Part shown: in pieces, positions 1 to 53,227 of the stretch | Layout of the letters: every line of letters begins with the position of its first letter | Numbering within the stretch: position 1 is the stretch's first letter | NCBI GenBank assembly: GCA_018813505.1 | Contig: JAHJBM010000069.1 | Coordinates: forward strand, 1 to 53,227 | Length of the DNA stretch: 53,227 nt | Direction of reading: 5' to 3' | Source: Candidatus Micrarchaeota archaeon | GTDB taxonomy: Archaea; Micrarchaeota; Micrarchaeia; Anstonellales; Bilamarchaeaceae | Position numbers and translations under genes: made by a program | The notes under the pieces: generated by a model | What the model was told of the DNA's origin: nothing | The model's database searches: none | What the model saw: only the letters and a program-made list of their open reading frames with translations

Positions 1-240
1 GAACGTGCAAAAAAGGACATAGAAAAACTTGAACGTATCATCGCATTTCTAAAACATGAAGGCCTTGACAGTCAATACTCAGAAGTTATGGGATTCATAG
101 AGAACTATTATTCAGATGCCAAGCATTTCTATAGTCAGGGTGATCATTTTACGGCTTTTGGCGCAGCAAACTATGCATATGGTTTTGCAGATGCAATACT
201 TGTAATAGAGGGTAAAAAAGATGAGCAAACTGTCTTTTGA
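1..240 (+). CDS. DUF357-family archaeal protein, 5'-truncated by the window edge
   Basis: Frame 1 is open from base 1 to TGA at 238-240. It reads ...NYYSDAKHFYSQGDHFTAFGAANYAYGFADA..., matching the DUF357 pattern as recalled. Not in the ORF track. Confidence 0.75.
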   Translation, partial: ERAKKDIEKLERIIAFLKHEGLDSQYSEVMGFIENYYSDAKHFYSQGDHFTAFGAANYAYGFADAILVIEGKKDEQTVF

Positions 241-976
241 TCCTATCAAGCGAATGGGCCAATGTTTCTTACAGGACAAGAATATTCTTGAGCTTGAGGC
301 AAAACTCGCAAACCCGAAACACAAGACCGTTCTTGAGATAGGGCCTGGTGATGGAAGGCTTACTGAGGTGTTGCTCAGACACAAACCAAAAAAGATATTT
401 GCAGTGGAAAAGGATTATCGGTTTATTCATCTTCTGAAAAAAAAGTTTGCAAATGCGCCTGTTGAAATTATCGAAGGTGATATTCTCAAGATAAAAATTC
501 CAGAAGTTGATATCGTCATAGGCAATATCCCATATTATATTTCTTCTGATATCATTTTCACTATTAAGGATTCTAATTTTGAGCATGCTGTGTTGATGGT
601 GCAAAAGGAATTTGCACAAAAAATGGTGGCAGAAAAAAACAAGAGCAATTATGGTCGCCTTAGTGTTACTTCACAAATCCATTTTGATATCAAGCTGAAG
701 CACATTGTGCCAAGGCATCTTTTTGTGCCAATACCACAGGTTGATTCGGCAATCATCATTCTCAAGCCAACAAAGGCATCAATTACACAATTCGATGAAA
801 ATGTCATTCGTTATATTTTCCAGCACAAAAACCAAACCGTGCGAAATGCCCTTCTGCATTCGAAATTCTTTGAAAAGTATGAACTCGATGTTCTTGGTAA
901 GTTTGCAAAGCGCAAAGGAAGGACACTTTCGAAGACAGAGTGTCTTGAGATTTCAAAACTTCTTTCAAGTGTATGA
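221..976 (+). CDS. rsmA: 16S rRNA m6,2A dimethyltransferase (KsgA/RsmA/Dim1)
   Basis: MGQCFL, VLEIGPGDG (SAM motif), GNIPYYIS, MVQKEFA, YGRLSV and PQVDS motifs. Confidence 0.95.
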   Translation: MSKLSFDPIKRMGQCFLQDKNILELEAKLANPKHKTVLEIGPGDGRLTEVLLRHKPKKIFAVEKDYRFIHLLKKKFANAPVEIIEGDILKIKIPEVDIVIGNIPYYISSDIIFTIKDSNFEHAVLMVQKEFAQKMVAEKNKSNYGRLSVTSQIHFDIKLKHIVPRHLFVPIPQVDSAIIILKPTKASITQFDENVIRYIFQHKNQTVRNALLHSKFFEKYELDVLGKFAKRKGRTLSKTECLEISKLLSSV

Positions 977-1043
977 TTCAATATATGTATAATCTTGTCC
1001 GATGCTCCTGAGAATGTTTAAAAAACTTAATCATGTTAGCAGT

Positions 1044-1415
1044 ATGAGTGGTATGATGGTAAAAAGCATAAAAGAATTTCAGGATGAGTTGGGTGTCTTA
1101 AGGAAAGAGATGTATAATTATGGCGAAACAGCCGATGCTGAACTTGTGGCGAGTTGGCTTGACAGGCTGGTAATCTCTCTCGATAAACTATGTAATAATC
1201 TGGATTTGATGTCAGTAGGTGCTGATGTGATGTCAGAATGCTGCTGTGGTGGAAGCCCGTGCGATATACCGGCAAAATCATCTGCAAAAAAACACGTAAA
1301 AGTTGCTCATGCAAAAAAGCCAGTTCATGCTAAACATGCAAAGAAACCAGCAAAGGCGGTACATGCAAAAAAGAAAAACGTTCATGCAAAGAAAAAGCCA
1401 AAAAGAAGAAGATAG
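1044..1415 (+). CDS. Hypothetical protein: helical N-terminus, CCCGGSPC cluster, Lys/His/Ala-rich basic tail
   Basis: ORF track 1002..1415. A TATA-like TTTAAAAAA at 1017-1025 favours ATG 1044. The tail has repeated (V)HAKK units. Confidence 0.7.
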   Translation: MSGMMVKSIKEFQDELGVLRKEMYNYGETADAELVASWLDRLVISLDKLCNNLDLMSVGADVMSECCCGGSPCDIPAKSSAKKHVKVAHAKKPVHAKHAKKPAKAVHAKKKNVHAKKKPKRRR

Positions 1416-1481
1416 TGGTTGCATTATAATCCATAATCAAAGCAACTGATTTTTATTCTTTTTTGATTTATTCTTTATTTG

Positions 1482-2657
1482 ATGAAGCCGAATCATAAAA
1501 TAGCATTGCTTGTCTCGCTTCCATTTGCAGGGCTACTTTTGATACTTGCAATTCTATCGGTATATCTATTCTTTGAAAACAGTTCACTTAGTGAAAATCT
1601 CAGGAATAATGTCAGCACTGTAAACAGCCTTAACTCGCAGCTGGCAGATGCACATACCGAAATATCAGAACTAAACTCAGATCTCCAGAGCACAAGCAAT
1701 GAACTTGCTGAAACAAAATTCATCCTTTCCAATACTAGTGAAGAACTTGATAAAACCCGGGACGCGCTTTTGCAGGCAAGCTCAGAACTTAATGATACTC
1801 ATTTGCAGCTGGAGGAAGCTACTGAGCTGCTGGATGAAACAAAGACCGAATTCCTTCAGTTGAAAACAGAACTTTATGGGATTGAGGAATCCATCAATGA
1901 CTCAGTTCAATGGTTCAGCGATAATGCTTTCCTGCCATCAATACCATTGCTCAACGGCTTTTTCAGCAGGACAACCTCCAAATGCATAGAAAACAATCAG
2001 CTTAACATGGGCTGCGTTCCGTTTGTAATGGAAGATCGTTTGAATTTCAGATATCTATTTGAAAATCCAGACAGACTCTATTCAATTATAGACATGGTTG
2101 ATCATGAGGGCGGGGATTGCGAGGATTTTTCATTGTTTTTCAAGGCATATCTGAACACCCTGAGAAAAGATTATCCTGATATCAAATTGGAGGCATGGGA
2201 TAGGAGCCCTGGCGAGCAGTATGTTGTGTATGAAAAGTCGGGTACATCCTGGTATTATGAAGCCACTCCACACGATCTTGGTTCGCTTGATGATTTTACA
2301 CCATATGTTATCTGCTACAATACCGCATATTATGATGGCATAAACAGGCAAGGTCATTGTATTGTCGCGCTCTCAAGAAATGAATTGTTAACAGGGAATG
2401 ACATGACAAAACTAAATGGCGCACCAGCATTTGAACCACAGAACGGTATGTTCATGGGTACTGTGGGGACAAATTTCTATATTTGCGCAGAAGGCGAGAC
2501 TGGTTGTGATAATGATCTAAATAGTATTGTTTTTGTAATTTCAGATGACGACCTTTACCAGTTTATTGACAGCAAATGGAGATATTACAAGGATTATCAA
2601 AAAACGACTTCCGAGATGCGGATGAATATAGATAATATGATTGAAAGTTTTAACTAA
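1482..2657 (+). CDS. Membrane-anchored coiled-coil protein with a transglutaminase-like/cysteine-protease C-terminal domain
   Basis: N-terminal TM helix, heptad coiled coil (about aa 30-140), then GGDCEDFS ... GHC ... FEPQ (Cys-His-acid pattern). Confidence 0.65.
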   Translation: MKPNHKIALLVSLPFAGLLLILAILSVYLFFENSSLSENLRNNVSTVNSLNSQLADAHTEISELNSDLQSTSNELAETKFILSNTSEELDKTRDALLQASSELNDTHLQLEEATELLDETKTEFLQLKTELYGIEESINDSVQWFSDNAFLPSIPLLNGFFSRTTSKCIENNQLNMGCVPFVMEDRLNFRYLFENPDRLYSIIDMVDHEGGDCEDFSLFFKAYLNTLRKDYPDIKLEAWDRSPGEQYVVYEKSGTSWYYEATPHDLGSLDDFTPYVICYNTAYYDGINRQGHCIVALSRNELLTGNDMTKLNGAPAFEPQNGMFMGTVGTNFYICAEGETGCDNDLNSIVFVISDDDLYQFIDSKWRYYKDYQKTTSEMRMNIDNMIESFN

Positions 2658-2720
2658 CTCTGCCTTTAGATTCTGAGTTTGGGGGTGAATTGTCGTTCAA
2701 TCAGAAGTCGAATGAGCAAA

Positions 2721-3557
2721 TCACATAAAGCTTCTCGAAAAAACCTCTAATACGTTTGCATAAAACATTGTAGCATACGAACCAACCAGATTCAATACTT
2801 TTTTTGTTTCAGGGCCAATTGTCCCTGATGGCATATTTACGAATTCCAGTGTTTCTTCCATAGTCGGAATTCTTATCAATTTCTGTTCAAGCAATTCAAA
2901 ATCAGGTATTTCTTCTATTAATCCTCCAAGATCTAATCTGTATATTTTCGGAACAATATCCGAAATCGAGTTTATCAGCAAATCTGGATTGCCACCATTA
3001 TTTGGTAGAATATAGCCCGCTTGTACGGGAAATGCCGGTAACAAGTCACAATCAATAGTTGTAGCGATTTCGCAACCTGCTATTTTATCAGTAAGATATC
3101 GATATTCTTTATGCACAAATTGCAAATGATTTCTCATTCCTAATGTTTTTGTATCGGTCATTTTAGTTGCAGTCATATGGTTTGAACAGTCAACATCACT
3201 CACGTTTTTCGGTTCATTTCCATCATAATTGCGATATTCATCGCTATGTTGATCGTAACATATTTTCAATTTTATTCGTGGATCCAAGGTGAAGAAAAAG
3301 CTTTCACCATGTCTATTCCCATCTCCCCAAATGTAAGCCATTCTGCCTCTCAGAAAGAACAATTCCATATTTCTTCTATCTGGCTCTTCTGATAATGCTT
3401 TAAATCTACACTTTCGCAAACCTGGCATTTCTTTGAATTTTGCTATTAGTACTTTGTTTGATTGTGTAGGTGCAAATACCACTTCAAGAACCATACCATA
3501 ACAATAGTATGATGTTGTTTTAAATGTTTCCATGTGTACAGCAATAGGCTGTCGCAT
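2721..3557 (-). CDS. Hypothetical protein
   Basis: 278-aa ORF with no recognisable motif; start uncertain. Confidence 0.6.
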   Translation of the reverse strand: MRQPIAVHMETFKTTSYYCYGMVLEVVFAPTQSNKVLIAKFKEMPGLRKCRFKALSEEPDRRNMELFFLRGRMAYIWGDGNRHGESFFFTLDPRIKLKICYDQHSDEYRNYDGNEPKNVSDVDCSNHMTATKMTDTKTLGMRNHLQFVHKEYRYLTDKIAGCEIATTIDCDLLPAFPVQAGYILPNNGGNPDLLINSISDIVPKIYRLDLGGLIEEIPDFELLEQKLIRIPTMEETLEFVNMPSGTIGPETKKVLNLVGSYATMFYANVLEVFSRSFM

Positions 3558-3672
3558 GACTTTTCAGAGTGTATGTATTGTTAGCTTGCTCAAAAAATGA
3601 TCGCGATCTAACCAGTCTAATTATAGGTGTGAAGTGCATCTATCTACACTCAATAAAAACGGCAAAATCGAG

Positions 3673-4791
3673 CTAAAACAACTCATCAAGGATTCCTTTT
3701 TTCTTTCCTTGTTCTTTTTCAAGTTCTTTTAACAGTTCCCGCTCTTTTTTGCTGGTCTTTTTCGGAACATTGACAATAACCCTAACCATTTCATCTCCTT
3801 TTCCGTTTCCTTGGAGATGTGGAATCCCCTCGTTCCTCAACCTGATTAGCGTATGTGATTCTGTGCCTGGAGATACATCCATATCCACTTTTCCAAATAA
3901 TGTTGGGACTCTTACCTTACCGCCTAGCACTGCTGTTGAATATGTTATGGGCACTTCTATCACAATATCATCTTTAACCCGTTTGAAAAGTTTATGGTGA
4001 TTTATATGGACTCTGATAAAAAGCTCGCCATTGCCATCTTTTCCATACTGTCCTAGCCCGCTATAACGTACTATCATCCCATCCTGAATTCCTGCAGGTA
4101 TGTCAACACTGACTTTTTCTTTGGTTGCTGTTCTCTTCGATCCTCTGCACAAATTGCATAATTTTTCAAATTGTACCCCTTCTCCATGGCATCTATTACA
4201 TGCAGTGACCGTGTAAAATGACATAGGACCAAGTCGCTTTGCCTGTTGCACCTGTCCTTGTCCATTACAATTACCGCATCTTGTTTTTTTGCTTCCTGGT
4301 TCGGCTCCGGTTCCGCTGCATTTGTTGCAGGCAATGTGCCTGTTATACGAGATGTCCTTTTTTACTCCTTTTGCGGCATCTTCAAGTTCTATATTCATCT
4401 CTAATTCTATGTCCTCTCCATATTCTGCGCGTCTTCCTCTTGCATGAGATCCGCGGAACATTTGGCCAAACATACCCTCGAATGGTGTTCCCGACATGTT
4501 GCCGAATATGTCTTCAAAATCCCTGAAATTAGCATTTCTGAATATGTCCTCGCGTGTATACATCTGGTCAAATCCCGCATGGCCATATTGGTCATATTGA
4601 GCTTTTTTCTTTTCATCACTAAGAACTGCGTATGCCTCACTTATTTCTTTAAATTTTTCAGTAGCAGAAGAGTCGCTGTTGCGATCAGGATGATACTGCA
4701 TGGCAAGTTTGCGGTATGCTTTTTTTATATCAGCACTACCAGCACCTTTGCTAAGGCCGAGAATTTCGTAATAGTCACTTTTCGCTACCAT
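3673..4791 (-). CDS. dnaJ: Chaperone DnaJ (class A)
   Basis: J domain with HPD, G/F region, four CxxCxGxG-type zinc motifs, C-terminal domain. Confidence 0.97.
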   Translation of the reverse strand: MVAKSDYYEILGLSKGAGSADIKKAYRKLAMQYHPDRNSDSSATEKFKEISEAYAVLSDEKKKAQYDQYGHAGFDQMYTREDIFRNANFRDFEDIFGNMSGTPFEGMFGQMFRGSHARGRRAEYGEDIELEMNIELEDAAKGVKKDISYNRHIACNKCSGTGAEPGSKKTRCGNCNGQGQVQQAKRLGPMSFYTVTACNRCHGEGVQFEKLCNLCRGSKRTATKEKVSVDIPAGIQDGMIVRYSGLGQYGKDGNGELFIRVHINHHKLFKRVKDDIVIEVPITYSTAVLGGKVRVPTLFGKVDMDVSPGTESHTLIRLRNEGIPHLQGNGKGDEMVRVIVNVPKKTSKKERELLKELEKEQGKKKGILDELF

Positions 4792-4936
4792 ACTATTTTA
4801 CTCCTATATTCTCCTTATTTCTGTTTACGTCGCCTTTCCACAGTATTCTTATCTGGCATTGTATTCTATTTCACTTATGCAATGCCAGCAGACTGGACAA
4901 ACTCAGTCCATCGCATAAATAACCATTCTGCATTCA

Positions 4937-5236
4937 TCAGACATACATGGTCTTATTCTCATCTTCCATTTTGCTCCATATATCCATTACATGGCCTTCC
5001 CATGTTTTTGGTCTGCTGTTCATCTGCATCTGTTTTGCACTTTCTGGATTTGTCAATATCATATATGCCTCGTTTATTTCCTTGAATTTTTCAGAAGCCG
5101 AAGGATTGCTGTTTTTGTCAGGATGATATTGCATGGCAAGTTTTCTGTATGCCTTTTTTATTTCCTGTACATTGGCATCCTTTGAAACCCCAAGTATCCT
5201 TCGGTATTTCTTCCGTTTATCTTCCATCTTTTTCAC
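4937..5236 (-). CDS. Stand-alone J-domain protein
   Basis: [29 protein letters not shown]...[10 protein letters not shown] plus a short C-terminal tail. Confidence 0.9.
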
Positions 5237-5264
5237 ATCACATGTTATCTACGTTAAACCGATC

Positions 5265-5290
5265 TAGTCAAACATGTTGATATTTGACTA
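5265..5290. promoter_or_regulatory. 8-bp inverted repeat TAGTCAAA-N10-TTTGACTA upstream of the small J-domain gene (candidate operator)
   Basis: Seen directly; lies about 30 nt upstream of the start at 5236. Function is inferred. Confidence 0.35.
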
Positions 5291-5384
5291 ATAGAACGCT
5301 CGATATCTCGGGTGTCAGCAGTTCGATGCCGTTCTGATAACTGGCATCATTTATTTGGACTGGTATATCAATATGTTTTCTATA

Positions 5385-7268
5385 CTATTTTTTATCGTCA
5401 TCTACCTTTTCGTATTTCCCGTCAACAACTGTTTCATCAGTTCCAGACTTTCCGTTATTATCGTTGCCTTTATGTCCAGCATTATTGTCTGGCGGTGGTG
5501 TTTCGCCACCCATGCCTGGACCTGCCTGCTTATACGCTTCAGCACCTACTTCCTGCAGTACCTTTTTTAGGTTTTCCGATTCCGTCCTGATCTTTGCAAG
5601 CTGATGCGCAAGCACTGCTTCCTCAAGCTTCTTTTTTGCACTATCAAGCTTGTCAAACTGGTCCTTTGACAGTTTATCCTTAAGTTCTTCAACAGTCTTG
5701 TTTGTTATGTATATCAGAGATTCTGCCTCGTTTTTAGCAGTTGCAAGGTCAAGTGCCTCCTTGTCTTTTTCTGCATATTTCTCTGCTTCGCCCATCTTCT
5801 CCTTTATGTCATCATCAGACATTTTTAATGGGGAAGTGACCCTCATATTTTGTTCCTTGTTTGTTGCTTTATCCTTTGCACTTACATTCAATATGCCATT
5901 TGCATCTATGTCAAACGTAACCTCTACCTGAGGAACTCCTCTTGGTGCGGGTGGTATGCCCACCATAGTGAATTTACCGAGAGATACATTATCGTTTGCC
6001 ATTGCCCGTTCTCCTTGCAGGATGTGGATATCCACTGCGGTTTGCATATCTGCAGCTGTTGAAAACGTTTGGGTTTTCTTTGTTGGTATTGTCGTGTTTC
6101 TTTCTATTAGTTTTGTAGAAACCCCTCCAAGGGTTTCAAGTCCAAGCGACAATGGAGTAACGTCCAGAAGAAGTATATCCTTAACGTCACCGGATAAAAC
6201 TCCTGCCTGTATTGCAGCGCCCATTGCCACACATTCCATTGGGTCAATACCCCGTTCAACATTCTTACCAGCAGTGTCTTCGACAAACTTCTGTACTATC
6301 GGCATTCTTGTTGGTCCACCAACCATGATAATTTTGTTTATTCCTGACGGTGTCAATTTTGCATCTTTGAGTGCCTGTTCAAGGGGGCCGCGGCATCTTT
6401 CTATTACTGGTCTTAAAAGATCCTCGAGTTTTGCCCTTGTCAGTTTGTGTACAAAGTGTTTTGGCTGGTTGTTCACTGATGCAAGGAAAGGTAAGTTAAT
6501 CTGAGTTTCCAAAGTTGTTGATAATTCAATCTTGGCCTTTTCTGCTGCTTCCAACAGTCTTTCGTGTGCTTGTTTATCCTTTGAAATATCAACTCCGCTC
6601 TCTTTTCTGAACTGGTCTGTAAGATATTCTGCGATTATCGCATCCATATCTCTTCCACCAAGTTGTGTGTCTCCGCTTGTGGATTTCACTTCAAATACCC
6701 CACCACCAAAATCCATGATGGTTACATCGAGCGTTCCTCCACCTAGGTCAAATACAAGTATTTTCATTTCCTGGTCTGATTTGTCAAGACCATATGCAAG
6801 GCATGCTGCCGTTGGTTCGTTTACAAGTCTTACTATCTCCAGTCCTGCGATTTTTCCTGCATCTATTGTTGCCTGCCTTTGGTTGTCATTGAAATATGCC
6901 GGTACAGTTACTACTGCTTTCTCTACTTTTTCTCCAAGGAACTCTTCAGTGTCTTTTCTTATTTTTTGCAGAATATATGCAGAAAGATCCTGTGGCGAAT
7001 ATTCTTTTCCAAATATTTTGTATTTCTCTTTTGTTCCCATCTTCCTTTTGAATCCGGTTACTGTTCCCTCAGAGTTTGTTACTGCCTGTCTTCTTGCAGG
7101 TTCGCCTATGATTCTTGTTCCATCTGGCATAAACGCCACAACACTTGGAAATGCCTTACCATATTGTGTAATTCCTTCAGTACTTGCGATTATTTTTGGT
7201 CTTCCTGCCTCAAGAAATGCAGCTGCCGAATTAGATGTTCCCAAATCAATACCAATTATTTTGCTCAT
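5385..7268 (-). CDS. dnaK: Chaperone DnaK (Hsp70)
   Basis: [33 protein letters not shown] and [11 protein letters not shown] motifs. Confidence 0.98.
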
Positions 7269-7783
7269 ATCTTATCACCTTTTTTTCCTACGACAACTTT
7301 TGCGTGTCTAAGGATTTTTCCTTTGAATAAATATCCTTTTTGTACAACCTCTATTATCTTGCCGTCTTCTCCAATTTCCTGTCTTATTGCGTCGTGTCTG
7401 TAAGGATCGAATTGATGGCCTTCTACATCCATTTCCTGCACCCCTTCGTTTTTCAGAATATCAAGAATTTTCGAATATATTAGTTCCATTCCTCGCTTGA
7501 ACTCTGGGTCTGCATTATGTGCATGTTGAAGCGCAATTTCGAATTCATCTGCTATGGGGAGGATTTTTACCAGTACCTCTGCACCTGAATTTTGTCTGAT
7601 ATTATCATTTTCTTTTAACATTCTTTTCTTGTAATTCTCGAAATCTGCCTGAAGTCTCATAATTCTTTCTTCAAGCTCATCAGCCTTTTTCTTCTTGCTT
7701 TCAAGCATTTCGATATGTTGATGTTCCATGAGTTTTTTTTCTTCATGCTCGGGCAGACTCTGTTTTTCGTCGGTTCCAAGCAT
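7265..7783 (-). CDS. grpE: Nucleotide exchange factor GrpE
   Basis: [20 protein letters not shown] and [20 protein letters not shown]; overlaps the dnaK start. The frame is open upstream to about 7837 (see findings). Confidence 0.95.
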
Positions 7784-7941
7784 CTGCGGTTCTTCGTGTT
7801 TTGGATCATGTTTTGTATCTTTTGTCGTAAAATCACCTTATTTCGCTGTATTCATCAATATTTTATCCATTACAGTTAAATTTTAACAAATTGTTTAATA
7901 TTAGTAAGGATTTTTAAATATTAGCCTTAAGTTAATAGCAT

Positions 7942-8349
7942 ATGGAAAGAAACCGACGCTATCGACGCCAGATCATCATATGTGAGATAACTATGCCAGT
8001 TGAAGATGACTATTCTGCAGAGATCGATTGGATGTATCAATGCCTTGGTCTTGGTGATGAACGTGATATTGTCGGTAGCTTGATCTTCAGGGAAATCCTA
8101 ATTGCGAACCGGGAAGAGCGCGGTATCTCCTCCAGGGAACTTATGTTTAAATGCAACGTTACTCAGGCGGCCGTTGTTTATCATCTTAATCTGTTTATGC
8201 GAACCGGACTTTTAGTGAAAGAGGGGCGCATTTATTATCTCAGGGCAAAAAACCTTGAGCGAACATTGGAAGAGATTGAAAATGATCTTGCCAGGCGTTT
8301 TGATATTTTGAAAAGAATCGGGCGAAAGATAGATGAAGGTTTTCAATAG
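7942..8349 (+). CDS. Winged-helix transcriptional regulator divergent from grpE-dnaK-dnaJ
   Basis: ISSRELMFKCNVTQAAVVYHLNLFMRTGLLVKEGRIYYL (HTH plus wing) and a C-terminal coiled coil. TATA-like TTTTTAAATA at 7911-7920. Confidence 0.8.
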   Translation: MERNRRYRRQIIICEITMPVEDDYSAEIDWMYQCLGLGDERDIVGSLIFREILIANREERGISSRELMFKCNVTQAAVVYHLNLFMRTGLLVKEGRIYYLRAKNLERTLEEIENDLARRFDILKRIGRKIDEGFQ

Positions 8350-8385
8350 TTTTACTACCAACATCACATTCTATTCACGATTCAA

Positions 8386-9330
8386 TTATTTTCCAGTACT
8401 AAGTACTATACTATATTCCTTGTCATAGGGCAAAGGCTGCCAGTTTGTTTCTGTTGCATATCCTGTTGAAAGATTGACAAACAGCCTCATCTCTTTCGTA
8501 TAACTGTTTCCTGTAGCATAGGAGTCAGCCGTATTATAGTATACATTGACAACATCGCTTACTAGGTGCACACTTTCAGTCTGTTCAATCTTAAGTACCA
8601 CCCAGTATCTTCCAGGTGCGAGTTTTGTTTTTGAATCAAGGTCAAATATTATCCATCTCTTGTTGAGCGGTACCTCGTTGCTTGGTACTGTTCCAGCTGC
8701 TATCAGTGCTCCGGGCTCTCCATTATCATTTCCTCTTATCTCCGCAATAACGCTTGTTCCTGGCTGAAAATTGGAATCCAATCTTTTCATATATGCCTTG
8801 ACCTGTCCAACTTCTATTTCATTACCGATATCAAAAGCCATTGCACGCCATTCCTTGAAAGAGATGGCATCATAATCATTCTTGCCCGGTTCTTCGTTGC
8901 CAAGTGGCTTCACTTCCCAGTCACGTGACATTATTGTATCATCACCAACCAAAGCCGTTATTCTGGAGATTCCATCGTTAATGCCTATTATTGGAAAATT
9001 CAGTGGTGTTGCCTCATCGCTTGTAATGGTCTGTCGTCCTATAAGTTGGTCGTCAATATAAATCAAAATCTCTTTTCCGCCTGCGCATGTTACTGTCGCG
9101 ATCAGAATGCTCGTTTGCGATAAAATCCCCTCGTCCATTCTTGAGAATGTATAAGTCGGGTCAACACAATCCTCGTTCTTTTCATATTGAAATGTGCTAT
9201 TGTCATTTGAGTAATCGCCATACTGACCTGTTGTATTATTCATTGTGACATAATCGTCATTTCCAGTATTGCCTCCCAAACATCCGAACAAAAAAATCAG
9301 CAGTAAAAATGTATATGCAGTACTTCTCAT
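8386..9330 (-). CDS. Predicted lipoprotein/surface protein with beta-rich domains
   Basis: Signal peptide with LFGC lipobox-like motif; acidic, beta-strand-rich sequence. Confidence 0.7.
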   Translation of the reverse strand: MRSTAYTFLLLIFLFGCLGGNTGNDDYVTMNNTTGQYGDYSNDNSTFQYEKNEDCVDPTYTFSRMDEGILSQTSILIATVTCAGGKEILIYIDDQLIGRQTITSDEATPLNFPIIGINDGISRITALVGDDTIMSRDWEVKPLGNEEPGKNDYDAISFKEWRAMAFDIGNEIEVGQVKAYMKRLDSNFQPGTSVIAEIRGNDNGEPGALIAAGTVPSNEVPLNKRWIIFDLDSKTKLAPGRYWVVLKIEQTESVHLVSDVVNVYYNTADSYATGNSYTKEMRLFVNLSTGYATETNWQPLPYDKEYSIVLSTGK

Positions 9331-9357
9331 AAAACTCCCAATATATATTCGAATTTA

Positions 9358-9648
9358 CTATTTATAATCCTGCTCTTTGTAAATCTCGTTCACTCCGTCG
9401 ATCCATCCCCTTACATATTCCTTCCATTCGACCTTTGTTTCGTTTGAGAGTACTCTGAAGAAAATATCTTCTCTCTTTGGGAGTCTTATATCTTCTAATT
9501 CTTCTATCTCAAGTTCGTACCATTGCCGTATCTCAAAATAGTCTGCATGATTCGTTGCCCAGTTTTTACCCTGTTCAAAACCAATCAGATATGATTTTGC
9601 TGGGCTTTTGTTGCCGTTATTTATAAGGCTCTCTAATATTCTGGACAT
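9358..9648 (-). CDS. Small hypothetical protein
   Basis: 96-aa ORF with two YxxGFxxG/YxxGWxxG-like motifs. Confidence 0.65.
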   Translation of the reverse strand: MSRILESLINNGNKSPAKSYLIGFEQGKNWATNHADYFEIRQWYELEIEELEDIRLPKREDIFFRVLSNETKVEWKEYVRGWIDGVNEIYKEQDYK

Positions 9649-9761
9649 TTTCTCAATTGAACTTTTTCACTTTAATTATTAAATACACTTACTTTTCATC
9701 TCTAAAAAAATATATGATTGTTTTCGCTTAAATTTCCAACAAAGCAGGTAATAAAAATGAT

Positions 9762-9928
9762 CGCCTCGGCCGGGGTTCGAACCCGGGTCGCAAGAGTTCC
9801 GTTGCACATATTATGCCTTTTTTGGGCGCTTTTTTTACTAAAAAAGTGCAATGACAGTCTCGTATGCTAACCAGTATGTACCTTGACCAATCGTCTAAGA
9901 TTGATCATAAGTTCTACACTACCGAGGC
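9762..9928 (-). tRNA. tRNA-Asp(GTC) with two introns: 15/16 (9876-9913, 38 nt) and 37/38 (9797-9851, 55 nt)
   Basis: Spliced sequence: GCCTCGG TA GTGT AGACTGGTTA GCAT A CGAGA CTGTCAC TCTTG CGAC CCGGG TTCGAAC CCCGG CCGAGGC G. Clean BHB at 37/38 (CTGT/ACGG, TGCAC/GTGCA). G15:C48 preserved. TATA-like TTTAAAAA about 30 nt upstream. Confidence 0.92.
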
Positions 9929-10085
9929 TAAAAGTATTTTGATTCTGCTGAATTACTTTTTTAAAGCGATCGTTGAAGTCTGTAATTTGTTAAATCTGAT
10001 GGTTTTTATATTTGGCATCATTATCAACGTCAATTTTAATGGACAAAACATCCATTTTTAAATACTTGTTGACACATAACATTTC

Positions 10086-10949
10086 ATGTGGAAGGGACGC
10101 CAATCAATTTTACATTCTAAACTCGATAACTTTAATCTGGCCGTTGCAAAGCCATTGTCTAATACAGCATTACCGATGTTGGAAACCATTCTACTTGCAG
10201 ATCGCAAGGGCGCTATATTATTGCCAAACAACCTGTTCGATAAATTGAGGGCACAAGGAAAAACTAATGATGGAAAAAAATACTGGACTGGTACATTAAC
10301 TGCTCATAGTAAGCTAACTTGCGGCGTATTTGATTCTGATGAACTATCATCTGAACATAATTCTACCATTGTCTTTGGTATCCCACCAAATTTCATTGGA
10401 AAAGCAGGGATAATTACAGTGAATCATGGGGATTTTACAGTCGTATTGTATGAAGGAACCTATTACATTCTTCCACGTGGAAGTACCCACCAACCATATA
10501 CGCGCAACCCATATACGCGCAACCCATATACCTACGATCCAAATCCCTATCAATTAATTCCTATGAATGCAATTGGTGACACGAAATGTTTGATGGTTCA
10601 TGCTGCCTCAGGCATTCCAATGAATCCACGGTTTCTTGACTGGTTAGGTGATACTATTGGTTCAAAAAAGTTAACTCTGCAGTATGCTTCCAGTGTTTCA
10701 CTTGTCTTGCGAGAAAATGATGAAATTGTTATTGGTGCAAAAAAAAGCCAACTAGCTGACGCATTCATCTATCCAGCTGCCAATGAAACAAATTTCGAAG
10801 ACGTAATTCCAAAGTGGCTGGAACAAGGAATTGGTAGGAATCTAAAGGTTATAATCCAAGAATTATGTGGTTTTAGTGAAACTTTAAAAATCGCTATAGA
10901 TGAAATTATCAGAAGAACTGAATTACATGGCTCTCCTTTCAGAGATTAA
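10086..10949 (+). CDS. Hypothetical protein with an internal PYTRN tandem repeat
   Basis: 287-aa ORF; TATA-like TTTTTAAATA about 25 nt upstream. Confidence 0.7.
   Translation: MWKGRQSILHSKLDNFNLAVAKPLSNTALPMLETILLADRKGAILLPNNLFDKLRAQGKTNDGKKYWTGTLTAHSKLTCGVFDSDELSSEHNSTIVFGIPPNFIGKAGIITVNHGDFTVVLYEGTYYILPRGSTHQPYTRNPYTRNPYTYDPNPYQLIPMNAIGDTKCLMVHAASGIPMNPRFLDWLGDTIGSKKLTLQYASSVSLVLRENDEIVIGAKKSQLADAFIYPAANETNFEDVIPKWLEQGIGRNLKVIIQELCGFSETLKIAIDEIIRRTELHGSPFRD
10494..10531 (+). repeat. 15-bp in-frame tandem repeat CCATATACGCGCAAC x2.5
   Basis: Exact copies at 10494-10508 and 10509-10523, partial copy at 10524-10531. Confidence 0.9.
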
Positions 10950-11051
10950 TAATTGACCTGATTCTTCAAATTTTCAATCAATTCGCAATCATCAACTATT
11001 TTACATCTGAATTGAAACTAATTAATAAATGTCCTATATAAACCATCCTCT

Positions 11052-11948
11052 ATGATCGATCTTCATGCCCATACAAATGCCTCAGATGGCAGGTTGTCTC
11101 TTGAAGAACTTGTGGCACAGGCAGAAAATGCCGGGTTGAAGGCAATTGCAATTACTGATCATGATACCATCCAAAATGCAAAGCGAATAAAAGAGATTAA
11201 AATCTCGAAATCCAATCTAGGAATAGAATTAATCCCAGGAATAGAAATTTCTGTTTATGATTACGAATTGAATTATGTGGAATTACATATTCTTGGTCTT
11301 TTCATTGATACTGAAAATCAAAAGCTTAATTCAAAGCTCAAAGACCTGGAAAAACAAAGAATTGATCAGAAAAAGGCTACAATTCAGAAATTAAATGAAC
11401 TTGGGTATGGAATAACTTTTGAAGAAATTGTGGCTCAGGCAAAAGGCTCAGTGAGCAGAGTTCATATTGCGAGAGTTTTGATGGAAAAATATCCAAACAA
11501 ATTCAAATCTGTTCCTGATGCATTTTTCAAGTTGCTTGACAAAGGAAAACCTGCATTTGTTTCTCGTAAAGTCTCATTCAAACTTAAAGATACAATCGAT
11601 CTTATTCATGAAGCGAGAGGTTTAGCAATATTATGCCATCCTGGGTTTTTTGATGGAGACAAAAACAAATTATTTCAAGATTTCAAAAAGCTTGGCGGTG
11701 ATGGGGTAGAATCTGTTTATGATTATGTTGCCAACGCTGCATCACGCAAAGTAAATTCTGGCGATAATGAAAAGTTTGCAAAAGAATTCCTCAAGATCGC
11801 CAAAGAAATGAGTTTTCTTGAAAGTGGGGGTTCTGATTTTCATGGTCCAAATAAAGGTTCGAAACTTGGGGAATTGGATGTGCCAGATAAATTTCTAGAG
11901 AAAATGAAAGAACATATGAAAGAAAATATGGAAGAAAAGAAGAAATGA
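11052..11948 (+). CDS. PHP-domain phosphoesterase (TrpH/YciV-like)
   Basis: DLHAHTNASDG, AITDHDT, GIEIS, HILGL, CHP and GGSDFHG motifs. Confidence 0.92.
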   Translation: MIDLHAHTNASDGRLSLEELVAQAENAGLKAIAITDHDTIQNAKRIKEIKISKSNLGIELIPGIEISVYDYELNYVELHILGLFIDTENQKLNSKLKDLEKQRIDQKKATIQKLNELGYGITFEEIVAQAKGSVSRVHIARVLMEKYPNKFKSVPDAFFKLLDKGKPAFVSRKVSFKLKDTIDLIHEARGLAILCHPGFFDGDKNKLFQDFKKLGGDGVESVYDYVANAASRKVNSGDNEKFAKEFLKIAKEMSFLESGGSDFHGPNKGSKLGELDVPDKFLEKMKEHMKENMEEKKK

Positions 11949-12009
11949 GGACATACAAAAAAGAAATCCTTTTAAGCACCTTTCATACATTACTATTAAC
12001 TGGTTCTTT

Positions 12010-13566
12010 ATGACGAAGATTAGCCGAGCGCTGGTCAGCGTCTACGATAAAAGCAATATCGCAGAGCTGGTGCGCTTTCTCTCTGAAAATGGTGTTGAGA
12101 TATTATCAACCGGTGGTACTGCCAGATTACTTTCAAAATCAGGAATAAAAGTTACTGAAGTATCTGATTTTACAAAATCGCCTGAAATGATGGATGGCAG
12201 GGTCAAAACCATTCATCCGAAAATCCATGGCGGTATTCTTGCCGATCGTTCAAACAAGGAACACATGAAACAGGCAGAAATTCATGCCATGAAAATGATT
12301 GATCTGGTTATCGTGAATCTTTATCCTTTTGAACAGGCCGTGTTAGGGGGCAAATCACATGAAGAAATCATTGAGAATATCGATATTGGTGGCCCTACGC
12401 TTCTGCGTTCTGCTGCAAAAAACTACAAAAGTGTTGCAGTAGTCACGAATCCCAACAGATACCGAACCATCATGGATGAAATTTCAAAGAGTGGAAAAAT
12501 ATCCGACAAAACGCGTCAAACACTTGCAATTGAGGCATGGGAACATGTTGCACATTATGATGTCGTTATAGAAAAATATTTCAGAAAGACATTTGGAAAT
12601 GTTTTTGATTATCCTGAAAACATGAATCTCACTTTCAAAAAGAAACAGGATCTTCGTTATGGTGAAAATCCTCATCAGACTAGCGCATTCTATGTAGATC
12701 GACACGATGGCGAACCGTCAATCACAACAGCGGAACAACTTCAGGGTAAGCTGTTATCATATAACAACATTCTCGATGGTAATTCTGCACTAGAGCTTAT
12801 CAAAGAATTTGATGAGGATCCAACTGCAGTCGTAGTAAAACACAACAATCCATCTGGTGTGGCTTCTCACAACGAAATCCTCGAGGCATACAAACTTGCA
12901 CGTTCTGTTGATCCAGAAGCTGCCTTTGGCGGTGTGGTATGTATCAATCGCGAGGTGGATGAAATTCTTGCTCAAGAAATCTCGTCAAAGTTTGTTGAAA
13001 TGGTAATTGCTCCATCATTTACTGATGCTGCAATAAAGACATTTGCAAAAAAGAAAAATGTTCGTTTGCTTAAGGTTGAAGGTATCACAAAAAAACGCAA
13101 ACCATATCGGGAGTATCGTTCTGTAGTTGGGGGGTTACTTGTTCAGGATGGTAATGTCAAATTGCATGATGGCACTTTCAATATCGTGACGAAAAGAAAA
13201 CCTACGGAAGAAGAAATGCTGGCCATGAAATATGCCTGGAAAGTATGCAAGTACGTCAAATCAAATTCAATAGTTTATGCAAGGTCAACGCGTGTTGTTG
13301 GCATAGGTGCGGGCCAGATGAAACGTGTTGATGCTGCCAGGTTAGCAGCAGAAATCGCAGCTGATTTTGGCCTTGATCTCAAGGGATGTGCCATGGCTTC
13401 TGATGCGTTCTTCCCGTTTCGTGATGGTGTTGATGCAGCGGCAAAACGAGGTATTACTACAGTTATTCAGCCAGGTGGTTCAATACGCGATCAGGAAATA
13501 ATTGATGCGTGCAATGAAAATGGCATGGTAATGGTTTTCACTGGCATAAGACATTTCAGACATTAA
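12010..13566 (+). CDS. purH: Bifunctional AICAR transformylase/IMP cyclohydrolase
   Basis: RALVSVYDK, STGGT, GRVKTIHP, IDIGGPT, LRYGENPHQ, SDAFFPFRD, IQPGGSIRD and RHFRH motifs. Confidence 0.97.
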   Translation: MTKISRALVSVYDKSNIAELVRFLSENGVEILSTGGTARLLSKSGIKVTEVSDFTKSPEMMDGRVKTIHPKIHGGILADRSNKEHMKQAEIHAMKMIDLVIVNLYPFEQAVLGGKSHEEIIENIDIGGPTLLRSAAKNYKSVAVVTNPNRYRTIMDEISKSGKISDKTRQTLAIEAWEHVAHYDVVIEKYFRKTFGNVFDYPENMNLTFKKKQDLRYGENPHQTSAFYVDRHDGEPSITTAEQLQGKLLSYNNILDGNSALELIKEFDEDPTAVVVKHNNPSGVASHNEILEAYKLARSVDPEAAFGGVVCINREVDEILAQEISSKFVEMVIAPSFTDAAIKTFAKKKNVRLLKVEGITKKRKPYREYRSVVGGLLVQDGNVKLHDGTFNIVTKRKPTEEEMLAMKYAWKVCKYVKSNSIVYARSTRVVGIGAGQMKRVDAARLAAEIAADFGLDLKGCAMASDAFFPFRDGVDAAAKRGITTVIQPGGSIRDQEIIDACNENGMVMVFTGIRHFRH

Positions 13567-13579
13567 TTTCTGTGATTCT

Positions 13580-13987
13580 ATGCCATCTATATTTGCCAAA
13601 CCCTCAAATCTTCTCTCTAAAGAGGGTGAACGTGTTGCTGCGGAAAAAAAGGCACTCCGTCCTTTATTATGGGTAGTTCCTACCAGTGTAATGGTTGCAG
13701 GTATCTATACATCTCATTGTGATATGATTTCGTCCATAGAACAATCCCGTGCATCTGATTTGAGAAAACTCAAAGCAAATGAAGCTGGGAGCGAGCCAGA
13801 TGATATTCAGCTTGCTACTGTACAAGTCAATTTACGATACGATTCTCTTGTTTCTGAAGCTGAGTTCAAGGCAGGTACTGGCACTGCAATGATTGTTGCA
13901 ATGTGCCTTGTTCTGATTTACTATGCAGATAAACTGTTGTTTGCCAAACGTTCTAGCGATTACATCAATAAGATTATTAGGAAATGA
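13580..13987 (+). CDS. Hypothetical membrane protein (two hydrophobic segments)
   Basis: 135-aa ORF directly after purH. Confidence 0.6.
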   Translation: MPSIFAKPSNLLSKEGERVAAEKKALRPLLWVVPTSVMVAGIYTSHCDMISSIEQSRASDLRKLKANEAGSEPDDIQLATVQVNLRYDSLVSEAEFKAGTGTAMIVAMCLVLIYYADKLLFAKRSSDYINKIIRK

Positions 13988-14003
13988 GTTTATCTCGAAT
14001 TAT

Positions 14004-14993
14004 TCAAAGTACTTTTGCATATCTTTCAGCCAGATCAACATACTTTTCAATTCTTTTTTTCGCTTCGTTGTTTGGATGTTGCGAATATTCTATTGCTGCA
14101 ATTTTTGCCCTTACATTTGCTCTATAGCATTTGTACAAGTTTAAAAGTGTTCTGAGTTCCGTATCTTTTGTTTTGGAAATATATTCATCAACAAAAATTT
14201 CAGAAAGTTCATATCTTCCAAAGGCATCAAGATCCATAGCCATGAAAGCGATTTCGCTTGCCACATCAATATATCTGAAATCTTTACTGAACTCAATACA
14301 ATCAAAAATAACTGTCCTGTCTTCTAAAACAAAAATATTTGCAGAATGCAGATCACCGTGACAGTCCTTTATCCTTCCATGTTTCTGTCGTTTATCAAAT
14401 ATGTCTGCATTCTCATTTATGAATTTACCAGATCTCTCAAGTATCAAATCAACCTTCTTTCCGAATTCGCAGGATTTCTCTATCACTTCCCTGAAATTTC
14501 CAAGGTCATCTATCTGGTTTTTTACTGTCATTGAAGATCCATATCCTGGATCATTTATCGTTTCTACTTTGCTATGGAAATCTGCTATGATAGTTGCTAT
14601 TTCAACTATTTTTTCTTTTTCCAAATTATTATTTATGAGAAGTATGTCCATTCTTTTTTCCTGAGGTAGTCTCTTCATTTTTACTGCATATTCAACTATA
14701 TCGCCTGATTGTTCTATCGCCATGCCATCATTCGTTGATACTATCGGCACAACCTCAATGTATACCTCTGGTGAAAGCCTTTTGTTGAGCCTGACTTCCT
14801 CTTCACACAAATTCTTTCTCTTTTCAAGTGTTGAGAAATCAAGAAATGAAAATTTTAATGGTTTCTTTATCTTATATACCTCATCACTGCCTAAAAGTAT
14901 CCATGATATGTGGGTTTCTATGAGTTCAAACTGCATTTTTTCTGCAAGTGCATTTATATCTTCACCATTCATTTTTTCCACCAATGAATTCAT
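14004..14993 (-). CDS. APH/kinase-like fold protein (COG2187-type; N-terminal half of Rv2004c-like proteins)
   Basis: IETHISW, YKIKKP, FLDFSTLEKR, EEVRLNKRLSP, CHGDLH, FDCIEF and YRANVRAKI motifs. Confidence 0.88.
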   Translation of the reverse strand: MNSLVEKMNGEDINALAEKMQFELIETHISWILLGSDEVYKIKKPLKFSFLDFSTLEKRKNLCEEEVRLNKRLSPEVYIEVVPIVSTNDGMAIEQSGDIVEYAVKMKRLPQEKRMDILLINNNLEKEKIVEIATIIADFHSKVETINDPGYGSSMTVKNQIDDLGNFREVIEKSCEFGKKVDLILERSGKFINENADIFDKRQKHGRIKDCHGDLHSANIFVLEDRTVIFDCIEFSKDFRYIDVASEIAFMAMDLDAFGRYELSEIFVDEYISKTKDTELRTLLNLYKCYRANVRAKIAAIEYSQHPNNEAKKRIEKYVDLAERYAKVL

Positions 14994-15465
14994 TTACTAT
15001 TGCAACTCTTTTCTTTAGCGGCAACAGCATATCTATTGTGAGATGCCTGCCTTCTATCGGTTCAAATATGTCCCTTAGTTTGAGATAAACATTATAATCT
15101 GCATCACTCACGTTGGATTTTCTCCTCTTTAATCTTTGTTCTATCTCTTTTTCAGGAAGGGTACAAAGGACGAAGTAATATTTTTCTCCAAGTGATTCTG
15201 CAGTGCTTGACATCATATTCCTATATTGATTTTGATAAAATGTGGCATCAAGTATCACAATTTTTCCTTTGGCAAGATAATCTCTTGTTTCTTTCTTAAG
15301 TCTGGAGTATACCTGGGTTTTTTCTTCAATTGTATATGTCGGGTTTGGGAACATTTTTTTCCTTACAATATCGCTGTTTATATGGATCCCATCAATTTTT
15401 TTTGCAAGTTCTTTTGAAAAAGAACTCTTGCCAGTGCCGGGTAATCCGCAAACTAAAATCAGCAT
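14962..15465 (-). CDS. AAA_33 P-loop kinase (COG0645-type)
   Basis: CGLPGTGKS Walker A, SDIVRK, VILDATF, RLKRR...SDAD; overlaps the downstream APH-like gene. Confidence 0.88.
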   Translation of the reverse strand: MLILVCGLPGTGKSSFSKELAKKIDGIHINSDIVRKKMFPNPTYTIEEKTQVYSRLKKETRDYLAKGKIVILDATFYQNQYRNMMSSTAESLGEKYYFVLCTLPEKEIEQRLKRRKSNVSDADYNVYLKLRDIFEPIEGRHLTIDMLLPLKKRVAIVNEFIGGKNEW

Positions 15466-15855
15466 TATTCCTATCTGTTCTATCTAATTTATAATTCTCG
15501 CTGGAATGGTTGTTATAATAAAGAGATTAATATGGTGTTCTATCTCTTGTTTTTTGGTTTTCTGTTACAGAAGAGAAAGTCGTATTAAGTATAATCTAAT
15601 GGTTTTACTTTCTCTTCGGAGAAATTAGCAAGTTTTTTATATGGCCGTATATTTCTCGTCGAAGATTTTTCTTCTTTTTAAATATTTTTGTCTATTTTTT
15701 TATCTCGGTACTACGACGTAAAAGTCTATCAGACGTTAAGATCACCTGTTTAAATCCTTCCTATACATCCAGCTAACACATATTCTTCTGATCTGGTATG
15801 TTGGATTTGGAAGATATGTTTGAACTTGGAATATATGATGTTTTTTGGTGGTATT

Positions 15856-15927
15856 ATGAGCGACGATGATATGGAAGATGAAGATGAATTCGATGAAGAA
15901 GATGGGGAAGAAGACGAAGAATTATAA
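15856..15927 (+). CDS. Possible 23-aa highly acidic peptide MSDDDMEDEDEFDEEDGEEDEEL
   Basis: GGTGG SD-like sequence just before the ATG and strongly biased Asp/Glu codons. May be the frameshifted 3' half of a gene starting at 15798. Confidence 0.35.
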   Translation: MSDDDMEDEDEFDEEDGEEDEEL

Positions 15928-15964
15928 CTGACGTCTTTTTTTATCTTTTCATTGTTAAATTCTC

Positions 15965-16957
15965 ATGGACTCTAAACTGTTATTTATTCTTTTATGTTTT
16001 ATTTTTTTTGTTGGTTGTGTTGGTAATAATCCTATTCCCTCTGATGCCGATTCTCCTGCTATTGATACGCCTATCGTGCCGTTCAGTGTTGACAGAGAAT
16101 CAAAAATACCTCTAAACGCAGTGAAAATGCTGCCAGCGGATGATTTTTATCCGCCCCAGCTTCATTCAGATCAATGGGAAGAACCAGAGCCTCTTTCCTA
16201 TCCTATAAATACTAGGGGTGCAGAGGATTCGCCTTTTGTCATGCCAGATGGAAATACTATTTATGTTTGGTTTACTCCAAACAATAGGATGGACATATCT
16301 GAGCAAGTCCAAGATGAGGTGACTGGAATTTACAAGTTTGGAAAACAAGAAGATGGTAGCTGGAGCGATGCAGAACGGATTTGGCTTGTTGAACCAGGAA
16401 AACCGCATTTAGATGGATGTGGGTTTTTTCAAGACAATAAAGTTTGGATCTGTGGTGCAAGAGAAGGTTATACTGGGCTTCATTGGTTCACATCTGAATT
16501 TAGCAATGGTAAATGGTCTATCGCAGAAATTTCAGACTTTAATCCTGATTATGAGGTTGGAGAACTGCACATTTCAAATGATGGCAATGAGCTTTATTAT
16601 CATTCTCCAAGGGCTGGTGGTAAAGGTGGGTATGATCTTTGGATGAGCAAAAAGATGGATGGGGAATGGCAGGAACCAACAAAACTCGAAATCCTAAACA
16701 CAGAACAGACTGAAGGATGGCCATACCTTAGCCAGGATGGCTCAGAACTTTGGTTTACGCGCGTTTACATGGGAAGTCCTGCAATCTATCGTTCGATAAG
16801 AGGGACCGATGACGAATGGCAGGAACCTGAGCTTATACTTTCACAATTCGCAGGTGAGCCGACTTTAGATAATGATGGCAACATATATTTCACCCATCAT
16901 TTCTATGAAAACGGGACTATGATTGAAGCTGATATTTACGTTGCAATGAAAAAGTAG
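15965..16957 (+). CDS. Lipoprotein with PD40/TolB-like beta-propeller repeats
   Basis: FVGC lipobox-like motif; repeated blades SPFVMPDGNTIYV, LHISNDGNELYY, PYLSQDGSELWF and PTLDNDGNIYF. Confidence 0.85.
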   Translation: MDSKLLFILLCFIFFVGCVGNNPIPSDADSPAIDTPIVPFSVDRESKIPLNAVKMLPADDFYPPQLHSDQWEEPEPLSYPINTRGAEDSPFVMPDGNTIYVWFTPNNRMDISEQVQDEVTGIYKFGKQEDGSWSDAERIWLVEPGKPHLDGCGFFQDNKVWICGAREGYTGLHWFTSEFSNGKWSIAEISDFNPDYEVGELHISNDGNELYYHSPRAGGKGGYDLWMSKKMDGEWQEPTKLEILNTEQTEGWPYLSQDGSELWFTRVYMGSPAIYRSIRGTDDEWQEPELILSQFAGEPTLDNDGNIYFTHHFYENGTMIEADIYVAMKK

Positions 16958-16958
16958 A

Positions 16959-17957
16959 TTATGATCTCTGAACAGCATCTACGAATGGATTCGGGACATG
17001 TTCGTTCAATATAGTTAATATCGAATAATCCTTTATAATATCAGGAAATCTCTTTCTTATTTCATTTATGATCCTATGTACATCACGCACATTCACTGTA
17101 TCAAAATCCACTTCCAGATCCCATTCACCGACGTTCCTATTCAAATATGCCGAGTTTGGATGCTGCACGCAGTATTCTATGAATTCTTTTTCTTTATCTT
17201 CTGTTATATGTTTCAGCCAAAAAAGAATCTTGTATCTTGTATATCCGAATTTTTCCGGATCATAATAAGCTCCAAAAAAACTAATCACTCCGTTGCGCAG
17301 CAGATTCTTTATCCTGTATTGTACTGCGTCCGGGGAGATGCCTAATCTGGTTGCGATTGTCACCGTGCTGGTTCTGGAATTTTCAAACAATTCCCTCATT
17401 ATTCCTTTGTCCAACTCATCAACATCCTCGGTTTTTTCTTCTAATGTTTGCATTCTTGTTGTTCCACGATAACCCGTAAGATAATTAAGAGGAAGGTAGC
17501 CCTGCTGTATGGTTATCGCGATATTCTTTGATTTCATGCAATCTCCGAATCTTTTTGTTAACTCATCGATCTCTTTTTTAAATTCAATTTCATCACGTAG
17601 CGAGTATCTCATTATATAATCCCAGTTTCCTTCCAGTGCAGCAAACCATTGGCCTTTCGGGTGCTTTTTGAGATACGCAATAAACTCATTTTCCTTTTCA
17701 GAGGAAATATTCTCCATCTTCAAATAAAGCCGGTAAGTTTTTAGGCCAAGCTTTGCAAGGTTTGGTTCTGCAAACATCCTGAGAATAATGCCGGATTGAA
17801 TAAGCTTGTTGATCCGGTATTCCACCGTGTTGCTCTTTAGTCTCACTTTTTTTCCTATTTCTGTATAAGATTGCCTGGAATTCTCCTCGAGTTCGTGCAT
17901 TATCTGCCTGTCTTTCTTATCGAGTTTTATCTCTGTTCTTTCTTTTATCTTTTCCAT
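16959..17957 (-). CDS. Tandem-duplicated Lrp/AsnC-family regulator
   Basis: Two HTH-RAM units (LDKKDRQIMHELEENSRQSYTEIG...GNWDY; VDELDKGIMRELFENSRTSTVTIA...GEWDL). Confidence 0.9.
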   Translation of the reverse strand: MEKIKERTEIKLDKKDRQIMHELEENSRQSYTEIGKKVRLKSNTVEYRINKLIQSGIILRMFAEPNLAKLGLKTYRLYLKMENISSEKENEFIAYLKKHPKGQWFAALEGNWDYIMRYSLRDEIEFKKEIDELTKRFGDCMKSKNIAITIQQGYLPLNYLTGYRGTTRMQTLEEKTEDVDELDKGIMRELFENSRTSTVTIATRLGISPDAVQYRIKNLLRNGVISFFGAYYDPEKFGYTRYKILFWLKHITEDKEKEFIEYCVQHPNSAYLNRNVGEWDLEVDFDTVNVRDVHRIINEIRKRFPDIIKDYSILTILNEHVPNPFVDAVQRS

Positions 17958-18077
17958 ATATCAATATTTTACGCTATTTTAATATAAATATATCGGAAAT
18001 TTACAAAAAAACTTCTAAAACATATTAAATATCAGTTAATTACATATCCCTCTATAAAATAACACGAAGGTGGAAAA

Positions 18078-18650
18078 ATGACCATGAATGCAAATATTGA
18101 ACTACCAGAAACTCATCTACATAATACTAAACATGCCCGGGGTAAGTCTTTTAACCGGTTCAGGTTGATAAATTCTATTTTTAGTTCAGAGACATCATCA
18201 GATGTTCAAGCCAGTGTTTTACTAAAAGAAATCCAGGGTATGCAGTTAACAGTTGCGAACAGTCGTAGCTTAACGCGCGCGGTACACGAATTAAGTAATT
18301 TTGGTGATCGCAAAGTAAATCCATATACTTTATTGTCTCTATTATCTCCAAAACAATTTTATGTTATGGCGTTATATTCTGATGGTTTATTTGCAACTTA
18401 CGTTTCAGAATTTATTGCATTTAAAGAATTTAAGCATATCCCTGTAGTTCATCCAGCAAGAATAGCTACTCATGCAATATCTGAACAGATTGCTTTTCAT
18501 ATTTTACTCTTTATTGACTTAACTGATAAAGAGTTAACCTCCATCATAAAAAAGTCGAAACACGAAAGTGTACGTGAAGCTGCAACTAAACTTTTAAGTC
18601 TGGGGCTTTTTACGAATACTGAAAACCCTAAACACGAAACCAATAAATAG
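18078..18650 (+). CDS. Hypothetical protein
   Basis: 190-aa ORF with GGTGG SD-like sequence before the ATG. The last codons overlap a 7-nt-periodic tract. Confidence 0.65.
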   Translation: MTMNANIELPETHLHNTKHARGKSFNRFRLINSIFSSETSSDVQASVLLKEIQGMQLTVANSRSLTRAVHELSNFGDRKVNPYTLLSLLSPKQFYVMALYSDGLFATYVSEFIAFKEFKHIPVVHPARIATHAISEQIAFHILLFIDLTDKELTSIIKKSKHESVREAATKLLSLGLFTNTENPKHETNK

Positions 18651-18660
18651 AAAAAGAAAT

Positions 18661-18881
18661 TCCCGCCTACCTGATTTATTCCACTGTTTTTCAACAGCCC
18701 CTTTTTGGGCCGCCTTTTTGGTAAAAAGGCGGAATTGAACAAGTAACCTGCCGGTATCTACTGGATTCCCAGTATTGAAACTCGTAAAAACGAGTAAACC
18801 ATAACTACAGCCGGCCGCTCTACCGTTGCACGCCCTGAATACAAATCTTGAATACAATTCAAGGCTTTGAGCTAAGGCGGG
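18661..18881 (-). tRNA. tRNA-Tyr(GTA) with three introns: 15/16 (18826-18866, 41 nt), 37/38 (18756-18804, 49 nt) and T-loop 58/59 (about 18676-18734, 59 nt)
   Basis: Spliced sequence: CCCGCCT TA GCTC AACGGTA GAGC G GCCGG CTGTAGA CCGGC AGGTT ACTTG TTCAAAT CAGGT AGGCGGG A. C1:G72 and A73 are archaeal Tyr identity elements; A15:U48. TTTATAA box at 18910-18916. T-loop junction is +/-1 nt. Confidence 0.9.
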
Positions 18882-18965
18882 ATTAATATGAATTCATGGG
18901 TCGAACTGCTTATAAATCTAACATTGATCTTCCTCAACAATTGGGATTAAAGTTTTAAATCCTCT

Positions 18966-19670
18966 ATGAGCACTAGCTTCATGCAATCATTATCCAATGG
19001 AAGATCCAAAGAACAGATAATTCATCGTCCAAAAACATTTTCCACCCAGGTCGAATTATTTAAAAAAATCGCTAAAAGCACGTGGATTGCCCTTCCTGAC
19101 AAGGATGTCGTCAAACAACATTCAAAAATTAATAAATTCGATTCACTTGCAGAAATACTGAAGAATGAAGTTAGTTCTTTATCAATGAACGATGTTCAAA
19201 AACCAGAAACGCAGGTTAACGATCGCATCATATCAATCACTGTTTTCATGTATCTTGTTGATTCAGTGCTTGAGATGCACCCTTTGGTAATGGGGAGAAA
19301 TAAGGTCGGTTTATATGCATTGTTTAATTCTGTTTGTGATTCCATATATACATTCCTTACTGATGGATACTTTGAAAAATCAACCTCTGAAATTGTGTAC
19401 GAATTTCATAAAATAGAGCCTCGTTTTGTTGCATGTGCTAATCTTGTGGAGCTTGAAGTAATTCCTGTACATGAAGCAGTTGGTATTTATCAAAGTACTC
19501 TTGCCGAACTTATTACATTGGTGCAAAAGGACAAAACATCAGGTAAAAAATCCAAGTCTAAAAAACCCCCAGCGAAAAAATCCGTCAAGGCAAAACCTAC
19601 AAATCACAAATCTGCCAATTTAAGCAAGTCCAAAATCAAGCGATCAAAACGTTCGAAAAAGAGAAGATGA
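18966..19670 (+). CDS. Hypothetical protein with a Lys/Ser/Arg-rich basic C-terminal tail
   Basis: 234-aa ORF ending KKSKSKKPPAKK...KRSKRSKKRR. Confidence 0.7.
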   Translation: MSTSFMQSLSNGRSKEQIIHRPKTFSTQVELFKKIAKSTWIALPDKDVVKQHSKINKFDSLAEILKNEVSSLSMNDVQKPETQVNDRIISITVFMYLVDSVLEMHPLVMGRNKVGLYALFNSVCDSIYTFLTDGYFEKSTSEIVYEFHKIEPRFVACANLVELEVIPVHEAVGIYQSTLAELITLVQKDKTSGKKSKSKKPPAKKSVKAKPTNHKSANLSKSKIKRSKRSKKRR

Positions 19671-19710
19671 TTATTATTCGATGCTAGAGAATCCAATTAT
19701 CTTTTTCTTT

Positions 19711-20967
19711 CTACTCAATTGGAATACCTGCACTCGCAGAAGCAGTTTTCAAATGCTCTGCTCTTTTCCCACCACTCGGGAATAGCGAGTTTGGGGTAAC
19801 TGTTTCTTTATCCGAATGTGGATGGCTTATATATGTGTTTCTTCTTGCCATTACTTGATGCCCATGCGTTTGATTATCTGGCGTATTTGTACTTGCGTTG
19901 TTTAGTGTTGATGGTTGTGCTAATTGCTCAGTGATCATATTCATTTTGACAGGGTTATCTGAGGTGTTTGTTTGCATAGTTACATTATCTGCGTTCTTTA
20001 CTATTTCGGTTAATCCGGAATGGCTGTGTCTTCCACATCTTCTATGTCCAACATGCGAATTACTGCTGTTGGTATGCATTGCGCCATGTTTTGTATGGTG
20101 CAAGATTTTTATTACATGGTGCGATGCTCCTGGTTTTTGTATTTCCACCGTTTCATTAGTTTGAATATCGGTTATCATTACAACTATATTTGGGGTGGGT
20201 TGGGTATTGGCTGTCATTATGGCTGCATTTAGAGTTTTTTTTATTAGTATATCAATATTTACAGGTAAAACTTCCTGTGATTGGTTTAATCCTATATCTT
20301 CAATTATTGGAGCAACTTGGCCACGTAGTCCAGGGTTGCTTATTTCAATTCTGTTTGTTGCACTTACCTCATTCAATTGTTGTGTTTGTGGTTGGTGCGT
20401 ATTTTGTGCTGATGTTTCTTCTGTCTTTATTTCGTTCGCTAAATGAACAGAGCCACCATGCCACTTGTCTGGGTGATGGCAATTATGTTTGACTTGAGTT
20501 GTTGTGGATTGTGTGTTCATCACCGTATGGTGGTTTTTTCTCCTTTTTAATAAAACATCTATCAGATTCCCATTAACTATACTAGTAGGATGATTAGATA
20601 ACTCTCTCTCGATCATTGGAGTTGTTTTTCCATGTCGCATAAAAAAATTATGATCTCTTCCATGTGCCGCTCTGTCAGCACCAAGTCCCCTTCTTTTTGT
20701 CTTGCAATAAAGAAATCCACTTCGACCAAATAATGTCATTGGTCCGCCCCACGGAGATCTGAACATGAGATAAGCGGGCAATCTTCTGTATTTTGCATAT
20801 TGTTGGCCTCTATATTTCAATTGTTCTTGGTGTTTGCAAGCCATTCCTGGGGGGTGTGAAGCCATACCTTCGGCTAGTGGTTCGGCATTTGGTTTATTTA
20901 CAACTTCGATAGGGCCTGAAAACTTCGTCGTTACTTTGTTTCCAGTCCTATGACTAAGCCTCGTCAT
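19711..20967 (-). CDS. Orphan low-complexity His/Asn/Thr-rich protein
   Basis: 418-aa ORF. The opposite strand has only short ORFs. TTTTAAATA lies about 25 nt upstream of the ATG (leaderless-type). Confidence 0.55.
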   Translation of the reverse strand: MTRLSHRTGNKVTTKFSGPIEVVNKPNAEPLAEGMASHPPGMACKHQEQLKYRGQQYAKYRRLPAYLMFRSPWGGPMTLFGRSGFLYCKTKRRGLGADRAAHGRDHNFFMRHGKTTPMIERELSNHPTSIVNGNLIDVLLKRRKNHHTVMNTQSTTTQVKHNCHHPDKWHGGSVHLANEIKTEETSAQNTHQPQTQQLNEVSATNRIEISNPGLRGQVAPIIEDIGLNQSQEVLPVNIDILIKKTLNAAIMTANTQPTPNIVVMITDIQTNETVEIQKPGASHHVIKILHHTKHGAMHTNSSNSHVGHRRCGRHSHSGLTEIVKNADNVTMQTNTSDNPVKMNMITEQLAQPSTLNNASTNTPDNQTHGHQVMARRNTYISHPHSDKETVTPNSLFPSGGKRAEHLKTASASAGIPIE

Positions 20968-21044
20968 CTGGGTGAGTAAGTATTAGTTAACTATTTAAAA
21001 GTTCCGAATACCAGTACGTCATCAGTCTTAATGGAGATTAGTGG

Positions 21045-22364
21045 TTAATCATGTTTTGTTAGATATTCTCCACAAAAAAGTAAAAATTCATTTATCCTTT
21101 CAGATGGTATGGCTGCACCGGCAGCTATCTTATGGCCTCCGCCAACTCCCCCGAATTCCAAAGCACTTTTTTTCATCAAATCCCCAAGATTAAGCCCTTT
21201 TGAAATCAAATCTTTTGTGGCGCGAGATGAGATCTTAATTGTGTTTTTATCTCCTGAAGATATCCCAATTATGGGCACTCCCCATTTTTGTCTTAGTGCC
21301 ATCCCGCATATGGTTCCTATAATTCCCTCGTCTATCACATTCCTTGCATCAAGGAAATAAAATTTTCCCAGGTTAAATGCATGTGATGATGCATATTCTA
21401 TCCCGTTCCTGAGCATTTTCCTGTGCAATCTAAGTAGTTCTCTTGCTTCTATATATGCATCCTGGTCTTGAAGACAAACTTTCAGTCCTATATCTGGTCT
21501 TGAATGTCTTCCACAGGCATTGAGAAGGGTGCTGAATTCATTTGCCTCATAAGTCTCGTTCATTGGTCGCTTTGGAAATATGTGGCTTTCACCAATGAGT
21601 TCGTTTGCCTTTTTCAGTTGATTTGCATCAACAAGTATCTTTGCAAGTGCACTTATCAAAAGTGTTTTCTCATCTTTTTTAAGATCAGAATATGTTCTCT
21701 TTTTTCCATTATGCTCAAGTGGTATCCCGAGTTTTTTTAGCATGTCTTCTGCTTTTTCTTCTCTATATGAAATACCTGGTATATATGGAGAATCAGAATA
21801 AGCAAGAAATTGCACTAAGGTCCTGCAATACCTTCCATAAAATGAGATTTCATTTTCAGTCTTAATTTCACCCTCAGTTTCTCCTTCTGCCAGTACAATT
21901 CTATTCATTCCACAAAGAGGCCATTGCATGTCTCCGACAGCACCCACAATTGCAAGATCTGGATGTTCTCTGAAAACCAGATAAGCCGTACCGGATGCGC
22001 TGAGTTCATCGCTTCCATCAATACCATGTAACATTGGATTTGCCTGTGGTTTTTCAATGCCATCGGTCTGGTGATGATCAATGATTATTACATCATTCAA
22101 TTCGTTTACCCGTTTGTTGCCTCCGCCTAAATCAACAAAAACCAATTCCTTCTCGCGCGCGTATTTTTCGATCGCATCATCGTCAAGTTTCTTGATGCAC
22201 TCGTTTCGGTATTTTTTCCCTTTTTTGACAAATGAACTAATAACTATAGCACCAGAACTAAGGCCGTCCGCATCATAATGGTGCACTATCAGCGGATTAT
22301 TGAATGAAAATGCGATTTTTTGGATTTCTTTGCATCTATCGAGAAATACGTTTTCTTCTCCCAT
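21045..22364 (-). CDS. RecJ-like DHH/DHHA1 phosphoesterase
   Basis: HHYDADG, FVDLG, IIDHH, GAVGD, EFSTLLNACGR and GGGHKIAAGA motifs. ATG 22364 chosen over GTG 22373. Confidence 0.92.
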   Translation of the reverse strand: MGEENVFLDRCKEIQKIAFSFNNPLIVHHYDADGLSSGAIVISSFVKKGKKYRNECIKKLDDDAIEKYAREKELVFVDLGGGNKRVNELNDVIIIDHHQTDGIEKPQANPMLHGIDGSDELSASGTAYLVFREHPDLAIVGAVGDMQWPLCGMNRIVLAEGETEGEIKTENEISFYGRYCRTLVQFLAYSDSPYIPGISYREEKAEDMLKKLGIPLEHNGKKRTYSDLKKDEKTLLISALAKILVDANQLKKANELIGESHIFPKRPMNETYEANEFSTLLNACGRHSRPDIGLKVCLQDQDAYIEARELLRLHRKMLRNGIEYASSHAFNLGKFYFLDARNVIDEGIIGTICGMALRQKWGVPIIGISSGDKNTIKISSRATKDLISKGLNLGDLMKKSALEFGGVGGGHKIAAGAAIPSERINEFLLFCGEYLTKHD

Positions 22365-22554
22365 AAACTCCACACAACCGGCTCTGTAAAAATGCCCTCT
22401 TCTGGAGCTTGCCGCACTAGTCTTATATAATACTTACAGACGTGCTTTAGGTGCATATTGTCGAACAACATGCATCAACAGACCATGTTTTCTAAGGATT
22501 TCTACAAGCCACACAACCGATAATTATATAACCAATCTCATTTAATTCTTGGTC

Positions 22555-23037
22555 ATGATTGTCCAAATTATTATGGCGTTGGTTCAGATCTTTATTGCAA
22601 TTGTTTTATCTGCAGGTGCTCTTTACACTGGCATTAGTATGCTTGATCGTCTTACTCCTAATATTGACGAATGGAAGGAAATTAAGAAAGGAAACCTTGC
22701 TGTTGGAGTGTTTTACACTGCAGTTATGGTTTCACTGATAATTCTTGTTGCGCCCTCTATATCTGATCTGTTGGGGTATCTTGTAATGCCTTTACAAGTT
22801 GTTGCTTTGCTATTATCATTTCTGAATTATATTATTACATTAATTATCGGAATCGTGGTCATATATTTTTCGATTCACGTTGTGGACAAACTGACCTATG
22901 ATCTTGATGAGATGGAACAACTGAAAAAAGGAAATGTTGCAATAGCGCTTATCATGTCAGCAGCTGTTCTTGCAATAACATATACGGTTACATTCCCGCT
23001 CTTATATCTGCTCACTCTTCTGAAGTCTGTTTTTTGA
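22555..23037 (+). CDS. DUF350-family membrane protein (duplicated domain)
   Basis: Two copies of D(R/K)LT..xDE..(EI/QL)KKGN(L/V)A(V/I) followed by TM helices. Confidence 0.85.
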   Translation: MIVQIIMALVQIFIAIVLSAGALYTGISMLDRLTPNIDEWKEIKKGNLAVGVFYTAVMVSLIILVAPSISDLLGYLVMPLQVVALLLSFLNYIITLIIGIVVIYFSIHVVDKLTYDLDEMEQLKKGNVAIALIMSAAVLAITYTVTFPLLYLLTLLKSVF

Positions 23038-23854
23038 TTTTTTTCTTTTCTAAATATTCTAGTTTTCCAAACCATTTTTTGGCATCTTCAGGTGTTTCTC
23101 TTGTCTCAAATTTCAAGCTAGATAAGTCTATTAACATCTTTGCATCCTTGATATCCATTATCCTATTTTTCCTGTCAAAACTAAGTCGATAAATCTTTCC
23201 TTGTTTAGCATAAACGAGATCCCCGGAATAATCCCATTCTGCCCAATCTAGTCTACCAAGCGAAATCTTTTCTTGTGAATTGATATCTACTATTCTGTAG
23301 TCTGCCATTTCGTTTATCAGTTCGTACTTGTGATTTTTAACTTGATTTCTCTTTCTTATCGTATATTGATTTTCTATAACCCAACCGTCTCTGACTAATC
23401 TTGATTTATTCTTCTGACTCCAACCACACTCAATCTTAATTTTTTTAGGTATTGAACCTTCTGCAAGTTTCATCTCATTTGGTCTATGGGTTATTATTAC
23501 TATATTTTCGTTTTTGAAAAGTCCTCCACCCCCCCAACAATCTCCCTTTGGCCACAATGCCAATGCTGTTAAAAACGGGGGTCTGCTTACGGCAGTCCAT
23601 GTATCATATTTTCCTTTAAATTTTCCAGCAAAATATAATAGTTTGTCTCCCATGGGTGACAAATCACATGCTTCAGGATATATTCTTCCCTTCAACCATT
23701 GACCAATATAGAATTCATCAGAATTTGTTTTCCAATAAATCAAAAGAACTTGCTTGGATGGACCTCTGCGAAAAATAACTGCTACTGGAACTTTTCTTGC
23801 AAGAATTGCATAAAGACTAACACTTGACTTTGATATGTCTTTTTTTGTTTTCAT
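23012..23854 (-). CDS. Conserved-looking hypothetical protein, Trp/Gly-rich, possibly a beta-propeller
   Basis: VAVIFRRGPS, GQWLKGRIY..CDLSP.G, WTAVSRPP..TALALW and WGGGG. Start moved to ATG 23854 to avoid overlap with proS. Confidence 0.7.
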   Translation of the reverse strand: MKTKKDISKSSVSLYAILARKVPVAVIFRRGPSKQVLLIYWKTNSDEFYIGQWLKGRIYPEACDLSPMGDKLLYFAGKFKGKYDTWTAVSRPPFLTALALWPKGDCWGGGGLFKNENIVIITHRPNEMKLAEGSIPKKIKIECGWSQKNKSRLVRDGWVIENQYTIRKRNQVKNHKYELINEMADYRIVDINSQEKISLGRLDWAEWDYSGDLVYAKQGKIYRLSFDRKNRIMDIKDAKMLIDLSSLKFETRETPEDAKKWFGKLEYLEKKKIKKQTSEE

Positions 23855-23927
23855 TATTTTGTTTTCAACATCTGTTTTTAAAAATCTTTTAACTCTATTG
23901 ATAAACTCTACAATTGAGGTATTATTT

Positions 23928-25370
23928 ATGCAAATTGATAAATCAAACTTTTCAGAATGGTATAATACAATCACCAAGGATGCAGAACTTTGCGATTTGC
24001 GATACGGCATAAAGGGATTCGTTGTATTCATGCCCTGGTCAGTTATGACAATGAACCGGATGTATTCGATGATGGAACAAGCTCTCGAGAAAAAAGGTCA
24101 CGTGCCAGCATTATTTCCAGCTCTTATTCCTGAAAGTTACTTGACAAAGGAAAGCAAGCATGTCGAAGGTTTTGTTCCTGAAGTGATGTGGGTTACGCAG
24201 GCAGGATCAACTGATCTTGAGGAAAGATGTGCCATGAGGCCGACAAGTGAAACTGCAATGTACACCATGTATTCCATGTGGATTCATGGATTGAAGGACC
24301 TTCCGCTCAAGATATATCAAAGGTGTCAGGTCTGGAGATATGAAACAAAGGCAACAAAACCCTTCATAAGAAGTCGCGAATTCTACTGGATAGAAGCACA
24401 TGATTGTTTTGCAACAGAAAAAGATGCAATGAAACAAGTTCGCGAGGATATGGAAACAAGTGAGGAAGTGCTTCATCAACAATATGGAATTCCATTCTTG
24501 TTTTTCAAAAGGCCACAATGGGACAAATTCCCTGGCGCAGTAAATACATTTGCCGCAGACACGCTGATGCCTGATGGTAAGGCATTGCAGTTGCCATCAA
24601 CGCATATGCTTGGGCAGAATTTCTCAAAAGCTTTTGATGTGAAATACAAAGATGAGAAGGGGAATGATGAGTATGTTTGGCAGACGTGTTATGGGCCTGC
24701 AATCTCACGAATCTATGCGGCTCTTATTGCAATGCACGGGGATTCCAATGGTCTTATTATTCCATTTGATCTTGCACCTGTGCAGGTTGTAATAGTTCCG
24801 ATATACCGTGACGACACAAAGAAAGCTGTGCTAAAAGAATGCAAAAAACTTCAGAAAAAACTTTCAAAAGATTTCACAGTAAAGCTTGACGATTCTGACA
24901 ATACTCCTGGATTCAAATTCAATCAATGGGAAATGAAAGGAGTTCCTATTCGTCTTGAGCTTGGCCCAAGAGATCTGGAAAAAGGGCAGGTGGTGCTTGT
25001 CAGAAGGGATACGAAGGAAAAATCATTTGTGAGTCTGAAATCATCAGAACTGAAGAAAATGATACTCAAGACACGAGACTCGATACTAGAAACATTAAAA
25101 TCAAGAGCTGATCAGTGGTTTTCTGACAAGCTTTCATTTGCAGATACTATGGGCGAGCTTGAGAGGAAGACAGAATCGCGCGGGTTTATTCGGGTTCCAT
25201 TCTGTACCGAAGAATTGGATGGAAAGCCATGTGCAGAAGTTTTGAAAGATAAATTTCAAATGAATATGCGAGGTTCATTGTTCGGTACTGATACGCATCC
25301 AAAGGACAAGAAATGCATTGCATGCGGAAAAGATGCTACTGTGTATTTGTATGCTGCGCATCAGTATTAG
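23928..25370 (+). CDS. proS: Prolyl-tRNA synthetase (archaeal/eukaryotic type)
   Basis: FSEWY, RPTSET, WRYETK, REFYWIEAH, THMLGQNFS, GVPIRLELGPRD and C-terminal zinc domain ending in Y. GAGGT SD before ATG 23928. Confidence 0.97.
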   Translation: MQIDKSNFSEWYNTITKDAELCDLRYGIKGFVVFMPWSVMTMNRMYSMMEQALEKKGHVPALFPALIPESYLTKESKHVEGFVPEVMWVTQAGSTDLEERCAMRPTSETAMYTMYSMWIHGLKDLPLKIYQRCQVWRYETKATKPFIRSREFYWIEAHDCFATEKDAMKQVREDMETSEEVLHQQYGIPFLFFKRPQWDKFPGAVNTFAADTLMPDGKALQLPSTHMLGQNFSKAFDVKYKDEKGNDEYVWQTCYGPAISRIYAALIAMHGDSNGLIIPFDLAPVQVVIVPIYRDDTKKAVLKECKKLQKKLSKDFTVKLDDSDNTPGFKFNQWEMKGVPIRLELGPRDLEKGQVVLVRRDTKEKSFVSLKSSELKKMILKTRDSILETLKSRADQWFSDKLSFADTMGELERKTESRGFIRVPFCTEELDGKPCAEVLKDKFQMNMRGSLFGTDTHPKDKKCIACGKDATVYLYAAHQY

Positions 25371-25493
25371 TCTCTGGGTTGTATCTTGCAAAAGCTTCTG
25401 TTAATCTGTCTATTATCTTTTTCTTCTTTTGTTAATAAAAATCAAAAACATCGGATTTATAATAATATTGTGTCAAACTATAACTGATCATGT

Positions 25494-26399
25494 ATGTTAA
25501 AATATACAAAAACTAATCCGAACCTAACTGGTATGTCAGTATCTGGAAAACCCAAAGTTGCAAAAGATTCGAGGCGCGATTTCTTACGTTTTGGTGCTAC
25601 TAGCGTAGGAATTTTTGTATCTGCCACTCTGTTTGGTTGCAGATCTAATCAGCAAAGACCTACAATTCATACAGAGCCAAGAGAATCAGACGGTCCATCT
25701 CCCCGATATACGCGGGTTGAGGATCTGGAAGTTCCGCTTCTTATATTGTCCGGAGATACTGTGCTTAGTGGTGATTTTGATATTGATCGTATTGCCAACA
25801 GGATCAGAGAGAATACTTTGACTGCTGAAGATGTTGGGCATATGATTGCAGCAACGATTGATGCGGCACAAAGATATGATCCTAATTGTAGATGTATAAC
25901 AAGAGCAGATACGCTAAGAGCACAATTTTCTGAGCTTACTATTCTTGCATTTCAAAGACTTGATCAGACACTTAATGAAATCTATGCGCAGTTACCTCGA
26001 GCTGAAAGACGTCCTGTGGAAGGATTCCATTCAGATTCAATCGAACGCATAAGTCACATAATGGAAAAAATCCAACATCGTGAGATTGATCAAGAATTAA
26101 TAGATCTTTTCAATGGAATTTCTGATGATGAATTTCCTGCACTCGGTCAATTCGTTCTTGATGGATTTAGAGATCATCTTAGTAGCGGTACGCCATTAAC
26201 TGATGCCAATCATGAATTGATAACAAATCATTACTGGATGGCATCTACTATGATTGGCCTTCTTCTTGGGAATGAGCCATCATTACCTGAGGCGGTTAAT
26301 ATTGAATTTTTGACTGGTTCGGCAAATAATATCAGGTTGAATGATGCAGATATAAGTCATCGTTTGGTACGTGCGGCGCATTCTGACAAACAAAAATAA
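25494..26399 (+). CDS. Predicted Tat-exported lipoprotein, unknown function
   Basis: SRRDFL twin-arginine motif, hydrophobic stretch, LFGC. Confidence 0.7.
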   Translation: MLKYTKTNPNLTGMSVSGKPKVAKDSRRDFLRFGATSVGIFVSATLFGCRSNQQRPTIHTEPRESDGPSPRYTRVEDLEVPLLILSGDTVLSGDFDIDRIANRIRENTLTAEDVGHMIAATIDAAQRYDPNCRCITRADTLRAQFSELTILAFQRLDQTLNEIYAQLPRAERRPVEGFHSDSIERISHIMEKIQHREIDQELIDLFNGISDDEFPALGQFVLDGFRDHLSSGTPLTDANHELITNHYWMASTMIGLLLGNEPSLPEAVNIEFLTGSANNIRLNDADISHRLVRAAHSDKQK

Positions 26400-26404
26400 G
26401 AATA

Positions 26405-26832
26405 TAGCCCCGACCGGATAAACGTTGCGTTTCGAGTTTCCAATTGAAACGATATTTCGTTTCAATGGATGTCATGGTCGACGATTCGACCATGAGCATG
26501 TTCGTAATCGAAACGTCGATTACGACACCATTGAAGCAAGCTTCAATCGGTTCAGTTTCCGGTTTCGTGTCATGAAACACGAGACCTCAAGAACTAAACT
26601 CAAGACCCTAAACGCAATTTCGAACCGGTGTCACAGGATATCTTCAGACCTTTTGATTTCCTCAAGGCTTTTCGCGGGTGTGTTGCCCTAAGTTCTCAGA
26701 GGTCAAAAGGCCCCCAAAGTCCCGTATCCTTGACCAATGTCAAGTCTTTTGACTTTTCTATCTCAGGGCTTTTTAGTGAAGGTTTTTGCCATGAGTTTTT
26801 ATGAGTCAAAAAAGTTCCTAGACGACGGGGCT
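26405..26832 (-). tRNA. tRNA-Gln(TTG), 428-nt gene with three introns: 15/16 (26737-26817, 81 nt), 37/38 (26640-26713, 74 nt) and 59/60 (26419-26618, 200 nt)
   Basis: Spliced sequence: AGCCCCG TC GTCT AGTGGTCAA GGAT A CGGGA CTTTGGA TCCTG TGAC ACCGG TTCGAAT CCGGT CGGGGCT A. A1:U72 is the archaeal Gln signature; G15:C48. BHB at 37/38 (CTTT/GAAG, GGCCTTTTGA/TCAAAAGGTC). The T-loop intron is closed by TTGCGTTT/AAACGCAA. Confidence 0.88.
26443..26586. repeat. Array of five hairpins at about 28-31 nt spacing inside the tRNA-Gln T-loop intron
   Basis: ATTGAAACGA-tatt-TCGTTTCAAT (26443), TCATGGTCGA-cgat-TCGACCATGA (26472), TCGTAATCGA-aacg-TCGATTACGA (26502), ATTGAAG-caag-CTTCAAT (26530), GGTTTCGTGT-catgaa-ACACGAGACC (26561). 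Confidence 0.9.
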
Positions 26833-26983
26833 ATATATATTTTCTAAGCTAGCCAGTTGGCTACTTAGTTTCAAGTTTTCAGTTCAGGGTTTTAAGTTCC
26901 GAACTGAGTATTCTTTAAGTGTCCATAATAATATAAAAACACTTCTCTCTAAACAGAAAACACCAAACACATAACATTATCCT

Positions 26984-27214
26984 GGGCCCGTAGTCGAAAC
27001 TTTTTTGGGATGCCTAAAAAGTTTCATCAAAAAGGCATCAATTTCGACAATGGTTAAGATGTCCGCCTCACAGAAACTTTTTAGTAAAAAGTTTCCAATT
27101 GAAATGCGCACATTTCAATGGACCATTGAAACATTAGTTTCAATTGGTCATCAAAAACCTGCTGAAAAGTTTTGCGAACGCGGAAGATTCGCGGTTCAAT
27201 TCCGCGCGGGCCCA
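26984..27214 (+). tRNA. tRNA-Val(CAC) with two introns: 15/16 (26999-27050, 52 nt) and 37/38 (27073-27178, 106 nt)
   Basis: Spliced sequence: GGGCCCG TA GTCG AATGGTTA AGAT G TCCGC CTCACAC GCGGA AGATT CGCGG TTCAATT CCGCG CGGGCCC A. GTCG/CGAC central helix at 15/16; A15:U48. Divergent from tRNA-Gln. Confidence 0.9.
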
Positions 27215-27225
27215 AAAATTCCTTT

Positions 27226-27420
27226 GTTTACAGTTTCCGGTCTTGGGTTTTGCCGGCTGGATTTTTGGGACAACAAAGTTCTTTTGTTGAACTTTGTGCG
27301 CCTTGTTCGAAGTATCGAACAAGTGCGAGAAGTGAAATTTCGAGAGAAATTTCACAACTGCCCAATTTTCTATTTAAAGTTTCGGGTTTAGAGTTTCGAG
27401 TTGTGAGTTTCAGAATTTAG
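27226..27420. repeat. Intergenic three-hairpin array (29-30 nt period) flanked by 7-nt-periodic tracts
   Basis: ACAAAGTTC-N7-GAACTTTGT (27273), CTTGTTCGA-agta-TCGAACAAG (27302), GTGAAATTTC-gaga-GAAATTTCAC (27332). Flanks are GTTTACA GTTTCCG GTCTTGG GTTTTGC and GTTTCGG GTTTAGA GTTTCGA GTTGTGA GTTTCAG. Confidence 0.85.
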
Positions 27421-27449
27421 CTCTACCTGTCCATCGTATTTATATATTA

Positions 27450-28370
27450 ATGAGGGAAATTGTCATTGATATGAAAATGAACTCCGCTAGTGAAGCATTA
27501 GCTCAGTCCATCACTTCTTCATCTAGTAAACAGGCCAATTTCATCGCTAGTCTATTAGTGGACAAACCGCTTATTAGTGATTTTTATCGAGCATATGCCT
27601 ATTTTCGTTGGGCTGATGATGTAATCGATGACCAATGTCAATCAGTTGAAGAACGCCGTTCTTTCATTAAGGGACAAAAGAACTTGATTGATAGTCTTTA
27701 CCTTGGAGAAAAACCCAATTTTCTGCCTGAAGAAGAGATGGTGGTTGATCTTATTAGAAATGGTCGTGGTGAAAGTAATTTACTTCAATCGTACATTTAC
27801 AATCTTTTATCTATTCTTGAATTCGATGCAGGACGCGGTGGCAAATTAGTCAGTGAGCAAGAACTTATTCAATACTCCAATTATATTGGAAAAGGTGTCA
27901 CAGATCTTTTGTTATATTGCATAGGTAATGATTATTCGTATCCATCTAGTGAAAAACGCTATTTTGCAGCCACTGGTGCTCACATTGTTCACTTGCTTCG
28001 TGATTATGTGGAGGATCTGCCATGCGGTTATATCAATATTCCAAAGGAGTATCTTGATGCCCATGGATTAAATCCAAAAAATATCGAGAACTTGGCCTTC
28101 AGGAACTGGGTTAAAAAACGAGTGAAATTGGCTCGGAAATATTTCCGGGAAGGGAAGAAATATATTGATAAAGTAGATGTTCTGCGTTATAAAATAATGG
28201 CTTACTGTTATTGCTTGCGTTTTGAAACAATCCTTGATACTATTGAAAAAGATAATTATGTTCTACGTGCTGAATACAATAATCGACGAAGTCTTTTAAC
28301 CTGGGTTAAGATGGCTTATGTGGCTCTTAAGGTCACTGCCAAACACTTTAGTGGAGGCAAGAACGCATAG
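27450..28370 (+). CDS. Squalene/phytoene synthase-family (head-to-head prenyltransferase) protein
   Basis: YAYFRWADDVIDD (DDxxD) and HLLRDYVEDLPCGYINIP (second Asp-rich motif). Confidence 0.85.
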   Translation: MREIVIDMKMNSASEALAQSITSSSSKQANFIASLLVDKPLISDFYRAYAYFRWADDVIDDQCQSVEERRSFIKGQKNLIDSLYLGEKPNFLPEEEMVVDLIRNGRGESNLLQSYIYNLLSILEFDAGRGGKLVSEQELIQYSNYIGKGVTDLLLYCIGNDYSYPSSEKRYFAATGAHIVHLLRDYVEDLPCGYINIPKEYLDAHGLNPKNIENLAFRNWVKKRVKLARKYFREGKKYIDKVDVLRYKIMAYCYCLRFETILDTIEKDNYVLRAEYNNRRSLLTWVKMAYVALKVTAKHFSGGKNA

Positions 28371-28446
28371 TGATTATTGTTACTGACATTACTCTATTCG
28401 ATCATTCAAAGCTAATTTAGTGTTCTTATTGATGTCAGTATCTCTT

Positions 28447-29076
28447 CTAGTTTACCAAGAATTTCAGTTTTACTGGTTCTTTCACTACTCCGTTCCATTG
28501 TAGGACATTTCCATTTGTTGTCATTATGGCGCCTTTTCTTTTTTCACAGTTGCTGATACTTATCATGACTTTTATTGGAATTTCATCAAGACTTTGCAAA
28601 GTTATTTCATTCTCGCCGATTTTCAGGCTTGAATTAATAAGTGACACCAATCCACTTGTACTATCGATATCAGTGACAATCGGTGATCGCGTACCATTAA
28701 ACAATATCCTTAATTTGCCATCTTCTATGTTGTAATTAATAGCATACGTGTTCTTGAATAGTGAGTAATTACTTCTCTCGTTGAAATAAATCCAATCCTC
28801 TCCGTTCTTTTGAAATATCAATTGATACTCAGATTCATCCTGGTTTTTCATATGCGCAATATCAAATCCATCAAAAGTTTCAGTTCCAATAAGTTTGCTG
28901 TTTTTCATGCTGTTCAAGTCCACAAAGATGTTGCTAAAGAAATATTCCTCCTGATCTAGTGGCAATATTTCTGAAGTTTTAAACCAGCTCATATAAACTT
29001 TTTTTAAGAATGCAACATCCTCATTATCTATCGCATTCATATACTTTTTTATAAACTCTTCAAAATTCGATACCAT
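28447..29076 (-). CDS. Hypothetical protein (possible NTF2-like N-terminal domain)
   Basis: 209-aa ORF. The fold guess comes from FIKKYMNAIDNEDV...LIFQKNGEDWIY and is weak. Confidence 0.65.
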   Translation of the reverse strand: MVSNFEEFIKKYMNAIDNEDVAFLKKVYMSWFKTSEILPLDQEEYFFSNIFVDLNSMKNSKLIGTETFDGFDIAHMKNQDESEYQLIFQKNGEDWIYFNERSNYSLFKNTYAINYNIEDGKLRILFNGTRSPIVTDIDSTSGLVSLINSSLKIGENEITLQSLDEIPIKVMISISNCEKRKGAIMTTNGNVLQWNGVVKEPVKLKFLVN

Positions 29077-29182
29077 AAGTTTCTGTCAGCTGTGAAATTA
29101 ATAAATGCTTTTAGTATATTTGAAACTATGCGATAGAATTTACATTTGAAAAATAAAAAGTATAAAAATAAAAAAGAAAAAA

Positions 29183-30292
29183 TTATTTTTTCAGATAAAT
29201 TATTTGTGTCGGGAATGGAATTCCGATCTTTGCCTTGTTGAGTTCTTTGTATATCAGATTATTGGCTTCAATCTTCGTGTCATATGCCCTGTCATAATGG
29301 TCTATCCACAATCTTGCCTGGAAATTCAGTGAGGATGCGGCCATCTCAGTAAAAACAACTGAAACTGGTGGATTCGTAAGTATTCCTTTTATGTTTTTTC
29401 TTATTGCATCCTCTATTAATTTCGCTACCTTCTCAGGATCATTTCCATACTCTACACTAAATGGCACATTAACCCTTACTTTAAGATCTGGTTGTGTAAA
29501 ATTCTTTATCCTCGCCTTTGCAAGTGTGTCATTCGGTACAAGTATTATTTCATTATCATATGTCTTTATTCTGGTACTTCTAAGGCTTATCTCATGCACT
29601 GTTCCTAGATCTCCCGAATCAAGTTGTATCTTGTCGCCTACTTTGAATGTTTTATCCATTATCAGTGCAACTCCTGCTATTATGTTCGAAAGTGTGGTCT
29701 GCATGGCAAATGAAACTGCAAGGCCTGCGATACCGAGTCCTGCGAGGAAAGGCCCTACATCAACGCCCCATGCCCCGAGTATTATTATCAGGCCAAATGC
29801 CCAGGTTATTATCACAGCTGCTTTGTGGAATATCGGGACAATCTCGTCATCAAGTGTACTGTCTGTTTTTTTTGCCAGATCTTTGATTCCATACTCAACG
29901 AGTATTCCAAGGCCTTTTACTATAAATAAAATCACCGTAACATAAGCCAGCGTTAAAATCAGCTTTAGGATAATATCGTACATCGTATCTCCTGTCGAGA
30001 TATTCATGACAGCCAGATACAGTCCACCTATAACTATCAATCTAAAAATCGGCTGCTGTGCAGATTCCAGCAATTTATCGTCAAACTCGGTTTTTGTTCT
30101 TTTTGCAAGCTGTTTTGTGATTATACTGAGTATGACTATCGCTATTGTCGCTAGAATAAATGAAACAACTATGAACCCTATCGAAACAATCACTGGGTTC
30201 AGTGTTTTTATCTGCTCCAAAACAGCCGTATCTATAAACGGTTCGAATATACCTAAATTCTGTACGGCAAGATTTACACTAATATTCTCCAT
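29183..30292 (-). CDS. mscS: Small-conductance mechanosensitive channel
   Basis: TM helices, AGLGIAGLAVSFAMQTTLSNIIAG, FKVGDKI, GTVHEISLRST, VPN and GIPFP motifs. Confidence 0.93.
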   Translation of the reverse strand: MENISVNLAVQNLGIFEPFIDTAVLEQIKTLNPVIVSIGFIVVSFILATIAIVILSIITKQLAKRTKTEFDDKLLESAQQPIFRLIVIGGLYLAVMNISTGDTMYDIILKLILTLAYVTVILFIVKGLGILVEYGIKDLAKKTDSTLDDEIVPIFHKAAVIITWAFGLIIILGAWGVDVGPFLAGLGIAGLAVSFAMQTTLSNIIAGVALIMDKTFKVGDKIQLDSGDLGTVHEISLRSTRIKTYDNEIILVPNDTLAKARIKNFTQPDLKVRVNVPFSVEYGNDPEKVAKLIEDAIRKNIKGILTNPPVSVVFTEMAASSLNFQARLWIDHYDRAYDTKIEANNLIYKELNKAKIGIPFPTQIIYLKK

Positions 30293-30351
30293 ATTCTCTG
30301 TTTCAACAGTTATGCTTAAAATATTTGGGTTGCGTTTATTAGAGTTTTATT

Positions 30352-30966
30352 ATGCAAAATAAACGCGTGTTTCTTCTCTACGATCGCCTTCTCGAGGAAT
30401 CTGGTCCTCAGAATTGGTGGCCTGCAGAAACTCCATATGAAGTAGTTGTCGGTGCAATACTTACTCAAAACACCAATTGGAAGAACGTGGAAAAAGCAAT
30501 TGCAAATCTGAAAAAAGAAAACCTGCTTAATGAAAGTTCAATACTCAAAACTGAAAACCAGGAACTGGAAACTCTCATCCGCTCGAGCGGTTTTTACAGG
30601 CAAAAAGCCGAAAGGCTGAAGTTGGCAACAAAAAAATGGATTGAATTGCAGAATAGAAAAGACAAACTACAACTAAATACACCTGAATTGCGTGAAGAAT
30701 GGTTATCAGTAAAAGGAATCGGAAAAGAAACTGCTGACAGTATACTTTTGTATGCAATGGATCACCCTATTTTTGTAATAGATGCGTACACGAGAAGGTT
30801 TTGTAAGGCTGAATTTGGTCTTGAGTTTGGTGTTAAGGATTATGACGATTGCCGCATGTTTTTTGAAAAAAACCTGCCAAAGGAAAATGCTCTTGAACTA
30901 TTCAAGGAATATCATGCACTGATTGTGGAATGGGGAAAGCGAGATTCACATTGGTGCAAATCCTAA
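30352..30966 (+). CDS. HhH-GPD DNA glycosylase (endonuclease III-related, no FeS cluster)
   Basis: WWPAETPYEVVVGAILTQNTNW, SGFYRQKA, VKGIGKETADSILLYA and FVIDAYTRR motifs. Confidence 0.92.
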   Translation: MQNKRVFLLYDRLLEESGPQNWWPAETPYEVVVGAILTQNTNWKNVEKAIANLKKENLLNESSILKTENQELETLIRSSGFYRQKAERLKLATKKWIELQNRKDKLQLNTPELREEWLSVKGIGKETADSILLYAMDHPIFVIDAYTRRFCKAEFGLEFGVKDYDDCRMFFEKNLPKENALELFKEYHALIVEWGKRDSHWCKS

Positions 30967-33353
30967 TATTCACACACATAAATGCGTTGTCCTGATGTAT
31001 CTCCTTCCATGAAGACTATGTATCTGCCGTCAATCTGCACTGTTGATCCGCTGCTATTGTCTTCTGCAACTATACCTTCATAAACAACTCTCGTCTCTCC
31101 TGTTGGTATGTGGTATAATCGTATTTCCTCTTCCGCTCTACCATGACTACTAAAAGCTACATAATCTCCATATATGCCATAGCTCTTCACATTATTACTA
31201 AAATGGTATGATATAGTTTCATTCATTATCTCTGTTCTTTGTGGGTTTGTTGGATCATCGATATTGACAAGTTGTAAGCTATACATATCTAGTCCTCCAC
31301 TCAGTTGTACATAATCATAATAAACAACATTGTTTCCATATATTCTTGGTATCCGTCCATTCCCATCTAAATCATAGTTGGATGCCGTATTTATGTCATA
31401 TAACCTAATTGGTACATTCTCATCTGGTGGACATCCTCGATTTCTTGTTTCAGCATAAGCTACATAATTACCATGAATTGATACACTGTTTCCTTCTTCT
31501 ACTATTAGGTCAATATTGCCTCTAGTAAGATCACTTAGATATATATCTCCGTATTCACCAATTCCAGTTCCTTCACTCACAAAAACAAAATTATTTCCAG
31601 ACAGTGAATAATTGAAAATACAGCCACTCCAAGAATGTAATTCCTCAGTGATATTGATGATATCTCCATTTTCAATATTTACAATTCTATATCCGTGTTC
31701 ATCTGTACTAGTCCAGGTGGATATTAATCTCCCGTCATCTAAGCTGTAATTATAACGATATTCGGCAATTTCATTTCTATTTCCTGTTTCAATGTCGTAA
31801 ACACTTATTTCTATTCCATCACTGCTGAATGCTATTTTTCCTTCATCAAGACTAAAGCTTAGGAAACCATACTGGCCAGCAATTTCTGTATCAGTGCATT
31901 CCAGTAAATCTATATCTTCCCAATCACATTCCTCAGCCGTCACATATCCATGAATCGAAGTACAAGAGACAGCGATATCATAAGGATCGCATATCTCATC
32001 TTCCAGCATGTAAGATGTGAAGTAATCCCCTTCCATTTCACATCCTTCAGCAGGATAGAATCCAATCTCATACTCTTCATCATCACTTACGTGAAGTGAT
32101 GTTGAAAGTTCAGCAGAAAAAAGATGCAAGGGGTCAAGAGCAGTTACAGTCAGGCCATACTCCGGATTGTAGTTTTCACATGCACCTGCATCAAAGAAAA
32201 ATCTGTCCTCTGAACCTGGGATTATATACTCCAAAGTCGGGATACTTCCATCAACATGCTCAAGCCTTACAGTTCTTGGCATATTCAATGATGGAGCTTG
32301 ACTTAGGTCTACCCTACCATTTATATGCGCTACTGGGGCTTCCCAGTCATTGTCAGGTCTTTCTACTGGAAGAATTATCAGGACTGGATTTCTTAATAAG
32401 CTGATATCAACGTCAGGTATACCTGTTCCTATCTCTATTCCTTCGAATCCACTCAACACCCAGATTTCAAATCTATCATCATCTTCATAACATAGTCCTC
32501 TATAATATGAAGCCCAGTCTAATGTATCTGCAATAGCACATGCCTCTAATGCTGTCGTGATCAATCCAAATGCATTTAATCTATTTTCTGTTTCAGCACT
32601 GAGTTTTATTCCGAGGGCTAAGAGAAACTGTATTGCCCCTCCCTCTATCCCCCTACCTATCAAGTCTTCTCTAATTGCTTCTATGACCTGACCTAATGAA
32701 TTGTCTAATTCACTGAGTGCGACATTATCAGAATTTCCAGCTCTTCCAAAAAGAGTTTGAATCACACTCTTGTTTTCATCTTCCAAATATCTGTCATCGT
32801 ATAATTCTGCAGGGCTTCTACCAGAGACCAAAAACCTTCTTGGTGCATTACATGGAGTTTCTGGTATTTCAACAACCACATTACTCATTCTTACATACGA
32901 TTCAGCATCTTCATCTTCAGCACTCACACCAGTCATAGCTGGAGAATACCTATCCCCTTCCTGATCATATACGATATACAATCCTCCTTCCTCTGTAGCA
33001 GAAAGTATTCCAAGCATATTTGGCACCCCTTCTCCTGTTTCAGAATCCGTCACATTCAATTCATATCGTATGCCATATATGTCAAAAGTAGCACGGCCAT
33101 TCTCATCAGTCAGGGCCGCTCTTGTTACAACTTCCCGTCTTTGTGTTTCCTGAGTCTCCTGTGAACATGCAGGCATATTAACTGTTCCTGTGGTAAGAGC
33201 CAAAGCAACAGCTACCTTCATAGCAAATCTCTTTATGCCATTCCACATTCTTGTACCAAGTCTATCCTCTAGTGGTCCTCTTGTGTGGAATTCATTTCTC
33301 ATTCTCACTGAATCAGGTGACCCTGCCAGGTCATTAAACATGCATCCTGCCAT
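30963..33353 (-). CDS. Large acidic Cys-containing surface protein/lipoprotein with a C-terminal TolB-like beta-propeller
   Basis: Hydrophobic segment then PACS. Repeated (S/R)I(H/Y)GN.V.Y...I.LYDI.T blades in the C-terminal part. Confidence 0.7.
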   Translation of the reverse strand: MAGCMFNDLAGSPDSVRMRNEFHTRGPLEDRLGTRMWNGIKRFAMKVAVALALTTGTVNMPACSQETQETQRREVVTRAALTDENGRATFDIYGIRYELNVTDSETGEGVPNMLGILSATEEGGLYIVYDQEGDRYSPAMTGVSAEDEDAESYVRMSNVVVEIPETPCNAPRRFLVSGRSPAELYDDRYLEDENKSVIQTLFGRAGNSDNVALSELDNSLGQVIEAIREDLIGRGIEGGAIQFLLALGIKLSAETENRLNAFGLITTALEACAIADTLDWASYYRGLCYEDDDRFEIWVLSGFEGIEIGTGIPDVDISLLRNPVLIILPVERPDNDWEAPVAHINGRVDLSQAPSLNMPRTVRLEHVDGSIPTLEYIIPGSEDRFFFDAGACENYNPEYGLTVTALDPLHLFSAELSTSLHVSDDEEYEIGFYPAEGCEMEGDYFTSYMLEDEICDPYDIAVSCTSIHGYVTAEECDWEDIDLLECTDTEIAGQYGFLSFSLDEGKIAFSSDGIEISVYDIETGNRNEIAEYRYNYSLDDGRLISTWTSTDEHGYRIVNIENGDIINITEELHSWSGCIFNYSLSGNNFVFVSEGTGIGEYGDIYLSDLTRGNIDLIVEEGNSVSIHGNYVAYAETRNRGCPPDENVPIRLYDINTASNYDLDGNGRIPRIYGNNVVYYDYVQLSGGLDMYSLQLVNIDDPTNPQRTEIMNETISYHFSNNVKSYGIYGDYVAFSSHGRAEEEIRLYHIPTGETRVVYEGIVAEDNSSGSTVQIDGRYIVFMEGDTSGQRIYVCEY

Positions 33354-33364
33354 GTCATCCCCCG

Positions 33365-34477
33365 TTAATAATTGTTATAACAGCGGATATTGTTTATAAT
33401 AAAATATAAATCTTCGTCTTCTTCGGCCGGGGACTGATATATTATTATGAAACCAAGTGGATTTCCTATGAAGTCTCCTCTTACTATATGCCTCGTTATT
33501 GTTTCATTGTTGTTTAAAATTTTGGTATCACATATTTCAAGAGCTTCTTTATCTATCTTTGTATATTCCTTTTCATAGGTGTTATAATCTGGGGTAAACC
33601 CTCTTTTGAGCCAATAATCAGCTCCCTCATCCTTCTCACATGTTTTAAAACTATATCTACTAGGTAATCCATCAAAAAACAAAAATTCATTATCATTCTT
33701 GTAAAAACTTGCCTTTGTGTTGACAGTATTATTTACTTTGCTGCTTATAATAGCTCTAGTTTCATTATCTGCAACTTTCCATCCATCTGGAAGGGTAACA
33801 TAACAAATATCTCTGGGAATTCCTGTTTCTGTATGAACGTAGGCAAAAGTCGCAGTGATGGTTCCGTCACTGTTGTTTGTTACGTTATTTTCATAATGCA
33901 CTGGGCTGTTGACCAGGAAATATGCATATACAAAGAACATCCCAAGCTGTATCACTCCTATGCCGAGGTTTGTAATTACCAAAAGCACAATGACATTCCC
34001 ATAGCTCGTATTATGAACTTCTTTTGTCGCAACAAGAAGAAGATAGAAGAAAGGGATGAAAAGGAGCAGGCCAAGATATGCAAGAGGTGTGTATATCATT
34101 GCCAGCAAATTCAAAATCAATATCACGATGAAAAACGATGAAAAGGCCACCAATCCAACATAGGTGACTTCTACAAAACTCGCCTTTGACTTGTACATTG
34201 CTTTTCCTACCCCCCAGTTCAGCAGTATTGCAGGGATGAAGAGTAGCAGTGCCATGATAAAGAAATTGTAAACTATGCTTCCTATCACGGAAGACTGGAG
34301 TTGTGGATTTAGTATAATATCTAATTTCTGGTTATAATCGCTGAATAAGACTAGTAGTCCCATGGCAAAACTTACGAGTGCAAAGACTAGAACGGCTCTC
34401 AGGACGCTTGCTTCTTTCTTCCTGTTTCTGAAGAAGAGTTCTACTTTTTTGTTATCTATCAAGTTATCCCCCATCAC
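33365..34477 (-). CDS. Yip1-like multi-pass membrane protein with a soluble C-terminal domain
   Basis: About five TM segments in the N-terminal half, hydrophilic C-terminal half. The family assignment is tentative. Confidence 0.6.
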   Translation of the reverse strand: MMGDNLIDNKKVELFFRNRKKEASVLRAVLVFALVSFAMGLLVLFSDYNQKLDIILNPQLQSSVIGSIVYNFFIMALLLFIPAILLNWGVGKAMYKSKASFVEVTYVGLVAFSSFFIVILILNLLAMIYTPLAYLGLLLFIPFFYLLLVATKEVHNTSYGNVIVLLVITNLGIGVIQLGMFFVYAYFLVNSPVHYENNVTNNSDGTITATFAYVHTETGIPRDICYVTLPDGWKVADNETRAIISSKVNNTVNTKASFYKNDNEFLFFDGLPSRYSFKTCEKDEGADYWLKRGFTPDYNTYEKEYTKIDKEALEICDTKILNNNETITRHIVRGDFIGNPLGFIIIYQSPAEEDEDLYFIINNIRCYNNY

Positions 34478-34538
34478 TATTATATTCTGTATAATTTTAT
34501 AAGACCAGCACCTTAAAAAAGTAAAAAATGAAAATTAT

Positions 34539-35336
34539 TTATCCTGCAAGAAGGTCAATTATTTTTCCTAGAAGTCCTTTTTTCTTTTCCTTTGGTTTTT
34601 TTGTATCCAGTTCGTTGGCTTTACTCCTGGTTTGCTTTGGTGCCGATTCATACTTTTCTTTCTTCGCCGTGGTGGGTATTTCTGCACGTGCTGCGAACTT
34701 AGGGCCTTTTCTTTTTCTCATTTGCTCTTCTTTTCCAGATCTGATCTCTTTTTTCCTGACTCGCCTTACTTCCGGTCTTTTCACATTTCCGGTTCGCTGA
34801 TAAGATGAAGCCGTGCTTTTTTTCACAATTCCTTGTTTTGCCTTTCTTATAATCTCAGCATAAGTTTTTTCTCTATTACTTCCATCCAATACAAAGACCT
34901 CTCCGTGCATCCCGTATGTTTCCAGATATTCATTGTGCGCCGATGCGATGAATGGTATTCCCGATTCTATAATATCTTCGAGTAGTGCTGCAAATCGTTT
35001 GCTTTTCATTTCCATTCTGCCTATCTCATCTATTACAAAGACATCATAGTTGCCATATTTCTGCATTACAGGTATTGCAATGCTTTCAAATGACTGTATA
35101 TTCACATAATATTTGCTTACTTTTGGTCCATCTCCTTTGACAGATGCAAGCAATGCTTTTTTGCCTGTGTTTATATCCATAACATAAAAAGCGGTTCTTG
35201 TGCCGTGGTGTCTCTCCTCAGGTGAAACTATCCCCCCGACTCTCAGTCCGTTTTTTTTCAATTCATCAACGATTTCTTTTAGTAAAGTGGTCTTCCCAGT
35301 ATTTGGATTTCCGGTAATAAAAAAATTCTGTGGCAT
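34539..35336 (-). CDS. Nucleoside triphosphatase (THEP1/NTPase_1) with a long basic C-terminal extension
   Basis: FITGNPNTGKTT, GPKVSKYYV and VIDEIGRME motifs. Start set at MPQN (35336). Confidence 0.88.
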   Translation of the reverse strand: MPQNFFITGNPNTGKTTLLKEIVDELKKNGLRVGGIVSPEERHHGTRTAFYVMDINTGKKALLASVKGDGPKVSKYYVNIQSFESIAIPVMQKYGNYDVFVIDEIGRMEMKSKRFAALLEDIIESGIPFIASAHNEYLETYGMHGEVFVLDGSNREKTYAEIIRKAKQGIVKKSTASSYQRTGNVKRPEVRRVRKKEIRSGKEEQMRKRKGPKFAARAEIPTTAKKEKYESAPKQTRSKANELDTKKPKEKKKGLLGKIIDLLAG

Positions 35337-35516
35337 ATTGACTATCGCGATAACAAACATTATAATGATTCTGTTTGGGCTTACTTCTCTATGCACTTAG
35401 ATATAATTAGAATAATTATGGTTTTATCTTCATCTATTGCACATCAGATCCAGTACTAGTATAACTATATAACTAGTTCCGGTATCATCGGTTAGAAAAA
35501 TACAGATATCTCAATC

Positions 35517-35577
35517 AAAAACTCAAACCCATAACCCAAAACGCAATTTGCTGCATCAGCAGACTGGGTTCGGTTCT
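35517..35577. repeat. 7-nt-periodic tract plus hairpin upstream of rnz
   Basis: AAACTCA AACCCAT AACCCAA AACGCAA, then TGCTG-cat-CAGCA and TGGGTTCGGTT; same periodic style as the tRNA-associated tracts. Confidence 0.5.
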
Positions 35578-35627
35578 TATCTGAAAATATAGATATCCTT
35601 TAAATCAATTGTTGGTTACTTTAATAC

Positions 35628-36491
35628 ATGCTTAAACTGACATTCCTCGGAACTTCAGGCAGTACGCCGACAATCGAGCGGGGCATGCCCTCAATAGCGC
35701 TAAAATATGACCGCGAGCTCATGCTCTTTGACTGCGGCGAAGGCACCCAGAGACAGCTCATGAAATACAAGGTTGGTTATGGGAGTGTTGACTCCATCTT
35801 TATATCCCATCCCCATCTTGACCATTATCTTGGAATGTATGGGTTGTTGGAAACATTGCGGCTCTCATCTCCATCTCCGAGGCCACTAAATCTCTTTCTT
35901 CCTCGCAATGTCGAACCCAGGGATTATTCGTTCATAAAAACACATGGGATACGAAAAGGCGTCGTATACAAAGGTACTGGGTTTTCTATTTCCGCATTTC
36001 CTGTCAAACATTGCAATTCTGCATATGGTTTCGTATTTCAAGAGGATGATCGCTTAAAGTTCGATGAAAAAAAAGCACATGGTCTTGGGCTGAAAGGCAG
36101 AATGTTTGCTGAGATCCAAAAAAAAGGTCAAGTAAAAACTCCTGGTGGAATTGTAAATATCGACGAGATAACCTGGACAAAACCAGGTATAAAAATTGTC
36201 TATGGTGGGGATTGCACTCCGGATGCCGTTAGTATGGAAGCTGCAAAGAATGCAGATATTCTGATTCACGAGGCGACTTTTGACAGTTCGCTTAAAGAAG
36301 AAGCAAAAGAAAGATTACACAGTACTGTTGAGGATGCGGCTTTAGTTGCAAAAGAGGTGAATGTCAAACAGCTTATACTAACGCACATAAGTCCACGCTA
36401 TTCTGATATCTCAGATCTTTTGGCCTCGGCACGTAATATATTTGATAATACAATTATAGCTCAGGATGGTTTAGTTATAGAAGTGAAATAA
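35628..36491 (+). CDS. rnz: Ribonuclease Z
   Basis: FLGTSGSTP, FDCGEGTQRQ, SHPHLDHYLG, HEATF, HST and LTHISPRY motifs. Confidence 0.95.
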   Translation: MLKLTFLGTSGSTPTIERGMPSIALKYDRELMLFDCGEGTQRQLMKYKVGYGSVDSIFISHPHLDHYLGMYGLLETLRLSSPSPRPLNLFLPRNVEPRDYSFIKTHGIRKGVVYKGTGFSISAFPVKHCNSAYGFVFQEDDRLKFDEKKAHGLGLKGRMFAEIQKKGQVKTPGGIVNIDEITWTKPGIKIVYGGDCTPDAVSMEAAKNADILIHEATFDSSLKEEAKERLHSTVEDAALVAKEVNVKQLILTHISPRYSDISDLLASARNIFDNTIIAQDGLVIEVK

Positions 36492-36620
36492 TAATAAAAT
36501 ATAATAATACGTTTACGACGTAAAAATACGATTCATTCGATCATAGACGTATATTATTTACGTTTATTGTCTTGGTTTCGGTTGTAATCCATAAACTGGA
36601 GTTTATACATCTACACAACG

Positions 36621-36781
36621 TTTTTAAATATTTTCCCAGAGACTCACTCAATCATATATCGATAGGGTACTCCCTATCCGACCGGAAGAGAATCTCTTTC
36701 GGGATGTTGGGCCTAAAACCACACCGCCATAGTTATTTTTCAATGGCCCAAATAGGCGGTGAAAAAAATTGAGGTGAACAA
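36621..36781 (+). promoter_or_regulatory. S-layer promoter (TTTTTAAATA 36621-36630) and structured 5' leader of about 130 nt with SD GAGGTGA (36771-36777)
   Basis: Hairpins GATAGGG/CCCTATC and CCGGAAGAG/CTCTTTCGG; crossed stems TTGGGCC/GGCCCAA and CACCGCC/GGCGGTG. Confidence 0.6.
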
Positions 36782-39727
36782 ATGAAAGTGAACCTAAAGA
36801 AACTCGGAGCCATTGTTGCAGGAGCAACAATTTTGGCTAGTTCAGCTGCGTTTGCCGGACTTATGTTTGGTTCGACAACGTTGGTGGACGACAATGGAGC
36901 ACCAGTCGCTAAGGTCGTAATTGGATCTAATGCGGCTGCTTCAGACGGTGTAGCTGCAGCCCTTATCGCTACAAAACTTGCTAGCGCAGCTTATAAGAGC
37001 TCGACTGTAACGGCTGAAGTGTCTGGAGATGCTGTATGTGCAGCAGATGGATCTGATGGAACTGGTGGATGTGCAATTAGCAATGAAAAGGCAAAGTTGG
37101 AAATTACTGTGCCTGGTTCAACTGCTATGGGTACATGGACTGGTGAAAACCTTATCGGTGACCACTTGGACAGACAACTGTTAGACAGAGACTACAATGG
37201 TGCAGCTGCAGATGTAAATGATTCTGACAACGCATATACCATTGGTGGCTCAGATACAGTTGACACTGCAAATCCATTTACAGACGGAAACAGCAGCAAC
37301 TTGGGTCAGGATGAAATATTCTTGTACAAAGTTGGAGGCAGCCAATTCTCTCCATTTGCAGACCAAACTTTGACAGATTCAAAGTCTGGAAATACATATG
37401 TAGAGAAACAGGCATTGTGGCTTAAAGGTGATAACAGATTCGATACATCTAACGATGTTATCGTAGGTCGCTTGGAATACCTCGTCTACTCAATAAAGTT
37501 TGACGGTCCGGGCGGAAAAGAAATTGGTATCCCAACATGTACCGAGTCAAATGAAAATGACTATGGTTACTGTATTACAACAGATGGGGATATTGATGAT
37601 GCCACAGAAACAAACAGGCTTAAGGTCTACTTCCTCGGCGAGGAATGGATAATCAGTGATATGAACCCACCATCAACATCGAGCGGTTCAGAAATAACCA
37701 CTGAGAACATTCTTTATCCAGGCGGATCGATTAAACTTGCTAAGGAATCAATATCTGGTATCCTGAACCAAGGTGAATCACTACCTGTTGACGACCTCAA
37801 ATTCCAATTGGATGACCTTGAGGCTCACGGTGATACAACATCGGCCATTATATCTATTGTTGATGCAAATGGCAATGTTCTTGAACACGACACTGTGACT
37901 CCAGGAACAACTCAGGAATATACTATCAACGGTAAGGAATACAGATTCCACGTATACAAGGTTGCTCCAGGTTATACATTTGGTGCAAAGTGGGCTGAAG
38001 TAGCTGTTTTCGCAGAAGAATTGACTCTTGAAAGTGCTGAAGAACTCGATTCTGATGAGGATTCCAATCCAGAATACAAAGTATTGCTTGGATGGAAAAA
38101 CCTTGATGCACAAACCGATGATGGTGACAACACAGAACCTGAAAGAGATGATGTTGATTCATTAAGATCAATTCTCATCTACTCTGACACCATTGATGAT
38201 TTGGCAAGCGGTGGAGACAACAGCATGCAAGAGGGGGAATACATTCCATTGATACAGGATCCAGTGACCTGGAAACTGTACTACAATGGTCTTGATTTAA
38301 CCTCAAGCGACAAGGTAAGTCTGAAGTTTGAAATTAAGACTACTGCAAAAACCCTTAACGCAGATGACGGACCTGTGCTTAACACCGGTACAACTCAATC
38401 AAAGTGTTCTATAGAACCACCATATGTAAAAGTAACATCTGGTAACAGTGGTTCATCTGTCTTTGAAATGGACAGAGATGACACAACTGGTACAATGTCA
38501 GATGACGAGTTCATGGTGGCATTGAGTTCTGATGCTGGTTCAACAAACTATGCTGCAAGGTGCGATGCCAATGGTGATGGTGACTACACAGATATTACTG
38601 ATGTCAACATCACGGCTGGTTCAATTTTCATGAAACTTTCTCCGTCAAGTACGGATTATGGTTTCTCGAACTACACAGCTACTACGGTTGTCAGATACGA
38701 TGAGATAGGAGACGGATCCCATGCATTTGCACCTTCAGAAGGTGGAGCAATACTCATTGCAAATGAGGCAGATGTAGATGGTGATACGCAACCAGGTGAC
38801 AGTGCTCTTGGTGATATGTTGTTCAGTGCAACAAGAAACCAATGTGCAAGTACGTCCTGTGCCGAATTCTACTTTGCAATTGCAGAGAAGGCCGGTTCAG
38901 GTACATCAAACGGATATGTGGACTACTGGGTTTGGGGTATAGATCAAACTAACTCAGCATCGGCTGCAACATTCGATTTTGATTCGTACAACACAACAAG
39001 CCTTGTCATCACATCTGATGCAAATGAGATACTCTATGGACACGCAACAGTAAATGCACCTTCAGGAACTAGTGCAAATGAGTTCTATGGTGCAAGTGGA
39101 ACAAGAACTGGTCCAGTGAGTCCAGGCATGGAAATGGTCGAAGAAGATTATGTATCTGAAAGAGGTACACACTTCAAGTCAATCGATGCCGACTCAGTTG
39201 AATTCGATATGGCACATGAGCTAGCACATGCTCAGTGGTTCTTGGCTGCAGCAGATACAACTACAGCATCATCTAGCACAACAGTTGCTACGCTTGGTGA
39301 GGGTGAATCTGTAACAGTGAGTGGCGTAACGGTTAAGGTAGTTGAAATTACCGAGACTGTTGGTGCATGTAGTAGTTCTGGTGGTGCAGTAGCTTGTACA
39401 GCAGATATGAGCGATGTATCAGCAGTAATCATGCCAAACAACGTTGCCTCATTGGAAGTGGCTCAGCCATACGCTGGTAACTATGGTAACTTAGTTATCC
39501 TTGATACAGATGCAGTTGGTGTAAACACACTTGTTTCCGTTGGTGGTGACAAGGTAAACTCCGTTACTGCAAACTTGTTACAAGGATCTGCCGTAGACTG
39601 GTCTGCTGAGACAAAGGTTGTGCGAGAAGTAGTTCAGGGTTCAAAGATTGTTGTTGCAGGTAAGGATGCAAGCGACACTCTTGAAGCAGCTCAGGACTTC
39701 GTAAGCCAATTGCAGAGAGTTAACTGA
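36782..39727 (+). CDS. S-layer protein (Methanococcales-type S_layer_N/S_layer_C termini)
   Basis: KKLGAIVAGATILAS signal peptide, VVIGSNAAASDGVAAALIA, and C-terminal VSVGGDKVNS...IVVAGKDASDTLEAA. Very acidic; strong SD. Confidence 0.9.
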   Translation: MKVNLKKLGAIVAGATILASSAAFAGLMFGSTTLVDDNGAPVAKVVIGSNAAASDGVAAALIATKLASAAYKSSTVTAEVSGDAVCAADGSDGTGGCAISNEKAKLEITVPGSTAMGTWTGENLIGDHLDRQLLDRDYNGAAADVNDSDNAYTIGGSDTVDTANPFTDGNSSNLGQDEIFLYKVGGSQFSPFADQTLTDSKSGNTYVEKQALWLKGDNRFDTSNDVIVGRLEYLVYSIKFDGPGGKEIGIPTCTESNENDYGYCITTDGDIDDATETNRLKVYFLGEEWIISDMNPPSTSSGSEITTENILYPGGSIKLAKESISGILNQGESLPVDDLKFQLDDLEAHGDTTSAIISIVDANGNVLEHDTVTPGTTQEYTINGKEYRFHVYKVAPGYTFGAKWAEVAVFAEELTLESAEELDSDEDSNPEYKVLLGWKNLDAQTDDGDNTEPERDDVDSLRSILIYSDTIDDLASGGDNSMQEGEYIPLIQDPVTWKLYYNGLDLTSSDKVSLKFEIKTTAKTLNADDGPVLNTGTTQSKCSIEPPYVKVTSGNSGSSVFEMDRDDTTGTMSDDEFMVALSSDAGSTNYAARCDANGDGDYTDITDVNITAGSIFMKLSPSSTDYGFSNYTATTVVRYDEIGDGSHAFAPSEGGAILIANEADVDGDTQPGDSALGDMLFSATRNQCASTSCAEFYFAIAEKAGSGTSNGYVDYWVWGIDQTNSASAATFDFDSYNTTSLVITSDANEILYGHATVNAPSGTSANEFYGASGTRTGPVSPGMEMVEEDYVSERGTHFKSIDADSVEFDMAHELAHAQWFLAAADTTTASSSTTVATLGEGESVTVSGVTVKVVEITETVGACSSSGGAVACTADMSDVSAVIMPNNVASLEVAQPYAGNYGNLVILDTDAVGVNTLVSVGGDKVNSVTANLLQGSAVDWSAETKVVREVVQGSKIVVAGKDASDTLEAAQDFVSQLQRVN

Positions 39728-39737
39728 AGAGTTATCT

Positions 39738-39762
39738 CTTCTTTTTTTATTTTTTCTTTTTC
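39738..39762 (+). terminator. Oligo-T archaeal terminator after the S-layer gene
   Basis: CTTCTTTTTTTATTTTTTCTTTTT directly after the stop codon. Confidence 0.6.
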
Positions 39763-39883
39763 TCTATAATTCTAATTGATCCTAATCATTCTTTTTGAAA
39801 CAATCTCTTCTTGGATTAAAATTAGTAAACTGTTGAAATAATCTAGCTATTTATCAATTGAATTCAAATACTAGCAATTCAGT

Positions 39884-40720
39884 TTACATTTCACGTTCCA
39901 TTCTATGCTCTTCCATGGCACAATTGACATGATAAATGTATTCGTCTCCTTGCAAATAATCACCCGTGACCTCAAGAAATGCCATTCTAATAGCGATTGA
40001 TTCGAACATCCTAGCAATGCTTGGATCCTCGTTTGCAATTGAAACTAGTATGTCATAGGCAAGCCGTGATGCATCTGATTCTTCAATTAAAACATCGAGA
40101 AGATGGGGAATACATCTTGGATCAATTTGGCCTTTTAATGCTGCAATTCTGATTATGAATACTGCATCATATCTAGTTTCGTTACCGCATGATGGCATGT
40201 TTTTCATTATATCTAAAAGCAATGGCCGTATGTCATTTCCTTTTAAAACCATTTTTTCTATTCCGCTTATACCCTGCCATATATCACTAGATTTAATCGA
40301 AAGAAGGTATCTTACACTATTCCAATAGCCATTTGAAATTGCATACTGAAACAACGCATCAATCGCAAAACTTCTACTTTTCCAATGTATTGCCCTGTTT
40401 GATATTTCGCCAAGAACTTCGATTGCACTACTGTAGGACATCCCCATTTCTGCTGCAGTGTCGAAAATCCTCATGGCTCTTTCTCTTATTTCATTTTTGG
40501 TATCTGCAAGAAGTAGTGCTGCTGGTCTGAAATTTTCTGCTGATTTTACAAGTCTTCTAATTCTTGTTCTAGTTGTAGCATGCAACAATTGTCTTCTAAG
40601 TTTCACCACCTCATCATATAATCGATCTGAAAATACGTTTATTGTTGTCATGCTATCGTTTCTTCTTGTTCGGTCTGGATGACGTATCACTGCCTTTTCA
40701 GCCTTATACATATGTAACAA
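39884..40720 (-). CDS. Hypothetical HEAT/ARM-like alpha-helical repeat protein
   Basis: Repeated amphipathic helix pairs (LLLADTKNEIRERAMRIF, SRSFAIDALFQYA, ETRYDAVFII). Confidence 0.6.
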   Translation of the reverse strand: MLHMYKAEKAVIRHPDRTRRNDSMTTINVFSDRLYDEVVKLRRQLLHATTRTRIRRLVKSAENFRPAALLLADTKNEIRERAMRIFDTAAEMGMSYSSAIEVLGEISNRAIHWKSRSFAIDALFQYAISNGYWNSVRYLLSIKSSDIWQGISGIEKMVLKGNDIRPLLLDIMKNMPSCGNETRYDAVFIIRIAALKGQIDPRCIPHLLDVLIEESDASRLAYDILVSIANEDPSIARMFESIAIRMAFLEVTGDYLQGDEYIYHVNCAMEEHRMEREM

Positions 40721-40870
40721 CCATTACAAAATCTATAAATATCCATATGCTATTCATTCGATACTCCTATTAGTACAATTTCCACTTACTTATATTGAGA
40801 TTTTGTTTATCTCGCGAAGCGAATCATTGTTCCGTTATCTGTTTTTAAATTTTAGTATCGTATTTTTATC

Positions 40871-42319
40871 ATGGTTTACAAATTAATGGGAAAAGGAGAA
40901 GAACGTGCAAGACCAAGTGAACCTATCACTCATAGCATTCAATTTCAGGTACAAGATCTAACACAAGCACAGGCAGATCGATTACAACAAACACATATTG
41001 TCGTTCCTTTGATTGAACCTGCAACAAACCGAAGAGCATCAAGATATCTTGTTGCAGAAATTCCAGACGCACTAAGATCTGAACTCGGAAGGCGCATTAA
41101 TACTACGCGAACATATTCAGGTAGAATCGATCATTACATGAGTGGAGTCGAAGATTGGATAAGCCTTGTACAATCAAGAATGGTTAGCGTTTATATGGCT
41201 TCAAGATCTGGGAACAACCCCAGTTCAAACCTTCAAGCAGTTGTTCCTGATATTCCGCCTCCAAGATTTTCTGCTATTGCCGATGCCATAGATAATCTTC
41301 ATAATATTGTTCCACGACCGGCAAGTCCTGTTCCTGTTCGTGTTCTAAGAGCAAATCAAGAACCTGCACCGCGAGTTATTCCAGCATCACAACCAGTAGA
41401 GCAACCTGCGCCACAACCACCGCCAGTAGTAATACCTACACCTGCGCCTCCTGTAGATGCACCACTTGTTTCAGGAACTGGTGGTCAAGGTGCTGGTCGA
41501 AGACCTGGTATTGGTGGAGCACCTTCATCTACAGTTGCCCCGCCAGTACAGCAACCGATAACAGATGCACAAATCAATGGCTATATTGGCGGATCACTCT
41601 CAGCTGAACAAGTTGCACTTATGGAATGGCCAGATGAGCGAGTACGTGCTCTGGCAGATGCGAGAATTGCGAGGCTTAGGGCATTGCACGGGCAACTCAC
41701 TGCTTCTGATTCAAGTACGAATGTAACTGCTGAAAGAGAAAGACGTATGAACAGATCAATCGAACAGCTCAATGCCCCTTACGGAACTCGCAGAGCTCCG
41801 CCTACAGCTGCAATTTTGATAACGAGATTTGGAGGTATTACCAATCTTTTAATTGAATTTCAGCGAACTCTTGCTGACAGAACTCGTGCATCTGTGCCGC
41901 AACCAACTAGAATTCCTGGTCATATTGACCCAGTGGTTGGTCGATTACCTCAAGGTATACTGCGTGGCACAGGCGTTGATAGAGATAATCCATATGTCAT
42001 ATCTCCATGGAATCAGCCAAATACCTCAGGTAATGTTATTTTTCCTATCAATTTAACTGTATTACCAGTTCCTACAGATGAATCAATTCGTTTTACTGCT
42101 CATTTTAGTATCTCTGTTCCACAAGATAGACTCCGTAGAACTGGCCATCTTGATTTAGTTCCAGTTCGAGAGTTATCACGTATCGTGAGGCGTGGTCTAG
42201 AACACGCTGCTCGGGCAAATGGTTTTGATCCAACCAACCAACAAATCTCTCACGCTATTGGTCTTTCATGTGATGATTTTGAACAAAATTTATTGCACCA
42301 AGAGTTTACATTTGAATAG
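40871..42319 (+). CDS. Hypothetical Arg/Pro-rich protein with a central proline-rich linker
   Basis: 482-aa ORF; TTTTTAAA about 25 nt upstream. Confidence 0.7.
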   Translation: MVYKLMGKGEERARPSEPITHSIQFQVQDLTQAQADRLQQTHIVVPLIEPATNRRASRYLVAEIPDALRSELGRRINTTRTYSGRIDHYMSGVEDWISLVQSRMVSVYMASRSGNNPSSNLQAVVPDIPPPRFSAIADAIDNLHNIVPRPASPVPVRVLRANQEPAPRVIPASQPVEQPAPQPPPVVIPTPAPPVDAPLVSGTGGQGAGRRPGIGGAPSSTVAPPVQQPITDAQINGYIGGSLSAEQVALMEWPDERVRALADARIARLRALHGQLTASDSSTNVTAERERRMNRSIEQLNAPYGTRRAPPTAAILITRFGGITNLLIEFQRTLADRTRASVPQPTRIPGHIDPVVGRLPQGILRGTGVDRDNPYVISPWNQPNTSGNVIFPINLTVLPVPTDESIRFTAHFSISVPQDRLRRTGHLDLVPVRELSRIVRRGLEHAARANGFDPTNQQISHAIGLSCDDFEQNLLHQEFTFE

Positions 42320-42361
42320 CCAGCCTCCCCTATTTTTAATTATTCCCTGTAATTTCATTCT

Positions 42362-43138
42362 ATGGGTTCATGTTCTCGCTGCGGTCAGCAGTGTCATACT
42401 GAATATGGTTCAGATGGCCGGTCTTATTGTTCCTCCTGCGTTTTTTATGGAATGAACAAGCCATGCTGGAAATGCGGTATGTATGTTCCTGCATCAGAAC
42501 TACAACAATATCGTGGTCAATGGGCCTGCCCTTATTGCATTCAGGATATGCGTGATGAGAATAGGCGGGCGCAAACGTCTGTTAAAAAAACTACAAGCGT
42601 ACGATATGTGCCTGAGATATGCGATAGGTGTGGTAAAAATCTTGAGGGTCGTGTATATCTTTGGAATGGCAGAAAACTTTGTAAAAGCTGTCTTGATGAA
42701 GAGCAGGATAGTTGGGGGGTAGTTGGTGGAAAGCCATCCCATTCTGTTCAGCGAATATCAGTAACTCCGCAGAAAAGAAAAGGTATACTCTCAGGTATTG
42801 AGCGCCTTTTCTCAGAATTCCTTGCACTGTTCGGAATAAAAACAAAACAGTCAGTTTCTGAAATTGTTGTTTATCACACCCCAGAGTCATTAAAACATGC
42901 AAAACCGATGTCAGAGGGAAAACTCAGTGAAAAATCAGAAGAAGAACCACCTCCACAGATCGAAGGACTGATGACAAAAGGAAAATCGCGCGGTGAGAAT
43001 ATACAAAGAAAAACTAGTTCATTTCCAAATCAAAATTCAGTTGAAAAAATAAAAAAATCAAAAAAACAGGAACCAGAAAAAAAAGAAGATAACAATCCGT
43101 TTGTTTCATACAAGGATAAAAAGAAGAAACGCAAGTGA
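42362..43138 (+). CDS. Multi-CxxC zinc-finger protein with a basic disordered tail
   Basis: Six CxxC pairs (CSRC, CSSC, CWKC, CPYC, CDRC, CKSC). Confidence 0.8.
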   Translation: MGSCSRCGQQCHTEYGSDGRSYCSSCVFYGMNKPCWKCGMYVPASELQQYRGQWACPYCIQDMRDENRRAQTSVKKTTSVRYVPEICDRCGKNLEGRVYLWNGRKLCKSCLDEEQDSWGVVGGKPSHSVQRISVTPQKRKGILSGIERLFSEFLALFGIKTKQSVSEIVVYHTPESLKHAKPMSEGKLSEKSEEEPPPQIEGLMTKGKSRGENIQRKTSSFPNQNSVEKIKKSKKQEPEKKEDNNPFVSYKDKKKKRK

Positions 43139-43203
43139 TTGGCATTTCTCTATTTTTCAGGAAGGAATTTAAGTTCTTGCCACAATATCATTGTGGGAGG
43201 GTT

Positions 43204-43716
43204 ATGCTTAGCTATTCTGATCTTAGAGACATCCAGAAAAAAGAAATGAGTTCATCAGCAATAGTAAAGCTACCTGATGATTTTTACTTGGTTATGTCAC
43301 AGTTATTGTTAAAAAAGAAGGAGGATGCGCAGTTTTCCAAGTCCCTCCTTTCGATAAAAGAACATGAAAATATTAAGAAAATACTAATCACAATCCAGAC
43401 TAAAAGAGAAGAAAAGATAGTTTTTATGGCAGTAAGGGGCGAAAAAGAGGGGTTGGGGCTCACATCTGAAGAAAGGGAAACGTTAAAAGAGTTATTATCG
43501 ATAATAAAGAAATCACGCGAGACGTTAAAAAACGTTTGGGATAATGAAGAAAGCGTACAAACTGACTCGCATCGTATTAAGATTATAAAGGATGTATCTC
43601 AGTATAGAGGTCTTGATAATTCTCTTTACGGTCCGTTTAAATCAGGAGAAGAGAAACATCTTCCTCAGTCTGAGGTTGAGTGGTTGCTCAAGGCAGGTTT
43701 AGCCGAGATATTATAG
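43204..43716 (+). CDS. gins51: GINS subunit (Gins51/Gins15)
   Basis: KKEMSSSAIVKLPDDFY, KREEKI and C-terminal B-domain YRGLDNSLYGPFKSGEEKHLP..EVEWLLKAGLAE. Conserved position before rpl44e. Confidence 0.88.
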   Translation: MLSYSDLRDIQKKEMSSSAIVKLPDDFYLVMSQLLLKKKEDAQFSKSLLSIKEHENIKKILITIQTKREEKIVFMAVRGEKEGLGLTSEERETLKELLSIIKKSRETLKNVWDNEESVQTDSHRIKIIKDVSQYRGLDNSLYGPFKSGEEKHLPQSEVEWLLKAGLAEIL

Positions 43717-43726
43717 GTGATAGGTT

Positions 43727-44008
43727 ATGAAATTTCCAAAAGAGATAAATGCATATTGTTCAAGTTGCCGTGCTCACAAAGTTCATAAGGTCAAGCTTGC
43801 GAGTAAAGGCAGGCCAAGAACTCTTGCAAAGGGTAATCGTGCCCATCAGAGAAGTCTTATGGGTCACGGTAGTAAGAGGGCCGGTGAAAAGACCGTGAAA
43901 AAACAGGGAAAAAAACAAAAGCTTATGTTACAGTGTAGTGAGTGCAAAAAAAAGCAGGAACGTGTTGTTGGTGGAAGAACAACTAAACGTATAGAGCTCC
44001 AAGCATGA
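43727..44008 (+). CDS. rpl44e: 50S ribosomal protein L44e (eL42)
   Basis: MKFPKEINAYCSSCRAHKVHKV...KLMLQCSECKK. Confidence 0.95.
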   Translation: MKFPKEINAYCSSCRAHKVHKVKLASKGRPRTLAKGNRAHQRSLMGHGSKRAGEKTVKKQGKKQKLMLQCSECKKKQERVVGGRTTKRIELQA

Positions 44009-44027
44009 TTTGTTAAGGTGTTAATCT

Positions 44028-44189
44028 ATGAGCAATTATATAAAAGTGAAATGCAAGTGTGGCGAGGAAAAAATAATATTCAGTCATTCAACTTCTGTTG
44101 TTAAATGTAGTAAATGCAGCGAACCAATTGTCCATCCTTCTGGTGGCAAAGCAATTGTACATGCTGAAGAAGTAGAAGATCTTGGGTGA
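44028..44189 (+). CDS. rps27e: 30S ribosomal protein S27e
   Basis: Hand translation MSNYIKVKCKCGEEKIIFSHSTSVVKCSKCSEPIVHPSGGKAIVHAEEVEDLG; synteny. Below the ORF-track cutoff. Confidence 0.93.
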   Translation: MSNYIKVKCKCGEEKIIFSHSTSVVKCSKCSEPIVHPSGGKAIVHAEEVEDLG

Positions 44190-44944
44190 TTTGGATAGTC
44201 ACTCTTCCAGATGAAGGCGAATTAGTCATTGCAGTGGTCAAAAAAATAATGCCTTACGGTGCATTTTGTATACTTCCAGAATATAATGATCTAGAAGCGT
44301 TCATTCATATCTCAGAAGTTGCGCCACGTTGGATAAAGAATATCCATGAATTTATATCGGAAGGTCAAAGGCATGTTGTTTCTGTTCATAGGGTTGACCG
44401 TGAGAAGAACCAGGTTGACATATCAATTAAAAGGGTAAATGAGGAAGAGAAAAAAAGGAAGCTCGAGCTTATAAGAAATGAAAAAAGAGGTTCAAAACTT
44501 CTTGAGCTTGCAATGACTGCAGTAAAATTAAAAACCGATGTGCGGGTCATCCGTGATGAGATCGAATCCCATTTCCCCGATGTATATACTTGTTTTAAGG
44601 AGATAAGTGCTGAAGGGCCAGAAGTAATGAAAAAAGTAGACCTTCCAAAAGCCCTTAAGGAAAAGATCATTGAGATTGCTCAAAAAAACATAAAAAAATC
44701 GGTTGTTTATGTTGATACAACAATTACATTCGTTTGTTATGGTTCAGATGGCATCAATGACCTAAAAAAAGCCCTCGCGCCACAAGAGGACGTTACAATC
44801 CAGTATCTTGGCGCTCCGAAGTATAAAATATCCCTTACGGCATCTGATTATAAGAATGGTCAAAAAAGGCTCGACAAGATATTGGAAGGTATAAAAGGGT
44901 TTGCGCAGAAGAACAACTGTGATTTTAGTTCAGAGTCGGGATGA
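44186..44944 (+). CDS. eif2a: Translation initiation factor aIF2 alpha
   Basis: PDEGELVIAVV...YGAF...FIHISEVAPRWIKNI (S1 domain) and YLGAPKY. Confidence 0.95.
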   Translation: MIWIVTLPDEGELVIAVVKKIMPYGAFCILPEYNDLEAFIHISEVAPRWIKNIHEFISEGQRHVVSVHRVDREKNQVDISIKRVNEEEKKRKLELIRNEKRGSKLLELAMTAVKLKTDVRVIRDEIESHFPDVYTCFKEISAEGPEVMKKVDLPKALKEKIIEIAQKNIKKSVVYVDTTITFVCYGSDGINDLKKALAPQEDVTIQYLGAPKYKISLTASDYKNGQKRLDKILEGIKGFAQKNNCDFSSESG

Positions 44945-45109
44945 ATGTATAAAATACGTCGGTGCTTTGCATGTGGGGGATACACATTATCTACCATCCA
45001 TTGCGAAAAATCTACTGTGTCTGCGCATCCACCTAAATTCAATCCAGATGATCGTTTTGGGGATCAGCGCAGGGCTGTCAAATATCATGAACCAAATCAG
45101 AAGAACTAA
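44945..45109 (+). CDS. nop10: H/ACA RNP protein Nop10
   Basis: Hand translation MYKIRRCFACGGYTLSTIHCEKSTVSAHPPKFNPDDRFGDQRR; synteny. Confidence 0.93.
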   Translation: MYKIRRCFACGGYTLSTIHCEKSTVSAHPPKFNPDDRFGDQRRAVKYHEPNQKN

Positions 45110-45133
45110 TTTGGTTCGTTATACGGTGCTCAG

Positions 45134-45901
45134 ATGAAAGAAACTACGATAATAGAAAAAGTGAAAATAAAGAAAAAATTGCATAATGCAGTACTTCTAA
45201 CTGGACTTCCTGGCATTGGTCTTATCGGTCAAGTGGTGGGTCGCTACCTCGTAGAAGAACTCAAAGCAAAAAAAGTTGCATGGCTTCTTTCACCTCATTT
45301 TCCACATCAGGTATTTATGACTAAGAAAGGTGGTATGCGCATGGTCAAGAATACCTTTTACCATTACAAAGGCAAAAAGAACGATATCCTATTCCTGCTT
45401 GGTGACATACAGGCAATAAGTTCTGTTGGGCAGTATGAAGTTGCTTCAGTGGTTTTAGAATATTGCAAGAAACTTGGTATAAAAGAGATACTTACTGTAG
45501 GTGGGTATAGTACCGGAACCTTGTCAGATCAAAGAGATGTATTAGCTGTTGCTACGTCCGATAATCTCAGAGATCGCCTTAAGAAGAAAGGAGTTATCTT
45601 TGGAAAAGCGAATGGGTGCATTGTGGGTGCAGCAGGGCTTTTACCTGCCCTTAGCAGATTATATGATATGGAGGGTGCGTGCATCATGGGCGAAACCCAT
45701 GGAAGTTATGTTGATACTGCATCAGCCAAGCAAATTGTTGTATTGCTTTCGAAATACCTCTCAATAAAAGTTGATATCAAGCGTTTGGACAAGCGTGCCA
45801 AAGAGAGCCAGAAGATACTGAAAAAAGTGCAGGAAGAAGTTGAAAAGAGTGTTGAAGCCCAATATGCGGCTGCGAGTACAAATGTCTCTTACATAAGATA
45901 A
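45134..45901 (+). CDS. PAC2-family proteasome assembly chaperone
   Basis: GLPGIGLIG, GDIQ, TVGGY, IVGAAGLL and CIMGET motifs; synteny after nop10. Confidence 0.92.
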   Translation: MKETTIIEKVKIKKKLHNAVLLTGLPGIGLIGQVVGRYLVEELKAKKVAWLLSPHFPHQVFMTKKGGMRMVKNTFYHYKGKKNDILFLLGDIQAISSVGQYEVASVVLEYCKKLGIKEILTVGGYSTGTLSDQRDVLAVATSDNLRDRLKKKGVIFGKANGCIVGAAGLLPALSRLYDMEGACIMGETHGSYVDTASAKQIVVLLSKYLSIKVDIKRLDKRAKESQKILKKVQEEVEKSVEAQYAAASTNVSYIR

Positions 45902-45957
45902 TTTCTTTCTTTTTTATTGTACTATAAAAAGTTAGCAGTTTTCACTACAAACTCCAA

Positions 45958-46049
45958 ACAGTAAAGTTGTATACAACTTTACTGTACAATAAAATTTTTG
46001 AAAATATTTGACATGATACTTCATGTCAAAATTTGACATTACATGTCAA
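45958..46049. repeat. Palindrome cluster upstream of the symporter: perfect 28-bp palindrome plus two TTGACAT/ATGTCAA inverted repeats
   Basis: ACAGTAAAGTTGTATACAACTTTACTGT (45958-45985), TTTGACATGA-tact-TCATGTCAAA (46007-46030) and TTGACAT-tac-ATGTCAA (46033-46049). Confidence 0.85.
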
Positions 46050-46083
46050 TCTGAAAGATTTCAATTGTTTTTATGGTGCTTAC

Positions 46084-47001
46084 ATGTTATACAAATCGAT
46101 CGAAGCAAATTTTGTTTTGATACTTGTCATTGCTATAATTGCCGGGGTGGTGTTTCCTCAGCTTGCCGCTTTACAAAATGCCATACATCTTCTTCTAGCA
46201 TTTATTATTTTTCTCTCCAGTTTCAAGGTCGATATCAATATCATTTTTAATTATATTAAAGATCTCAGATTTTTCGGTTCACGATTTATTCTGATAAAAT
46301 TTATCATGCCCCTTGCTGTGTTCTATACTATATCATTATTTTCATTGGAACTTGCATTAGGCAGCCTACTGCTCGTGGCAACTCCTTCAGGTTTAAGCAA
46401 TGTTGTTTTGTCCGATATATTCAAGGGAAACAACGAGCTGTCTCTTGCATTTACAATAACCAGTCATCTACTTTCGGTTATCACCATTCCGCTTTTGGTG
46501 TTTATTACAATTCGGGAGTCTATCTCATTTGATTATATCTCGTTATTGATATCGCTTGTTGAAATTGTCTTGATCCCACTGATATTGTGTTGTCTGGTCA
46601 AAAAGTTTTTCTGGCATAAGTTAGAACCCTATTCGAAATATTCTTCTGCCATCTCCATTATTTTTATTTTTATAGTTGTTTCAGGCATAGTTTCAATTAA
46701 CCGTGGTTCTTTTCTTGAATTTCAAAACTTTATAACCACCATTATCTTTGTAATCCTTCTTCTTCTTACAATGATGTTTTTGGGATTTTTTCTTGGAAAC
46801 AATAAAAAAGATAAACTGGCAATTTCATTGAGTAGTTATCATATCAACGCTGTTTTGGGATTATATATCGCAAGCACATTTTTTTCCAAGGGTGTTGTGG
46901 TGGTGCTGATTTCTGCAGTTCTTTCTCTTGATATTCTTCTGGTTGTGTTCACTTGGGTAACTGGTCATTATATACAAAATTCTAGTATCAAATCTCCATA
47001 A
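46084..47001 (+). CDS. Bile acid:sodium symporter (BASS/SBF) family transporter
   Basis: About 9-10 TM segments; ATPSGLSNVVLSDIFKGNNELSL motif. Confidence 0.85.
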   Translation: MLYKSIEANFVLILVIAIIAGVVFPQLAALQNAIHLLLAFIIFLSSFKVDINIIFNYIKDLRFFGSRFILIKFIMPLAVFYTISLFSLELALGSLLLVATPSGLSNVVLSDIFKGNNELSLAFTITSHLLSVITIPLLVFITIRESISFDYISLLISLVEIVLIPLILCCLVKKFFWHKLEPYSKYSSAISIIFIFIVVSGIVSINRGSFLEFQNFITTIIFVILLLLTMMFLGFFLGNNKKDKLAISLSSYHINAVLGLYIASTFFSKGVVVVLISAVLSLDILLVVFTWVTGHYIQNSSIKSP

Positions 47002-47058
47002 GGTAAAATCTCCAAAGAGCCAAGTTTTAATAATTTTGCCGGTTTATTCAAAACGGGG

Positions 47059-47451
47059 ATGAATGTGAAAGGTCAGCTTAGTATTGAATATCTTCTGGTA
47101 TCTACAGTTGCGATCCTTCTTATTTTGGTATCGCTTGCTGCGCTTATAGGGGTAAAGGATTATTCTGATAGTGCTATGAAAGTACATACACTCAAATCTT
47201 CTGCTATCTCATTAAATACTGCGATAAACGAAGTTTGCGCTCTTGGCAACGGTAATGGGAGGGTGATCCAACTCACGACCAATCTTTCCATAGATTGTGA
47301 ATATGCTGATGAAGAATGGGTCGTTTCTTTTTATGATCCTGAAAATTCAATTATCCATTCTAGTCATTGTGAAGTAAAAACAGCAAAAAACTTAAACGGG
47401 CTAGTCTATATTCAGAATGAAAAGGGAATAATAAAAATTACTGAGAGGTAG
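47059..47451 (+). CDS. Class III signal peptide (archaeal type IV pilin-like) protein
   Basis: KGQLSIEYLL followed by a hydrophobic helix. Confidence 0.85.
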   Translation: MNVKGQLSIEYLLVSTVAILLILVSLAALIGVKDYSDSAMKVHTLKSSAISLNTAINEVCALGNGNGRVIQLTTNLSIDCEYADEEWVVSFYDPENSIIHSSHCEVKTAKNLNGLVYIQNEKGIIKITER

Positions 47452-47477
47452 GTCATTTTTGGGAATTTTCCTGCCAA

Positions 47478-47762
47478 TTAGACTACTGTGATTTTTCCGA
47501 ATTTACCAAGCGTAAGCTGCGGAGTTCCTTGCCATTCGTTTACATAACCGTTTTCTATTTTTACCTTATCCCCTTCTTTTACCTGATCTATAGTATCGTT
47601 CCATAGTGTGAGTGTTATGGATCCGCTGTCATCCTTTACGGTGACATTTGCAACTCTTAATTTTCTTCCGTATTTGTTTATCTCACGTGTTGCTTCAACC
47701 GAGGCTATTTCAGCTTCAAGATTTACACTTCCAGTACCAACTTTCAATTCACTAATTTTCAT
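47478..47762 (-). CDS. ssb: Single-OB-fold ssDNA-binding protein (SSB/RPA-like)
   Basis: MKISELK...DDSGSITLTLWND...GDKVKIENGYVNEWQGTPQLTLGKFG. Confidence 0.9.
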   Translation of the reverse strand: MKISELKVGTGSVNLEAEIASVEATREINKYGRKLRVANVTVKDDSGSITLTLWNDTIDQVKEGDKVKIENGYVNEWQGTPQLTLGKFGKITVV

Positions 47763-47846
47763 TTTATACATCTCCAAATCTTATAATTTTTGATGGTTCC
47801 GAAACACGGAACTCATCAGGACCCGAAATGCGGGCATAAATAAAAA

Positions 47847-48095
47847 AGCCTCCGGAGGGAAAAACAGCGTTCCGAGTTTCCCGTTCCGAGTTTTGATGTG
47901 GTTTAACAAAACTGGAAACCCGAGACCGAAAACGCTTTTGAACCCCCAACTTCCTCCTATCCAGTTCTATGTCTTGGGTCTCGAAATTCGGAACCCTAAA
48001 CAGGAAACTACAAGAGAGGCACTCTGCCGTTACTCGTCTTTTTAGCAAACCTGTTTTGGGTGTGCTTTACAAAAAGTACATTGAGTTACGGAGGC
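47847..48095 (-). tRNA. tRNA-Thr(TGT) with three introns: 15/16 (48030-48080, 51 nt), 37/38 (47959-48008, 50 nt) and 59/60 (47861-47936, 76 nt)
   Basis: Spliced sequence: GCCTCCG TA ACTC AACGGCA GAGT G CCTCT CTTGTAA GGAGG AAGTT GGGGG TTCAAAT CCCTC CGGAGGC T. U73 and A15:U48. ACTC/GAGT central helix at 15/16. TTTAAAAA box about 30 nt upstream. Confidence 0.9.
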
Positions 48096-48163
48096 ATTTA
48101 TTTCTTTTATATAGAATCGCATGTTTTTTAAATGTAAATCTTGTTACTATTATTGGTGTTATA

Positions 48164-49090
48164 ATGCGATTGAACCTCATTTTTGTATTTTTGATGCTTT
48201 TTGTTGGCTTTATTTTTGCATACAATTATCTGGGTCAACATAATTCTAAAACGGCAATTATCAAATGGAGTCCCTCGTCTGACTCCGAACTGGCACTTAA
48301 GGGGAATCAGAATGGCCATGGTATCAATCAAACAAACGATTCGGGTGGTTCGGGTGTTGGAGTAGGGCCTGGAACTGATGTGGATATTGAAAGCGAAACA
48401 GAGCATGGGATGGGTGTCGGGTCAGATAATAAATCTAACGAAGAAATAGAAAATGGAACTGGGCATGGGAACTCTCCTCAAGAAGACCATGGAAATAACG
48501 GTGAAAACTCAAATAACAACTCAAACGGATCTGCGCTTTCAATTCAAAACCAAAACAATGGAGTATCTGATCAAATCCATATAATGGTGCAACAAAAACA
48601 GAATGGGTCTCTTGACGTTCCCCAGGGGATGATAGTACGGATAATAGCCAGAAACCACTCTCTTGATATTGGGAACTTGAGCTTCCAGTTAAACGAATCG
48701 CTTCAGCTTAACTTTTCATTGCACGGGAAGAAAAATTCGATTGTAATAGAACTTGCTGGAAATGGCGTTGGGATACATCAAGGTAATGCAAGTGCATATA
48801 CAAACGAGACAATCGAAATCGAGAATGAAACGATTTATGTTGGCGGTAGTGAGCTTGTTTTTTTACCATCGCAGATAAAAGAAATGGTCAAGGCCAAGAG
48901 TACCAACATGATCACTGTCCAGCATGAGAACAATCGACTTGTTTATCGTTTTATGGCCCGAAGGGAAGTGAGGCTTTTTGGCATATTTAATGCTGACATG
49001 GAAACTACTATGGCTATGGATGCAACTAATGGTGAAGTGCTTGAACAAAGAGGGCCGTGGTGGGCATTCCTTGCATTTGATTCAGAGTAG
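48164..49090 (+). CDS. Secreted hypothetical protein with a Gly/Asn-rich linker and PepSY-like C-terminus
   Basis: Signal peptide from MRLNLIF; ends LFGIF...MDATNGEVLEQRGPWWAFL. The track start at 47969 overlaps tRNA-Thr and was trimmed. Confidence 0.75.
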   Translation: MRLNLIFVFLMLFVGFIFAYNYLGQHNSKTAIIKWSPSSDSELALKGNQNGHGINQTNDSGGSGVGVGPGTDVDIESETEHGMGVGSDNKSNEEIENGTGHGNSPQEDHGNNGENSNNNSNGSALSIQNQNNGVSDQIHIMVQQKQNGSLDVPQGMIVRIIARNHSLDIGNLSFQLNESLQLNFSLHGKKNSIVIELAGNGVGIHQGNASAYTNETIEIENETIYVGGSELVFLPSQIKEMVKAKSTNMITVQHENNRLVYRFMARREVRLFGIFNADMETTMAMDATNGEVLEQRGPWWAFLAFDSE

Positions 49091-49150
49091 CTTATACTTC
49101 TAAATATCTTCCTTCCCTATTTACCATTAAATGATGCAGAGGTCACGCTT

Positions 49151-50212
49151 ATGGATATTGAAACAAAAATCGAACTTGTAAAGCGAAAACCTACGGAAGA
49201 AGTTGTTACTGACGAAGGACTAAAAGAGATGTTTGAGAATTACGAACACCCCCGTCATTATATCGGATTCGAGATATCCGGTAAAGTTCATATCGGTTCA
49301 GGTTTATGCACAGCACTCAAAATCCGGGATTTTATCAAGGCAGGAATCAAACCGACAATTTTTCTTGCAGATTATCATTCATGGATAAATGAAAAAATGG
49401 GTGGTGATCTTGAGAATATCCGGAAGATCGGAAACGGCTATTTCAAGCATGCTTTCATTTCTCTTGGACTTACTGAAGACAAGGTTGATTATGTACTTGC
49501 TAGTGACGTTTATGATAAGGATTATTGGCCAGAAGTTCTCAAAGTTGTAAAAGACACAACTATCAAGCGTATGCTTCGCTGTGTTACAATTATGGGTCGC
49601 AAAGAATCTGATTCACTAAAATCTTCTGCGATTCTTTATCCTGCAATGCAGGCGGCAGATATCTTCAAGCTTGATATCCAGCTTGCACATGCTGGAATGG
49701 ATCAAAGAAAAGTACACATGCTCGCATGGGAAGCGGCAAGAAAGCAGGGCAGGAAATTCGTTTCAGTTCATGGTCATTTGCTTCCTGGTCTTCAAGGCGT
49801 CCAGCGAATGAACCCTACTGAAGATGAGGCGATCGATGCAAAAATGAGCAAAAGCATTCCAGACAGCGCAATTTTCATACATGATAGCGAGGCTGACATA
49901 AAAAGAAAAATAAACAAGGCACACTGCCCTGAGAAAATTGTTGAGGGTAATCCTGTAATCGAGTACGCAGAATATCTAGTTTTAAGAGATCAGCCATTAA
50001 AGATTGAAAGACCAGAAAAATTCGGCGGAGATTTAGAAATTCAGAATACAGAAGAATTAAAGAAAGTTTATTCTGAAGGAAAACTTCATCCAGCTGATTT
50101 GAAGAATGGGGTTGCTACAATGCTTGCAGAAATCTTGGCACCCTCAAGAAAATATTTTGAGAAGAACAAACATTACCTTGAGGATATTGAAAAGGCTACG
50201 ATTACCCGTTAG
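49151..50212 (+). CDS. tyrS: Tyrosyl-tRNA synthetase (archaeal type)
   Basis: YIGFEISGKVHIGS (HIGH-like), YPAMQAAD, GMDQRK, KMSKS and LHPADLK motifs. Confidence 0.97.
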   Translation: MDIETKIELVKRKPTEEVVTDEGLKEMFENYEHPRHYIGFEISGKVHIGSGLCTALKIRDFIKAGIKPTIFLADYHSWINEKMGGDLENIRKIGNGYFKHAFISLGLTEDKVDYVLASDVYDKDYWPEVLKVVKDTTIKRMLRCVTIMGRKESDSLKSSAILYPAMQAADIFKLDIQLAHAGMDQRKVHMLAWEAARKQGRKFVSVHGHLLPGLQGVQRMNPTEDEAIDAKMSKSIPDSAIFIHDSEADIKRKINKAHCPEKIVEGNPVIEYAEYLVLRDQPLKIERPEKFGGDLEIQNTEELKKVYSEGKLHPADLKNGVATMLAEILAPSRKYFEKNKHYLEDIEKATITR

Positions 50213-50219
50213 TTTGATG

Positions 50220-51029
50220 TTATCGTAACACTTTCTTCATAGCTCTTCTTTGTTCATTTTGCGTAGGTTGCCGTTCTCTAAATGTTGTTATGTTTATTTT
50301 TAATGGTCCAGCTGCAATCTCTTCAACTACTGGAACTAAACTTTTTGTGCCAGTTGTCGTGAGCATATCTAATCTCATTTTTGCCAGTTGCCTTGTTTTT
50401 TCGCTGAATATATCACCCTCTGCCAGGTATTCAATCACTGCAGCAAAATTATGTTGTACTAAAAGATCCATCATATCCTCTAGGAATTTTTCACTTAGCT
50501 TACTCATTCCCCCATTCATTTGTAGGTTTGAAAATCCTAAAAAATTTAAAATGAACCTAATTCTATCTTCTGTTGGTCCTTTCTCCATTAATTTTGAAAC
50601 TTCTCTTAGCAAGTTATCTTCATTCCTATGTACATCATTTTCTGTTTCACAAGACAGTAATGCAAAAAGAATGTGGCCATTATCAGCAAATTTACTGATT
50701 GCCATATCTATTATTTTGTTTGTCAGTCTCGTTTCTGAACGTCTCCTTGATTTACCGATAACCCCCATGACTATCATAGGATATGTCCCTGTACTTTCCT
50801 CCATTATTCTCACTAACGTTGTCTCGTGTAATTCAGGAATTCTAAGTATTGCGTGTACTAAATCTGATCCTGTTTTTCTATCTTCCTCTCGTGCTGTTTT
50901 TATTGCAGCAATTATCTCTCGTTCTCCTTCATCTATTGAAACTAAGTATAATGCTCTTAATTTCTCTGCTCTCGCTAGTTCTTCAGGGTGTATTGATACC
51001 TCTCTTGGGTCTATTGGTATTTTGCTCAT
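50220..51029 (-). CDS. Hypothetical helical protein
   Basis: 269-aa ORF with normal charged composition; the + strand 252-aa ORF is its antisense shadow. Confidence 0.7.
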   Translation of the reverse strand: MSKIPIDPREVSIHPEELARAEKLRALYLVSIDEGEREIIAAIKTAREEDRKTGSDLVHAILRIPELHETTLVRIMEESTGTYPMIVMGVIGKSRRRSETRLTNKIIDMAISKFADNGHILFALLSCETENDVHRNEDNLLREVSKLMEKGPTEDRIRFILNFLGFSNLQMNGGMSKLSEKFLEDMMDLLVQHNFAAVIEYLAEGDIFSEKTRQLAKMRLDMLTTTGTKSLVPVVEEIAAGPLKINITTFRERQPTQNEQRRAMKKVLR

Positions 51030-51066
51030 GGTTGTTATCTGTGTTTGAATATGTTTATAATGTTAT

Positions 51067-51786
51067 CTATTTTGGATATCTTTTAATCAATTCTTCAAGC
51101 AAACTAACGACATCCTTTTTTCTTTTTTCCAATGCTTCAAAAACCTCTTCCTGGGTTAACTGCTTTTTTGAAATCCCGCATGCATAATTGGTTCCAACTG
51201 CAATTGCAATTTGCGGAATCCCAAGTTCGTGAATTAGTGGTGTCTCATGTCCACATGTCATATTCACCAAATTCGCGTTCATATTCTTTAGTGCAGAAAT
51301 TTCTGCCTTGGTTTCAAATCTCGGGCCAAAAGTTGTTGCGATTATTCCTTTTTTCTTAATTTCAATTCCTTTCTGCTTAGCAACATCAACTAGTGTTGTC
51401 TGTAATTTTTTATCAAATGGTTCAGTGAAATCCGTATGTTTTACTCCAGATGAAAAATCATCATAAAACGTGCTAGGCATCCAGAAATTTATGAAATCAT
51501 CAACTATGATCAAATCGCCTGGTTCATAATCGGAAATAATTCCGCTTGCATATACACAAAAAACTGATGAAACATTCATTTTTTTCAATGCAGCAATATT
51601 TGCTTTGTAATTTATTTTGTGCGGCGGGATGGCGTGTTTTTCTCCATGCCTTGGAAGGAAAAGAAGTTTTTTTCCATTCAATTCTACTTCGTGCAATACT
51701 ACTGTTCCATACTGTGTTTCAATTGTATGTTCGCAAATCTTTTTTCCTAAATTGTAAAATCCACTTCCTCCTATGAATGCAAGCAT
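51067..51786 (-). CDS. MTAP-family purine nucleoside phosphorylase (probably 6-oxopurine/MTI type)
   Basis: IGGSG, LPRHG..H.IPPHKINY, GPRFETKAEI and VNMT motifs. TNYA in place of TDYD suggests 6-oxopurine preference. Confidence 0.88.
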   Translation of the reverse strand: MLAFIGGSGFYNLGKKICEHTIETQYGTVVLHEVELNGKKLLFLPRHGEKHAIPPHKINYKANIAALKKMNVSSVFCVYASGIISDYEPGDLIIVDDFINFWMPSTFYDDFSSGVKHTDFTEPFDKKLQTTLVDVAKQKGIEIKKKGIIATTFGPRFETKAEISALKNMNANLVNMTCGHETPLIHELGIPQIAIAVGTNYACGISKKQLTQEEVFEALEKRKKDVVSLLEELIKRYPK

Positions 51787-51794
51787 TTCACCAC

Positions 51795-53227
51795 CTATTT
51801 AATTTCATCGGTTCTATAGTAAAGTCTTCTCTTGTCTCTAGCATATCCATCTCCTACCACTTCAAAACTGCTCTTATCTGCCCGTTGCACAGTATAGCCA
51901 CAATAACGGACCTCGTTTTTATCTTTTAGGTATCCGTCTTTTAGTATTTTAAGTGATTTTATATCCATATCATCTATCGAAGATGCGTTAAAGTAGAATC
52001 GTTTGTCATCATGACCGCATGCTGGTTGTCTTATATCTTTGGTAAGTACGACAAATCTCTTTGGGTTGGCATTTTTAACTACTTTTCCATTCCAGAACAA
52101 AATCTCTCCATCGGTTGCATAACCATGTTCAAGCACTTTGAAATTTTTAATATTTACATTCTCAATTTTATTATGTCTATTCTCGTACTCCAGGGAATCT
52201 ATATAGTATATGTTCTTCCCATCAGTATAATATTTGTCTTTCAAAGACTTCAGATAAATATCTCCATATTTAACATCTGAAACTGTTCTTTTAGGATTTG
52301 GATATACTATGGCAAGTCTTAGTAAATTTATATCATATGTGTATTTTTTATCTTTGACTTTAAGTCCCGTCGTTTTGACTGTTGTTACATCTACGTCTGT
52401 CATCGGTACAAATCTGTCATAGGATAAATAGTACAAATGTTTTTCATCGACCGCAAAATCATCAGCTATCATTTTTAATGTGCCAACATCAATTTTTTTA
52501 TTTCGGTAAACTTTAGCATTACAAAAAATTTGATTTTTATCTTTGATAAATTGCGGGTATGTATATCGTTTAAGTGGTTGTGCTGTGTTGACATCTATGT
52601 TCTTTACTATTTCGTTACCGCAGAAAACTTGGTTTTTGTCTTTAGCATATCCATAACCCAAAACTTTGAATGTTTTGGAATTCGCTTTCATTAACCACTT
52701 ACCTTCATAAAATACGTGATTTAAATCTTTGGAATATTCTTTATCTAACACTTCAAATGTTTTAACATCTGCTTTTTTTATCTCTCGTATGCTACCATAA
52801 TCAGGGCTATAAACATACCAAGCTCTCTTTTTGTCTTTAAAATAACGTCCTTCAACACGTTTGAAAGTTTTTGGATCGGCATCTTCCAGGTGTCCATTTG
52901 CAAATAACATTGCGGAAGTTGTACAAAGTTTGCTGTTTGTACTACCTAAATAAGCACCTGGCACACTTGCAGAATATGCATATATTCCGTCACTGTCTTT
53001 CAATAGGTATGCAATGTGGTTAAATTTTCCGTATTCTTCTTCAGACTGATTAGAATAGATGATTTCACAAGTTTTTGGATCTATCTTGTCTAATTTTAAA
53101 CCACACAAATAAATATTTTTTCCATCTTCTGCCAATCCGTTACTCACTATATTAAGTTTTGTTTTAGTAGTTTGAGATTCATTCTTTTCAAACCACCAAT
53201 AATTCTTTAGTTCTGGATGCCTTTGGA
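51795..53227 (-). CDS. DKNYY-repeat protein, 5' end beyond the window
   Basis: Many ADPKTF(K/E)VL...Y(A/S)KDKNxV(F/Y) repeats. The frame stays open from GTG 53147 to the window end. Confidence 0.88.
   Translation of the reverse strand, partial: QRHPELKNYWWFEKNESQTTKTKLNIVSNGLAEDGKNIYLCGLKLDKIDPKTCEIIYSNQSEEEYGKFNHIAYLLKDSDGIYAYSASVPGAYLGSTNSKLCTTSAMLFANGHLEDADPKTFKRVEGRYFKDKKRAWYVYSPDYGSIREIKKADVKTFEVLDKEYSKDLNHVFYEGKWLMKANSKTFKVLGYGYAKDKNQVFCGNEIVKNIDVNTAQPLKRYTYPQFIKDKNQIFCNAKVYRNKKIDVGTLKMIADDFAVDEKHLYYLSYDRFVPMTDVDVTTVKTTGLKVKDKKYTYDINLLRLAIVYPNPKRTVSDVKYGDIYLKSLKDKYYTDGKNIYYIDSLEYENRHNKIENVNIKNFKVLEHGYATDGEILFWNGKVVKNANPKRFVVLTKDIRQPACGHDDKRFYFNASSIDDMDIKSLKILKDGYLKDKNEVRYCGYTVQRADKSSFEVVGDGYARDKRRLYYRTDEIK

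Follow-up and report, generated by a model that had tools for sequence, protein, structure and literature searches.

Multiple introns in five Micrarchaeote tRNA genes and a recurrent noncanonical D-loop site at position 15/16

Five tRNA genes interrupted by 13 introns lie in the 53,227-nt stretch of Candidatus Micrarchaeota DNA analyzed here (GCA_018813505.1 JAHJBM010000069.1:1-53227; the whole stretch is referred to as the window). They are very probably working Micrarchaeote genes whose transcripts are spliced by proteins, with position 15/16 of the D-loop favored by several mobile intron families rather than filled in one sweep.

Gene models and intron borders in the window

The genes were located with a cloverleaf finder, a script of our own that tolerates long loops; its premise is that introns lie in loops, and introns within stems would therefore escape detection. 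Neither default ARAGORN nor Rfam at both thresholds reported any tRNA in the window, and ARAGORN run with introns permitted misread the Asp gene as a Leu gene. After splicing by script, default ARAGORN recognized all five products as full-length tRNAs with the expected anticodons. The coordinates below cover tRNA positions 1 to 72, with position 73 one base past each range.

9763-9928, minus strand: tRNA-Asp(GTC), discriminator at 9762; two introns; spliced form identified as tRNA-Asp by ARAGORN
18662-18881, minus strand: tRNA-Tyr(GTA); three introns; cloverleaf finder, and ARAGORN on the spliced form
26406-26832, minus strand: tRNA-Gln(TTG), 427 nt; three introns; cloverleaf finder, and ARAGORN on the spliced form
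26984-27213, plus strand: tRNA-Val(CAC); two introns; cloverleaf finder, and ARAGORN on the spliced form
47848-48095, minus strand: tRNA-Thr(TGT); three introns; cloverleaf finder, and ARAGORN on the spliced form

Positions 15/16 and 37/38 are occupied in all five genes and the T-loop in three (2+3+3+2+3 introns in the order listed). Removal of the inserts restores the cloverleaf, and insert-free orthologues exist. The initial annotation had placed 13 introns at these same sites, in agreement with the spliced products and the intron-less orthologues. The introns at 15/16 are as follows.

9874-9913, minus strand: Asp D-loop intron, 40 nt; positions 10-13 pair 4/4 with ACAT; inner helix 4 bp; junction set by intron-less orthologues
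18826-18866, minus strand: Tyr D-loop intron, 41 nt; central helix 3/4, inner helix 9 bp; spliced D-loop equal to that of 18 intron-less orthologues
26737-26817, minus strand: Gln D-loop intron, 81 nt; central helix 3/4
26999-27050, plus strand: Val D-loop intron, 52 nt; central helix 4/4, no directly adjacent inner helix; predicted D-loop present in 8 intron-less Val(CAC) orthologues
48030-48080, minus strand: Thr D-loop intron, 51 nt; central helix 4/4; same 7-nt D-loop in one intron-less orthologue

The borders of these introns are marked by a pairing in a fixed register. In the five window genes, 18 of 20 pairs form between tRNA positions 10-13 and the intron tetranucleotide whose end lies 2 nt short of the 3' cut, compared with 3 to 11 of 20 in 16 alternative registers. 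Across the 22 introns at 15/16 in the genome, the same register gives 81/88 pairs, and 16 other registers give 18 to 45 of 88. The pairings described initially between D-loop introns and positions 10-13 were exact for Tyr, Gln, Val and Thr; in Asp, the partner is ACAT and not GTAC, and the 3' cut consequently lies 2 nt downstream of the one first proposed. Intron-less orthologues carry the predicted D-loops for all five genes, that of Asp reading AGTGG... in these orthologues. Some cuts can shift by 1 to 2 nt (Val, the Asp register and the Tyr T-loop); the Val D-loop cut may move by one A with the spliced product unchanged. Position 15 matches position 48 in all five genes, as had been noted (G:C in Asp and Gln; A:T in Tyr, Val and Thr). 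As a check on the junctions, this match rules out nothing beyond a cut ahead of position 15, and 5 of the genome's 32 class I tRNAs lack it.

A strict bulge-helix-bulge motif has a 4-bp helix between two 3-nt bulges, with a further helix on either flank, and the relaxed form is short of one flank. By this definition, the window introns are strict at 37/38 and relaxed at 15/16, where the outer helix is missing; in Val, Thr and Gln the inner helix beside the bulge amounts to 0 to 2 bp. When the five precursors were folded by minimum free energy, the 15/16 helix did not appear in the expected register (0 to 2 of 4 pairs), and in the Thr fold positions 10-13 pair instead with the true D-stem strand. 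The remaining eight introns lie in the anticodon loop and the T-loop.

9797-9851, minus strand: Asp anticodon-loop intron, 55 nt, 37/38; strict bulge-helix-bulge, central helix 4/4, both flanking helices 5 bp; predicted loop found in orthologues without the intron
18756-18804, minus strand: Tyr anticodon-loop intron, 49 nt, 37/38; an intron is present here in all orthologues examined too
26640-26713, minus strand: Gln anticodon-loop intron, 74 nt, 37/38; central helix 4/4; predicted loop found in orthologues without the intron
27073-27178, plus strand: Val anticodon-loop intron, 106 nt, 37/38; nested palindromic hairpins; central helix 3/4, inner 13 bp, outer 5 bp; predicted loop found in orthologues without the intron
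47959-48008, minus strand: Thr anticodon-loop intron, 50 nt, 37/38; central helix 3/4, flanking helices 3 and 5 bp
18675-18733, minus strand: Tyr T-loop intron, 59 nt, 59/60 or 58/59
26419-26618, minus strand: Gln T-loop intron, 200 nt, 59/60; nested palindromic hairpins; inner helix 8 bp, outer helix formed by the T-stem, central helix 2/4
47861-47936, minus strand: Thr T-loop intron, 76 nt, 59/60; inner helix 7 bp, outer helix formed by the T-stem, central helix 2/4; spliced T-loop equal to that of orthologues

At 37/38, the motif has 3 to 4 of 4 central pairs and both flanks in every window gene, and this site ranked top in 29/29 anticodon-loop introns scored in the genome. The 59/60 motif has exact spacing and 2/4 central pairs. 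Intron-less orthologues bear the predicted anticodon loops of Asp, Val and Gln and the predicted T-loops of Thr and Gln. The Tyr T-loop cut is ambiguous: 59/60 is best by flanking helices, while 58/59 gives 4/4 central pairs and the T-loop of the orthologues. In one DNA-run contig, 35 different letters replace 26439-26595 within the Gln T-loop intron.

Intron census, families and occupancy

In the genome of the host, an ultrasmall groundwater archaeon of the Micrarchaeota, a lineage named in the initial annotation, 41 tRNA genes were resolved; this census leaves out one Arg(CCT) gene on contig 69, and a few anticodons are missing from it. The resolved genes contain 82 introns (32 at 37/38, 21 in the T-loop and 29 in the D-loop), a load of 2.0 per gene, and 38 of the 41 genes (93%) are interrupted. 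Position 15/16 accounts for 22 of the 29 D-loop introns, in 22 of the 41 genes; the other seven lie at 17/17a (four), 20b/21 (two) and near 18/19 (one). The composite motif score alone misranked several D-loop cuts, which were curated by central and inner helix, isoacceptors and orthologues; the position of the D-arm intron is less certain in Ala(TGC), Leu(TAA), Leu(GAG) and Arg(CCT), and four later-added genes were given cuts at 37/38 and 59/60 by assumption, not by scoring. All 41 spliced products were full tRNAs by default ARAGORN (35/35 in the first set and 6/6 added later). Within the resolved set, none of the anticodons is backed by a second gene free of introns, and the interrupted genes must therefore serve. 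Rfam returned 6 tRNA matches in the whole genome (1.54 Mb, 91% complete).

Sequence similarity links introns at different sites and in different tRNAs. In an intron-versus-intron BLAST, 54 pairs were similar at E<1e-3, 29 of them across sites (D, anticodon and T), while a shuffled control yielded none. Sorting by regular expressions was abandoned in favor of pairwise BLAST, since the patterns were too strict and left 59 of the 82 introns unclassified. BLAST of the introns against the genome (113 matches) was too insensitive for a family census, and it yielded three further genes and an rRNA copy, a family-B intron within a 23S rRNA-like stretch on contig 44. Occupancy of the D-loop site also varies within the genus: an intron is present in 16/22 Asp, 4/17 Tyr, 4/12 Val(CAC), 2/4 Thr(TGT) and 5/6 Gln(TTG) genes.

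The initial annotation had read the 15/16 introns of the window as a sign of a genome-wide sweep of intron gain. It was right that the site is widespread, as 15/16 is the commonest noncanonical position in the genome. A single sweep is harder to reconcile with the 19 of 41 resolved genes that lack the intron, with the patchy congeners and with the unrelated families found in orthologues. One old event, in which 15/16 introns arose a single time in an ancestor of the genus or of the order, were inherited vertically and afterwards only lost or diverged, would account for the identical site across 22 genes and for the Tyr D-loop intron, which is recognizably one element in the window, four congeners and two genomes of other taxonomic families in the order. 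Even so, we regard it as improbable. The Gln(TTG) and Val(CAC) orthologues of relatives hold clearly distinct, unrelated intron families at 15/16; the Gln D-loop intron shares 87% identity with the D-loop intron of this genome's own tRNA-Glu(TTC), a sign of recent copying from one tRNA to an unrelated one; and an Asp D-loop intron is found in 0/4 genes from other taxonomic families, compared with 16/22 in the genus. Because many genes lack the intron, congener occupancy is variable, orthologues differ in family and similarity crosses sites, these patterns point to repeated gain and loss of what are probably mobile introns.

Enzymes, RNA evidence and the proposed maturation pathway

The genome encodes a 394-aa endonuclease whose residues 6-394 align with residues 4-387 of PDB 4fz2 (ARMAN-2 EndA; E 4.2e-127) and which carries Pfam PF02778 and PF01974 (the latter at 74.6 bits; contig 95). 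As judged from this end-to-end alignment, it is an epsilon2 (three-unit) enzyme of the ARMAN-2 type, one of the two broad-specificity types named in the initial annotation. The ARMAN-2 endonuclease cuts both strict and relaxed motifs in vitro, according to PMC3239211. RtcB is also encoded (PF01139 at 490 bits, contig 75). A connection between the introns and archaeosine, which had been raised earlier, fails as posed, as no TGT-family gene was found in any of the 25 genus genomes searched.

A 166-nt RNA-library contig spans 9765-9928 without mismatch and represents the Asp gene in unspliced form, with both ends no more than 3 nt from those of the gene. It has a depth of 4.3, with DNA carry-over possible in that library, and is the sole RNA-library contig on a tRNA gene. 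No joints across introns were found in two RNA libraries and one DNA run over 9500-27500, a stretch that the RNA runs cover in part and for which contigs as short as a mature tRNA would probably have been dropped. A 78-nt Val-like contig from run X17 differs from the window and may derive from the intron-less gene of a relative.

The introns could be kept for a benefit to the cell, by destroying the attachment sites of integrating elements or by ordering maturation, and not as selfish or neutral passengers. The interruption of nearly all resolved genes would suit this idea, as would the Asp precursor with trimmed ends that seems to accumulate and would fit end processing ahead of splicing; however, patchy occupancy in close relatives speaks against a need for any single intron, and we give the idea little probability. 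It is extremely unlikely that the D-loop inserts are not spliced at all, whether as enlarged D-loops kept in the mature tRNA or as pseudogene copies: although spliced RNA was not seen, the only RNA contig is unspliced and the D-loop motif is missing from the minimum-free-energy folds, a retained insert would leave the register-specific complementarity to positions 10-13 (81/88 versus 18-45/88) without a reason, inserts of 32 to 121 nt would disrupt the contact between D-loop and T-loop, the interrupted genes are the sole genes for their anticodons in the resolved set, and orthologues either carry or lack the inserts, with clean edges where the borders are predicted.

For genes spliced by proteins, we infer the following course and order of events. 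Each gene would be transcribed into a long precursor of 167 to 428 nt, from which two or three introns would be removed by protein-dependent archaeal splicing, the epsilon2-type endonuclease cutting bulge-helix-bulge motifs and RtcB ligating the exons. The enzyme would meet a strict 3-4-3 motif at 37/38 and, at 59/60, a motif with the right spacing and a weak central helix. At 15/16, positions 10-13, which make up the 5' strand of the D-stem, would pair with the intron tail that ends 2 nt before the cut, the bulge would comprise positions 14 and 15 plus the first intron base, and the outer helix would be absent; such a relaxed motif would be of the kind cut only by broad-specificity enzymes. 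After splicing, positions 10-13 would be freed to pair with 22-25 and form the D-stem. Position 15/16 would be the preferred noncanonical landing site for several intron sequence families, which are also found at 37/38, in the T-loop and in one rRNA gene and appear to have been repeatedly gained and lost among species of the genus. One candidate route from one D site to another is recombination of tRNA genes whose D-arms are alike.

A more specific version of this proposal is possible but rather doubtful. Here, 15/16 would be a lineage-specific landing hot spot for repeated insertion by several protein-less mobile intron families, in which pairing of the intron tail with the 5' strand of the D-stem creates a relaxed motif that epsilon2 can cut, perhaps together with a conserved, catalytically altered 176-aa paralogue; position 15 would have been released from constraint when this genus lost the archaeosine enzyme, and recombination between alike D-arms would have spread the copies.

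Relation to known systems and significance

Literature on tRNA intron positions in Micrarchaeota was found only for ARMAN-2, in searches that could not be directed at the position 15/16. ARMAN-2 (Candidatus Micrarchaeum acidiphilum; Fujishima et al. 2011, PMC3239211) belongs to the same phylum and has the same three-unit enzyme type as the host studied here (PMC3239211; Hirata et al. 2012, PMC3488258). Both have noncanonical intron sites, including 59/60, and more than one intron per gene; 59/60 and 53/54 are the ARMAN-2 positions given as examples in the text of PMC3239211, which puts disrupted tRNA genes at 56%, compared with 38/41 here. Thermoproteales likewise have up to three introns per gene and near-identical introns in unrelated tRNAs at canonical and noncanonical sites (Sugahara 2008 and Fujishima 2010, via PMC4090602 and PMC4033280). 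Their endonuclease is also of broad specificity, but it is of the (alpha-beta)2 type and from a different phylum (PMC4090602, PMC4033280). The Thermoproteales sites named in the review portions available (20/21, 22/23, 25/26, 29/30, 30/31, 45/46, 53/54, 56/57, 59/60, "etc.") do not include 15/16, in a list that is open-ended (PMC4090602, PMC4033280). As in the transposing intron families of that group, similar introns occur here across tRNA identities and sites, and presence or absence differs among close relatives.

Beyond these groups, a compared tRNA set of another phylum resembles the present one in having about 2 intervening sequences per gene, those missed by annotation lying mostly in the D-arm, and in its splicing-motif borders and repeated gain. 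The study of that set found no overall evidence of copying from one tRNA gene to another; here, families are common to genes and sites. A compared eukaryotic nuclear tRNA gene similarly has one intron per arm in three arms of a single gene; the eukaryotic case involves a nuclear gene and enzyme and is rare, while most genes of the genome are affected here. The kind of intron described here is known for the lineage, and the load and the recurrent D-loop spot are unusual. The top count cited for a complete genome in the part of PMC8450103 available is 71 introns in 46 genes, compared with 82 in 41 here. At 2.0 introns per gene, the load is above this highest cited figure for a complete archaeal genome; under the hot-spot proposal, such a load would be the outcome.

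Standard tools recover about one-seventh of the tRNA genes of this genome (6 Rfam matches versus 41 resolved), and until searches allow for introns, statements on the completeness or codon usage of such genomes are therefore not reliable. The relaxed D-loop introns also provide a set of substrates for the epsilon2 endonuclease, an enzyme of solved structure. Species of the genus furnish numerous natural pairs with and without an intron at a single defined site, and the intron families are recognizable, which makes the genus well suited to the question of how archaea acquire introns that encode no protein.

Occurrence and positions of introns in the tRNA genes

Default ARAGORN detected no tRNAs in the 53-kb window, and Rfam likewise returned none at gathering scores and nothing meaningful up to an E value of 10. 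For the whole genome (1.54 Mb in 95 contigs; completeness, 91%), only six matches to the Rfam tRNA model were obtained, while ARAGORN with introns allowed reported 12 tRNAs, including the window Asp gene miscalled as Leu. A custom finder that is anchored on the acceptor stem and permits long D-, anticodon, and T-loops recovered four of the window genes; the fifth, the 427-nt Gln gene, was spotted by eye. This finder is blind to introns in stems, and the tRNA set reported here is incomplete. The 13 introns counted in the window by the initial annotation were all recovered:

9763-9928, minus strand: tRNA-Asp(GTC), 2 introns
18662-18881, minus strand: tRNA-Tyr(GTA), 3 introns
26406-26832, minus strand: tRNA-Gln(TTG), 3 introns
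26984-27213, plus strand: tRNA-Val(CAC), 2 introns
47848-48095, minus strand: tRNA-Thr(TGT), 3 introns

Genome-wide, 41 tRNA genes were resolved (a first set of 35, plus six from two further passes), and these carry 82 introns. Only three of the 41 are intron free, and 12 contain three introns. Anticodon-loop introns number 32, with 37/38 being the top-ranked position in all 29 that were scored, and the 21 T-loop introns lie at 59/60 (18 introns) or 58/59 (3 introns). Among the 29 D-loop introns, 22 are located at 15/16. The other D-loop positions and the genes lacking a D-loop intron are as follows:

D-loop introns at 17/17a: four, in Lys(CTT), Asn(GTT), Leu(TAG), and Arg(TCT)
D-loop introns at 20b/21: two, in Leu(TAA) and Leu(GAG)
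D-loop intron near 18/19: one, in Ala(TGC)
Genes without a D-loop intron: 12, namely, Trp, both Arg(TCG), Ser(CGA, GCT, TGA), Thr(CGT), Ile(GAT), Cys, initiator, Leu(CAG), and Leu(CAA)

Occupancy of 15/16 is thus complete in the window (5/5) but reaches only 22/41 in the genome, so the window overstates it. Beyond the 41 genes, we observed a partial copy at a contig end and a tRNA-Arg(CCT) gene on contig 69 (3431-3540), in which an insert of ~35 nt apparently starts within the 3′ strand of the D-stem and the cuts are not placeable. Both tRNA-Ala genes (contig 76, 7547-7673; contig 55, 137-329) have a T-loop that starts with TGCGA and not TTCRA, together with a D-loop of 7 nt that lacks the GG pair. 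This may reflect covariation of the D-loop/T-loop contact.

In ARMAN-2 (Candidatus Micrarchaeum acidiphilum, same phylum), 56% of tRNA genes are reported to be disrupted “at various positions,” of which 59/60 and 53/54 are named (PMC3239211). The list of noncanonical positions in a review that also summarizes intron transposition in Thermoproteales does not include 15/16 (PMC4090602). According to the tRNAscan-SE 2.0 paper, no complete genome exceeds 71 introns (in 46 genes), and Thermoproteales have 0.84 introns per gene (PMC8450103). For some Asgard families, a 2026 preprint puts the number of intervening sequences at 2.2 per gene, many of them concealed in the D-arm. With 2.0 introns per gene and 38/41 genes interrupted, the present genome lies at the top of this published range. 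The window tRNA genes are ordinary in kind for the lineage and extreme in degree.

Placement of the predicted splice junctions

Three lines of evidence agree on the junctions: the products spliced by script, orthologous genes, and the pairing register. Default ARAGORN recognized the script-spliced products of the five window genes, and of all 35 genes in the first set, as complete tRNAs bearing the anticodons expected. Orthologues were taken from 40 related genomes (24 of the same genus) annotated with the same finder, and many of them lack one or more of the introns. The uninterrupted D-loops of Tyr, Val, and Thr orthologues are identical to the predicted spliced D-loops; those of Asp and Gln agree with the prediction in length and first residues. 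Agreement was also found for uninterrupted anticodon loops (Asp, Val, and Gln) and T-loops (Thr and Gln). Within the genome, isoacceptors provide internal controls: the D-loop obtained for Lys(TTT) with a cut at 15/16 is identical to that for Lys(CTT) with a cut at 17/17a, and cutting Ser(GGA) at 15/16 reproduces the uninterrupted D-loop of Ser(TGA). The position of the cut in the Tyr T-loop is ambiguous, as 59/60 gives better flanking helices while 58/59 gives 4/4 central pairs and the orthologue T-loop.

By the archaeal splicing rule, each cut lies two nucleotides beyond a 4-nt central-helix strand. For 15/16, this strand corresponds to positions 10 to 13, and its partner is the four intron nucleotides ending two before the 3′ cut. 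In the window genes, 18/20 of these positions pair, compared with 3 to 11/20 in 16 other registers. As the junctions of these five genes were fixed by orthologues, the test is not circular for them. Across all 22 introns at 15/16 in the genome, 81/88 positions pair (18 to 45/88 in 16 other registers), with the motif having helped to select the cut for some of the remaining 17 introns. The intron pattern described in the initial annotation is real and nearly exact. One detail to correct is the partner of positions 10 to 13 in Asp, for which GTAC had been proposed; ACAT pairs there instead, which moves the 3′ cut downstream by 2 nt. The D-loop of intronless Asp orthologues reads AGTGG.... A match between positions 15 and 48, put forward as an internal check on the junctions, was present in 5/5 window genes, but shows only that the cut does not lie before position 15. 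It was found in 27/32 class I tRNAs of the genome and is therefore not universal. Two observations speak against splicing as predicted: the D-loop motif of the window genes lacks an outer helix, with the inner helix beside the bulge almost absent in three of the five genes, and in minimum-free-energy folds of their precursors the D-loop helix did not appear in the register expected.

One search returned 13 sequencing runs that contain all or some of the stretch, including a metatranscriptome in which a small fraction of the sampled words occurred. Contigs from one DNA run and two RNA runs were mapped on 9500-27500, and none of them contained an exon-exon join across an intron. RNA run X13 yielded eight short contigs without a mismatch. 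One of these, 166 nt long, spans 9765-9928. It covers the Asp gene with the introns retained, ending within 3 nt of the gene on either side, and fits an end-trimmed, intron-containing precursor; DNA carry-over or graph breaks could also have produced it. A 78-nt contig from run X17 resembles a relative's Val tRNA with an uninterrupted D-loop and could represent either a spliced product or an intronless gene.

Splicing and modification enzymes

A 394-amino-acid open frame on contig 95 encodes the N-terminal and catalytic domains of a tRNA intron endonuclease. It aligns end to end with the ARMAN-2 enzyme (PDB 4fz2; E value, 4.2e-127), which identifies it as the three-unit epsilon2 type, one of the two broad-specificity architectures anticipated by the initial annotation. 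The ARMAN-2 enzyme is reported to cut both strict and relaxed motifs (PMC3239211). Nearly all of the 80 closest genomic relatives of the 394-amino-acid protein come from records labeled Candidatus Micrarchaeota, Micrarchaeia, Bilamarchaeaceae, or Anstonellaceae, with a few exceptions (Aenigmatarchaeota, “ainarchaeum,” “uncultured archaeon,” and one Desulfobulbaceae bin). RtcB is also encoded, with the match spread over two frames of 458 and 71 amino acids (contig 75, 1858-3169), which may be due to a frameshift or an assembly error. A second member of the endonuclease family was detected:

Contig 28, 17753-18280 (locus L002:1258-1788), plus strand: endonuclease-family protein, 176 amino acids

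In an alignment with the Methanocaldococcus jannaschii enzyme (PDB 1a79), the catalytic Tyr and His of this paralogue are replaced by His and Arg, respectively, and the Lys is kept. The paralogue was detected in 23/24 genomes of the same genus, as well as in some from elsewhere in the order, and may serve the epsilon2 enzyme as a structural partner.

G15 is the archaeosine site. No gene of the TGT family (archaeosine or queuine transglycosylase) was found in this genome or in the 24 others of the genus that were searched (25/25 without). Such genes were present in 5/16 genomes from other families of the order. Two of these five carry a 15/16 intron in tRNA-Tyr, so both features can coexist. 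A 238-amino-acid frame with a reverse-transcriptase domain was observed on contig 15 (7529-8005).

Intron families and the history of the D-loop site

Sequence families among the 82 introns are discernible by eye. An all-against-all BLAST gave 54 pairs at an E value of <1e-3 (shuffled introns, 0), 29 of which join different intron sites. The largest cluster comprises 10 D-loop, 10 anticodon-loop, and 11 T-loop introns. The D-loop introns of the window Gln gene and of tRNA-Glu(TTC) in the same genome share 87% identity over about 110 nt. In a second cluster, all five D-site members reside in genes with the D-stem strand GTCT, a shared feature that would be consistent with recombination-mediated spread among genes whose D-arms are alike. 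This family, also found in Glu, Gln, and Gly D-loops, has a copy inside a putative 23S rRNA (contig 44, about 20340-20420).

The long introns of the window (26419-26618 and 27073-27178) contain nested palindromic hairpins, each about 30 nt long and with the arms ...ATTGAAAC.../...GTTTCAAT..., which are also present on contig 65 (about 14240-14400). Nested hairpins recur in Gly(GCC), Gly(CCC), and Pro(TGG) introns and between genes, and resemble a small, mobile hairpin repeat by which introns are enlarged. The 157-nt segment 26439-26595 of the Gln T-loop intron is replaced by 35 different letters in one contig of DNA run X3 (depth, 31), representing strain-level variation in intron content.

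Among congeners, D-loop introns were found in 16/22 Asp, 4/17 Tyr, 4/12 Val(CAC), and 5/6 Gln(TTG) genes and, for Thr(TGT), in 2/4 genomes; outside the genus, they occurred in 0/4 Asp and 2/7 Tyr genes. The Tyr D-loop intron is old, as it is recognizably the same element across families. In Gln and Val genes of relatives, other intron families occupy the identical 15/16 site. Patchy occupancy among congeners, differing families at one site, and sequence sharing across sites all argue against the genome-wide sweep of intron gain at 15/16 proposed by the initial annotation. Overall, these sequence comparisons speak for a favored D-loop site at 15/16, at which mobile intron families would have been recurrently gained, replaced, and lost, rather than for one sweep.

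What the first reader, a model, noticed from the sequence alone, without database searches (positions are those of the whole stretch)
26405..26832. 428-nt triple-intron tRNA-Gln whose 200-nt T-loop intron is a regularly spaced hairpin array
Seen: a canonical archaeal tRNA-Gln(TTG) with A1:U72 reassembles from four exons, and 355 of the 428 nt are intron. The 59/60 intron has a closing helix (TTGCGTTT/AAACGCAA) enclosing five hairpins that start at 26443, 26472, 26502, 26530 and 26561. The first three are perfect 10-bp stems with 4-nt loops and a shared CGA-N4-TCG apex but otherwise different sequences. Established: archaeal tRNA introns are cut at BHB/BHL motifs and excised introns can be circularised by RtcB; most are much shorter than this. 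Inference: each splicing event would release a roughly 200-nt multi-hairpin RNA, possibly circular. It could be an array-like cargo (decoy or protein-binding sites, small-RNA precursor) or a record of serial palindrome insertions. Automated tRNA callers may well miss the gene.
Basis: partly seen in the sequence, partly recalled or inferred. Interest (0 to 1): 0.85.

Follow-up and report, generated by a model that had tools for sequence, protein, structure and literature searches.

The report
Three-intron tRNA-Gln carrying palindromic repeats
This is a real, heavily interrupted glutamine tRNA gene of a tiny groundwater archaeon, and the hairpin array in its longest intron is a block of palindromic repeats found all over this genome and its relatives, so it is more likely selfish filler than a dedicated cargo.

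Summary
On the minus strand, 26832..26405 is a 428-nt tRNA-Gln(UUG) gene with four exons and introns of 81, 74 and 200 nt at 15/16, 37/38 and 59/60. ARAGORN and Rfam miss the raw gene. ARAGORN calls the in-silico spliced 73-mer tRNA-Gln(ttg).

Seven same-genus orthologues have the same 73-nt mature sequence (66-71/73 identical) with zero to three introns at exactly these junctions. One is intron-less and passes Rfam. The genome (Candidatus Micrarchaeota) encodes a full-length homologue of the broad-specificity epsilon2 EndA, plus RtcB. No second tRNA-Gln(UUG) was found.

The hairpin array is not special to this intron. The intron is a ~80-nt backbone shared with the T-loop introns of tRNA-Gln(CUG), Trp and Gly, plus one ~112-nt four-hairpin block. 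Its twin-hairpin core occurs at 23 places in this genome and in 26 of 73 sampled genomes of the family. It matches on both strands, covaries, lies almost always outside ORFs, and sometimes has 11-19-nt flanking direct repeats.

A tRNA-Gly(CCC) gene in the same genome is larger still (496 nt, 259-nt T-loop intron). The most likely reading is a functional multi-intron tRNA whose intron shelters a mobile or REP-like palindromic element. No splicing or intron-RNA evidence could be obtained.

The parts
26405..26832 (-). tRNA-Gln(UUG) gene, 428 nt including discriminator A at 26405
   Evidence: In-silico spliced 73-mer called tRNA-Gln(ttg) by ARAGORN. Same mature sequence in 7 orthologues.
26818..26832 (-). 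exon 1 (tRNA positions 1-15)
26737..26817 (-). intron 1, 81 nt, D-loop position 15/16. Member of an intron family shared with tRNA-Glu(UUC) (86% identity) and tRNA-Gln(CUG).
   Evidence: BHB threading gives central helix 3/4 and inner helix 6/8.
26714..26736 (-). exon 2 (positions 16-37, including anticodon UUG)
26640..26713 (-). intron 2, 74 nt, canonical position 37/38. Homologous introns occur in 3 of 7 UUG orthologues and in the CUG isoacceptor genes of three relatives.
   Evidence: BHB threading gives central helix 4/4, inner helix 7/8, outer helix 5/5.
26619..26639 (-). exon 3 (positions 38-59)
26419..26618 (-). intron 3, 200 nt, T-loop position 59/60 (58/59 would give the same product)
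26405..26418 (-). exon 4 (positions 60-73)
26610..26617 (-). 5' arm of the intron-3 closing helix (h' of the BHB motif)
   Evidence: 8/8 paired with 26425-26432. Same arms in the T-loop introns of tRNA-Gln(CUG) and tRNA-Gly(GCC).
26425..26432 (-). 3' arm of the intron-3 closing helix
26561..26586 (-). hairpin A (9/10 stem by hand count, 6-nt loop). Part of the intron backbone, not of the inserted block.
   Evidence: Aligned with backbone sequence of the Gln(CUG), Trp and Gly introns. Folded.
26439..26550 (.). inserted four-hairpin block B-C-D-E (~112 nt), absent from three homologous T-loop introns
   Evidence: Alignment gap. Composite copies with the same module order elsewhere: C65:14242-14362 (81% identity), C90, C71.
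26467..26530 (.). twin-hairpin core (C + D with conserved linker GAACATGCTCA). Two-fold symmetric: it matches model R1 on both strands.
   Evidence: 86.4 bits on the minus strand and 68.3 bits on the plus strand. Covariation.
26443..26466 (.). hairpin E, perfect 10-bp stem core. The extended hairpin 26439-26470 has a bulge.
   Evidence: 29/29 identical to a hairpin in the T-loop intron of tRNA-Gly(GCC) on C56.
26472..26495 (.). hairpin D, perfect 10-bp stem, 4-nt loop
26502..26525 (.). hairpin C, perfect 10-bp stem, 4-nt loop
26528..26550 (.). hairpin B (stem with one bulged base)
   Evidence: read; folded

Best explanation
This is the working, and apparently only, tRNA-Gln(UUG) gene of a Candidatus Micrarchaeota (DPANN) genome in which most tRNA genes are interrupted. 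The pre-tRNA is transcribed from the minus strand. Its three introns sit at bulge-helix-bulge-like motifs at 15/16, 37/38 and 59/60. They are cut by the genome's epsilon2-type, broad-specificity splicing endonuclease, and the exons are joined by RtcB (inferred, not shown). The 200-nt T-loop intron has two parts. The first is a ~80-nt backbone belonging to an intron family shared by the T-loop introns of tRNA-Gln(CUG), tRNA-Trp(CCA) and tRNA-Gly(GCC). The second is one inserted ~112-nt block of four hairpins. That block belongs to a dispersed, family-restricted class of palindromic (REP/MITE-like) elements. They lie in non-coding DNA, in other T-loop introns and next to tRNA genes. They keep their hairpins through compensatory change and behave as two-fold symmetric DNA elements. 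The endonuclease needs only the T-stem, the two bulges and the closing helix at the base of the intron. The interior is therefore free to absorb such insertions. The array is best read as tolerated selfish or neutral passenger DNA that is discarded with the intron, not as a purpose-built cargo.
For: Gene: ARAGORN calls the spliced 73-mer tRNA-Gln(ttg). Seven same-genus orthologues give 73-nt mature sequences 66-71/73 identical to it, with compensatory stem changes. Their introns are present or absent exactly at the predicted junctions: intron 1 in 6/7, intron 2 in 3/7, intron 3 in 1/7. The intron-less orthologue scores 63.3 bits with Rfam tRNA. Threading on the canonical hBHBh' geometry gives central/inner helices of 3/4 and 6/8, 4/4 and 7/8, and 2/4 and 8/8 for introns 1-3. 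All 15 introns threaded in this gene, its orthologues and the paralogue have at least 2/4 in the central helix. A 394-aa EndA aligns end to end with 4fz2_A, the ARMAN-2 epsilon2 enzyme (E 4e-127). Passages of PMC3239211 and PMC3488258 report that this enzyme cleaves a 59/60 intron with a relaxed motif. RtcB is present. A 16-mer scan allowing up to 2 mismatches found no second Gln(UUG) gene, only coding or rRNA chance hits. Block: it is absent from the homologous introns of Gln(CUG), Trp and Gly, and in Gly(GCC) a related block sits at a different point of the backbone. The twin-hairpin model R1 finds 23 distinct places in the own genome (41 matches counting both strands). It finds 28 of 151 sampled genomes of the order: 26/73 in the family, 13/25 in the genus, 0/42 and 0/19 in two other families. 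Five copies of a ~145-nt repeat containing it are 98-99% identical and sit at or near contig ends. Stems are 94.7% paired, with 11 pairs changed on both sides (0/500 shuffles). Non-Watson-Crick cells are 24 G:T, 15 A:C and 12 other out of 968. Perfect hairpins number 215 genome-wide against 41-50 in shuffles, and 156 of the 215 lie in the 13.4% of the genome outside ORFs of 120 aa or more. Flanking direct repeats of 11 nt or more occur at 6 of 32 sites against 25 of 2000 random sites. A second gene, tRNA-Gly(CCC), has the same three-intron architecture with a 259-nt T-loop intron holding related modules.
Against: No RNA evidence for splicing was obtained. One contig from an RNA library covers 26760-26900 unspliced, there are no joints, and DNA carry-over cannot be excluded. 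The intron-3 central helix has only 2 of 4 standard pairs (two U.U), and RNAfold's MFE draws the 5' site in a 2x2 internal loop rather than a 3-nt bulge. The strong covariation, the conserved linker and the recurring B-C-D-E order would also fit a functional RNA or a protein-binding site. Modules sit in 3 of the 5 verified T-loop introns, which may be more than a safe-haven effect. No transposase could be tied to the elements: no Y1/RAYT gene was found in a 91%-complete genome. None of the 15 own-genome sites tested has a flanking repeat of 11 nt or more. The 7-nt repeat flanking the block in this intron is also tandem in the Trp intron backbone, so it is not a target duplication. Choosing the best-scoring strand per site could itself tilt the G:T/A:C count.
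Confidence: 0.65

Rival explanations
1. The hairpin block is a functional RNA that rides on the pre-tRNA. Splicing and RtcB release a stable, possibly circular, ~200-nt multi-hairpin RNA that acts as a protein-binding platform, decoy or small-RNA precursor, by analogy with the box C/D RNA in the tRNA-Trp intron of Euryarchaeota.
For: The fold is very stable (z -8.4). Hairpins covary, and the linker and hairpin bases are conserved across genera. Modules occur in 3 of 5 T-loop introns of this genome. RtcB is present.
Against: 0 of 7 orthologous tRNA-Gln(UUG) genes have the block, and 6 of 7 lack the T-loop intron altogether. The element matches on both strands and occurs in either orientation. 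G:T is not clearly favoured over A:C (24 vs 15). Most copies are intergenic. There is no Rfam match better than E 0.5 in 26000-27300. No intron RNA was seen (which is no verdict).
Confidence: 0.12
2. The palindromes act at the DNA level for the host. They could be binding sites of a dimeric DNA-binding protein, recombination or replication signals, or a shield that keeps integrating elements from using the tRNA gene (the Randau-Soll idea cited in PMC4090602).
For: The core is two-fold symmetric around a perfect 10-bp palindrome in the consensus of the family. There is no strand bias. The elements lie near tRNA genes in relatives. The review passage on integration into tRNA genes was read.
Against: Distribution is patchy even within the genus (13/25), which is unlike a host-essential signal. 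Near-identical copies and flanking duplications fit mobility better. Stem sequences vary while the structure is kept, which argues for hairpin recognition rather than duplex-sequence recognition.
Confidence: 0.1
3. The hairpins help splicing or folding. They would lock the long intron into a compact rod so that the T-stem, bulges and closing helix form correctly.
For: In the MFE of the whole 428-nt transcript, the acceptor, anticodon and T stems all survive and each intron folds on itself.
Against: Homologous introns of 78-79 nt without the block exist in the same genome. Orthologues need no T-loop intron at all.
Confidence: 0.08
4. The gene is a decaying pseudogene overrun by repeats.
For: 83% of it is intron, callers miss it, and no spliced reads were seen.
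Against: Exons are 66-71/73 identical to orthologues with compensatory changes. All splice motifs are intact. It is the only Gln(UUG) gene found in a 38%-GC genome. Other essential tRNAs in the genome have the same architecture.
Confidence: 0.03

Closest known systems
Disrupted tRNA genes of Candidatus Micrarchaeum acidiphilum ARMAN-2 and its epsilon2 EndA (PMC3239211 and PMC3488258; passages read)
   Same: Same phylum. The EndA is a full-length homologue. Introns occur at non-canonical positions including 59/60 with relaxed BHB motifs, and a large share of tRNA genes is interrupted.
   Different: The ARMAN-2 59/60 intron that was tested is 13 nt, whereas here it is 200 nt (259 nt in tRNA-Gly(CCC)) and holds dispersed palindromic modules. 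Cleavage of these long introns has not been tested.
Multi-intron tRNAs and intron 'transposition' in Thermoproteales (Sugahara 2008 and Fujishima 2010, as cited in PMC4033280, PMC8450103 and the preprint 10.64898/2026.10.13.758758; passages and one section read)
   Same: Up to three introns per gene. Related intron sequences occur in tRNA genes of different isotypes. Here intron 1 is 86% identical between Gln and Glu, and the T-loop backbone is shared by Gln, Trp and Gly.
   Different: A different phylum and a different EndA type. Here the introns additionally act as hosts for a separate repeat family that also lives outside tRNA genes.
Bacterial REP/BIME/REPIN elements (PMC2817692 and PMC12306157; search listing, passages of PMC12306157)
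   Same: Short extragenic palindromic hairpins, many copies, arranged in regularly spaced composite arrays, restricted to a lineage.
   Different: No RAYT/Y1 transposase was found. The unit here is a twin hairpin with a conserved palindromic linker. Some copies have 11-19-nt flanking duplications. Copies sit inside BHB introns. The RepRanger paper has 0 occurrences of DPANN or Micrarchae and 1 of tRNA in its main text.
Box C/D sRNA encoded in the tRNA-Trp intron of Euryarchaeota (recalled; one reference-list entry seen in PMC4090602)
   Same: A long (~100-nt) structured BHB intron that yields an RNA after splicing.
   Different: There is no C/D or other Rfam match here. The insert is not conserved at the orthologous position, and it is a dispersed repeat.

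Membership tests
Archaeal tRNA gene with BHB-type introns | A cloverleaf tRNA is obtained after intron removal | tested here: met
   ARAGORN calls tRNA-Gln(ttg), 73 nt, on the in-silico spliced sequence.
Archaeal tRNA gene with BHB-type introns | Exon junctions agree with uninterrupted homologues | tested here: met
   The intron-less orthologue L019 is 69/73 identical, scores 63.3 bits with Rfam tRNA, and is called tRNA-Gln(ttg) by ARAGORN. Six further orthologues have introns only at the same junctions.
Archaeal tRNA gene with BHB-type introns | Bulge-helix-bulge (or relaxed hBH/BHL) motif at each exon-intron boundary | tested here: met
   Threading gives central helix 3/4, 4/4 and 2/4, inner helix 6/8, 7/8 and 8/8, and outer helix 3/5, 5/5 and 5/5 for introns 1-3. 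Intron 2 is near-canonical; introns 1 and 3 are relaxed.
Archaeal tRNA gene with BHB-type introns | A splicing endonuclease able to cut non-canonical sites, and a ligase, are encoded | tested here: met
   A 394-aa ORF at C95 matches 4fz2_A over residues 6-394 (E 4e-127). RtcB is at C75.
Archaeal tRNA gene with BHB-type introns | Spliced mature tRNA observed | tested here: inconclusive
   Of two RNA-library runs, one gave a single unspliced contig (26760-26900) and the other gave nothing. There were no joints.
REP/BIME-like extragenic palindromes | Many dispersed copies of a short hairpin-forming unit, mostly outside genes | tested here: met
   23 places for the twin hairpin in the own genome. 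215 perfect hairpins against 41-50 in shuffles. 156/215 lie outside ORFs of 120 aa or more. 39 clusters of 2 or more hairpins.
REP/BIME-like extragenic palindromes | A cognate RAYT (Y1/HUH) transposase in the genome | tested here: not met
   PF01797 gave 0 matches in the 91%-complete genome. It is therefore not filed as a REP/RAYT system, only as working like one.
MITE-like non-autonomous transposon | Conserved terminal inverted repeats and target-site duplications | tested here: inconclusive
   Copies are enclosed by a closing inverted repeat, but its sequence differs between copies. Direct repeats of 11-19 nt flank 6/32 sites against 25/2000 random sites, and 0/15 own-genome sites. No autonomous partner was found: one TnpB-like ORF and one Cas1 are present but unlinked.
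Intron-encoded functional sRNA (e.g. box C/D in the tRNA-Trp intron) | Recognisable sRNA motif or family, and conservation of the insert in orthologous introns | tested here: not met
   The best Rfam E-value in 26000-27300 is 0.5, and all matches are far below gathering scores. The block is absent from 7/7 orthologues.

The most novel reading that the evidence does not exclude
The twin-hairpin and four-hairpin modules are an undescribed family of small, structure-defined mobile elements of Micrarchaeota that home to tRNA genes: T-loop introns, tRNA 3' ends (with duplication of the tRNA end), and gene starts. Each insertion brings a stable helix, and the epsilon2 endonuclease accepts relaxed motifs. 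Such insertions could therefore be tolerated inside tRNAs and could enlarge existing BHB introns or even seed new ones. That would supply the missing 'arrival route' for archaeal tRNA introns, which the 2026 Asgard preprint (abstract and section 2.5 read) leaves open.
Probability: 0.25. Interest if true: 0.75.

Novelty: new variant of a known kind. Interest (0 to 1): 0.5.

Why it matters
Three-intron archaeal tRNA genes, and 59/60 introns cut by the epsilon2 endonuclease, are already known. The gene itself is therefore a new member of a known kind.

The new part is the content of its T-loop intron. An intron backbone shared by several tRNA isotypes has absorbed a block of a lineage-restricted, covarying palindromic repeat. 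That repeat also sits in other T-loop introns, beside tRNA genes and in intergenic DNA.

This gives a concrete system for two questions: how archaeal tRNA introns grow and perhaps arise, and how much interior sequence the splicing endonuclease tolerates. The system is one family of Micrarchaeota in which about a third of sampled genomes carry the element.

It is also a practical warning. In this genome Rfam's tRNA model passes only 5 tRNAs and ARAGORN reports 13 (some clearly false). tRNA counts and completeness estimates for such MAGs are therefore badly understated.

Tried and rejected
Expression. One run search and one laying of reads were done. Two metatranscriptome runs from a study that also holds this DNA were laid. 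One gave a single 164-nt contig over 26760-26900 (part of intron 1, exon 1 and 68 nt upstream), with adaptor remnants at both ends. The other gave nothing. There were no joints, so there is no verdict on transcription, splicing, or intron stability or circularity. Two DNA runs (X6, X7) showed the same sequence over the parts they covered, with no presence/absence polymorphism of the block.

Known RNA families. Rfam found nothing at gathering threshold in the window. A permissive scan of 26000-27300 gave only chance-level matches with E of 0.5 or more.

Viral origin. An exact-pattern scan of IMG/VR for half of the twin hairpin gave 10 loci. None matched model R1 (0 matches), so these are chance pattern matches.

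Transposase link. No Y1/RAYT was found. One TnpB-like ORF at C89 and one Cas1 at C82 are present, but neither was linked to the repeats. Contig-end copies in three other genomes share only ~150-300 nt and contain no transposase.

Target duplication in this intron. The 7-nt repeat GGAAACT flanks the block, but the same repeat is tandem in the Trp intron backbone, so it was rejected as evidence.

Second tRNA-Gln(UUG). Hits of the 16-mer scan at C17, C67 and C19 lie in long ORFs, and the hit at C51 lies in rRNA-like sequence. A T-loop-intron-like pattern at window 35849-35916 looked like coding sequence when read and was dropped.

A possible K-turn-like motif in introns 1 and 2 was considered by eye only and not pursued.

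Literature. Searches found no description of palindromic repeats inside archaeal BHB introns or of such repeats in Micrarchaeota. These cover only the held open-access library, and supplements were not consulted.

tRNAscan-SE and SPLITS were not available.
Full report
WHAT IS THERE. Read on the minus strand, 26832..26405 begins with AGCCCCG and ends with CGGGGCT plus a discriminator A. Four pieces were cut out by coordinates: 26832-26818, 26736-26714, 26639-26619 and 26418-26405. Joined, they give a 73-nt sequence (58.9% G+C in a ~38% G+C window). ARAGORN draws it as a standard cloverleaf, tRNA-Gln(ttg), with A1:U72. The three intervening pieces are 81, 74 and 200 nt, that is 355 of 428 nt, and they sit at tRNA positions 15/16, 37/38 and 59/60. 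On the raw window ARAGORN finds no tRNA and Rfam finds nothing at gathering threshold. The only thing to add is that the gene is on the minus strand.

IS IT A REAL GENE? The strongest evidence is comparative. A DNA search of 41 genomes (own genome and relatives) recovered the orthologous tRNA-Gln(UUG) gene in seven same-genus genomes. All seven yield a 73-nt mature sequence that is 66-71/73 identical to this one, with compensatory changes in the anticodon and T stems. Their introns come and go exactly at the three predicted junctions:
- G007 (L019) has none.
- G015, G020 and G005 have only intron 1 (37, 55 and 143 nt).
- G001 and G010 have introns 1 and 2.
- G024 has all three (47, 78 and 46 nt).

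The intron-less copy is a bona fide tRNA: Rfam 63.3 bits, and ARAGORN tRNA-Gln(ttg). A scan of the whole 1.54-Mb assembly (91% complete) with every 16-mer of the mature sequence, allowing up to 2 mismatches, found only this gene, the CUG isoacceptor on C42, the related tRNA-Glu, and a few hits inside long ORFs or rRNA. This is therefore the only tRNA-Gln(UUG) gene found.

SPLICING MACHINERY AND MOTIFS. Prolyl-tRNA synthetase neighbours place the organism in Candidatus Micrarchaeota. The genome encodes a 394-aa endonuclease that aligns over residues 6-394 with PDB 4fz2_A (E 4e-127). 4FZ2 is the ARMAN-2 epsilon2 enzyme (two occurrences of the code in PMC3488258). [quoted passage not shown] RtcB is present.

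I threaded each intron onto the canonical geometry: outer helix, 4-bp central helix, 3-nt bulges cut after their second base, inner helix. The results are:
- Intron 2 gives 5/5, 4/4 and 7/8 (outer, central, inner).
- Intron 1 gives 3/5, 3/4 and 6/8.
- Intron 3 gives 5/5 (the T stem), 2/4 (C56:G and G57:C plus two U.U) and 8/8 (the closing helix).

All 15 introns threaded in this gene, its orthologues and the Gln(CUG) paralogue have at least 2/4 in the central helix. RNAfold of the whole 428-nt transcript keeps the acceptor, anticodon and T stems, folds each intron on itself, and places the 3' site of intron 3 in a 3-nt bulge next to the T stem. Whether the enzyme cuts these particular substrates is inferred, not shown.

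THE GENOME CONTEXT. This gene is typical of its genome, not an outlier. Rfam's tRNA model passes only 5 loci in the assembly (9 at E of 1 or less). ARAGORN with introns allowed reports 13, several with introns of 71-109 nt and at least one obvious artefact. By in-silico splicing plus ARAGORN I confirmed four more genes with a 59/60 intron:
- tRNA-Gln(CUG), C42:5476-5706, introns of 80 and 78 nt.
- tRNA-Gly(GCC), C56:32216-31970, T-loop intron of 133 nt.
- tRNA-Trp(CCA), C43:12196-12006, introns of 38 and 79 nt.
- tRNA-Gly(CCC), C71:1376-881, a 496-nt gene with introns of 121, 45 and 259 nt at the same three positions.

Intron 1 of the Gln(UUG) gene is 86% identical to the D-loop intron of tRNA-Glu(UUC) on C4, and related to that of Gln(CUG) and to weaker matches elsewhere. 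This is a cross-isotype intron family of the kind described for Thermoproteales (passages).

ANATOMY OF THE 200-NT INTRON. An alignment of the T-loop introns of Gln(UUG), Gln(CUG), Trp and Gly(GCC) shows a shared backbone. It has the same start, the same U-rich middle and the same 3' end, including the arms of the closing helix. Relative to the other three, Gln(UUG) has a single extra stretch of about 112 nt (26439-26550). This stretch holds hairpins B, C, D and E. Hairpin A (26561-26586) aligns with backbone sequence. In Gly(GCC) a related two-hairpin block sits at a different point, right after the 5' arm, and one of its hairpins is 29/29 identical to hairpin E here. The array is therefore best described as one composite insertion into an older intron. 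A 7-nt repeat flanks the block, but the same repeat is tandem in the Trp backbone, so I do not count it as a target duplication.

THE HAIRPINS ARE A DISPERSED REPEAT FAMILY. Parts of the block match elsewhere in the genome. The same B-C-D-E order recurs at C65:14242-14362 (81% over 125 nt, with its own 9-bp closing helix). It recurs with variations at C90, C71, C67 and C65:228. The C-D pair has a fixed frame: TGTCG, hairpin, CGA-R-CATG-Y-TCA, hairpin, TGACA. The upper stems differ between copies.

On 11 copies, 94.7% of cells pair and 11 of 23 pairs change on both sides (0 of 500 shuffles reach this; slid controls give 20-47% pairing). A covariance model built from them (R1) finds 41 matches, which are 23 distinct places, in the own genome. 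Almost every place matches on both strands, because the unit is two-fold symmetric: the consensus linker GAGCATGCTC is its own reverse complement.

In a sample of 151 genomes of the order, 28 have matches at E of 1e-4 or less: 26 of 73 in the same family, 13 of 25 in the genus, 1 of 1 in one further family, and 0 of 42 and 0 of 19 in two others. Five copies of a ~145-nt repeat containing the unit are 98-99% identical and lie at or near contig ends. Other genomes show similar 150-300-nt repeats at contig starts, with no transposase inside.

Genome-wide there are 215 perfect hairpins (9 bp or more, loop 3-8 nt) against 41, 50 and 45 in three shuffles. There are 39 clusters of two or more. 156 of the 215 lie in the 13.4% of the genome outside ORFs of 120 aa or more.

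RNA-LEVEL OR DNA-LEVEL? In 50 distinct twin-hairpin sequences (52 sites, best-scoring strand of each), the two stems hold 968 cells: 917 Watson-Crick, 24 G:T, 15 A:C and 12 other. An RNA selected on one strand should show G:U far above A:C. Here the two are similar, even though picking the better strand favours G:U. Together with the two-fold symmetry and the occurrence in either orientation, this points to a constraint acting on both strands: hairpin or cruciform DNA, or an element whose spread needs the hairpins.

SIGNS OF MOBILITY. Direct repeats of 11-19 nt flank 6 of 32 twin-hairpin sites tested, against 25 of 2000 random sites. All six are in other species. Two duplicate the 3' end of a tRNA gene (L007/L120 and L122) and two duplicate a ribosome-binding-site-plus-start region (L011, L119). 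In the own genome, 0 of 15 tested twin-hairpin sites have such repeats. However, a different hairpin composite on C80 is flanked by a direct repeat of about 35 nt (counted by eye in the printed sequence) that contains a gene start. The distribution within the genus is patchy.

I could not name an enzyme. There is no Y1/RAYT gene, and the one TnpB-like ORF and one Cas1 are not linked to the repeats. Mobility is therefore likely, but its mechanism is unknown.

HOW IT MOST LIKELY WORKS. Shown: the exon-intron structure, the conservation of the mature tRNA, BHB-like motifs at all three sites, the presence of the right endonuclease type and of the ligase, the composite nature of intron 3, and the dispersed, covarying, strand-symmetric nature of its hairpin modules. 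Inferred: that the pre-tRNA is made and spliced, that the endonuclease reads only the base of the intron (T stem, bulges, closing helix), that the interior is therefore free to accept insertions, and that the hairpin block is a tolerated passenger which leaves with the intron.

A crude count hints at a preference for tRNA-associated sites. Two of the 23 own-genome twin-hairpin places lie in the ~750 nt of verified T-loop introns. About 0.08 would be expected if they were spread evenly over the ~206 kb outside long ORFs. This is my arithmetic, the numbers are small, and it was not tested formally.

WHAT IS KNOWN AND WHAT IS NEW. The following are all in print: multi-intron tRNAs, 59/60 introns, the epsilon2 enzyme, and cross-isotype intron families. 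REP-like palindromes are reported broadly in bacteria and archaea, but the RepRanger paper has no occurrence of DPANN or Micrarchae. Five literature searches found nothing on palindromic repeats inside BHB introns. The 2026 Asgard preprint (abstract and section 2.5 read) states that how archaeal tRNA introns arrive remains open. I therefore rate the gene as a new member of a known kind. I rate the intron-with-repeat-block as a new variant of a known kind.

VERDICT. Interest is moderate (0.5). The tRNA itself is ordinary for its lineage. The link between a lineage-specific palindromic element and tRNA introns is worth following up.

Noticed in passing
G000 C71:881-1376 (minus strand): A 496-nt tRNA-Gly(CCC) gene with introns of 121, 45 and 259 nt at 15/16, 37/38 and 59/60. 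The 259-nt T-loop intron holds B, C and D-type hairpins plus others. About 500 nt downstream of the gene is further hairpin array (C71:~380-880), including two more R1 matches.
   Followed up: partly
window 27073-27119, 27273-27355 and 45958-46030: Further clusters of perfect hairpins in the window (2, 3 and 2 hairpins). The first two lie in the 600-nt gap between the tRNA-Gln gene and the squalene/phytoene synthase-like ORF at 27450-28370. The 128-aa ORF 27005-27391 over them has no Pfam match and is probably spurious.
   Followed up: no
window 9762-9928 (minus strand): ARAGORN with introns allowed reports a tRNA-Leu(caa) with an 83-nt intron here (whole-genome run). It was not reported by the default ARAGORN call on the window.
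   Followed up: no
G000 C4:34309-34446, C30:2144-2284, C74:1-142, C77:7167-7317, C78:~5750-5890: A ~145-nt repeat in five copies, 98-99% identical, containing a twin hairpin inside its own closing helix and ending at ...CACTAA. Four of the five copies lie at contig ends, so it breaks the assembly. It looks like a recently active non-autonomous element.
   Followed up: partly
G000 C80:~29500-29700 (minus strand): A nested hairpin composite (~115 nt) flanked by a direct repeat of about 35 nt (by eye) that includes an ATG and the first codons of a gene on the other strand. ARAGORN's 'tRNA-Lys(ttt)' call at C80:29540-29642 overlaps this element and is probably false.
   Followed up: no
L007/L120 (G004:C7), L122 (G122:C55), L012 (G016:C81): In relatives, twin-hairpin elements sit immediately 3' of tRNA genes, with a 12-15-nt duplication of the tRNA 3' end. 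That pattern is expected of an element inserting into tRNA gene ends.
   Followed up: partly
window 26737-26817 and 26640-26713; G000 C4:21071-21298; C42:5476-5706: Introns 1 and 2 and their homologues share a conserved AAAGCC-N-UGAG(G/A) motif and a stem (CTCATGGC/GCCCTGAG here) that changes compensatorily between the Gln(UUG), Gln(CUG) and Glu copies. Function is unknown. A K-turn-like arrangement was considered by eye only.
   Followed up: no
G000 C76:~7700-7800 and C65:14225-14385: Two elements share the same outer shell (closing helix CTGGAACGA / TCGTTCCAG and adjacent bases) but hold different inner hairpins. L118 and C67 have hairpins nested inside the loop of another hairpin. The modules seem to be exchanged or inserted into one another.
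   Followed up: no
L004 (G024:C15), T-loop intron of the tRNA-Gln(UUG) orthologue: The only orthologue with a 59/60 intron (46 nt) has an unrelated intron sequence whose core is a single GAACGG-CAAT-CCGTTC hairpin of the type dispersed in these genomes.
   Followed up: no
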